Shown piece after piece: positions 1 through 40,682 of a DNA stretch of 40,682 nucleotides. Made by a program: the position numbers and the translations under genes. This stretch comes from Microcystaceae cyanobacterium (lineage in GTDB: Bacteria > Cyanobacteriota > Cyanobacteriia > Cyanobacteriales > Microcystaceae). A model generated the notes under the pieces. It saw only the letters and a program-made list of their open reading frames with translations, did no database searches and had not been told where the DNA came from. How positions within the stretch are numbered: the first letter of the stretch is position 1; each line of letters starts with the position of its first letter. The DNA is taken from positions 1-40,682 of the forward strand of contig JBGTGT010000107.1 of NCBI GenBank assembly GCA_041746575.1, in the 5' to 3' direction.

Positions 1-2
1 CC

Positions 3-110
3 AATGAACTAAAAAATCAACGAGACATTATCAAAAATTATATTAGCAGCATTTTTATAACAGTCAGACTTATTAATGAATCGGAGATTAATCAGGGTTT
101 GGCGGCATAA
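3..110 (+). CDS. Possible 3' end of a CDS entering from the left edge
   Basis: Frame 3 is open from base 3 to TAA at 108-110 (NELKNQRDIIKNYISSIFITVRLINESEINQGLAA*). Too short to identify. Confidence 0.3.
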   Translation, partial: NELKNQRDIIKNYISSIFITVRLINESEINQGLAA

Positions 111-139
111 ATTTTCTCAAAACTTTTTCAGCAAACCCT
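94..139. repeat. Short inverted-repeat element, like dispersed cyanobacterial repeats or a MITE remnant
   Basis: AGGGTTTG (94-101) pairs with CAAACCCT (132-139). The arm GGGTTTGCTGAAAAAGT resembles dispersed repeats of Chroococcales (recalled, not searched). Confidence 0.45.
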
Positions 140-232
140 AAATAGAGACTTATTGCCTTTATCTTTTTCTAAGTCTCCTGTCTCCTACCTTTGTAAAAAT
201 ATAAAAATCTCACCGCTAGAGCCTCAATTCAA

Positions 233-1411
233 TTAAGCTTGAAAGCGAATTTTAAGGTAATCTTCTTCCATTTTTGCCCCCGACGGTTTTAAGGCCGCTA
301 ACGCCTGAGGTAAAACTAAATTACGACGATGATTACCGATACGAATATTAAGTTCGTCCCCTGTTTTATTGAGTTGAATTTTTTCTTTGGGAATGCCGGG
401 TAAATAAAGCTCTAAACTATAACAATTCCTTTCTTGTTGGACAATCCGAATGGTATTCTCTTGATGATAAACTTGGGTGGGATCTTCATCGGCATAAAGG
501 GTTTCTTTTAACCGTTCTAGAGCCGCTAAACCACACATTTCCTCAGAAAATAAAGAAACTTCTTTCACAGGAAGAGGGTGAAAATTATCATAAATTTCTT
601 GTTTATAAATCGCTTGATTTTCTTTCCAACGTTGAAAGAAAGGATCATTGACCTCTTCAGGAATAATACGATTTGCAATCACTAAATCCGTTGAGACATT
701 ATATAAACTGAGATAAGCATGAGCGCGTAACGATTCTTTAATCACCATTTTTTCGGGATTAGTCACTAATCTCACTGAGGTTTGGCTATTATCCGTCAAA
801 ACTTTTTCTAATTCTTCAATTTGCTGATAAAACTCATAAGGCGCATCCATGACCTCTTTATCGGGTAAGGAGAATCCTGCAATGGGTTTAAAAAAAGGTT
901 CAACTAAGGGACGCAAGGCAACCGACATTCTTTGTAAAGGCTTGTAAAATCTTCTCATATACCACCCTCCCACTTCTGGAATACTCAGTAAGCGTAAGGC
1001 TGTTCCTGTCGGCGCAGAATCAATAATTAATACTTCGTAGTCGCCTTCGTCATAGTGACGTTTCATGCGTACTAAGCCAAAAATTTCATCCATACCCGGT
1101 AAAATGGCTAGTTCTTCTGCCTGCACGCCATCAAGTCCCCTTGCTTGTAAAACTTGAGTGATGTATCGTTTTACTGCCCCCCAGTTGCTTTCTAATTCCA
1201 TTAACGCGTCTAACTCCGCTCCCCAGAGATTGGGACGAATTTGATGAGGATCATGACCTAATTCAAGATCAAAGCTGTCTGCCAAAGAATGGGCGGGATC
1301 TGTGCTAAGAACAAGAGTTTTATGCCCTAATTCAGCACATCGTAGTCCAGTAGCCGCAGCAACGGAGGTTTTACCGACCCCTCCCTTACCAGTCATTAAA
1401 ATTACACGCAT
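233..1411 (-). CDS. ArsA/Get3(TRC40)-family ATPase with C-terminal HSP20-like domain
   Basis: Deviant Walker [18 protein letters not shown] and DSAPTG motifs; C-terminal LELYLPG...[18 protein letters not shown] crystallin-like segment. Confidence 0.93.
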
Positions 1412-1446
1412 AGTTTGAATATCTGAGAAAAATTTACAATCCTTAA

Positions 1447-1851
1447 TTATTTATTATGAGGGATTTTGACAGACTTGGGTAAAAAATGTTGTTGAATAAC
1501 ATTCCGACGAGAACAATCCCAATAATCAATATGAGAGATAATCAAATTCTCTTCATTAAGGGTTAATTCACTATGACCGGGAATAGAGATACGTGGCTGC
1601 CACGGGACAGGCGTTGTCCAAAATAGCGTCCATTGGCTGTAAATAATATTATCTTGTTGTCGAATTTCTTTGAGATCTAAGTGTATTTCTTTCAACCACG
1701 TTTTTAGGGTTTGAATCATCGCTCGATAGCGTTTAATTCCCCTAAATTCAGTTAGAGGATCTCTGAAATAAACTTCCTCAGCATAAATGGTGTAAGTTTG
1801 GTTTTCGGGGAAGCGTTGATAATCAGCTTTAACAATTTCGATAATATCCAT
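1447..1851 (-). CDS. DUF2358 / SnoaL-like (NTF2 fold) protein
   Basis: [21 protein letters not shown]...[14 protein letters not shown]...HIDYWD pattern. ATG at 1851 preferred over TTG at 1860. Confidence 0.85.
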
Positions 1852-1922
1852 CGGGAACAAAGAATGAGGAAGAATCGGTCTTAGAGGTTGTTTATATTCC
1901 TAAGCTTAAGACCATCATAACC

Positions 1923-2150
1923 TTGTCTATCCAAATTATTCAGCCGACTCCCGGCTTAACGACGACACAGCGCATTCTTGAACAAATTAATTGTCATCCT
2001 CAAGGGGTGACAGTTCGGGAACTAAGCGAACAATTAAATCGTCCTCCTTCTATGATAAATTATTGCCTTAAGCTCTTAATTATTACTAAGCAAATACGAG
2101 CCAAACGAACGCTCTGTCCTCAACAATGGATTTATTATCCTGTTGGTTAA
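1923..2150 (+). CDS. Small winged helix-turn-helix protein
   Basis: RILEQINCHPQGVTVRELSEQLNRPPSMINYCLKLL has wHTH spacing; TTG start. Confidence 0.65.
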   Translation: MSIQIIQPTPGLTTTQRILEQINCHPQGVTVRELSEQLNRPPSMINYCLKLLIITKQIRAKRTLCPQQWIYYPVG

Positions 2151-2229
2151 AATTAAATTTGTCTTTTTTGTGGTTTCCTAAACTAAAAGTTGGGATGGAA
2201 GTAAGATTTAATCTTAATAAAAAATAGTG

Positions 2230-2260
2230 GTAGGGACATTTCATCAAACATCCCTACTTT
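2230..2260. terminator. Stem-loop between convergent genes
   Basis: GTAGGGA (2230-2236) pairs with TCCCTAC (2251-2257), followed by TTT. Confidence 0.5.
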
Positions 2261-2292
2261 GATTATACTGTGACCTTTGCCAGAAGATAAAT

Positions 2293-3324
2293 TCAAGCCA
2301 CAATCATCTGATGGTGTCCCCCATGATGACTCTCAAGCGGAGGAGCATCAGGAGAAATTAGAGGATTGGTTTCGCCAAAGACTCCGTATTCTCCCTGGTT
2401 GATAGAATTAATCCAAACGTGCATCATCTCAAAAGAAGGAAGAAACATCACATTGGCTTTAGGAATATCATTATAATCAAAGCCATTGCCTGTTTCTATA
2501 CCCCAAACCACTAATTCATTATTTGGATCGTTTTCGGTGGCGGCAATGTAACGTTCATACAATTCTTGGGGTGTTAAATTCTGCTCAAAGGTAACTTGGG
2601 TAGGATTTAATGGATCAAGATACTTAACTGCTACATTGTCATGTTGATGCCAATTTTCCTGATTGGGAGGGGAAAGTAAGGGATCGTCGGCAAATAAATC
2701 TGGAATATTCTGATATTCTGGAATGCCGAAACTAATCTCCTCATCTCCATCATTGGCAGAGGCAATAAAATTTGTCCAAAGTTCCTCAAGGTTATCAGGA
2801 GGAACAAGATAGAAAACACCAACAACGTTTCTTTCTAGTAAACTTTCTCCTCCGTAAGGTTCGACATTTAGACCAATATAGTCCAGATGCGTCAATTCTT
2901 CTTTCGGTTTTTCTAACACTTCTGCAAGACGACGCCAACTTGCCCAGTGTTCACCATGACCTTAAAAGGCAGGGGTAAAAGCTCCATACTGCTCGGATAA
3001 GATCGCTCTCACTAGACCAAATCTTGAAAAATAGGGGCGAGTTTCTTGATAAATTTCAGCAAGTTGTTGATCAAGAAGGGAAGATTCTTGTCCGAGATCG
3101 GCGATTGTTTCTTGAATATCAAGAATATCTACTTTTCCATCTGCATTCCGATCAAAAATAGCATCATTTCTGCCGAAAATACTTTGAATGGCCGCTATCT
3201 GAACGAGAAAAACATCTTTAAAATTAACCTTCCCATCTCCATTAAAATCTGATGTGAGCAAAATACTAGATGCGCTATTTAATAAATTTGCATCTGAAGC
3301 TAAATTGACTGATGCAATGTCCAT
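2293..3324 (-). pseudogene. Dockerin-like (paired Ca-binding loops) plus His-motif domain protein, interrupted by one in-frame TAA at 2962-2964
   Basis: ORFs 2962..3324 and 2293..2919 are in the same frame and read ...FTPAF*GHGEHWASWRRLAEVLEKPK... RBS AGGAGG precedes ATG 3324. Loops DFNGDGKVNFKD and DRNADGKVDILD. Confidence 0.8.
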
Positions 3325-3525
3325 TTTTTACCTCCTAACTGAATTCAGATGTTAGGGTTTCATAACCTAATGACTCAAGTGTAACAAAGTCTCTTAAAAA
3401 GACTGTTAACATTTGTTGATCTCATTTAAGCTCTTGAAAAACTTAATATAAGTTGGCCATGATACAGTTTTGGGTCACCTTCAAGACGAAAATGATGATA
3501 GACTGCTCAACTGGGATAAACAGCC

Positions 3526-5223
3526 ATGAAACCCTCAATTATTGTCTGTGGTTTAGGTCAAACCGGATACCAAATCTTTTGTTTATTGAAACAGCAGGGG
3601 GCGACCGTAGTCGGCATGAGCGATCGCCCTCTACACAGTGAATATCGAGAAGACATTGTGGTGGGTAATCTGCGATCTTCTGCCCTTTTGCATCAAGCTG
3701 GGGTGCAATTTGCCCAAACCCTTGTTCTAGCGAACAGTGATGATGCGATCAATTTGGCTGTTTTAACACAAGCCAAGTTAATGAACCCTCGTATTCGGGT
3801 GGTCAATCGCTTACGCAACCAAACACTTGGGGAAAGATTAGATAGCACCTTAACCGATCATGTGAGTATGAGTGTCTGTGCCTTAGCCGCACCGATTTTT
3901 GCCTTCGCGGCCTTAGGCAGTAAAGCCATTGGTCAACTGCAACTCTTCAATCAAACTTGGCCCCTACAAGAAGTGATAATTGATGAAAATCATCCTTGGT
4001 TAAGCCTAAAATTGAGCGATTTATGGGATAATTCGTCCCGAATGCTGATTTATTACTTACCGGCGAGGGGAGAAATTGATTTAGTGACAGCCGTAATGGA
4101 AGACAAAGTTCTAGCAGTGGGAGACCATCTCATTGTCGGGATTCAACCGATGATTCGCAGTCGCAGACGTTCTGTGTGGGCTAAATTTTCAAAGATTACG
4201 GGTAATCTACGGCAATATCAACGGTATGTGCGTCCCGTTGTTTTTGTTTCCCTTTTTTTATTACTCTTAATTTTTATTGCAACCTTTACCTATGTCTGTG
4301 TCAATTTTCAAGTCTCGGTGGTGGACGCCCTTTACTTCTCCGTGGGAATGATTACAGGGGCAGGGGGACAAGAACAAGTTGCCGAAAAAGCCCCCGATAG
4401 TATTAAAATTTTTACGGCAATCATGATGATTCTCGGTGCGGGAGTGATTGGCATTTGTTATGCTTTATTGAACGATTTTATTTTAGGTAGTCGTTTTAAG
4501 CAGTTTATTGATGCCGCTCGGGTTCCCACTCGTCATCACTACATTATTTGTGGACTGGGAAGTATGGGCATCGAAATTATCCGTCAACTGCACTATCATG
4601 GCCATGATATGGTCGTCATTGAATCAGATAGTCATAACCGTTTTTTACATACGGCGCGATCGCTCGGCGTTCCTGTGATTGTCGAAGATGCCAGTCTAGC
4701 CACCACCCTCAAGGCGGCCAATATTCAGCAAGCGACGGCAATTTTAGTGGTAACCAGTAATGATATGGTCAACGTGGAGATCGGGCTGACAGCAAAAGCC
4801 ATTTCTCCCCGAATTCCCGTGGTTTTACGCTCCCAAGATGCTCAGATGGCTCAATCTGTCCAAGAGGTATTTGAGTTTGAAACGGTGCTGTGTCCAACGG
4901 AATTAGCGACGCCTTCCTTTGCGGCGGCGGCCTTGGGGGGCAAGATTTTAGGCAATGGTATGACCAATGAATTATTGTGGATTGCGCTTGCGACCTTAAT
5001 TACCCCCAATCATCCCTTTTGTAATAGAATCGTCAAAAAAGCGGCACCAGAAGCAGATTTTGTGCCTCTGTATCTAGAAAGAGGTGATTATACTATCCAC
5101 AGTTGGCAATTATTAGAAATAACACTAAAAGTAGGAGACGTATTGTATCTAACCCTTCCCGCCACCGGTTTAGAACAATTATGGCGATCTAAAGGAGCAG
5201 ACGGCATTTTAGATATTGTCTGA
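3526..5223 (+). CDS. Potassium-channel family protein with two TrkA-N (RCK) domains
   Basis: IIVCGLGQTG and IICGLGSMG Rossmann motifs flank a 2-TM pore module (DALYFSVGMITGAGG). Confidence 0.9.
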   Translation: MKPSIIVCGLGQTGYQIFCLLKQQGATVVGMSDRPLHSEYREDIVVGNLRSSALLHQAGVQFAQTLVLANSDDAINLAVLTQAKLMNPRIRVVNRLRNQTLGERLDSTLTDHVSMSVCALAAPIFAFAALGSKAIGQLQLFNQTWPLQEVIIDENHPWLSLKLSDLWDNSSRMLIYYLPARGEIDLVTAVMEDKVLAVGDHLIVGIQPMIRSRRRSVWAKFSKITGNLRQYQRYVRPVVFVSLFLLLLIFIATFTYVCVNFQVSVVDALYFSVGMITGAGGQEQVAEKAPDSIKIFTAIMMILGAGVIGICYALLNDFILGSRFKQFIDAARVPTRHHYIICGLGSMGIEIIRQLHYHGHDMVVIESDSHNRFLHTARSLGVPVIVEDASLATTLKAANIQQATAILVVTSNDMVNVEIGLTAKAISPRIPVVLRSQDAQMAQSVQEVFEFETVLCPTELATPSFAAAALGGKILGNGMTNELLWIALATLITPNHPFCNRIVKKAAPEADFVPLYLERGDYTIHSWQLLEITLKVGDVLYLTLPATGLEQLWRSKGADGILDIV

Positions 5224-5271
5224 ATTATTTTAGGCTGAAAGAAGAAATCCAAAACGCGGGTCACCCCTCAG

Positions 5272-5537
5272 TCACTCCACCGTCTCAATGCTGGGTGGTT
5301 TCCACGTCCCTTGACCAACAGCATACTCGTACATCACCACATCATTCATCAAAATGGGCAAGCCATAGATGAATCCTGCTTCGGCGATCGCTTTGGTTTC
5401 CTCAAGGGGGGGCATTTTGATATTCTCATTGGAATGGGTAATCGATTGCGCTACTACTGGGTGTATTCGATCATTAGGGTTGCGGCAATGGCAACAGAAA
5501 GCAGACCGATAGCCAATTGGGATTTCGGTAAGTCCAT
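5272..5537 (-). pseudogene. Internally deleted, frameshifted DUF1254/DUF1214 gene remnant
   Basis: Signal-like MDLPKSQLAIGLLSVAIAATLMI, frameshift near 5460-5470, then PVVAQ...ETKAIAEAGFIYGLPILMNDVVMYEYAV joined directly to GQGTWKPPSIETVE*. The tail matches the C-terminus of the 23998 remnant. Confidence 0.8.
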
Positions 5538-5625
5538 AGGGTTTTTATCTGAAAAGACATCAACTGAGAATTGTCGATGGTAGATTTCTGCGGTCTTTAA
5601 TCTAAAATCTTTGGTCAAAGGAAAA

Positions 5626-6105
5626 TTAACGACAACCGACAACAGAAGCAGTATAAGTTTTGCCTAACGATTCAATTCCATTGACAAACAAATTAACTTG
5701 ATAAGGTTCATCTTCAGGAACGGGTTGCGCTTCAATTTTGAGAGGTTTATCAGGCTGAAATCTTACCGCTTCATTGTTGAAAAATTCATCGGACGTTTGA
5801 TCGCTGTATTTGAGATACATTCTAATTTCGAAAGATCCTTCGTCATTGGAAGTCAGTGTCACAATATAACGACGAAAACTGACATCTCCCGGCACAGCCC
5901 AATCCGTATTCCAGTTATTTCGAGTGACATCAACGCCAACCATTCCTAAAGGACCCGCCGGAACAGTAGGAGGAGAAACGGTCTTCGTGACTGTATTTCC
6001 CTCTCCACCAACAACGGGAATAGGCGTACAGGTTTCGGCTTGAACGGGTAGATTTAAGCTCAAAAAAGCTGTCAAAAGAGATAAGTTAATAAAACGATAA
6101 AACAC
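5626..6105 (-). CDS. Exported hypothetical protein (beta-rich, Cys at both mature termini)
   Basis: GTG start; signal peptide ending VQA-E; ETC...GCR Cys pair; co-oriented in the gene run. Confidence 0.8.
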   Translation of the reverse strand: MFYRFINLSLLTAFLSLNLPVQAETCTPIPVVGGEGNTVTKTVSPPTVPAGPLGMVGVDVTRNNWNTDWAVPGDVSFRRYIVTLTSNDEGSFEIRMYLKYSDQTSDEFFNNEAVRFQPDKPLKIEAQPVPEDEPYQVNLFVNGIESLGKTYTASVVGCR

Positions 6106-6144
6106 AGTGTTTTCCTAATAGTTAATGATCGATAATTTTCCATT

Positions 6145-6516
6145 TTAAGGAAACTTAATTTGCACTTCCCCTTCAGGCGGAGGAGTGGATACGTTATCCC
6201 CATCCCCGACTGGAGAAGAGGGAACTTCCTGTACTTTTGGTGCGCGGGGATTGTTTTGTTCAATATTAAGTTCTTGCTCTAGTTTTTCTTCTTCTTGTTG
6301 TCTCCCTTGTTGAGGCGATTCATTCTCAAGGTTCTGCGTTTCTTGCTCCATTTCTTGATCCCCTTCATTAAAAAATTCTTCTGCATCCCCTCCTCGAGCT
6401 TGAGCAAAGACGGGAGAAAATAACTGAGTCATTAGGGTTAATCCGATAAGCGGTATTAAGAAGAAAAAGATTTTATCTATTAATCTTTTAGGTAGTTTAA
6501 GGGTTAGAATCATCAT
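6145..6516 (-). CDS. Small exported acidic Q/E-rich protein
   Basis: Signal peptide ending VFA-Q; low-complexity acidic mature part; similar to 11382..11717. Confidence 0.7.
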   Translation of the reverse strand: MMILTLKLPKRLIDKIFFFLIPLIGLTLMTQLFSPVFAQARGGDAEEFFNEGDQEMEQETQNLENESPQQGRQQEEEKLEQELNIEQNNPRAPKVQEVPSSPVGDGDNVSTPPPEGEVQIKFP

Positions 6517-6539
6517 TTGACTTGTCCTCTGTGAGTGAG

Positions 6540-7091
6540 TTAATAATTCTGATAAAAAGTAAGCCGTCCTACACCCATATCTAAACCCGTCGGATTCTCC
6601 CCTGCTGGAAAAGTGGTGACACTGAAAAGATAAACGCCGCTACTCGAAGGATTTTGCTTGGCATCAAGACGAATCGTAAAAGTCGTTCCGGGGGGAATCG
6701 GGGGATTAAAAACAATGGCAACAGCTTGAGTTTTAGAGTCTTGCGTGGTTGTAAAGGTTAAGGTTTGTTTAGGATTTCTTTGAGTCCCGATAAAAGCGTG
6801 AGTATTGTCTAAATTAAACTTAATCGTATCAACATTTTCTTGTTGTTGAATGGTTACTTTTCCCAAAGATTCAACTGAATTTGTCGGAAGATTAAACACG
6901 AAATAATAATGAGCGTTCGGCCAATTTGTCCAACTCTCAAGCGTTTCCGCACTAATTAACGTGGGGGGTTGTCCTGTAAAAAAGGTACTGTTTTCAGGGA
7001 GTTGAACCGTTTGTCCAAGGCAAATAGATGGAAATAAATTAACACTCCCAACCGCTAAGATTGCTAAAGAAAACCGACGTATTTTGATCAT
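6540..7091 (-). CDS. DUF2808 domain exported protein
   Basis: TFFTGQPPTL...YYF...LGKVTIQQ...FNPPIPPG...NPSSSGVYLFSVTTFPAGENP...GVGRLTFY. Confidence 0.88.
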   Translation of the reverse strand: MIKIRRFSLAILAVGSVNLFPSICLGQTVQLPENSTFFTGQPPTLISAETLESWTNWPNAHYYFVFNLPTNSVESLGKVTIQQQENVDTIKFNLDNTHAFIGTQRNPKQTLTFTTTQDSKTQAVAIVFNPPIPPGTTFTIRLDAKQNPSSSGVYLFSVTTFPAGENPTGLDMGVGRLTFYQNY

Positions 7092-7129
7092 AAATTTTAG
7101 TCCTTGTATTTAAATGGTTAACGAATGAT

Positions 7130-7810
7130 TTAGCGAACTTTCATAATTTCAGGAACAAGAGAATTAACAATAATATTTGATAAACCTGTAATCATAAATT
7201 GAACTCCCATCGAGGCAACTAATAAACCCAAAATGCGAGTGACAATATTAAGTCCGACCTCTCCGACAACTTTTTGCAACCAGCGACCAGCCAGTAAAAT
7301 AACGAAATTTAAAGCACAAATGGCAAAAATTGTGACTACGAAGCCGAAAAATAAGGCCCCATCTTTTTTGTTCTCTGCTTCACTGGCATAGAGTATCACA
7401 TTCGCAATCACTCCCGGTCCCACTAACAACGGTATAGCAAGGGGAATAACAATTTTGCGATAGACCAACTGAGCGGCTCGAAAGTCACTGGTTTGGGCTT
7501 CAGAAGCTAAATTCTTAGCGGATTTACTAGAATCACCATTAACAATGCTAATACCGATGATTAGTAATAGAATACCGCCTGCAATGCGAAAGGAATCTAA
7601 AGAAATGCCAAAAAATTTAAGGAGGGATGAACCTGTAAAGAAAAATAACAACAGCAACATCAAAACGGTTAAGGATACAAATAAAGCTAACCATCGTTGA
7701 ACACTGCGCTTTTCTCCGGCAACATAACCAACGAAAATAGGCATCACGCCCAAAGAGTTTAAGAGGGCAAATAGACTGGCGGCAAAATTACTAATTAGAA
7801 GTTTATTCAT
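7130..7810 (-). CDS. MarC family integral membrane protein
   Basis: FGISLDSFRIAGGILL, IPLAIPLLVGPG and TRILGLLVASMGVQF motifs. Confidence 0.93.
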   Translation of the reverse strand: MNKLLISNFAASLFALLNSLGVMPIFVGYVAGEKRSVQRWLALFVSLTVLMLLLLFFFTGSSLLKFFGISLDSFRIAGGILLLIIGISIVNGDSSKSAKNLASEAQTSDFRAAQLVYRKIVIPLAIPLLVGPGVIANVILYASEAENKKDGALFFGFVVTIFAICALNFVILLAGRWLQKVVGEVGLNIVTRILGLLVASMGVQFMITGLSNIIVNSLVPEIMKVR

Positions 7811-7850
7811 TGTTTTTGATTATATATAAAATTAATTAAAGAAATTGAGC

Positions 7851-8450
7851 TTAGAGTAAATTGCCGATCAATCCGAACGTGATCGCTATAATTGAAACCG
7901 AGAGAATATAAGAAAGAAGACCGTGAGTAGCAATAAGTTGACGCATAGCAGTCGTCGTGACGGTTGTGTCTGAGGTTTGATAGCAAGCTGCCATACAAAA
8001 TCCTTCATAAAGAAATTCTGTCCAATGGGGTTGGGAACAATCCGGAAAATTGAGTCCTTTGCCATCGAAGTAGTAACGGAGAGCATATTGCTCACTGTAG
8101 ATAAACTGTACCATCAACCAAGCACAGATAATGCCCAAAAAACCCAAAGCAAAATGAAAGGTAGCGTGTTCGGCAGAAACCAGATAAATAAGAAGTCCAT
8201 AACTACTCATTGTATAAAGAAAAGATTCAGCAAACGCTCTTTTGGGATTAGGACGATAGTGTTGTATGAGTTGCCATGGTACAAACTGTTGAATTTTGCG
8301 GAATAAGAACAAAATTCCCACCAATAAAGCACAGAGGAAAGCAACTACCAGACGGGTATTGAGGGGGATAGGCAGTATTAATATTCCGATTCCTACGATT
8401 GACTGGCATAACCAACGAATTTTCACGGATTTTTTTCTCCATTTCCCCAT
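7851..8450 (-). CDS. DUF1345 family membrane protein
   Basis: YALRYY...GLNFP...PHWTEFLY...YQTSDTTVTTTAMRQLIATHGLLSY. Confidence 0.85.
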   Translation of the reverse strand: MGKWRKKSVKIRWLCQSIVGIGILILPIPLNTRLVVAFLCALLVGILFLFRKIQQFVPWQLIQHYRPNPKRAFAESFLYTMSSYGLLIYLVSAEHATFHFALGFLGIICAWLMVQFIYSEQYALRYYFDGKGLNFPDCSQPHWTEFLYEGFCMAACYQTSDTTVTTTAMRQLIATHGLLSYILSVSIIAITFGLIGNLL

Positions 8451-8457
8451 CTTCTTT

Positions 8458-8973
8458 TTACTCAGTCAATCTAGAAGCCGGAACTTCAACCGAAAAATCG
8501 CCACATTGTAGAGCAAGTTTCGTAGGATTAGCTAAATCTGTGCCTCTGACTAATTGAGGGTCAGCCGGACGAATTTGCCCTGTTTCGGTATTTTCGCAGA
8601 TAATTGTGGTAATTTCAGGATTTTGATTGGGTGTAATAAATGCCCCACCAACATAGGCTTTCAATTCACCTTTCAGAGAAGATTGCGCCGGAATAACGTA
8701 GCTGTAAGCGGCTTCTGAGGTGGTACGAACGGCATAATCAAAAGTAGTAGGTAACGTAATCTCAAAATCTCGTTTAATATCTTCAATGGGAGCGCGAAAC
8801 TTGCCATTTTTTTGATAATAAGTCCGTTGTCCTTCGGTCATTTTAGCCACCACCTGCAAGGCAGTATTTTGATCTCGGTCAGATTGGTCTTGTGCTTGAG
8901 TCGTTAAACTGAATCCGACGATTCCAGTTCCTAATAAAAGAATAGCGATCGCTCTCTCAATAGGGTGTTTCAT
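8458..8973 (-). CDS. Type IV pilin-like G/H domain protein with an ordinary signal peptide
   Basis: MTEGQRTYYQKNGKF...YAV...LKAYVGGAF...TIICE...C pattern. N-terminus is Sec-like (AQA-Q), with no G-F-x-x-x-E prepilin site. Confidence 0.7.
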   Translation of the reverse strand: MKHPIERAIAILLLGTGIVGFSLTTQAQDQSDRDQNTALQVVAKMTEGQRTYYQKNGKFRAPIEDIKRDFEITLPTTFDYAVRTTSEAAYSYVIPAQSSLKGELKAYVGGAFITPNQNPEITTIICENTETGQIRPADPQLVRGTDLANPTKLALQCGDFSVEVPASRLTE

Positions 8974-9017
8974 TGCTTACATTCCTCGTTAAAAAGTATT
9001 GAATTTGAAATTTTTAT

Positions 9018-9689
9018 CTAAGCAGGAGTACTATACAAAGAGACTAATCTAGCAACAATTACGGTTAAATAAACGGCTCCTGCCATTGCTTCAAAGTTTG
9101 CCAAAACCATCACCCATTTTCCTGTTGGAATAATACCACCGTAACCAACAGTTGTCAAGGTAATTAAACTAAAATACATTGCTAAATTCCAAGGCTTCAA
9201 TTCATATTCTCTTAAATCACTAATTTGAAAAGAATGGGGACTAAGTTGCCAAATGATGAAATAGATAAATGACCATATAATACCAATAAAAAGGTAGGAA
9301 ATAATGGCTGAAACAATTGTATTATTGGTTACTTTTTGTCGGCGTGCCAATATTTTAATGGTGATCAGCCACTCGTATCCGAAAACAAGAACTTTAATAA
9401 AGACCGCAGTAACCAAGAAAAAACGATTCAAAAGAGAAATCCACTTAAAGTGGAACATAACATCAGACAGAAAAGCAATTAGAATTAAAATAATTAAAAC
9501 TCTTAATTTTCTAGTGGAGTAAACATAGTCGTGATTGTAAAAATGTCTTAAAGACATTAATAGTATTGTGACTAGAAAAATTACATTTACAAAAAATAAT
9601 TCTATTGTATTTTCACCAACAATAGCGAGAGTGACACCAATCACGGTAAGTGTCAAAATCACATAAGGATTTGTCCATCTTTTGAGCAT
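9018..9689 (-). CDS. Potassium channel family protein (Ion_trans_2)
   Basis: Canonical filter YFSLITLTTVGYG; EAMAGAVYLTVIVARLV inner helix. Confidence 0.9.
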   Translation of the reverse strand: MLKRWTNPYVILTLTVIGVTLAIVGENTIELFFVNVIFLVTILLMSLRHFYNHDYVYSTRKLRVLIILILIAFLSDVMFHFKWISLLNRFFLVTAVFIKVLVFGYEWLITIKILARRQKVTNNTIVSAIISYLFIGIIWSFIYFIIWQLSPHSFQISDLREYELKPWNLAMYFSLITLTTVGYGGIIPTGKWVMVLANFEAMAGAVYLTVIVARLVSLYSTPA

Positions 9690-9720
9690 ACATTATCTTT
9701 ATTAGTGTCAGTTTAGCAAT

Positions 9721-11337
9721 TTAAGGAGTGGTTTTGATTGCTTCATTTAATTGTTCCTGTGTTAAGGATTTTATTAAATGAAGAGGCAGGGGATCTTTGC
9801 CTATTTTCTGGACAGCCGCATCCGTTAAATAAGGCTCGAATTCCTGTTGTTGATTTAAGTAAAGGTTAAAGAAAGCTAAACTAAGACTTTTGAGATAAGC
9901 ATAAGCTAAATCTCTTCCTTCTCCGACAATAAACTCAGGTAAATCACCACCCCCCGCTAAGAAAGATAAATGAGTACCATTTTTAACTAAAACCAAATAC
10001 TTATCCTCTTTATCAACATCAGCAAAAGGAGAAATTTGTTCTGGCAAAGGAGGAGCGAAAATATCCGCGCTTCCCGCAATGAACATCATGGGAACAGAAA
10101 TTTTATTAATACCTTGATTGCCAAAAGCAGGGTTGGTGACGGGATTAATAGCAATAACCGCTTTAACTCTGGAGTCTTGAAGATCTGCCAAAGGAGAAGC
10201 CTCTGTTATTCCTTGACATTGCCAAAGTAAGGCAGGATTTAAGTTAATTTGATTGGGATTATTCAACTTAGCACATTCTTTTAATAAATCATCCCATTGA
10301 ATATTAGCCCCACCGGTTGCAGTTGCTGTATATCCGCCCAATGACTGTCCCAAAATGCCCACATTATTGATGTCTAATTTACCTTGCCAATTAGCCTCAG
10401 ATTTCATTTTTTGTTCTAGGGTATCTAAAACTAGACTGACATCTTTAGGCTGATCCATCCAAGCATTAGGAGTGGGAAAGGTATCTAAACCTTGTAAGGC
10501 ATCTTTCATTCTTTGGGCATCACTTTCAGGAAAGTCAATTCCCGCTGTGGCAAAGCCATAAGAGGCCAAATGTTGGGCGACATACTGCAATGACTGAAAA
10601 TCAGAATTTAAGCCAGGCGTAATCACAATTAATGGAGCCGGTTTAGTCAAATTTTGGGGAAGATAAACAAAGACAGTTAGAGGCTCATCATTCGGACGAG
10701 GAATCATCAATGTTTCTGACGTCCAAGTTGTTTTACCTGCTTGCGATAAGTCAGATAAAGAAATTGAGGGAGTCGTTAATACTTCGGTAGCAGATTGACT
10801 ATCTAACCAAGCAAAAATGCGTTCGGTTGCTTGATATAATTGATCGGCTTCATGAATGGTATTGCGAAGGGTTTCTAAATTAAGAGCTAAGGTCGGACTA
10901 TTATAATTTTTGATAACATCGATGATTTTAAATCCATTAGAATTTGCCGATGCTAACAGTATCGCACCTTGTAAAAAAGATTGACTTTGCTCGGGTGGAC
11001 TATTAATCGCTAGACTCAGTTGCCTAACCAGTTCTTTACCAAAATTAGTATTAAAAAACTCAAACGCTTCTACTTCACTTAAAGGAAAAGATTTATTGAG
11101 TAAAGAACGGAATTTTGCCAATTCTTCGGGACTGAAGTGTTTAGCATAAAAAGCAAAATCGGAGGTGATTTTACCTTCTTGAGCAAACATAGCTAAACTA
11201 TCCACAGAAATATCAAATGTTCCTAGCGGTGCTATCGAAAATGTGATTTTTTCTGCTGCTAATGTGGGAAAAGATGGCAACAGGGAAAAGAGTCCTACTC
11301 CTACAATAAGCCCTAATTTTTGACATAAATTTAGCAT
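9721..11337 (-). CDS. DUF1400 alpha/beta hydrolase
   Basis: AAEKI...ISVDSL..FA.EG N-terminal domain; nucleophile GQSLGG; GTHLSF catalytic His; signal peptide. Confidence 0.9.
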   Translation of the reverse strand: MLNLCQKLGLIVGVGLFSLLPSFPTLAAEKITFSIAPLGTFDISVDSLAMFAQEGKITSDFAFYAKHFSPEELAKFRSLLNKSFPLSEVEAFEFFNTNFGKELVRQLSLAINSPPEQSQSFLQGAILLASANSNGFKIIDVIKNYNSPTLALNLETLRNTIHEADQLYQATERIFAWLDSQSATEVLTTPSISLSDLSQAGKTTWTSETLMIPRPNDEPLTVFVYLPQNLTKPAPLIVITPGLNSDFQSLQYVAQHLASYGFATAGIDFPESDAQRMKDALQGLDTFPTPNAWMDQPKDVSLVLDTLEQKMKSEANWQGKLDINNVGILGQSLGGYTATATGGANIQWDDLLKECAKLNNPNQINLNPALLWQCQGITEASPLADLQDSRVKAVIAINPVTNPAFGNQGINKISVPMMFIAGSADIFAPPLPEQISPFADVDKEDKYLVLVKNGTHLSFLAGGGDLPEFIVGEGRDLAYAYLKSLSLAFFNLYLNQQQEFEPYLTDAAVQKIGKDPLPLHLIKSLTQEQLNEAIKTTP

Positions 11338-11381
11338 ACAATACCTATAATTTGACCGCTTAAAATAAACATTGTTAACAA

Positions 11382-11717
11382 TTAAAACTGCATTTCTGCT
11401 TCTTCATCAGCCGGCTGATAAGGCAAGTTATCATCTAGTCCAAGGGATTCGCCAGGCCCAGGTGCATCTTCTATATTGGGGGAAACATGGTCTATTTCAT
11501 CATTGATCCCCCCTTGTTCCAAGTTTCTTTCATTTTGTCTATTAATGTTGAGTTGTTGCTCAAGTTGTTGCTCTCTTTGGTCAAGCGTTTGTTCTTCCTG
11601 TTTTTCTTCTTGTTCGTCGAGTGCTTGAGCCTGGGTTGGCGAAGACTGTCCTGTTAAAACGAGGATTGAGAAGATTAAAGGGGTTAGGGCGATAAAATAA
11701 TCAGGGCTTCTTTTCAT
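11382..11717 (-). CDS. Small exported acidic Q/E-rich protein
   Basis: Signal peptide ending TQA-Q; EQQLEQQLNI motif shared with 6145..6516. Confidence 0.7.
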   Translation of the reverse strand: MKRSPDYFIALTPLIFSILVLTGQSSPTQAQALDEQEEKQEEQTLDQREQQLEQQLNINRQNERNLEQGGINDEIDHVSPNIEDAPGPGESLGLDDNLPYQPADEEAEMQF

Positions 11718-11778
11718 GGCAATTTCTTAGTTTGGATGACAGAGTTAATAAAGCGCATTCGTTTTCGATAAAAAGTGG

Positions 11779-12834
11779 TTAGGGTTTAAATGAAAAGATT
11801 TGCTTCCAATCGTTTTTCATACTAATAATAAGCCAATTCTGCCGCTTCGCTTCGTCGTAGAGTGCCTGAGTGAAGGTGCCAATCCGAGTATCAGGTAGCC
11901 CTGTCGCGGGTCCGTAGGCATATTCCCGTTCCGCATCATCGTGTAATACGAGCATCGACAGCCTCATGCCGTCACCCGCTTTGGTGTATTCCAGCATCTG
12001 GCGATCGCCAGTAGAGTTACCGAAGGCAATATAGGGACGACGACCAATCATCAGGTGGATATTCTCTGGTTTGCCCGCATTGTTGTCGTTAAGCAAAAGT
12101 TTAGGCTCTTTGGTCAGGAACGGCTGACCATCCTTGTCGTAGCCGTACTTAGTCTCCCCAGCACTGCCGACGACTTGCTCAAGGGAGATGCCATAGACAC
12201 GCTCGGAATAGAGGCGCACGAAATCCTGTCCTCCACCAGTAACTATATAGGTTTTGTAGCCCTTGACTCTCAGATATTCCAGCACTTCCTGCATCGGCAA
12301 ATAGGTGAGTTCGGTGTAGGTTTTCTGCCAACGGGGATGTTTAGCCGTTGCGAGCCACTTTTGGGCTTCGGTGTTGTATTCATCCACTGACATACCCGTG
12401 AGGGTAGCGGCGAGAATCTTCTCTAAATCTGGTAGCGAGAGTTGGGCGATCGCTTCACGATTGCCTGACAATACCGTCTTGAATGGCTCGACGTTGGCAA
12501 GCTCCGGTTTCGCCTTAACGACTGCTGGCACTCGCTCTAGAGCATAGATCAATTGGGTGTACAGAGGATGTTCAACCCAGAGTGTCCCATCTTGATCGAA
12601 GGTGGCAATGCGATCTTCGGGTTTGACGTACTTTGGGCTAGATTTGTCGGTCGTCACTTGCACAAACTCAATAATTGCGCTTTTCGCTGCTCCATCATTC
12701 CAAGAGGAAAGAGGCGCGGTTGATTGCGATGACTGGGCAGTTAATTTCCCGAAGTTGAGGTAACCACCCAGAAATATAACCAGCAAAAGCGTTGACAGGG
12801 CAAGCAAAAGGGTCTTGAGCGAGAACTTCTTCAT
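11779..12834 (-). CDS. Exported HAD-family hydrolase (nonspecific acid phosphatase type)
   Basis: HAD motif I FDQDGTLW, VTGGG, GK and FGNSTGD; LSSWNDG N-terminus; signal peptide. Confidence 0.92.
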   Translation of the reverse strand: MKKFSLKTLLLALSTLLLVIFLGGYLNFGKLTAQSSQSTAPLSSWNDGAAKSAIIEFVQVTTDKSSPKYVKPEDRIATFDQDGTLWVEHPLYTQLIYALERVPAVVKAKPELANVEPFKTVLSGNREAIAQLSLPDLEKILAATLTGMSVDEYNTEAQKWLATAKHPRWQKTYTELTYLPMQEVLEYLRVKGYKTYIVTGGGQDFVRLYSERVYGISLEQVVGSAGETKYGYDKDGQPFLTKEPKLLLNDNNAGKPENIHLMIGRRPYIAFGNSTGDRQMLEYTKAGDGMRLSMLVLHDDAEREYAYGPATGLPDTRIGTFTQALYDEAKRQNWLIISMKNDWKQIFSFKP

Positions 12835-12955
12835 CCTTTGATTCTTAGCTCCGAATTTTAAGATTTAATTTTCCTCAGTACCTGCCGAGATTCAGAGCTT
12901 TTTCCTCGCAGTTCCGAAATCGCTGGGATGATAGATGCTCACGAAGTGGAAGGAA

Positions 12956-13003
12956 GAGGAAAAGGTTTTTATCGTTGGCGATCAGATCGGTTGCCTTTTC
13001 CTC
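12956..13003 (-). other. Stem-loop just downstream of the sulfatase stop codon
   Basis: GAGGAAAAGG (12956-12965) pairs with CCTTTTCCTC (12994-13003). Confidence 0.55.
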
Positions 13004-13024
13004 CCATCAAGAACTGGGCGAGCA

Positions 13025-14515
13025 TTAACGGCTTCCTGCACCTTGTTGAAGTTTTTCCAAGACTTGATCAATGGTAAAACTCGCCGCCTTTTGACGAGGA
13101 GGATATTCTACAAATGTCTGCAAGAAATCCCCCACGAATTTCTGCGCGGGAAGAAACAGATAGAGGTGTTCGACTACCCAATCCCAGTAAGTATTGGAAG
13201 TGATATCTGCCCGTTCGTAGGGGTCAGTACGGAGGTTAAACAATTTGGGAAAGCGTAAATTAACTAATGGCTCTTGCCAGATGCGAAGGGTTCCTGCCAC
13301 TCGCTGTTCCATAAAGACAAGCTTCCAGTTATCGTAGCGCATCGCCATCAGGTCGCCGTCATCGGAGAAGTAGAAAAACTCCACGCGGGGACTCTTATCC
13401 ACTTCACCCTTAAAGTACGGTAAAAGATTGTAGCCATCGAGGTGAACTTTAAAGGTCTTTTCCCCTACTTGATGTCCTTTCAGCAGTTTTTCTTTGATAT
13501 CGGTTTCTCCGGCTGCTGCCAATAGGGTTGGCAACCAATCCAGATTACTGACAATTTCATTAGATACCATACCCGGTTTAATCACCCCCGGCCAGCGAAC
13601 GAAGCAAGGAACTCGGAAGGCTCCCTCCCAGTTAGAATCCTTCTCATTGCGAAAGGGAGTCATACCACCATCGGGCCAAGAGTTCATGTGAGGTCCATTG
13701 TCCGTACCATAAATAACAATGGTATTGTCGGCGATTCCTAAGTCATCCAATTTTTGGAGTACAGCACCGACAATTTTATCATGATCGATCATGACATCAT
13801 GGTATTCTGACTGCCAACGTCCCGACTGTCCTAAACTTTCCGGTTTAGCATGGGTGCGGAAGTGCATATGGGAGGTGTTGAACCAGAGGAAAAAGGGATT
13901 GTCTTCTGCTGCTTTGCGGTCTAGCCATTCTGAGGTTGCCTCAAAAATCTCATCATCGATGGTCTCCATCCGCTTTTTAGTCAAAGGGCCGGTGTCTTCA
14001 ATGCGACCATCTGCATAAGAACGTAGTACGCCACGAGGGGCAAAGTGTTCGCGGAAATTGGGGAAATCCTTTTCGGGGGGATAATCCCGTAATTCTGGTT
14101 CTTCACAAGCATTCAAATGATACAAGAAGCCAAAAAATTCATCAAAACCATGATTGGTTGGCAAAAATTTATCTTTATCCCCAAAATGATTTTTACCAAA
14201 TTGACCCGTTGCGTAACCCAAAGGTTTCAAGAGTTCTGCTATAGTGGGATCTCCTGCCTGTAGTCCAATATCCGCACCCGGCATTCCCACTTTACTCAAG
14301 CCTGTACGAAAGACCGATTGCCCCGTCATAAAAGCCGATCGCCCGGCGGTGCAACTCTGCTCACCATAATAGTCGGTAAAAAGCATTCCTTCTTCAGCGA
14401 TGCGATCAATATTCGGCGTGCGGTAACCCATCATTCCCTTGGTGAAAATGCTGAGGTTGGCAGTACCAATGTCATCGCCCCAAATTACCACAATGTTCGG
14501 TTTTTTAGCGGCCAT
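13025..14515 (-). CDS. Arylsulfatase (Cys-type, CxAxR), no signal peptide
   Basis: KPNIVVIWGDDIG, SCTAGRSAFMTG, GKNHFG and TDNG sulfatase motifs. Confidence 0.95.
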   Translation of the reverse strand: MAAKKPNIVVIWGDDIGTANLSIFTKGMMGYRTPNIDRIAEEGMLFTDYYGEQSCTAGRSAFMTGQSVFRTGLSKVGMPGADIGLQAGDPTIAELLKPLGYATGQFGKNHFGDKDKFLPTNHGFDEFFGFLYHLNACEEPELRDYPPEKDFPNFREHFAPRGVLRSYADGRIEDTGPLTKKRMETIDDEIFEATSEWLDRKAAEDNPFFLWFNTSHMHFRTHAKPESLGQSGRWQSEYHDVMIDHDKIVGAVLQKLDDLGIADNTIVIYGTDNGPHMNSWPDGGMTPFRNEKDSNWEGAFRVPCFVRWPGVIKPGMVSNEIVSNLDWLPTLLAAAGETDIKEKLLKGHQVGEKTFKVHLDGYNLLPYFKGEVDKSPRVEFFYFSDDGDLMAMRYDNWKLVFMEQRVAGTLRIWQEPLVNLRFPKLFNLRTDPYERADITSNTYWDWVVEHLYLFLPAQKFVGDFLQTFVEYPPRQKAASFTIDQVLEKLQQGAGSR

Positions 14516-14595
14516 TTTTCGTTCTCCTTAGCGTTGGATATGAAAGAGAAATATTGATTTTCTGAAATTATTGGCAATTAGTTGTTTTCAGATCT

Positions 14596-14633
14596 AAACT
14601 ATAGAGTATTTGCTTGCAAATACTCTATAGTTT
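14596..14633. repeat. Perfect 18-bp inverted repeat (2-nt loop), intergenic
   Basis: AAACTATAGAGTATTTGC-TT-GCAAATACTCTATAGTTT. Confidence 0.85.
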
Positions 14634-14736
14634 TAATATTTCTTTAGCTTTTTGTGCAAAAGTAATTCCACAATTACCACAGACTTAACGAGGTTAAGAT
14701 GATGAATTCTTTTGAAGGAGGCTGATTCTTCATCAA

Positions 14737-15591
14737 TCAAGTTTGAGGGGTTAACTTGCGCTTAATCCAGAGGGAGTAGAAAACACCGAGTACGGCTCCT
14801 ATCATCAAATAAGCGATCAAGGTGGGTATGACCTGCTGTTGTACGTCATTTAAAACGGCAATAAACAACGCTAAACCGATATTACGAGCAATACAGGAAA
14901 TCGCTAAGATAGAACGCTTATCCTCATCGGGACCGCCTAATGCGTGTCCGATCACCAGAGAGACAATCACCATAAGCGTAATTACAATTAATGGCAATCC
15001 CCAAACTTTGAATAACAAAGGAATCCCGATGATACAAGCGATAACGACCAACACCAAAAAGAGAACATTCGCTATAAGATTTAAAGGTTGAGCCAACTTT
15101 TCAGCAAATTGAGTCCCGTATTTTTGGAGCAGAAGACCGAGGGTGACGGGTAAAAACTGCACCATCGTCACCTGTTTGGCCACTTCTAACAAGGTAATTT
15201 TGTCTGAAAGACCTTCAAATTGGCTGGCGAAAATCCCTAAAGTTAGCGGCGTAAGGAAGACAGCTAGTAAGGCGAGGGTTAGCTGAAGGCTGGCTGAGTA
15301 GCGAAATCTGGCTCCTGCCATTTGCGATCGCTTTGTGGATAGAGGCGCACCGGGAGAAGCGGCTAAGAAGGCTAATCCCGTTATCACTCCAGAGGGTAAG
15401 TCAAACAGTTTGAGCAGGAGAATAACCGCTAAAGGCACTAGCACTACAACGGCTAGAAGCGCACGGAAGAGCAACGCGGGTTGTTGCCAAAGGGAACGCA
15501 TTTTCTCAAAAGAGAGATTGATCCCGATAGACAACATCAAAACAAAAATCGTAACTTTGACCAGTATGATCAGCAAAGGATGGTGTGCCAT
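14737..15591 (-). CDS. Bile acid:sodium symporter (BASS) family transporter
   Basis: MLSIG, LAASPGAP, GHALGGP and ARNIGLAL motifs; about 9 TM segments. Confidence 0.88.
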   Translation of the reverse strand: MAHHPLLIILVKVTIFVLMLSIGINLSFEKMRSLWQQPALLFRALLAVVVLVPLAVILLLKLFDLPSGVITGLAFLAASPGAPLSTKRSQMAGARFRYSASLQLTLALLAVFLTPLTLGIFASQFEGLSDKITLLEVAKQVTMVQFLPVTLGLLLQKYGTQFAEKLAQPLNLIANVLFLVLVVIACIIGIPLLFKVWGLPLIVITLMVIVSLVIGHALGGPDEDKRSILAISCIARNIGLALFIAVLNDVQQQVIPTLIAYLMIGAVLGVFYSLWIKRKLTPQT

Positions 15592-15609
15592 AGCTTTAAA
15601 ATTTAATAA

Positions 15610-16947
15610 CTACGAAATTTGCTTGACAGGAGGGGGACACCACTTTTTGTCCAATACGGCGGTTTTAGGTGAATAGAGTCTCATAATTAAGTTAAAGCTA
15701 TCTGATGGTGAGGGAAGCCAATTGGATTCTTGATTTTTGTCTGGTGACTCGTGTTGAATATAAATATCAAGCGAACCATCGTCATTGAAGGACAAATGGT
15801 CGCGATCACCAATTGCATAACGGTTAAGGGGATTATCGACAAAAAACTGTTGGTTATTGTACATCGTAATTGACCAGAAGGCATTCACAGGCGGAATCTC
15901 ATTGGGTTCAAAATGAATTACATAGCGATGTTCACCCGTTAACAGGTTGCCTTCCTCATCGACTCTGATCATCGGATAAATGGCATCTTCAGGCAAATTT
16001 GCCCCTAATCCTACCCAAGCAACACCCGCACGGTGCAGATAATTCGTCCCGTAGTTTCCCAAGTCGTATGTCATCAACCAATGGTTTTTCACCTCTGCTT
16101 TCGGACTCTTGCCATCGGCAACCACTTTTTCCTGTCCTGCCTTGACACTGCGCTCAAGTCCTTTGACGACGGCTGGATCAAGTGACTGAAAATTAAAGTC
16201 TTCTCCTTGCATAATGCCAATTTCTGCCAATTTCTGCACCATTTCCTTGTCTTCAGGGGCAGGAGGGTTATCTTTCATCAGAGTACTCATCCGACTGAAG
16301 AAGGTTGCGGCATCAAGGTTTTTGACCTGTTCGACGGGGGCAGTCTGAGGGTCAATTCCCTCAGCAATCGGGACATTTGTCGGCGGTTGATAGGTTTTGC
16401 CCCATTGACTCAACGGTGTTAGCTGATATTGGTCTTGGATGGCGTGAACCGCCTCATAATCTGCCTTTCCGTTGGTCTGAGTCCGTCCGATTAGCCAGAC
16501 GATAGCAGTCGGAGACTGGATTTTTTGTACCCCATCAGGCAGTTTTCCTGTCCAATCGGGTGCCACAATCGCAAAATCGCCTTTTCCGGTTCCTGTGGTT
16601 CGTTTACCGGGGGAAGCAAAAACGTTTGTCCACGCATCCAGCATCGGCATTAGATAGTAACGTCCCTTCGTATCGGGAACGCTCAAAACCATGGGTTCAG
16701 AAGAAAGATCGAGCCAAGCGGCGGAATAGAGGGTATCCGCATTGGGACTCACCACAGCCGTAAAGGAGGCATCAGGAAAGGCTCTCAAATGGGCAAACTG
16801 ATTAATGGGGGCTTTAAAACCTTGCGGAGCGGACACCGTCGTAGAAAGAGCTTTGGTGATATCCATCAAGATCAGGGGATAGCCGTAGATATAGGCTTCA
16901 ATCCCTAATTGGAAGGCTTGGTCTTCTGAAAGTGCAATCGTTGTCAT
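15610..16947 (-). CDS. DUF1254/DUF1214 domain protein lacking a signal peptide
   Basis: AYIYGYPL, PNADTLYS, DAWTNVF, PPVNAFWSITMY and NWLPSP...MRLYSP motifs. Confidence 0.93.
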   Translation of the reverse strand: MTTIALSEDQAFQLGIEAYIYGYPLILMDITKALSTTVSAPQGFKAPINQFAHLRAFPDASFTAVVSPNADTLYSAAWLDLSSEPMVLSVPDTKGRYYLMPMLDAWTNVFASPGKRTTGTGKGDFAIVAPDWTGKLPDGVQKIQSPTAIVWLIGRTQTNGKADYEAVHAIQDQYQLTPLSQWGKTYQPPTNVPIAEGIDPQTAPVEQVKNLDAATFFSRMSTLMKDNPPAPEDKEMVQKLAEIGIMQGEDFNFQSLDPAVVKGLERSVKAGQEKVVADGKSPKAEVKNHWLMTYDLGNYGTNYLHRAGVAWVGLGANLPEDAIYPMIRVDEEGNLLTGEHRYVIHFEPNEIPPVNAFWSITMYNNQQFFVDNPLNRYAIGDRDHLSFNDDGSLDIYIQHESPDKNQESNWLPSPSDSFNLIMRLYSPKTAVLDKKWCPPPVKQIS

Positions 16948-17007
16948 AAAACCTCATGTGTTTTTAATTTAAAAAGAATAATCTACTGTCATGACGGGTT
17001 GATAGAT

Positions 17008-17445
17008 TTAAAAATTGAGAGACTTAACGACTACCCCTATAAAACTCACTAAACCAATAATTAGCAAAGCTACCGCCACAATTTCCACACCGTGGGAAGT
17101 TATATAGGTATAGCGATCGCTTTCAATTTGTTTGAGTAACTGACGGTATTCCCTCAACCCTAACGCCATTCCTAACATCCCTGTGCCAATAAAAGCTAAG
17201 CCCACAATGACTGAAAATCTTATGGGATTAAGATGAGGGCTCAGATGAGTCGCTTCAATTGCTTTAACAATGGTGGGAATCCCGAAGCCAAAACCAATTA
17301 AGGATAGAGCGGTGCGTATCCAAGCCATCAGGGTGCGCTCTGCTGCTGCCCGACTGCGGTATTTCGCCAGTTCGGTACGATCTGCCGCTAAATCATTGTT
17401 TGAAAGCGGTTTAGGGGGTTCGGGATCAATGGGGGACTGATTCAT
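17008..17445 (-). CDS. YidH/DUF202 family membrane protein
   Basis: AAERTLMAWIRTALSLIGFGF signature. Confidence 0.9.
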   Translation of the reverse strand: MNQSPIDPEPPKPLSNNDLAADRTELAKYRSRAAAERTLMAWIRTALSLIGFGFGIPTIVKAIEATHLSPHLNPIRFSVIVGLAFIGTGMLGMALGLREYRQLLKQIESDRYTYITSHGVEIVAVALLIIGLVSFIGVVVKSLNF

Positions 17446-17487
17446 GAGCAGTTACGCATTTAATTTTTATCGTTTAAGAAAAAGAAA

Positions 17488-18174
17488 TTAAGGAGCAGGA
17501 ACAACTCGATAGTACACCCCATTTGCCCCATAAGAGGGACTAAACCAGGTTGCACCACACCGATACAAACTTGCGCCATTGACAGATTGATAAATACATC
17601 CTTCTGGTAAGCTTGAGTAAATTGCACCGACAGCGTAGGCACTTCCTGCCGCTACTCCTGCTTCGTAAGCATTGGCGGTATTCGCTTGCGCACTTGCTGC
17701 TCCAATCGCCGCTCCTGCTGCGGCTGCACCTGCAACTCCCCAGCCGCCACAATTGTAGCAACCCGCTCCATAATAGCTGTTAACGACGGTAGGAGGATGA
17801 TAAGTGCCGTAAGCCCCCCCATAATAGGCGTGATAACCGCTACCGTAAACAGACGTACCGTAGGCACTCGTTCCATGCCAAGAGCCATCCCCACCCGATG
17901 CTGTGCCGCCACGATAGCCTGTGCCACTCCAAGAGCCATCTCCTCCCGATGCGGTACTACCTCGGAAACCGGTGCCACTCCAAGAGCCATTGCCCCCTGA
18001 GGCACTGCCGCCGCGATAGCCGGAAGCACTCCAAGATCCGCCTCCACCTGATGCGGTACCGCGATAGCCAGTATGACTCCAAGACCCCCCTCCTGCGCGC
18101 ATCCAAGCCATTACAGGATAACAAGAGAGCGTTGTCAAAAGAAGACTAGCAAAACCGATAACGAGCGTTTTCAT
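17488..18174 (-). CDS. Exported Gly/Ser-rich repeat protein with C-terminal Cys-containing domain (DUF6515-like)
   Basis: Signal peptide; tandem GxGSWSxTGYRGxTASG repeats; C-terminal SLPEGC...YRCGATWFSPSYG...YRVVPAP. Confidence 0.8.
   Translation of the reverse strand: MKTLVIGFASLLLTTLSCYPVMAWMRAGGGSWSHTGYRGTASGGGGSWSASGYRGGSASGGNGSWSGTGFRGSTASGGDGSWSGTGYRGGTASGGDGSWHGTSAYGTSVYGSGYHAYYGGAYGTYHPPTVVNSYYGAGCYNCGGWGVAGAAAAGAAIGAASAQANTANAYEAGVAAGSAYAVGAIYSSLPEGCIYQSVNGASLYRCGATWFSPSYGANGVYYRVVPAP
17842..18093 (-). repeat. Five ~51-bp intragenic tandem repeats
   Basis: GGGSWSHTGYRG-TASG / GGGSWSASGYRGGSASG / GNGSWSGTGFRGSTASG / GDGSWSGTGYRGGTASG / GDGSWHGTSAYGTSVYG. Confidence 0.85.
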
Positions 18175-18207
18175 GATTAAATTCTCCTTAATCAGACTAG
18201 GTAAAAA

Positions 18208-19008
18208 TTATTGCTCTTTTTGAGGTGAATTAGGGGTAATCGTCGGTTCAGGACGAGCAAAAGGAATAGGAATCGCTTCCGGGAGAGGGGGTGAAGTAAA
18301 GGTATTTTCGGAAACAGGAACATTCAGTTGCCATTGCTCAAAATCGACTTGATGGCGTAAACGAGAGGGATCATCCTTATAGACAGCCCGAATTCGACGA
18401 GGTAGCTTATCTTCAGCCCCAATCCAAATTTGAGCAAATACGTGATCGTTAACTACCACCACAATATCGGTTTTTGTTCCGCCGACTACCTGAGATTGAC
18501 CCATCACAAAGGCCGTTTTCAGCCCCTCAGCCATATCCTGATAAGGATTATCAACGACAATATCGGTAAAAGGAAAATAAATATCGGCAGATTCATAAAT
18601 TTTTTGCAGGGTTGCATCGATTGTGGTTGGGGCAGGAAGGGTAGCGACAAAATTCTCTGCGGGAGAATAAGCCGTTATCGTCTTACCATTGTAATAAAAT
18701 TGCTGAGCGGGTCCATCTCCCGACGTAATCACCCGTAATTGGTTAGGACGCTTCAATGTGACTTCAGATGTCGTTGTATAAACTAAAGGAGGGCCAATCC
18801 GACTGGGACTTTCATAGCTCGTTATAGTAGTAAATTTCAGTGAACGAGCAGATGTTAAGCGATCGCTCATGGCTTTGAGGAGGGCGACGGCTTGGGGTTC
18901 AATTTCGGACTTGGTTTCGGATGGGGTTTGAGCCGTTACGGTTTGAGCAAGTCCCAGTAAACTCAGACTAATAAGGGGTAATAAAAGGCGTTTTTTAAAG
19001 GAAAACAT
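18208..19008 (-). CDS. DUF2092 domain periplasmic protein (LolA-like fold inferred)
   Basis: LLKAMSDRL, KRPNQLRV...GD, YYNGKT and QIWIGAEDKLPRRI motifs. ATG 19008 preferred because 19062 overlaps the Uma2 gene. Confidence 0.88.
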   Translation of the reverse strand: MFSFKKRLLLPLISLSLLGLAQTVTAQTPSETKSEIEPQAVALLKAMSDRLTSARSLKFTTITSYESPSRIGPPLVYTTTSEVTLKRPNQLRVITSGDGPAQQFYYNGKTITAYSPAENFVATLPAPTTIDATLQKIYESADIYFPFTDIVVDNPYQDMAEGLKTAFVMGQSQVVGGTKTDIVVVVNDHVFAQIWIGAEDKLPRRIRAVYKDDPSRLRHQVDFEQWQLNVPVSENTFTSPPLPEAIPIPFARPEPTITPNSPQKEQ

Positions 19009-19045
19009 CGGTAAATAGATAATAAATCTCAATAATAATGACAAT

Positions 19046-19582
19046 CTAACTAAATAGCTCACTCAATAACCAGCAAAAGCCCAATAAAACCTTTTGGGTA
19101 CCGACTTCATCGGGGCTAGAAAAAGCTAAGGTTTGAGTTTCAGTCAGGATTAAGAGGCGGCTACTTTCCGGAAAAATTAACCAAACTTCTAAACAACCTG
19201 AGGCTAGATATTCATCAACTTTAGCAAATAAATCTTCGGCCGCATCAGTTGGGGAAGCAATTTCGGCAATCAGAGGCGGACTTTGGGGTAAAGTGGCATT
19301 ATTGCCAAACTTTTCTACTAATTCGGGAGTTAAATAACAGACATCGGGACGACGACCTTGACGAAGCGTAGCACAGGGCAATTCTACATAGACTTCGCCT
19401 CCCTGTCCTGATTCTAGAAGATACCTTTTCCAATAGTAGGCTAAATTTGCTTGAATTTTGCTGTGTTTAATTGTCATACCTGTTTTTTCGACTATATTGC
19501 CGTCGATCCACTCTTTTCCCTCTGGTGGATTAGCGATGAAATCTTCTAGGGTTAAACCTTCTTTGTCTAGGGTGATTGTCAT
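19046..19582 (-). CDS. Uma2 family (DUF820) putative endonuclease
   Basis: EWIDG, HSKIQ, RRPDV, IAEIASP and KVDEYLASGCLEVWLIFP motifs. Confidence 0.92.
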   Translation of the reverse strand: MTITLDKEGLTLEDFIANPPEGKEWIDGNIVEKTGMTIKHSKIQANLAYYWKRYLLESGQGGEVYVELPCATLRQGRRPDVCYLTPELVEKFGNNATLPQSPPLIAEIASPTDAAEDLFAKVDEYLASGCLEVWLIFPESSRLLILTETQTLAFSSPDEVGTQKVLLGFCWLLSELFS

Positions 19583-19615
19583 GACTTTAACGTTTTTTAG
19601 CTAAGTAGTGGGGTG

Positions 19616-19660
19616 TTATGGGATCAAATCTCCTAATGACAGGATAACTTGATCCCATAA
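19616..19660 (-). other. Stem-loop immediately after the large sulfatase stop codon
   Basis: TTATGGGATCAA (19616-19627) pairs with TTGATCCCATAA (19649-19660), with an inner TCCT/AGGA pair. Confidence 0.7.
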
Positions 19661-19665
19661 AAGGG

Positions 19666-22224
19666 TTACTCGCTTACCCGGTTGTTGCGTTGAGCGGCTT
19701 CGAGCTTTTTAATGTCTTCTGGGCTTAGTTGGGGACGATTAATCGTCAGGGTTAATTTGTCGAGTGTGCCGTTAAATTGAAACGGGATTTGATAATCTTG
19801 GTCATCTACAGGGGTTCCCGTGTCCGCACCGACATCAAAATTTTCATCCCATTGAAGGATTAGGGGAATTGAGCGTTCCATCGTCTGAGTGGCGACGGTT
19901 TGACCATCGACTTTAAGGGTTCCTGTGCCGCTTCGACCAATCCCACTCATGCTATTGAAAGCGAGTGTTCCCATCCCTAACCCATCGTATTTAAAGTCAA
20001 ATTCTAGGGTGTGTTTGCCAGGGGATAACGTTTCCGTCCCTTCCCAACGAGGTCGTTTCAAATCGACGAGATTCCAAAGGAATACAGGCTTACCTTTGAG
20101 TAAATAGAAGCCATAACCCCCAAATCGTCCTCCTTGGGTGACAATCATGCCATCACCTCCGCCCGCCGGAACATCGACCTCTGCTTTAAAGTTGTAGGAA
20201 GCGTTAAGAATCGAAGGGGCATCCCCATTGGGTGTACCTGTAATCTCACCCGAATAGGTAAAGACATTACGACCGGCACTGAGGCTAGGCCGTGGGGCAA
20301 CGAGACGGGTGGCAACTGTATTATCTAAGGGAAGGACTTGATATTTTTCTGCTTCTTGCCAGAACATCGCCTGTAATTCCTTCAATTTTTCAGGATTTTT
20401 AGCGGCGACATCCTCAAATTGCGTCCAGTCTTTGGTCAAATCGTAGAGTTCCCAAGGATAATCAGAGGGTTGCTCCTCGACTAACTTAACAATCTCCCAC
20501 GGTGGACGCATGACTTTGGTACTGGCCATCCAGCCTTCATGATAGAGCGCATGATCCCCCATCATCTCGAAATATTGCGTTTTATGGCGTGAAGGTGCAT
20601 TGGCATTTTTGGGATCGAAAGTGTAGGCTAAACTGACCCCTTCAATCGGTTTTTGAGGAATGCCATCTACGATTTCTGGTGCGGGGATACCTGTTACTTC
20701 AAGAATCGTCGGCACGATGTCAATGACATGGTGGAACTGATTGCGAATGCCACCTTTATCTTTGATCATCTCTGGCCACGAAATCGCCATTCCCTGCCGC
20801 ACACCACCAAAATGGGAAGCCACCTGTTTTGTCCAAGAGAAGGGAGTATCAAACGCCCAAGACCAAGCAACGGACATATGAGGGTAGGTTTGATCTGATC
20901 CCCAGACATCATAGAAGTCCTTGAGTTGGTCTTCGACAGGGACATTGACACCGTTAAAGGAAGCGACCTCATTCGGTGTTCCAATTAGCGTTCCTTCGGC
21001 ACTCGTTCCATTGTCTCCGTTGATGTAGATGATGAGCGTATTATCCAACTTACCCATATCTTCAACTGTCTGAATCACCCGTCCGATTTCGTGGTCGGTA
21101 TAAGCGACATAAGCCGCAAAAACTTCCGCTTGACGGATAAACATTTTCTTGTCGTCTGCAGATAAAGTATCCCATCGTTTGAGCAGATCATCCGGCCAGG
21201 GGGTTAACTGAGCATTTTGGGGAATGACACCGAGTTTTTTCTGATTTTCAACAATTTGTTGACGTAATTCGTTCCAACCTTTGTCAAACAGGTGCATATT
21301 GTGGATTTTCTCAATCCATTCGGGGGTAGGATGATGCGGTGCGTGAGTACCGCCGGGGACGTAATAGACAAAGAACGGTTGATCGGGGGCGACGGCGTTC
21401 ACCCGATTCATGTATTGAATAGCATCGTCCGCCTGGGCAGTCGTCAGATTCCACTTGGGACTGCCTACATAGGGATAAATCGGTGTGGTATTGCGAAAGA
21501 GATTCGGTTGCCATTGGCTGGTGTCTCCCCCCACAAAACCATAAAAATAGTCAAATCCCATTCCTACTGGCCACTGATCGAAGGGGCCGGCTTGACTGGA
21601 TTGAAACTCTGGGGTATTGTGATCTTTGCCAAACCAAGAAGTCCAATAGCCGTTATCTTTAAGAATTTTGCCAACCGTCACCTTACCACGGGTCATGATA
21701 CTGTCGTAGCCCGGAAAACCCGTCGATTGCTCCGAAATAACGCCAAATCCCATTGAATGGTGATTGCGTCCCGTAATTAAAGCCGCGCGTGTCGGTGAAC
21801 AGAGGGCAGTGGAATTAAAGTTGGTATAACGCAGACCATTTTTGGCAATGCGATCTAAAGAAGGGGTAGGAATAACACCCCCAAAAGTGCTAGGCACGCC
21901 GAAACCGGAATCATCGGTCATAATCAGCAACACATTGGGAGCATTTTCAGGGGGAACAACGCGGGGTTGCCAGTAGGGTTTGGAGTCCGAAACGTTACGA
22001 TTAATCACTCCCTCAAATTTTCGGGGGAGGGGGGGAAGTTGTTCTCCGTTAAGGGTCATGGTCGCACTGGGATAACCCGGTATTCCGTGAATTTTTTGGG
22101 CGATCGCCTGAATCCCCCAAAAACCGGAGGTAACGACCATCACCAGAGCCAGAATTCCGGCAACTATCGATTGAAATTGGTCAGGTATGAGGCGATTAAG
22201 AAGGAATTTTAGGGATCTGAACAT
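19666..22224 (-). CDS. Large exported arylsulfatase (Cys-type, CxPxR) with C-terminal beta domain
   Basis: APNVLLIMTDD, LCSPTRAALITGRNHH, GKDH, HAPHH and GDNG motifs; signal peptide ending AIA-Q; GGAG RBS before ATG 22224. Confidence 0.95.
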   Translation of the reverse strand: MFRSLKFLLNRLIPDQFQSIVAGILALVMVVTSGFWGIQAIAQKIHGIPGYPSATMTLNGEQLPPLPRKFEGVINRNVSDSKPYWQPRVVPPENAPNVLLIMTDDSGFGVPSTFGGVIPTPSLDRIAKNGLRYTNFNSTALCSPTRAALITGRNHHSMGFGVISEQSTGFPGYDSIMTRGKVTVGKILKDNGYWTSWFGKDHNTPEFQSSQAGPFDQWPVGMGFDYFYGFVGGDTSQWQPNLFRNTTPIYPYVGSPKWNLTTAQADDAIQYMNRVNAVAPDQPFFVYYVPGGTHAPHHPTPEWIEKIHNMHLFDKGWNELRQQIVENQKKLGVIPQNAQLTPWPDDLLKRWDTLSADDKKMFIRQAEVFAAYVAYTDHEIGRVIQTVEDMGKLDNTLIIYINGDNGTSAEGTLIGTPNEVASFNGVNVPVEDQLKDFYDVWGSDQTYPHMSVAWSWAFDTPFSWTKQVASHFGGVRQGMAISWPEMIKDKGGIRNQFHHVIDIVPTILEVTGIPAPEIVDGIPQKPIEGVSLAYTFDPKNANAPSRHKTQYFEMMGDHALYHEGWMASTKVMRPPWEIVKLVEEQPSDYPWELYDLTKDWTQFEDVAAKNPEKLKELQAMFWQEAEKYQVLPLDNTVATRLVAPRPSLSAGRNVFTYSGEITGTPNGDAPSILNASYNFKAEVDVPAGGGDGMIVTQGGRFGGYGFYLLKGKPVFLWNLVDLKRPRWEGTETLSPGKHTLEFDFKYDGLGMGTLAFNSMSGIGRSGTGTLKVDGQTVATQTMERSIPLILQWDENFDVGADTGTPVDDQDYQIPFQFNGTLDKLTLTINRPQLSPEDIKKLEAAQRNNRVSE

Positions 22225-22321
22225 GATTACTCCATAGAACAATTAGTTAGAGAGTGATTAAACATTGTCTTTTCTGGGCTTTTTTACTCTACTTTCTCAA
22301 GCGAAGATGATCTCTTAAAAA

Positions 22322-23950
22322 CTAGCGAACCCGTTCAATTTCGCTCGGTCGCCAAGATTTATCGAAAAACGGCTCAAGAGGACTGTACAGGCGCAGAATC
22401 ACAAAATAACCCTTATTGGGCATGGTTTGAACCCAGTTACCCCGTTTGACTCCAGTGGGTTGCTGAGGACTAAAATACACCGTTGTCGAACCATCGGGAT
22501 TCGGTTCGGCGGCAGGAGAAGGGTAGCTCTGACTCCCTGCGCGAGGATAACGTTGCGGTGTGTCGAGCATCGAGCGCGTTTGGTTATCATAAAGGGTGAA
22601 AGACCAGAATTTTCCGGCGGGTATGCCCTTGGGCAGTGTCACCTTATAGGTTTTTCCCCCGTCAAAATACTGTTTGTTCGCATCCAAAGTCGCAATAAGG
22701 TATTGAGAACCCACGTCTGTCAGCCGCATACTCATGGCAGGCGTGATGCCTGTGTAACCGTAGAAGAACCATGTTCGTATATCTAGCGTACGATAGCCCG
22801 TGGGGGGGAAGGGCTTTGCGCCTTCAGGGGTAATTTGGGGAATCGGTGTCTCAAACTGATAACCGCTAATAAACAAGGGATTCATCCAAGTTGAATTGGA
22901 GTAGTATGACCAACTGGGATCGCGAGGATTCATCAAGAGGCTACGAGAGGTGGCATTAGCAACGGCAAGGGCTTCTGTTAGAATTTGCTTCATCCGTGCA
23001 TCCGGGGCGAAGGGTTTGCCCTTAATAATACCGATCGCCGCCAAGGGACCCATTAATTCGGGATCGAGAGCAGTCGCTGGCTCTTGTTGGACAACCTCAT
23101 TGAGCATCTCGTAGTAGCTGAAGTCGTTGGGGGGAATGGTGTTCATCACCTTGCCACTGCCTTCATGGAAAACCGTCGCCGGAGGGGGTGTTACCCTGCC
23201 CAGTCGAGTCTTACCAGTCAAAAACTCAGCGATACTGGTTCCCACACCACCGACTTCGTAGGGATAAATCTTAGTCCTCTCTTTAATCAACGCAACGGCT
23301 GGCTTGGGATCATTGTTCTCCAAAAACATCCGTCCCAGAATTAAAACCCGATTGGTTCGAGCGCGAGCCACGTAAAAGCCCCCTTCAGGCACTGAACCCT
23401 CATAATCAGGGGGTAGGATTAGGTATTTACCCCCTTCGCCTCGATCTGGACCGGGGAAGCCGAAATCAATCACCCAACGCCACCACATATCATCGAAAGT
23501 GCCAAGGGCTTTAGGGGGAGTCTCTATTACCATTGGCCCTTTGGTGAGGTCGATCGTCCCGACAAAATAGACAGTATCCGCATTAGCCGTCAGAAATAAA
23601 GACTTAGAATCCATGAGATCGGAGAAAATAAGAATTTCATTATCTTTCACGCCGATATCCAGAAAGCCTTTGCGAATGGCGGCCGCATTCACGCCTTGGA
23701 ATGTGTCCACAAATGCCCGATAGGCATGGGAAAAATCTAGATTATCGTAAACTTTTTCTAAAGTGGCAGAGCTGGGTGCGCCATATTTAAATTCCAGCGT
23801 ACCGAGACGGCTTTCAACTTGATTGGGGGTGGTAATCGAAGGCGGAATGGGAGGGGATGACTGCGTTAAAGACACAGATGTTTGTGCCAGTACGATGGAG
23901 GTTGCAAGGATGGGAATAGGATTAAGGTTCTTTACTGGGATTTTCTTCAT
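22322..23950 (-). CDS. Exported DUF1254/DUF1214 domain protein
   Basis: SITTPNQVESRLGTL, LTANADTVY, GPDRGEGGKYL, FWSFTLYDNQTRS and LRLYSPLEPFFDKSW motifs. Confidence 0.93.
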   Translation of the reverse strand: MKKIPVKNLNPIPILATSIVLAQTSVSLTQSSPPIPPSITTPNQVESRLGTLEFKYGAPSSATLEKVYDNLDFSHAYRAFVDTFQGVNAAAIRKGFLDIGVKDNEILIFSDLMDSKSLFLTANADTVYFVGTIDLTKGPMVIETPPKALGTFDDMWWRWVIDFGFPGPDRGEGGKYLILPPDYEGSVPEGGFYVARARTNRVLILGRMFLENNDPKPAVALIKERTKIYPYEVGGVGTSIAEFLTGKTRLGRVTPPPATVFHEGSGKVMNTIPPNDFSYYEMLNEVVQQEPATALDPELMGPLAAIGIIKGKPFAPDARMKQILTEALAVANATSRSLLMNPRDPSWSYYSNSTWMNPLFISGYQFETPIPQITPEGAKPFPPTGYRTLDIRTWFFYGYTGITPAMSMRLTDVGSQYLIATLDANKQYFDGGKTYKVTLPKGIPAGKFWSFTLYDNQTRSMLDTPQRYPRAGSQSYPSPAAEPNPDGSTTVYFSPQQPTGVKRGNWVQTMPNKGYFVILRLYSPLEPFFDKSWRPSEIERVR

Positions 23951-23997
23951 GTTTTTTGGAAATTTTGGCTAAAAATTTGATATTTTTATGACCTATA

Positions 23998-24528
23998 TTA
24001 CTTGAAGACCTCGATGCTGTGGGGTTTCCATGTTCCTTCACCCACTGGCAGAATCGAAGGAGGTGTCTCCTTTGTCCAATACATCGCTAAATAGATAGAA
24101 CCATTAGGCAGGTAGCCAGTTAGATTCTTTGTCTGCACTAGGTGCCTCGTGTTGGATGTAGATCGTCAGCGATCCATCAGGGTTTTTCTTCAGATTGGGT
24201 AGCATTGGCGAATTAATCAGGTAACAATTGATCGGATTTTTGATCAACAATTGCGTCTTGCCATCGTACATCGTCACCGACCAAAAGGCATTTACAGGAG
24301 GGTACTGTCCAGCAGGAAAGGTCAGCGTGTATTTATGCTTACCGCCGTCAAGGATCTCACCGTTCGCAAGTGTCTTTGTAACAGGATAGGTTGCTTCCTC
24401 CACCTCATTGCCGTAGATTTCAGCTTGTGCGCCGATAGGGTTTGGGGAAGTCCCAGTAAACTAAGGCTTATTAAAGCTGTCAAGGAACGTTTTCCAAAAT
24501 AAATGGGCATATAACTCATATTCAACAT
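23998..24528 (-). pseudogene. Internally deleted, frameshifted DUF1254/DUF1214 remnant (leader plus DUF1214 half)
   Basis: Leader ...KRSLTALISLSLLGLPQTLS; frameshift to AQAEIYGNEVEEATYP...PPVNAFWSVTMYD...NWLPA; second frameshift near 24108 to PNGSIYLAMYWTKETPPSILPVGEGTWKPHSIEVFK*. Confidence 0.85.
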
Positions 24529-24541
24529 ATTTTTTGACAAT

Positions 24542-24922
24542 TTAACGATTTTCCTCGATCAAAATCCGAACCTGTGTCGTTAAGTCTTGGACGTAATCGG
24601 GATCGCTGGCGACTCCATATTTATCGCTGAGCAAACAGCCCTGAATGGCGGCTTGAACAATTTTTGCCGACGTAATCTTGCCAAATCGGTATTGCTCTTC
24701 AAAAACCTGATAGCCCGGAATTCCCTGTTTTTCAAAGTATCCTTGATAAGCCATCATCGCTAAATTGGCAGGCGCAAGATAAGGAGGAACTTCCCCCACA
24801 CAAGTAGCAGGCGATGGAACAGAGGAAGATTGGGCTTTAGCTAATATTGGCGCGAGGATAAAGATAAATACCATAAAAGAAATTGAAATTGGCGAAAAAA
24901 GCGATTTAAGGTATTTCAACAT
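24542..24922 (-). CDS. Exported cyanobacterial hypothetical protein
   Basis: Signal peptide ending AKA-Q; P.NLA.MAYQGYF..QGIPGY motif. Confidence 0.78.
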   Translation of the reverse strand: MLKYLKSLFSPISISFMVFIFILAPILAKAQSSSVPSPATCVGEVPPYLAPANLAMMAYQGYFEKQGIPGYQVFEEQYRFGKITSAKIVQAAIQGCLLSDKYGVASDPDYVQDLTTQVRILIEENR

Positions 24923-24931
24923 AAGATGCCT

Positions 24932-25447
24932 TTACGACGAAATTTTACGTTTAAGTTTTAATTGAGGGGAATCAAAGAAAAATCGAGCAAGCGTTCCCTT
25001 GCCGAGATAATTATCGATTTCCTTAAAAATATTGTGAAGCAAGAAGACGACTGAGACACAAAGCGTAACCGCAAGAAAATGAGAGAAGTGTTCTGAATTT
25101 AAAAAACTGGCGATCGCTGGAACAATCGCCTTGGTTGTCCGATAAGCATGAAAGAGATGTTCGATGAAGCCAAGGGTTAAAACGGCAAGGGTATAGACAA
25201 AGGTTTTGTACAAAATGCCGATATAACGGGGAGATTGCTCAAAACGATTCATCCACGGTGTCATATCCATAATCATTACCGCTTTTGCCGCGACTATTGC
25301 CCCAATAATCGCTTTTGAGAGAACATAGCTATCAATCGAATACTCTTTTAAAAAAAGCTTCATAATTAACAGAATGTAACCAAATCCAATAAGGAAAAAT
25401 AGGGCTAAAGACGCTAGCTTTTTGATTTCGCGTTGCAGTGCTGTCAT
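24932..25447 (-). CDS. Hypothetical 4-TM membrane protein
   Basis: Four hydrophobic segments; GAIVAAKAV and YKT..YT motifs; tight spacing with neighbours. Confidence 0.8.
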   Translation of the reverse strand: MTALQREIKKLASLALFFLIGFGYILLIMKLFLKEYSIDSYVLSKAIIGAIVAAKAVMIMDMTPWMNRFEQSPRYIGILYKTFVYTLAVLTLGFIEHLFHAYRTTKAIVPAIASFLNSEHFSHFLAVTLCVSVVFLLHNIFKEIDNYLGKGTLARFFFDSPQLKLKRKISS

Positions 25448-25452
25448 TTACA

Positions 25453-25935
25453 TTAATTAACGGTGTAACCCCGTCCCTCCATACAGGCTGTCCAAGCTTG
25501 ATAATATTGTTGCAATTGTTGATGCTCTTGAGCATTGGCTTGAGTCGCCGCTTGGTCGGCGGTTCGTTCTTCTTCCCTGCGTCGCATTAGTCCTGACAAC
25601 GCCCCTACACCTGCCCCAATAGCCGCACCCTCTCCGACATTGCCCCCAATCGCACCTCCAACGACGCCTAAGAGAGAGCCTCGTGCCGCCCCTCGTACTA
25701 ACCCTCCTTGGTGAGAAGACTGGGCAACGGTTGGGGTGGAAATCTGAGCAGGATCAACGCCTGTTTGCTGTTTTGCCCAAGAATAACAAGCATAATGGTC
25801 TTGTTGTTGCTGTTCTGAACTTTGCCCCTTGCTAGGATAGGCAAAAGGTTCAGCTGACTGCGCTAACGCAAAATCGGGGTAAAAAATGGCGCATCCTAGA
25901 AGGCTTAGACTGATAGCTTTGATCATACGTTTCAT
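25453..25935 (-). CDS. Exported glycine-zipper protein
   Basis: YPSKGQSSEQQQQDHYACYSWA, GAARGSLLGVVGGAIGG.GEGAAIGAGVG and ACMEGRGYTV. Start is ATG 25935 or GTG 25950. Confidence 0.88.
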   Translation of the reverse strand: MKRMIKAISLSLLGCAIFYPDFALAQSAEPFAYPSKGQSSEQQQQDHYACYSWAKQQTGVDPAQISTPTVAQSSHQGGLVRGAARGSLLGVVGGAIGGNVGEGAAIGAGVGALSGLMRRREEERTADQAATQANAQEHQQLQQYYQAWTACMEGRGYTVN

Positions 25936-26107
25936 AAAACACGCTCTCACCGTAACAATATCTAGCGGGACAAAAGAAATTGACTAGAAGTTCCCCTTAC
26001 GTTTGCGGAGGAACTAAACCACACTCGAATAACTTGGGAGCTTTGTAAAGATTTCTTAACATGACTTAAGAATTTTGACCGATAAAATTGTCATTGAACG
26101 GTCTTCT

Positions 26108-26152
26108 AGCCTAAATACTATTGATGGTATTTTCTTGCCATTTTGTGCCAAT
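26108..26152 (-). promoter_or_regulatory. Putative AraC-activated promoter for run A: 20-bp box plus -10 TAGGCT
   Basis: TCTTGCCATTTTGTGCCAAT at 26133-26152, identical to 33386-33405; 19-nt spacer; TAGGCT on the minus strand at 26113-26108. Confidence 0.75.
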
Positions 26153-26233
26153 CTACACTGGAAGAATCATTCTTAATGTTCCTAAAAGATTTAGTTTTCT
26201 TTGAGACAATTAACGATTAAATTATTAACAATT

Positions 26234-27241
26234 ATGACTCCCCCTATTCCCCTCTTACGAGTGAGTACCTTTCTCCCTTTCGTTAATTTTTTAGAAGAGT
26301 TGGGAACGCCGACTGAAACCCTATTACAACAATGTAAATTACCCGTTTTTGCCCTAGATGATCCTAATACCTTAATTCCACGCCATCAAGTTTTTGCATT
26401 TCTCGAAAAGGCGGCCTATCGAGAAGGAATTCTTAATTTGGGGTATTTAGTCGGAGAAAAAACACCTTTAATGACTCTTGGGGCTTTTGGTCGCTTAGTT
26501 TGTCAATCTATCACGTTATATGATGCGATTTCTACGGTTATTCATCTGGGAAGATGCTTTAATTCGGGTGAATATTACTGGCTGGTTGAAAAGGGAGAAA
26601 AGGCTTATTTCTGTCAAGAATATGTGAATTTAGGGGGAATTGAGCCTGATTTTGCCAGTCATTTTTCTCTGATGCTAATGGTAGATTTAGTTCAGAAAGT
26701 AGCGGGAAAAAGATGGTATCCGAGGGAAATTGCCTTGCAAACTCGTAAAATAGCCATATTTTCCCATCATTACCTCAGTCAGGCGACCATCAATTCAGAA
26801 ATGCACCGAACAGCGATCGCTTTTCCCCGTTCTTTTTTAAGCTTACCTATGCCCTCTCAGTCAAATTTTTATCAACACCAAAAACAGCAAGATTATGAGA
26901 TATTACAAGCTTCTGCACCCTCCTTGCATTTTTCCTATTCTCTCAAACAAGCGATCGCTCCTCAACTGCGAGAAGGCTACCCTTCCATTCAGTTGGCGGC
27001 AGAAATGGCTCAAATGAGTGTACGTACCCTACAAAGAAGGCTCTCAGACGAAGGATTAACCTATTCTCAATTAATCAATTGTATTCGCCATGAAATATCG
27101 ATATATTTATTACAAGATCTGAGTCTTAAAATCATTGATATTGCTGCTGAACTGGGTTACGAAGATCCCGCCCATTTTACCCGTGCATTTAAGCAATGGA
27201 CAGGAATACCTCCCCGCAGTTTTCGAGAACAAAATCGTTAA
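26234..27241 (+). CDS. AraC family transcriptional regulator (~335 aa, N-terminal ligand-binding domain)
   Basis: C-terminal MSVRTLQRRL...IIDIAAELGYEDPAHFTRAFKQWTGIPPRSFR. ATG 26234 preferred over TTG 26201. Confidence 0.95.
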   Translation: MTPPIPLLRVSTFLPFVNFLEELGTPTETLLQQCKLPVFALDDPNTLIPRHQVFAFLEKAAYREGILNLGYLVGEKTPLMTLGAFGRLVCQSITLYDAISTVIHLGRCFNSGEYYWLVEKGEKAYFCQEYVNLGGIEPDFASHFSLMLMVDLVQKVAGKRWYPREIALQTRKIAIFSHHYLSQATINSEMHRTAIAFPRSFLSLPMPSQSNFYQHQKQQDYEILQASAPSLHFSYSLKQAIAPQLREGYPSIQLAAEMAQMSVRTLQRRLSDEGLTYSQLINCIRHEISIYLLQDLSLKIIDIAAELGYEDPAHFTRAFKQWTGIPPRSFREQNR

Positions 27242-28918
27242 TTATTGGCGACCAAATTCGCCATATTCCTTTTTAAATTCTTCGATCGCTTTTTTGACTT
27301 TATCAGAGGATGCTCCACTAATAAAATCGAGTTTAAAGCTCTCGTTTTGACTGAGATATTCAGCATAAGAAGATCGCAGATAAGGAAAATAATTCTCATT
27401 ATTCTGGATATGAACCTCAAAAAAGGCAACCGATATTGCGTCAACATAACTCGCAATTAAAGTCTGACTGGGTAAAGCTAAATGGACGGTCGCATCAAGC
27501 GTTTCTTTAATACCGCCATCAAGCTTAGTAAAATTAACATGAGCTTGCCCTTCTACTAATACCCAGTATTTGGCAGGCGTATTTAACCAAGTAAAAGAAG
27601 CAGTTTGTTCTAAAGCAGGAGGCGCGACGGGATCGTCGCTTCCGGAAGCCAAAAGAGTCGGAATTTTAATATCACTTAATCCTTTCTGTCCGAAAATAAA
27701 ACGATTCACCGGATTAGCGGCAAAAACTGCTTTTACGCGTTCATCACGCAATTGATAGATTTGTCGGGGCAATTCTAAGGCGCGACATTCTAATAATAAA
27801 GAGACATCTAATCCTCCATAAAGGCGATCGCAAACTTCTTGCAATTCATCAAAATCAAGGGTTGCCCCGGCAATGGCTAAAGTAGTATAACCGCCAAAAG
27901 AATGTCCCCCCATTCCTACATTTTCGAGATCAAGCTTTCCCTGAAATTCTGATTGATTGCGTCGCTCTAATTCGTCAATCACAAAGCTAATATCTTGGGG
28001 ACGATTAATAAATTCATTTACATCAAAGATATCTTTATGATAGCCTTCAAACATTTCTTCTAAGTAAATGATATCACTGCCAATATGTTGCGGTGCAACC
28101 ACTAAGTAGCCATAAGAAGCAAGGTGATTTAAACTATCTGAATAGTCTTCAGGACGAGAGGATAAGCCATGAGAAAAAACTAAAACGGGAATGTGTTCAC
28201 TGGACATTTTTTGAGGAAGATAAACATCCATATAAAAGCGACGATTGCGACTTTTATCGGTTAATTGCCAAACTTGTTTTTTGACTTCATATTGACCCGA
28301 TTGGCGAATATTAGGTAAGTTAGCATAGTTAACGGCAGGGTTCGTTTGCGCTTCTTCTGCTGTCCAAATTCGCATTTTTTCGACAACGGTTTTGGTTGCT
28401 AAGGCGACCTTTTCTGTTTCTTTTACTAGCCCCTCTGCTAATTCCCCTTGAATTTGAATATTAGTGGGAAACTTTTTGAGAACATTTAGTAGGGTTAATC
28501 CTTCAGGATCAAAAGCCGATTGAATGATCGCACCTCGCATGGCAATTCCTCCGTTACTTCCCCCTTGAATGGTCACGCCTTTCCCTAAACGCACTAGAAT
28601 TGCTTCTCCCATCGTACTATTAAAAAAGCGAGAAACTAAGACAGGACTAATTTCAAATTTTTGGGTTAAGGCTTTCCTAAACTCAGCTCGTTTTTCGGGA
28701 CTGACACGATCTAAATAAAAGCCCAAATCTTTATTAATAGTTCCTTCTTTGGCGAAACTTTCTAAGGATTCAACTTTAACAGAAAATATTAAAGAGTCAT
28801 AAGTCAAAAAGAGCTTTTCTGCCGCTTTAACAGGAATTGAGGTTAAGAACATTGAGACAATTCCTAAGAAAAATAAGGCAATTTTAGCATCAGTTTTTTT
28901 GAATTTCATTGGAAACAT
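27242..28918 (-). CDS. DUF1400 alpha/beta hydrolase
   Basis: AAEKL...VKVESLESFAKEG; SHGL; nucleophile GHSFGG; signal peptide. Confidence 0.9.
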   Translation of the reverse strand: MFPMKFKKTDAKIALFFLGIVSMFLTSIPVKAAEKLFLTYDSLIFSVKVESLESFAKEGTINKDLGFYLDRVSPEKRAEFRKALTQKFEISPVLVSRFFNSTMGEAILVRLGKGVTIQGGSNGGIAMRGAIIQSAFDPEGLTLLNVLKKFPTNIQIQGELAEGLVKETEKVALATKTVVEKMRIWTAEEAQTNPAVNYANLPNIRQSGQYEVKKQVWQLTDKSRNRRFYMDVYLPQKMSSEHIPVLVFSHGLSSRPEDYSDSLNHLASYGYLVVAPQHIGSDIIYLEEMFEGYHKDIFDVNEFINRPQDISFVIDELERRNQSEFQGKLDLENVGMGGHSFGGYTTLAIAGATLDFDELQEVCDRLYGGLDVSLLLECRALELPRQIYQLRDERVKAVFAANPVNRFIFGQKGLSDIKIPTLLASGSDDPVAPPALEQTASFTWLNTPAKYWVLVEGQAHVNFTKLDGGIKETLDATVHLALPSQTLIASYVDAISVAFFEVHIQNNENYFPYLRSSYAEYLSQNESFKLDFISGASSDKVKKAIEEFKKEYGEFGRQ

Positions 28919-28994
28919 TGAATTAATTTTCCTTTGATAAAGTAATTAAATTTTGGAGATTAGTTAAATTAAAAAATTAAACCATTAATTGCTC

Positions 28995-30305
28995 TCACCC
29001 ACTGCGAATATGAATATCTTGCTGGGGAAAGGGAATCTCGATTTTCTCCTCAGCAAATCGTTCTAAAATTAAGCAATTCAGCTCACTAATCACTCGTTTC
29101 CGCATATTAATATTTTCTAACCAGAATTTTAACTCAAAATTTAAGCTTGAGTCACCAAAATTCAGAAAAAAAGCGAGAGGAGGGGGGTATTTCAGCACTT
29201 TGGAATGACGATGAGCAATTTCTAAGAGTAAATTCATCACCTGTTTAGCATGAGAATCATAACCCACTCCTACAACAATTGAACAATTAACTAAATTATT
29301 GCTCCCTGTGTAAGTGGTTACGTCCTCGGTAAAAAAGGTTTGATTTGGAATGATTTTTTCTGAATTATCTGCTAACATTCGCACCGTGGTTGCTCGAATA
29401 CCGAGTTGCTTGACTTCACAATTTTGTCCATCGAGGCTAATAATATCTCCCGGCTTTAAAACCTTTTCAAATAATAGTAAAATACCACTGACAAAATTAC
29501 TAACGACTTGCTGTAAGCCAAAACCAATTCCAACTGATAGACCGCCTGTAATTGCGGCTAGTGCTGTTCCATTTACCCCGACATATCCTAAAATTAATAC
29601 AACCCCTAATGCAATTAAAAAATAACGAATTAGTAAGGCTGTTGCCTGAATTGCTCCTGCTTCTGAGGGCGTTTTTGCTTGAATAATAGTCAGTATCAAT
29701 GATTCTACTAAAATGACAATAACTATCCAAAAATAAAGTCCAGCGATCAGCCAAAAAATTGCGCTTAGTGTAATGGGACTATTGAATAATTTAAACGGAG
29801 ATGATTGAGCAATTTCTTCTAAGTTATTATAAAGATTAATAATTGTTTTGAAAACAAAAAGAACAAAAATAGGTGCAAATAAACGGTAATGATATTCTTT
29901 AACTGTTTTAATAGAAAACGTACCATATAAGATAGCCAATAAGAAGCAATAAACGGAATAAACACCTATCAGTTGGATAGCAACTCGTAGAAGCCCCCTT
30001 GTCCAATCTTGACTATAAAAAAGTAGCTGAGCGCAATTCAATAAAATTAAACTGATTAAAGGAAAACTGAGACGCTGTATTAATATCGCAAAATATTGAA
30101 GCGGCGAAAATCGCTGATCTTCCCAACTAAATTGTGTCCATGCTGGTAACCTTTTTTGTAACCAACGCCAAAACCATTTTGACAATAACCCACTAATCAC
30201 TAAACAAAAAAAGATGGTTAAGATTTGATTTTGAACATCGGCTCGGTTTAAAAAAAGCAGTTGTTTAGTAATAATGTCCGATAAATTAGGCAAATGACGT
30301 TCCAT
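28995..30305 (-). CDS. MscS family mechanosensitive channel with extra N-terminal TM helices
   Basis: GGLSVGIGFGLQQVVSNFVSGILLLFE, IRAT, IIPN, FGDSSLNFEL and IEIPFPQQDIH motifs. Confidence 0.95.
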   Translation of the reverse strand: MERHLPNLSDIITKQLLFLNRADVQNQILTIFFCLVISGLLSKWFWRWLQKRLPAWTQFSWEDQRFSPLQYFAILIQRLSFPLISLILLNCAQLLFYSQDWTRGLLRVAIQLIGVYSVYCFLLAILYGTFSIKTVKEYHYRLFAPIFVLFVFKTIINLYNNLEEIAQSSPFKLFNSPITLSAIFWLIAGLYFWIVIVILVESLILTIIQAKTPSEAGAIQATALLIRYFLIALGVVLILGYVGVNGTALAAITGGLSVGIGFGLQQVVSNFVSGILLLFEKVLKPGDIISLDGQNCEVKQLGIRATTVRMLADNSEKIIPNQTFFTEDVTTYTGSNNLVNCSIVVGVGYDSHAKQVMNLLLEIAHRHSKVLKYPPPLAFFLNFGDSSLNFELKFWLENINMRKRVISELNCLILERFAEEKIEIPFPQQDIHIRSG

Positions 30306-30326
30306 AGAAATTTTAAATTATTCTCC

Positions 30327-31589
30327 TTATTGCTGATTCACCGATTGATTAATCAAAAGGGTTAACTTTTTACCTGCTTCTACTGAACTAATTTCTCCAG
30401 ATATTGCTTGCTGATACAAAAACTCTGCTTTTTCAAAGACAGTCGAAAGTCGCTCTAAGTCATCAAGAGAAATAGCAATAGCAGTCCGAGATTGTTTAAG
30501 TAACACTGATTGAATCGGTAATAATTTTTCATCTAAAATAATATTACGATTACTGGGAATAAAGCTCTGGGTGTTGACAATTCCTTGCAGTTGTTGCTCA
30601 GTATTAGTAACAAATTTAGTCAAATTTAATCCTAAATGGTATTCATTGAGGCCGGCACTATGATTGAATGCCACGGCTCTCGTGTAAAGCAAGGGGGCTG
30701 CTTTTCCTTGTGCTTCTTGGGGTAATAAGGCAACTCTCAGATTATCTTTAAGGATATTTTTTAAGTCAATAATTTCACCCGAATTACATACATAATAAGT
30801 TAAATTACCTTGAGCGAAAGCATCGTGTAAAAGACTACGATTACGATTAAGAACAAAATTAGGTTGTATCGACGCATTTTTAAGCCAATCAAGCCATTTT
30901 CCCCACTCTTCAAGCTGAGGTTGTATTGCACCTTGAGCATTCCAAAATGAACCCCCAAAAATCCCCATTCCCCAAAAGGTATCTTCAAAAGAGGATACCA
31001 TCCCCACAGAATAGCCTTTAAGCGATCGCTCAATCAAGCCTTCTAAACGGGTAGGAGGTTGACTGAGGAAAGGATCTTGACTCGCTTGCAATTTTGCTTG
31101 GTTATAACACAAAACCCGAATTTGTGACCCTAATGGGATACCATAGATTTTTCCGTGGTAGCGAACTTGGTTTAAAGTAGGGGGTAGGTAAGTCGATAAA
31201 TCAATAACTTTTTCGTCAATAGACTGAAGATGTCCCCGCTTAGCTAATTCGGGAATATGTTTAGAAAAAATAATAATAGCACTAGCCCCTAATCCACTTT
31301 GAGATTCCTGAATAAAGCGTAAAGGCAGTTCATCTTGAGGAATATATTCACTCATAAGATTAACGTCAGGATTCAGTTGTTTAAATTCTTGAAATCCAGT
31401 GGCAATAAGTTGACTTAAATCTCCTTGTAAAGAGTGCCAAAGGAGCAAATTTCCCTGTTGTTTTTCGGGAAGAGGATAAGGTTGATCAATCAGGCAAGCA
31501 TTTAGAATAATAGACAACAAAATCACTAAGAGTAAAGAAGATAGCCATTTAACTAACTTTTTATTGTGAAACGCTAAATTCTTATTCAT
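30327..31589 (-). CDS. Extracellular solute-binding lipoprotein (sugar-type SBP)
   Basis: Lipobox LNAC; LLLWHS; GKIYGIPLG...VLCYN motifs. Confidence 0.85.
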   Translation of the reverse strand: MNKNLAFHNKKLVKWLSSLLLVILLSIILNACLIDQPYPLPEKQQGNLLLWHSLQGDLSQLIATGFQEFKQLNPDVNLMSEYIPQDELPLRFIQESQSGLGASAIIIFSKHIPELAKRGHLQSIDEKVIDLSTYLPPTLNQVRYHGKIYGIPLGSQIRVLCYNQAKLQASQDPFLSQPPTRLEGLIERSLKGYSVGMVSSFEDTFWGMGIFGGSFWNAQGAIQPQLEEWGKWLDWLKNASIQPNFVLNRNRSLLHDAFAQGNLTYYVCNSGEIIDLKNILKDNLRVALLPQEAQGKAAPLLYTRAVAFNHSAGLNEYHLGLNLTKFVTNTEQQLQGIVNTQSFIPSNRNIILDEKLLPIQSVLLKQSRTAIAISLDDLERLSTVFEKAEFLYQQAISGEISSVEAGKKLTLLINQSVNQQ

Positions 31590-31596
31590 AGATTAA

Positions 31597-33327
31597 TTAA
31601 AAATGAAAGGTTGCTGATAGATAGGGGCCGTTTAAATTTTCTGTGAAACCGAAAGCATTATTTCCCGTACCAATCTGATAATCAATACTATAGAAATGGT
31701 AAGCAAATTGTAGCGAAAAATCTCGACGCACCCACCAATCTACCCCAAAGAAAACATTCCAACTGAAATCCGTTTCTCCCGCTAATCCAAATCCAGAAAC
31801 ATCTCCTCTTACCCAGAAAATAATCGGATCTGAAATTTGTAAGCCTAACTTTCCACCTAACATCGGTTCAAACCAAGTTCGTCCACCCTCCAATGTTTCT
31901 TGAAATGTTCCTTGAAAACTTGCTAAACTACTGCTTAAAGAAAGATTAATGGTTTCTTGAATCGTCACACTAATATCATTTAAACGCACGCCGGCAATGG
32001 GTTGAAACCAAACAAGAGGATAAGGACGATTTGAAGGCGTTTCTGGTAATTCGGTTAAGGGAAGCTCTCCAATGTGATAACTTAATGCAAAGTCATAAAT
32101 GCCTTGGTTAAATTGTAAATCCGTACTTAAATTGGCATCAAACATTTGAGGATCTCGATTGTCAGCAAAATTTTCGATTTCATTAATTGCTTGAATATCT
32201 CGATCTACAATGGCTTTAGCATTCTCGACATCGGTTTCTAATTGTTGTAATTCTGGACTGTCTTCAATCGCTCGTAATTCACTAATTTGTTGGCTTGTTT
32301 GCTCTAGCAAATTTCGGGTTTTAGCCAACTGCTGTTGAAACGAATCTAAGCTTTCTAACTTCATAATCGCCGTTTCTATTCTTTCATTAAAATTCTCTTG
32401 TTCGCTTTGATTATTAAGCGTAATCGCTTGTTGCAATTCTACTTCATTTAAGTTTAAAAATTCTCTCTGTTGTAAGTCAAAATCAACGGCTTCTAATTGA
32501 GATTCTCTTTGGTCAACTTCTGCTTGAAAATTCTGTAAGTCTTCCTCTAATTCTCTCAACGTTTGAGCATCTTGAGCGACAGTTTCTTGGAAGGTTTGAA
32601 CCGTTTGTCTAAGATTTTGAACGGCTTGACTCTCCCGTAGTTCTTCGACGTTTTCTAATCTTTCTACATCTTGACTGAGAAAATGAGCTAGATTTTGCGC
32701 TTGAGTATTAACATCTTTACTGAGCAAATAATTTAAGGCATTAATCGTATTGGGCATTCTTTCTACGGCTTTTTGAAAATCAACAATTCCTGTTAAACTT
32801 GCGTAATAGCCATCCACAATAAAACCCCAGCGTCCTTTCCATCCTTCAAAACGCCCACTTGCCGCCACACGCAAGTGTTGCAAGGTTTCTCCTAAACTGA
32901 GATGATAATCAACAGTACGCCCTCTAACCGTCGATGAACCGTAGATACTCACAGGAACGGTAACATAGGGTTGAAATTTAAAATGCCAACGATTGTCTTC
33001 TTCAATGGAGGGAATTTCTATCGGAGGAAGAGGAGAATCGTCTTCTTTAATAATGGGTGTTTCTGACGGGGTTTGGACAAATTCTAAAGAACTTTTAGCC
33101 CCCATTAAATCATGAGCGCAGTGACTGGTAGGGGCAGGAAGATGAAGAGCGTTTTCAGGAGATTGAAGGGTATGGGTTAACGGTGAAAAAGAAGGACAAG
33201 AAACGGATGAAGCCGAATTGAGATCGGGAGAGGCAGTCGCAGAAATAATACGACCAAAACTCAAATTGCAACCTCCTGCTATCGCTAGGAATAGAATAAG
33301 TGGCTGTTGTGAGAATCTTTTGCGCAT
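31597..33327 (-). CDS. Outer-membrane beta-barrel protein with a ~200-aa coiled-coil insertion
   Basis: Amphipathic strands WHFKFQPY...WGFIVDGYY and WFEPMLGG...GDVSGFG...GPYLSATFHF with terminal Phe; Q/E/L heptad region at residues ~192-392. Confidence 0.78.
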   Translation of the reverse strand: MRKRFSQQPLILFLAIAGGCNLSFGRIISATASPDLNSASSVSCPSFSPLTHTLQSPENALHLPAPTSHCAHDLMGAKSSLEFVQTPSETPIIKEDDSPLPPIEIPSIEEDNRWHFKFQPYVTVPVSIYGSSTVRGRTVDYHLSLGETLQHLRVAASGRFEGWKGRWGFIVDGYYASLTGIVDFQKAVERMPNTINALNYLLSKDVNTQAQNLAHFLSQDVERLENVEELRESQAVQNLRQTVQTFQETVAQDAQTLRELEEDLQNFQAEVDQRESQLEAVDFDLQQREFLNLNEVELQQAITLNNQSEQENFNERIETAIMKLESLDSFQQQLAKTRNLLEQTSQQISELRAIEDSPELQQLETDVENAKAIVDRDIQAINEIENFADNRDPQMFDANLSTDLQFNQGIYDFALSYHIGELPLTELPETPSNRPYPLVWFQPIAGVRLNDISVTIQETINLSLSSSLASFQGTFQETLEGGRTWFEPMLGGKLGLQISDPIIFWVRGDVSGFGLAGETDFSWNVFFGVDWWVRRDFSLQFAYHFYSIDYQIGTGNNAFGFTENLNGPYLSATFHF

Positions 33328-33360
33328 TCACCCATGACTCCTAACGATAAGACAAAGGAT

Positions 33361-33405
33361 ATCATAAAGCCAACAATTCAAATTGTCTTGCCATTTTGTG
33401 CCAAT
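33361..33405 (-). promoter_or_regulatory. Putative AraC-activated promoter for run B: 20-bp box plus -10 TATGAT
   Basis: TCTTGCCATTTTGTGCCAAT at 33386-33405; 19-nt spacer; TATGAT on the minus strand at 33366-33361. Confidence 0.75.
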
Positions 33406-33500
33406 TTTTTCATCTAGCTGAAGGCAGAATAAAGAATATAAGTCTTGGCGATGACTGGCGTTGAGAGATTTAATTTGTTTGCATCGTGGCCTACCCTTAA

Positions 33501-33524
33501 AGGGGCGCAAACCGATGCGCCCTT
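33501..33524. terminator. GC-rich REP-like hairpin after the aminotransferase gene
   Basis: GGGCGCA-AACCGA-TGCGCCC (33503-33522), 11 nt past the stop codon. Confidence 0.55.
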
Positions 33525-33533
33525 AGAATAAGG

Positions 33534-34688
33534 CTATTTTTCCGCAAAAACTGACCCAGCTGCGGCAATTCCTGCCCCTTGAGAGATACCTTCTATTCTC
33601 AACTCGATCAGAACGGCTTCTAACGCCCCAATACAGGTTAAGATATCCCGCTCTGAGACGAAACCTAAATGACCTAGGCGGAAAATCTTTCCTTTAAGAT
33701 GATCTTGTCCTCCTGCTAAGACAATATCATATTTTTTGCGTAAGGTAGAGCGAATGGCTTCTGCATCGACGTTTATAGGAGCAATAGCCGTTACTGCTGT
33801 ACTGGCGCAGGTATCTGCTGCAAAAAGGGGTAAATCCAATGCTTTCATCGCTGATCGCGCAGCTTGAGTGTTACGGGCATGACGGTTAAACATTGCTGTT
33901 AACCCTTCCGCTTTCATCATTTGCAAGGCGACCTGTAAACCGTAGATTAAATTAATAGGCGGCGTAAAAGGAGAACTATTCTCGTCGGTTGCCTTCTTAT
34001 ATCGCTTCAAATCCATATAAAATCGAGGAATTTGCGCCTTTTCATACGCCTGCCATGCTTTTTGGCTGACTGAAACGAACCCTAATCCCGGCGGAATCAT
34101 ATAACCTTTCTGAGATCCTGATCCCACCACATCTAACCCCCATTCGTCAACGGGAACATTAACTGCCCCTAAACTGGTAACAGCATCAACGATAATTAAG
34201 GCTTCTCCGTGGGCTTTAACATATTTATTGATGGTTTCGAGATCATTTAAAACCCCTGTTGAAGTTTCAGAATGAGTGACAATCACCGCTTTGATACTTT
34301 TCTCTGAATCTTTTGCCAATTTTTCGCGAAAAAGCTCTGGATCTAAGGGTTTTCCCCATTCGGCGGGAATAACTTCTGTGTTTAATCCGTAGGTTTGGCA
34401 GATTTTGCCCCATCTATTGCCGAATTTACCATTATCGCCCACTAGGACGCGATCGCCCGGACTGAGAAAATTAATGATTCCCGCTTCCATTGCCCCCGTA
34501 CCACTGACGGTTAACATCAGGACATCGTTGTCAGTTTGATGAAGCCATTTTAAATTTTCGGTGACTTCTGCGATAATCTTACTAAAATCTCCACTTCGAT
34601 GCCCAATAGGCGGTTTAGCCATCGCCCGTAATACTTGATCGGGTACAGGAGTTGGCCCCGGAATCATTAACATAAACTTGTCTTCCAT
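33534..34688 (-). CDS. Class V PLP aminotransferase (alanine/serine-glyoxylate family)
   Basis: LMIPGPTP, HSETSTG, VDAVTS and SGSQKG (PLP lysine). ATG 34688 preferred. Confidence 0.93.
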   Translation of the reverse strand: MEDKFMLMIPGPTPVPDQVLRAMAKPPIGHRSGDFSKIIAEVTENLKWLHQTDNDVLMLTVSGTGAMEAGIINFLSPGDRVLVGDNGKFGNRWGKICQTYGLNTEVIPAEWGKPLDPELFREKLAKDSEKSIKAVIVTHSETSTGVLNDLETINKYVKAHGEALIIVDAVTSLGAVNVPVDEWGLDVVGSGSQKGYMIPPGLGFVSVSQKAWQAYEKAQIPRFYMDLKRYKKATDENSSPFTPPINLIYGLQVALQMMKAEGLTAMFNRHARNTQAARSAMKALDLPLFAADTCASTAVTAIAPINVDAEAIRSTLRKKYDIVLAGGQDHLKGKIFRLGHLGFVSERDILTCIGALEAVLIELRIEGISQGAGIAAAGSVFAEK

Positions 34689-34880
34689 AGCGGTATTTTT
34701 CCTCATCAACGCTACTTTAAAGGTATCAGGTTTCGGGGGTGAGAGGGTATAGAGAAAAAGGGGTTTAAACCCTGCATTTCATTCTCTCCTGACGGGAAAC
34801 TCGAGTGCTGAAAATTTATAACAAAATCGATACACAGTCTAGCCAATCCAGAGCAAAAAACGCTACAATATCAAAACTCT

Positions 34881-34894
34881 TGTACTATTATACT
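34881..34894. promoter_or_regulatory. Putative cyanobacterial LexA box upstream of recA
   Basis: Minus strand AGTATAATAGTACA is a near match to RGTAC-N3-DGTWC. It lies just downstream of TACAAT (34864-34869). Confidence 0.5.
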
Positions 34895-34922
34895 GTCCAT
34901 AAAATTAATTTTAGAGGCGTTA

Positions 34923-35972
34923 ATGACTGCAATTACGAACAATCCCGATAAAGAAAAAGCCCTGAGCTTAGTTCTCACACAAATTGAACGAAATTTTGGT
35001 AAAGGCGCAATTATGCGCTTGGGGGATGCGACGCAGATGCGAGTCGAAACCATTCCCAGTGGCGCATTAACCCTCGATTTAGCCTTAGGGGGAGGATTAC
35101 CCAAAGGTCGCGTAATTGAAATTTATGGACCTGAAAGTTCAGGAAAAACGACCCTAGCTCTCCATGCCATCGCTGAAGTCCAAAAAGCAGGAGGAGTCGC
35201 CGCCTTTGTCGATGCCGAACACGCCTTAGATCCATTGTATTCTGAAGCATTGGGAGTTGATATAAGTAACTTGCTAGTAGCACAACCGGATACAGGAGAG
35301 TCTGCCTTAGAAATCGTCGATCAATTAATACGATCAGCCGCCGTTGACATCGTCGTTGTGGATTCAGTCGCCGCCTTGACTCCTAGAGCCGAAATCGAAG
35401 GAGAAATGGGGGATATGCAAGTAGGATTACAAGCGCGCTTAATGAGTAAAGCCCTACGAAAAATTGCAGGAAATATTGGTAAATCTGGTTGTGTTGTCAT
35501 CTTTTTAAACCAATTGAGACAAAAAATTGGCGTAACCTACGGCAGTCCAGAAGTCACGACAGGAGGGAACGCCTTAAAGTTTTATGCTTCGGTACGCTTA
35601 GATATTCGCCGCATTCAAACGCTGAAAAAAGGCAGTGAGGGAGAGTATGGGATTCGAGCAAAGGTGAAAGTGGCCAAAAATAAGGTCGCTCCCCCTTTCC
35701 GAATTGCCGAATTTGATATTATTTTCGGACAGGGTATCTCGAACGTAGGATGCTTAATCGATTTGGCCGAACAAACCAAGATTATTACCCGTAAAGGGGC
35801 ATGGTATAGCTATAATAGCGAAAATATCTCTCAAGGGCGAGATAATGCCGTGAAATATCTGCAAGACAACCCCACCATTGCCAGCGAAGTAGAAAAGCAA
35901 GTTCGAGAACAATTAGCGTTAGGCTCGCTGAACTTTGCCACTTCAACGGATGATTCTGAAGAAGAAGAGTAA
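34923..35972 (+). CDS. recA: Recombinase A
   Basis: [23 protein letters not shown] and [17 protein letters not shown] motifs. Confidence 0.99.
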
Positions 35973-36019
35973 CAAAACTCGCTCAATTCTTGACTTTTGG
36001 TCATTTTATTGTCATAACG

Positions 36020-36056
36020 GCCTACATGACTCCACGAGAGTTCGGTGTAGGCTTTT
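36020..36056 (+). terminator. Probable intrinsic terminator after recA
   Basis: GCCTACA...ACTC/GAGT...TGTAGGC followed by TTTT. Confidence 0.55.
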
Positions 36057-36140
36057 AATTTCGTTAAGAAGGTTAACCGTCCTTCCGCAAAATGAGGGAT
36101 TATAGAAAAAGTTTGTGAGCAAACACCGTCTTAAGCTAAC

Positions 36141-37598
36141 ATGAAGGACATTAGTCAATCCTTATTTATTGAAGACAACATTAACCATTCTGCGCAACCA
36201 GAGAGGGACATTCGGCAGATCCTAAAGGACTGTCAAAGCATAGCAATTTGTCAACAAGAAGATCAGATTATTCGTTTTGTCAAGGAACTTCCGATCCTTG
36301 ATCCCTTGACCCTGTTGCAACAATTTGATTTAACCCATCAACTTAACTTTTACTGGGAAAATCAACAAAAAGAAGAGGCGATCGCCGCAATAGGTGCAAT
36401 TCTAAAACATCGTATTACGGATAATCATCAAGACCGATTTTTGCAAGTCAAATATCTGATTAATCATTGGCAAAAGCGGATCATTCAGGGGGGAAAAGCC
36501 CCAAAATTTCTAACCAAAAGCAACTTCTTTTGTAGCTTTACATTCAGCGATGTTGTGAGCCATCATCTTTATTCTCCTTTTGCCTCAGCAACTGTTTTCC
36601 TACCCAGTATACAAATTACTAAGCGGCAAAATAAATGTTTTCTCATTCAACATTTTTTGGTTAAAAAAGAAACCTCTTTTGAAGCACTTTTAGCAAGCTA
36701 TTACGATCAATTATGGCAAGGAGAACAAATTCAACTGAATGTAACCCATTACTTCGAGGAAAGTCATCTAGAAAAGAAATTTTCTCCCCATCATATTCAA
36801 CAGGATCTTTCGTCTTTTCGTCAATCGGTGATTTCCGCTTTAAATTCAATTGAACAAAATCAATTTAGTAAATTGGTCATTGCCCACAGTGTGGATCTAA
36901 CCTCTCCTTTTCCGTTTCCGGTTGTTCAATCTTTGAAAAATCTGCGCAAACAATATCCTAATTGTTATATTTTTGCAGTGGGTAACGGCCGAGGTAGCCA
37001 CTTTCTAGGGGCGAGTCCAGAACGTTTACTGAGTCTGCAAAATCATCAATTAATGACTGATGCGATCGCTGGCTCTTCTCCTAGAGGAAACACTTTTGAG
37101 CAAGACCGACAATTGGGACAAAAACTGTTAAGTAATGAAAAAGAAAAACGAGAACATCAAGCGGTCATCACCTTCATTTACCAGCGTCTTCAACAATTAG
37201 GATTAACCGTAAAGATTCACCCGACGACCTTGTTAAAATTATCAAATATTCAACATCTCTGGACATTACTTTATAGCGACTGTCCCCCCTATCTTCACGC
37301 TCTTGATATCATTGCGCAATTACATCCTACCCCTGCGGTTTCCGGCGCACCGACAGCCATTGCTTGTCAAGAAATTCAACGGTATGAACCCTTTGATCGC
37401 TCCTTATATGCCGCTCCAATCGGTTGGATTGATGAGCAAGGAAATAGCGAGTTTGTGGTAGGTATTCGTTCTGCCTTAGTAACAGGAAACCAAGCAAGAT
37501 TATACGCAGGTGCCGGTATTGTGGCTGGTTCAAATCCCGATCAAGAAGTCACCGAAATTCAGTTAAAATTACAAGCTATGTTAAAAACACTACTCTGA
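36141..37598 (+). CDS. menF: Isochorismate synthase (phylloquinone/menaquinone pathway)
   Basis: GASPERL, KEKREH, NIQHL, LHPTPAV, VGIRSAL and AGAGIVAGS motifs. Confidence 0.92.
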   Translation: MKDISQSLFIEDNINHSAQPERDIRQILKDCQSIAICQQEDQIIRFVKELPILDPLTLLQQFDLTHQLNFYWENQQKEEAIAAIGAILKHRITDNHQDRFLQVKYLINHWQKRIIQGGKAPKFLTKSNFFCSFTFSDVVSHHLYSPFASATVFLPSIQITKRQNKCFLIQHFLVKKETSFEALLASYYDQLWQGEQIQLNVTHYFEESHLEKKFSPHHIQQDLSSFRQSVISALNSIEQNQFSKLVIAHSVDLTSPFPFPVVQSLKNLRKQYPNCYIFAVGNGRGSHFLGASPERLLSLQNHQLMTDAIAGSSPRGNTFEQDRQLGQKLLSNEKEKREHQAVITFIYQRLQQLGLTVKIHPTTLLKLSNIQHLWTLLYSDCPPYLHALDIIAQLHPTPAVSGAPTAIACQEIQRYEPFDRSLYAAPIGWIDEQGNSEFVVGIRSALVTGNQARLYAGAGIVAGSNPDQEVTEIQLKLQAMLKTLL

Positions 37599-37647
37599 GA
37601 ATTTGTTCCATCTGAGGGCAATTTTGGAGCCATTGGTCACAGACGCG

Positions 37648-37671
37648 AAAAAGGTGGGAATTAACCCACCT
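37648..37671 (-). terminator. Intrinsic terminator of clpB
   Basis: Minus strand AGGTGGG-TTAATT-CCCACCT followed by a T run, 6 nt after the clpB stop. Confidence 0.7.
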
Positions 37672-37677
37672 AATTAA

Positions 37678-40296
37678 TTATACTGTAACCATCTCTGACG
37701 GTAATCGCTTAAAGGTCAATCGTTCATCTTCAACATCTACGAAAATCATATCTCCCGTTTTAAATTCACTACGAAGAATTGACTTGGCAATCGCGGTTTC
37801 TAAGTAGCGTTGCACTGCCCGTTTTAAGGGTCTTGCACCATACACCGGATCATAACCGACTTCTGCTAAGAAATCTAAGGATGATTCTGACAGCTTCAGG
37901 GCTATTTTTTGCTCCTTCAAGCGTTTTTCGAGATTGCTAACTTGAATCTTGACAATCTTCCGTAGTTGCTCTTTTTGTAATCCGTGGAAAATGATAATTT
38001 CATCAATGCGGTTGAGAAATTCAGGACGAAAGTTTTCTCGCATCGCTAACATGACACGGGAACGCATTTCTTCATATTGAGAATCGTCACCAGCCACATC
38101 TAAAATGTACTGTGACCCGATATTACTGGTCATAATAATGATGGTATTCTTAAAGTCGACGGTACGACCTTGAGAGTCCGTCAAACGACCATCATCGAGA
38201 ATTTGTAACATCACATTAAAGACGTCAGGATGTGCCTTTTCAATCTCATCAAAGAGAATCACTGAGTAAGGACGACGACGAATGGCTTCCGTTAATTGTC
38301 CCCCTTCATCATAGCCAACATAGCCCGGAGGTGCACCAATTAAACGAGAAACGCTGTGTTTTTCCATATATTCGGACATATCAATCCGAACCATTGCGTC
38401 TTCTGTGTCAAAGAGACAGGCAGCTAAGGCTTTCCCTAATTCGGTTTTACCCACTCCTGTCGGGCCTAGAAAGATGAAACTGGCGGTTGGGCGATTAGGA
38501 TCAGCTAATCCGGCACGAGAACGCTGAATAGCATCTGCTACGGCGGTAACTGCTTCATCTTGACCAATTACTCGTTGATGGAGTTCATCTTCAAGATATA
38601 ATAACTTCTCTTTTTCCGACTCTACTAACTTACTAATCGGAATTCCCGTCCATTTTGAAATAATTTCTGCAATATCGGACTCTAGGACTTCCTCTCGTAA
38701 TAAAGTTGTACCTGTCGTTTGTTTTTCTGCTAATTGACTTTCTAGGTCTTTGACTTGGCGTTGGAGGTCAGTTAACTTGCCATAGCGCAATTCTGCGGCT
38801 TTATTTAAGTCGTAATCCCGTTCTGCTTGCTGAATCTCTAGGTTGGTTTGGTCGATGGTTTCTTTCACTGTGCGAATTTGGTCAATAACCTCTTTTTCCG
38901 ACTGCCATTGTGCATTAAGTTGAGACTGCTCTTCTTTTAAATTCGCTAACTCCTTCTCAAGCTTGCTGAGACGATCAAGGGAAACAACATTATCTTCTTT
39001 TTGTAAAGATAACCGTTCCATCTCTAATTGGAGAATTTTACGGTCAACTTCGTCTAATTCTTCTGGTTTTGAGGTAATTTCCATTTTAAGCTTGGCCGCC
39101 GCTTCATCTACGAGGTCAATTGCCTTATCGGGTAAAAAGCGATCGCTAATATACCGATTCGACAGCATCGCCGCCGCTACTAACGCCGTATCCGCAATTT
39201 TGACCCCATGATGCACCTCATAGCGTTCCTTTAAACCCCGTAAAATAGAAATTGTGTCAATTTCACTGGGTTCATCGACTAAAACTGACTGAAAACGTCG
39301 TTCTAATGCCGCATCTTTCTCAAGGTATTTGCGATACTCATCTAAGGTCGTCGCACCGATACAACGTAGTTCACCTCGCGCTAACATAGGTTTCAGTAAA
39401 TTTCCGGCATCCATTGCGCCTTGGGTTGCCCCTGCGCCAACAACCGTGTGAATTTCATCAATAAAGAGGATAATATGACCTTGAGACTCTGTCACCTCCT
39501 TGAGAACAGCTTTCAATCGTTCTTCAAACTCCCCTCGATATTTTGCACCGGCGATCACTGCACCCATATCTAACGCAATTAGCTTGCGATCGCGTAAAGA
39601 CTCTGGCACGTCTCGATTAATGATACGCTGGGCTAATCCCTCAACAATCGCCGTTTTACCGACACCGGGTTCACCAATTAAAACAGGATTATTTTTCGTC
39701 CGACGGGAAAGAATTTGAATAGTGCGACGAATTTCATCATCTCTGCCAATAACAGGATCTACCTTACCTTCTCGCGCCATTTGGGTGAGATCACGACCAT
39801 ATTTTTCTAAGGATTCGTATTTTCCTTCTGGATTTTGATCCGTCACTTTTTGAGAACCTCTCACTTGTTGAATAATTTCTTTTAGTTTAGTTTCATTGAG
39901 TCCAAATTCTTGAAATAAGGACTTACCCAAGCGATCGTCTTGACAAAATCCAAGAATAATATGTTCGATGGAAATATATTCATCCCCGAATTCTTTGCGG
40001 TATTTATCGGTACGATCTAAAAGGGTATCTAAACTGCGCCCCAAATAAACCGAATCACCGGGATTATTAATTTTCGGCTGACGACGAATAAATTCATCTA
40101 CTTTATCCCGCAGACGTTGCAGACTAATTCCTGCTTTACTGAAGATACTACTGGCAAGTCCTTCTTGTTCAATTAAGGACTTCATTAAATGTTCACTTTC
40201 AATTTGTTGCTGACTGTTTTGTTTCGCAATGTCGGGAGTGCGAACAATCGCTTCCCATGCTTTTTCTGTAAATTGATTGGGGTTGGTAGGTTGCAT
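37678..40296 (-). CDS. clpB: ATP-dependent disaggregase ClpB
   Basis: Two AAA modules (GEPGVGKT and GPTGVGKT), long M-domain coiled coil, GARPLKR. Confidence 0.98.
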
Positions 40297-40541
40297 AGTA
40301 AGTTTTTATAATTGAGTGACACTCTTTATTGTAAAGGGTTTAATTCTTTAGGTTGAGTCGGTTTCCCCCCCTAATTGAGGAGAATAACCCTAATATCTGT
40401 ACCAGAATTTAAAGTATTTCAAAATTTTCGGGATAGATAGATTAATGCCATCATCACCTGTTCATCAATCATCATGAAACTTACAACTAATAATAATATC
40501 CGTGTCTGTAATCTTATAAACTAGACGATGTTCATCATTGA

Positions 40542-40682
40542 TAAGTGATCGGACGAAATTAATGGCACAAATGCTTAATAACATTGTATTCTATAAATGA
40601 TGAGCTAAAATCTAAAAAGATTATGATATTATTGAGAGAACTAAATCAAGAAACTGAAAAGCTTTTAAAAAGAATAAGTAGT
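40542..40682 (+). mobile_element. Probable left end of an IS630-family element, transposase starting at 40623 and truncated by the window edge
   Basis: ATG 40623 reads MILLRELNQETEKLLKRISS..., resembling cyanobacterial IS630 transposase N-termini. TAAGTGATCGGACGAAATTAA at 40542 resembles their TA-flanked end. Both resemblances are recalled, and only 20 codons are visible. Confidence 0.55.

Follow-up and report, generated by a model that had tools for sequence, protein, structure and literature searches.

A candidate AraC-controlled regulon of sulfatase, DUF1254/DUF1214 and cell-envelope genes with a shared DNA box in a Microcystaceae cyanobacterium

Results

Gene content of the locus

The window (the whole 40,682-nucleotide stretch analysed, from a Microcystaceae cyanobacterium) holds, between positions 5272 and 33405, 27 intact genes: 22 on the minus strand, a single plus-strand AraC-type regulator gene, and four more on the minus strand (Table 1). 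The left run spans 5626–25950 and the right run 27242–33327, which bears out the two minus-strand runs of about 27 genes around one AraC gene described in the first-pass annotation. Pfam recovers the families named there, namely two sulfatases, two intact DUF1254/1214 proteins, HAD, two DUF1400, DUF2092, Gly-zipper, SBP_bac_8, MscS, Ion_trans_2, SBF/BASS, MarC, DUF202 and DUF1345. The exception is the outer-membrane barrel, which has no Pfam match, yet structure prediction gives a barrel. Four DUF1254/1214 genes, two of them decayed, had been proposed, and two intact genes and two remnants are located. The statement that nearly every product is an exported or membrane protein holds for most, as called by a hydropathy heuristic, but not for sulfatase A, DUF1254a, AraC and the Uma2 protein, in which no signal or transmembrane segment is seen. 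A Uma2 nuclease gene, DUF2808, Pilin_GH and six proteins without a convincing Pfam family had gone unmentioned.

Because gaps of 190 and 221 nt lie on either side of sulfA, a single 20-kb transcript is not established. Promoter scanning gave 47 predictions, where shuffles average 34.1 (sd 6.5), and terminator scanning gave 26, compared with 21.5 (sd 5.0); neither marks a clear internal operon boundary, and Rfam matched nothing within 5000–34000.

Table 1. Features of the locus, with window coordinates
Feature	Position	Strand	Remarks
DUF1254/1214 remnant	about 5272..5410	-	both ends only, middle gone; weak, tblastn E 0.08-0.9
159-aa exported protein	5626..6105	-	predicted jelly-roll (CBM/GOLD-like); near AraC in 9/17 kin
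123-aa acidic exported protein	6145..6516	-	no convincing family
DUF2808 protein	6540..7091	-	exported
MarC/NAAT family membrane protein	7130..7810	-	
DUF1345 membrane protein	7851..8450	-	
Pilin_GH-domain protein	8458..8973	-	exported; near AraC in 8/17 kin
K+-channel-like protein	9018..9689	-	TVGYGG filter
DUF1400 alpha/beta hydrolase a	9721..11337	-	GxSxG intact
111-aa acidic exported protein	11382..11717	-	no family
HAD phosphatase-like protein	11779..12834	-	exported; DxDGT intact
Sulfatase A, 496 aa	13025..14515	-	no signal peptide; CTAGR motif
BASS (SBF) family transporter	14737..15591	-	
DUF1254/DUF1214 protein a	15610..16947	-	no signal peptide seen; related to VPA0106 (3U07)
DUF202 membrane protein	17008..17445	-	
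Gly-rich repeat protein	17488..18174	-	exported; 51-nt repeats; usually adjoins DUF2092
DUF2092 periplasmic protein	18208..19062	-	
Uma2 nuclease-family gene	19046..19582	-	likely passenger; 0/17 kin neighbourhoods
Sulfatase B, 858 aa	19666..22242	-	hydrophobic N-terminal segment; CSPTR motif
DUF1254/DUF1214 protein b	22322..23950	-	likely exported
Decayed DUF1254/1214 gene	24010..24540	-	DUF1214 fragment, frameshifted; clear, E 4e-37
126-aa exported protein	24542..24922	-	no family; not found near AraC in kin
171-aa membrane protein	24932..25447	-	no Pfam match; near AraC in 10/17 kin
Gly-zipper protein	25453..25950	-	exported; first gene past box 1
Predicted -10 element TAGGCT	26108..26113	-	19 nt past box 1
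Box 1, ATTGGCACAAAATGGCAAGA	26133..26152	-	predicted AraC site in araC/Gly-zipper divergent gap; points into left run
AraC regulator, 335 aa	26234..27241	+	ATG 26234, stop 27241; PF12625 N-terminal domain + HTH_18; VirS/QhpR/GliR type
DUF1400 alpha/beta hydrolase b	27242..28918	-	GxSxG intact; near AraC in 9/17 kin
MscS-family channel	28995..30305	-	
Solute-binding protein (SBP_bac_8)	30327..31589	-	no adjoining ABC permease
Predicted outer-membrane barrel	31597..33327	-	10 strands, ~200-aa helical insertion; first gene past box 2
Predicted -10 element TATGAT	33361..33366	-	19 nt past box 2
Box 2, same 20-mer as box 1	33386..33405	-	heads barrel-SBP-MscS-DUF1400 run

Regulator, enzymes and predicted structures

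Both the N-terminal PF12625 (Arabinose_bd) domain and the C-terminal double HTH (PF12833) of the regulator score above cut-off, placing it among the PF12625-type AraC/XylS proteins, of which SphR is presumably another. The best named NCBIfam models are QhpR (154.3 bits) and GliR (77.5 bits); these scores fall under the equivalog cut-offs of 250 and 570. When the family profile is compared with the PDB, VirS (8RCX) is the top match over its full length (E 7.5e-36). The regulator is rare, being present in 13 of 401 genomes.

The sulfatases carry the signature of formylglycine-dependent (S1) enzymes, with the canonical motifs CSPTR and CAPTR and a variant in sulfatase A, together with the metal and catalytic motifs DD, GKxH and DN. 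The best FGE-family match in this genome lies outside the window on contig C84, so a maturase is available; no box was seen at this gene. Sulfatase B has 7ALL and P. aeruginosa AtsA (1HDH, E 3e-48) as its nearest solved relatives and sulfatase A has 7AJ0 (PsFucS1, S1_13, E 1e-53), where likeness to S1_4 or S1_13 denotes the nearest PDB match, not a SulfAtlas HMM or phylogenetic assignment.

The predicted barrel compares with OpcA/OmpT-sized folds (Z 18.3, rmsd 3.3, 200 aligned), falls into hypothetical clusters only in the ESM Atlas, and is predicted not to be a typical solute porin. For the 159-aa protein the model shows a jelly-roll of generic type (best Z 9.7), a match that points to no particular function. 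No paralogy is detectable between the 123-aa and 111-aa proteins, and a search of 8000 long candidates, weak as evidence, brought up no SBP-MscS fusion.

A shared box in the place of a −35 element

An identical box upstream of both runs had been noted earlier, and indeed the exact 20-mer stands at both heads. It occurs twice in the 4,216,386 bases of the genome, and allowing up to three mismatches yields three copies, all heading genes of this set; the third, at 8437 of contig C31, precedes a third sulfatase outside the window. A matrix built from 12 sites of relatives alone ranks the window's two sites first and second in this genome; the C31 site is missed by it. One other matrix match (C37:29665) lies within a coding region and was taken as chance.

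The site consensus is TGGCRY-N3-ATGRYAAG, usually with one copy per promoter, and the box stands where a −35 element would be. Of 34 cyanobacterial sites, 19 have a TAnnnT hexamer 18–20 nt past the box, compared with a mean of 3.7 and a maximum of 11 in 2000 shuffles. Judged on sequence alone, these sites thus show the arrangement of a class II AraC promoter, with the site over −35 and a fixed spacing to −10. In the window, transcription would begin about 7 nt past the hexamers, near 26101 and 33354. In the sigma-54 consensus GG and GC are 10 nt apart; in the box the spacing is 9 nt, and this reading was rejected.

That a different factor binds the box, or that AraC acts as a repressor, is very improbable. 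Autorepression is possible since only ~80 nt separate box 1 from the araC start downstream of it, but the −35 place of the box speaks against repression as its general role. As for another factor, where a genome has no such AraC, 19 of the 21 examined pattern matches (of 28) fall inside ORFs and the two intergenic ones have no −10, whereas 10 of 12 examined sites (of 17) in AraC-positive genomes are intergenic. The exact pattern is absent in three of 13 AraC-positive genomes, and counts made with it are partly circular because it was derived from these loci.

The box and the regulator in other genomes

In six phyla, members of this AraC clade have the box upstream. Of 22 loci with close AraC homologues, 14 show it upstream on the other strand and one more on the same strand, as opposed to 6 of 58 for distant homologues; these loci were chosen by AraC similarity, are mostly non-cyanobacterial, and were scored with the cyanobacterial matrix. 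On a quick tree, which leaves out 7 short rows, the box occurs in 31 of 42 rows on one side of a split and 3 of 52 on the other, the support for this split being weak (72). Conversely, scanning metagenomes by box plus −10 alone gave 78 distinct contigs, of which 32 carry an AraC-profile match (26 of these at 100 bits or more); the genome-contig and metagenome scans are samples, and their figures hold among the matches listed. The site is therefore conserved with its regulator across genomes, as in a regulon, and since it recurs beside the same type of AraC in many bacteria it is likely an on-switch. Kit genes distant from the regulator are also box-headed in two genomes (G225 and G017), and in a third (G335) one box heads a single run comprising sulfatase B and the barrel-SBP-MscS-DUF1400 block.

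In other taxa, the genes past the box are often hydrolases, porins and transporters, examples being sulfatases, amidohydrolases, PAP2, TauD and OprB/OprD/FadL. Among the box-led loci examined, none showed a gene of sulfate assimilation under the box. At some other loci PqiA, OmpA or EAL genes come after the box. At L058 it fronts K+ channel, AI-2E, HlyD, DUF2955 and MscS-like genes, and in G009 an AraC paralogue with a box variant fronts a fermentation-type run of PFL-like glycyl-radical, PFK and G6PD genes.

These last two loci suggest another reading, in which regulator and box work as proposed, AraC senses pH or membrane lipid in the manner of VirS, and the output is a general envelope or stress programme (acid, low oxygen, surface growth) with the sulfatases as mere members. 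We consider this somewhat unlikely. The window is rich in ion and membrane genes (K+ channel, MscS, MarC, DUF202, DUF1345), an Agrobacterium plasmid carries an arginine deiminase operon ~7 kb from an AraC-box-DUF1254 unit, with TA and IS genes between, and VirS is the top structural match. However, the most recurrent targets are sulfatases, FGE and other hydrolases, and the window's K+ channel is found near AraC in none of 17 kin and MscS in three. Amino-acid decarboxylase acid-resistance islands consist of a decarboxylase and antiporter pair, and profile annotation finds no such pair in 5272–33405. Finally, presence in so few genomes makes the regulator unlike a core stress regulator.

Recurrent genes in a mosaic locus

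Examining the gene neighbourhood of the AraC orthologue, as the first-pass annotation had advised, showed that, of 26 genes, 21 have a counterpart close to the regulator in one or more of 17 kin, as against none of the 17 neighbourhoods for the five flanking genes tested. Genes of the sulfatase B/C type are near AraC in 10 of the 17, the FGE maturase in five (twice as the first gene past the box), and an SLC13-type permease in four. DUF1254 is present in 10 of 13 AraC-positive genomes and 19 of 388 others.

The region is also a mosaic of blocks with passengers and decay. GC content by block is 38.3%, 46.4% and 37.2%, every kin locus has the genes in shuffled order, and the DNA of sulfA shows 86% identity to a gene of a genome (G005) in which no such AraC was found and 82% to a gene of another (G271). 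In picocyanobacteria-sized genomes there are sulfatase/DUF1254 kits that have neither this AraC nor the box, all four plasmid sulfA loci are free of both, and the AraC-box unit is found on plasmids beside transposases. Named culturable carriers are Synechocystis sp. B12, on a plasmid, and Bosea spp.

Together with the two remnants and the Uma2 passenger, these features would fit a mobile expression cassette of AraC and box with unrelated cassettes behind it, the 28 kb being a decaying mosaic of no single purpose whose distal genes may not be co-transcribed. Such an origin appears unlikely, given the recurrence of 21 genes and of none of the flanking ones, the skewed distribution of DUF1254, and the retention of boxes at distant kit genes.

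Discussion

The first-pass annotation proposed an AraC-controlled regulon serving either a pathway of capture and hydrolysis or an ion/pH-stress envelope module. Its regulon part is well supported by comparative genomics and would extend to the C31 sulfatase. A single tidy pathway is not borne out, given the mosaic structure, the passenger, the two remnants and the kits found elsewhere without AraC or box. We tentatively favour ester capture over the ion/pH envelope module. Our best reading, tentative and with a probability of roughly 0.45, is that a ligand-responsive, class II-type AraC activator switches on a kit for the capture and hydrolysis of organic esters, sulfate esters first. Against it stand the heterogeneity of the box-led target genes across genomes, with no sulfate-assimilation gene among those seen, a barrel predicted to be unlike a typical solute porin, the acid-pH sensitivity described for VirS, the failure of the relatives' matrix to recover the C31 site, the AraC-positive genomes that lack the exact pattern, and an FGE gene at which no box was seen.

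Under the ester-capture reading, the AraC protein would detect a small organic molecule and activate both runs and the third sulfatase on C31 through the common box. Its two HTH motifs would contact TGGCRY and ATGGYAAG, one helical turn apart, and the bound protein, overlapping the −35 position, would recruit RNA polymerase (class II activation). Cleavage of substrates beyond the cytoplasm would fall to exported sulfatase B, the HAD phosphatase and the DUF1400 esterases, and substrate binding to DUF1254/1214, the jelly-roll protein and the SBP; BASS, or the SLC13-type permease in some kin, could carry the substrates inward to those sulfatases that are cytoplasmic. The channels and small membrane proteins are probably accessory.

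With one regulator, one box and predicted promoter positions, about ten families of unknown function could be turned on or off as a group, and a test would reveal if active scavenging of organic sulfate esters takes place in some cyanobacteria. A broader conjecture, which we hold unlikely, is that one AraC clade and a 17-base box form a portable switch over at least six phyla, sensing a common environmental cue (e.g., a neighbour-derived sulfated or lipophilic molecule) and launching a large programme of both envelope remodelling and ester scavenging. If true, cyanobacteria would possess a dedicated organosulfate-sensing system, and there would be a single genetic handle on DUF1254/1214, DUF2092, DUF1400 and the barrel with the helical insertion.

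AraC-controlled catabolic or envelope regulons are a known kind; for this regulator clade, box and target set we found no description. In a coverage that excludes subscription journals and bioRxiv supplements, literature searches with the exact box strings returned no published account of the box, the titles and abstract beginnings listed contained nothing on the cluster, and no papers joining DUF1254 with a sulfatase were found. In the portions available of two reports, a DUF1254/DUF1214 gene is only listed as NnrR- or LexA-affected (PMC6710368, PMC11840546). The PCC 6714 transcriptome supplement (PMC5386190, file 3) has no AraC row and its sole 'sulfatase' row is unrelated; the main text and two supplementary files of PMC4060947 do not contain the word.

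Comparison with known systems

Sulfatase B recalls the Pseudomonas and Klebsiella ats loci through its relationship to AtsA. Those loci combine ABC/TonB uptake with CysB/LysR-type control, whereas the locus here is AraC-linked and its cluster contains no ABC permease, TonB receptor or CysB/LysR-type control gene. AtsA is placed in S1_4 in the accessible text of the SulfAtlas paper (PMC5066984). PsFucS1, nearest to sulfatase A and, like it, missing the Pro of CxPxR, is described in the text available as acting on fucoidan oligosaccharides (PMC8484680); in contrast, sulfatase A has no signal peptide and the cluster has no glycoside hydrolase genes.

Among regulators, M. tuberculosis VirS, the closest solved full-length relative, is described in the available text as an acid-pH-sensitive AraC-type regulator of an envelope-related operon, mymA (PMC9044949). 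The target genes differ, and the acid/lipid response is that of VirS, the present regulator being known from its sequence. The slfRCHSL genes of Psychrobacter plasmid pP62BP1 also pair a PF12625-type AraC with a divergent, predicted organic-sulfate operon (PMC3346939). As far as the accessible part of that paper describes them, they differ in comprising five genes, with an alkylsulfatase and lipid-oxidation enzymes, no DUF1254/DUF2092 set and a proposed repeat TTGA-N6-AGGACA.

The best named models for our regulator come from Paracoccus QhpR and P. aeruginosa GliR (PA3027). According to the text available, GliR and P. aeruginosa SphR are activators of lipid-handling operons, SphR being ligand-activated and binding sphingosine (PMC3900636), and GliR being divergent from its targets with a motif, YYGGCGHTDTYSGMC, that overlaps −35 (PMC8151288). 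Unlike GliR and QhpR, for whose models it scores far under the cut-offs, the regulator described here is paired with the site TGGCRY-N3-ATGRYAAG, and its predicted regulon is far larger.

Gene Layout and Predicted Products

The cluster lies on a contig of a 4.2 Mb cyanobacterial genome, between trkA and an aminotransferase gene, and comprises 22 intact minus-strand genes, one plus-strand AraC gene, and four further minus-strand genes. Pfam matched every family named in the first-pass annotation except the outer-membrane barrel, which is instead supported by structure prediction: the 576-aa product is modeled as a 10-stranded, OpcA-like barrel (Z 18.3). Its helical insertion of about 200 residues, which by strand counting would face outward, is missing in 10 of 17 aligned homologues and ranges among homologues from absent up to several hundred residues. 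One of the two DUF1254/1214 genes described as decayed is clear, and the other is weak. The description of nearly all products as exported or membrane proteins holds for 23 of the 27 intact products, which by a hydropathy heuristic carry an N-terminal hydrophobic or TM segment; the four without are sulfatase A (sulfA), DUF1254a, AraC, and Uma2, whose embedded gene is probably a passenger.

Features of the window, with predicted promoter elements
Feature	Position	Strand	Detail
Dockerin/EF-hand-domain ORF and 208-aa ORF	2293-3324		42 nt apart; outside cluster
trkA	3526-5223		cluster boundary
Decayed DUF1254/1214 gene	~5278-5410		weak
Left run	5626-25950	-	
K+ channel gene	9018-9689		filter TVGYGG
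Hairpin, sulfA-HAD gap	about 12946-13006		
sulfA	13025-14515		
Inverted repeat, BASS-sulfA gap	14596-14633		AT-rich, 17 pairs
Sulfatase B	19666-22242		
Decayed DUF1254/1214 gene	24010-24540		clear
Predicted -10 of box 1	26113-26108		TAGGCT; TAnnnT hexamer 18-20 nt after box
Box 1	26133-26152	-	
AraC gene	26234-27241	+	
Right run	27242-33327	-	
SBP and MscS genes	28995-31589		
Barrel gene (576 aa)	31597-33327		
Predicted -10 of box 2	33366-33361		TATGAT; TAnnnT hexamer 18-20 nt after box
Box 2	33386-33405	-	
Aminotransferase gene	33534-34709		cluster boundary

Catalytic motifs are kept in all three box-linked sulfatases, with a CTAGR variant in sulfA, and the HAD and DUF1400 motifs are intact. 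The nearest solved relative of sulfA is PsFucS1 (7AJ0, S1_13), and those of sulfatase B are 7ALL and AtsA (S1_4). An FGE-family (sulfatase maturase) gene lies on another contig, C84, and has no box. The 159-aa protein is a predicted jelly-roll (pLDDT 82; best Z 9.7). Among solved structures, VirS and 5CHH are closest to the regulator family, and QhpR and GliR models scored below the cut-off.

A solute-binding protein (SBP) gene without an ABC permease directly precedes the MscS gene; the barrel-SBP-MscS-DUF1400 order is conserved in two other cyanobacterial genomes, G335 and G271 (loci L143 and L145). The pair is possibly a ligand-linked channel, and no SBP-MscS fusion was found. The K+ channel filter, TVGYGG in place of TVGYGD, is the same in one of three homologues. 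Both hairpins flanking sulfA could be processing or stabilizing sites, and the two ORFs ahead of trkA resemble a single split gene.

A Shared Box at the Head of Both Gene Runs

The common upstream box reported previously is borne out: the 20-mer ATTGGCACAAAATGGCAAGA heads both runs. In the whole genome it occurs twice exactly and once with two mismatches, the latter at C31:8437, 160 nt upstream of a 789-aa sulfatase gene close to a contig end (C31:8437-10967), which by its site is a predicted regulon member beyond the window. Two further sulfatases occur in this genome, one with a degenerate box-like string upstream (C90:7782-10181) and one a sulfA paralogue (73% identity) that seems frameshifted near its start (C55:69278-70769).

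Of 34 cyanobacterial pattern matches, which include some chance sites within ORFs, 19 have a TAnnnT hexamer 18-20 nt downstream, versus a shuffle mean of 3.7. The box 3' end would therefore occupy the -35 position of the predicted promoter. Class II AraC activators have their site over the -35 position. PMC8151288 likewise places the GliR, AraC, and MarA sites there. The box consists of two conserved blocks one helical turn apart, a spacing that would fit two HTH motifs.

Of 401 sampled genomes of the phylum, many of them small and distant, 13 carry close AraC homologues (E <= 1e-30), own genome included; all 13 belong to one order, and a Leptolyngbya plasmid also carries one. In relatives, which are not independent, TGGCRY-N3-ATGGYAAG lies next to the AraC gene and at operon heads. 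With a matrix built from 12 sites of relatives, the two window sites took the top two ranks in their own genome, and the C31 site was not recovered in that scan. The exact pattern is found in 10 of 13 AraC-positive versus 26 of 388 other genomes, a partly circular test; 10 of the 12 matches examined (of 17) in AraC-positive genomes are intergenic, versus 19 of 21 examined (of 28) within ORFs in AraC-negative genomes. These distributions indicate that the box travels with the regulator.

Two paralogues were also seen. At L038 (G009:C72, 206-18818), one with a box variant heads Pilin_GH, CMD, a PFL-like glycyl-radical enzyme with its activase, PFK, two MGH1-like hydrolases, ROK kinase, G6PD, and aquaporin genes. 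The other, at L035/L036 (G017:C42, 17663-25271), lies near an apparent sulfate ABC transporter operon, recognized from N-terminal sequences, and no box was found there.

For the neighborhood check suggested for other phyla, at least 80 loci outside cyanobacteria were retrieved by AraC similarity and scored with the cyanobacterial matrix, two plasmid loci being added and two loci without upstream DNA omitted. Among the matches listed, the box lies upstream on the opposite strand in 14 of 22 close homologues versus 6 of 58 distant ones; carriers include Pseudomonadota, Planctomycetota, Acidobacteriota, Nitrospirota, and Myxococcota. The box label is clustered on a quick tree built from 94 proteins (13 changes versus a shuffled mean of 28.1), with the box in 31 of 42 rows on one side of a weakly supported split versus 3 of 52 on the other. 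A metagenome scan by box plus -10, ignoring the protein, gave, as a raw count, an AraC-profile match on 32 of 78 distinct contigs among the matches listed, many of the contigs short. On an Agrobacterium plasmid, a perfect box separates the AraC gene from a DUF1254 gene.

At L238 (3731-4945), a methylamine-dehydrogenase heavy-chain-like gene behind box and AraC recalls QhpR control of amine dehydrogenase. AtsA-like sulfatases adjoin more distant AraC relatives in Pseudomonas (L088, L091, L104, L105, L112), several of which carry another kind of string upstream (TTGGCGC...GGTCAAC).

Gene Set and Proposed Function

Co-occurrence in other genomes, which the first-pass annotation had made a point of, is seen for 21 of the 26 non-AraC genes: at >= 35% identity, each has a homologue no farther than about 20 kb from AraC in one or more of 17 other cyanobacterial replicons. 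By this measure none of five flanking genes has a homologue there in any of the 17. Sulfatases of the B/C types and the 171-aa membrane protein recur most (10/17 each), then the 159-aa protein, barrel, and DUF1400b (9/17 each) and Pilin_GH (8/17). Gene order is shuffled. In G335 a single run under one box extends from FGE via sulfatase B to barrel-SBP-MscS-DUF1400, and thus the window's two runs form one unit there. That these genes constitute a regulon, irrespective of function, is very likely. Sequence features and their conservation are the findings here; AraC would bind the box, and the runs would be cotranscribed.

DUF1254 occurs in 10 of 13 AraC-positive versus 19 of 388 other genomes. 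AraC was found in none of the 20 DUF1254 neighborhoods examined away from the regulator, and a clear box heads only one, from the AraC-positive G225; AraC and box are both absent from 4 of 4 plasmid loci of sulfA relatives. These loci argue against an exclusive tie of gene set to regulator. The region is a mosaic, since block GC differs (38.3%, 46.4%, 37.2%) and at the DNA level sulfA shares 86% identity with a gene of G005, where an AraC of this kind was not found. We consider it improbable that the unit is a mobile switch followed by a mixed lot of cassettes.

We favor, at a probability of about 45%, a ligand-responsive activator that would turn on proteins capturing and hydrolyzing organic esters, foremost sulfate esters, in periplasm and cytoplasm, because sulfatases, FGE, BASS/SLC13 permeases, porins, and other hydrolases recur after the box, and because of the activities of the regulator's characterized relatives. 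The channel genes, the heterogeneous targets, and the relationship to VirS would suit a general envelope or acid/low-oxygen programme, which we consider rather unlikely, though less so than the mobile switch.

Within the library searched, no description of this AraC clade, box, or cluster was found. New here is the pairing of regulator and box, together with promoter positions, through which a large block of unknown families becomes testable. Its design is the same as that of the known AraC regulons of VirS, GliR, SphR, and SlfR.
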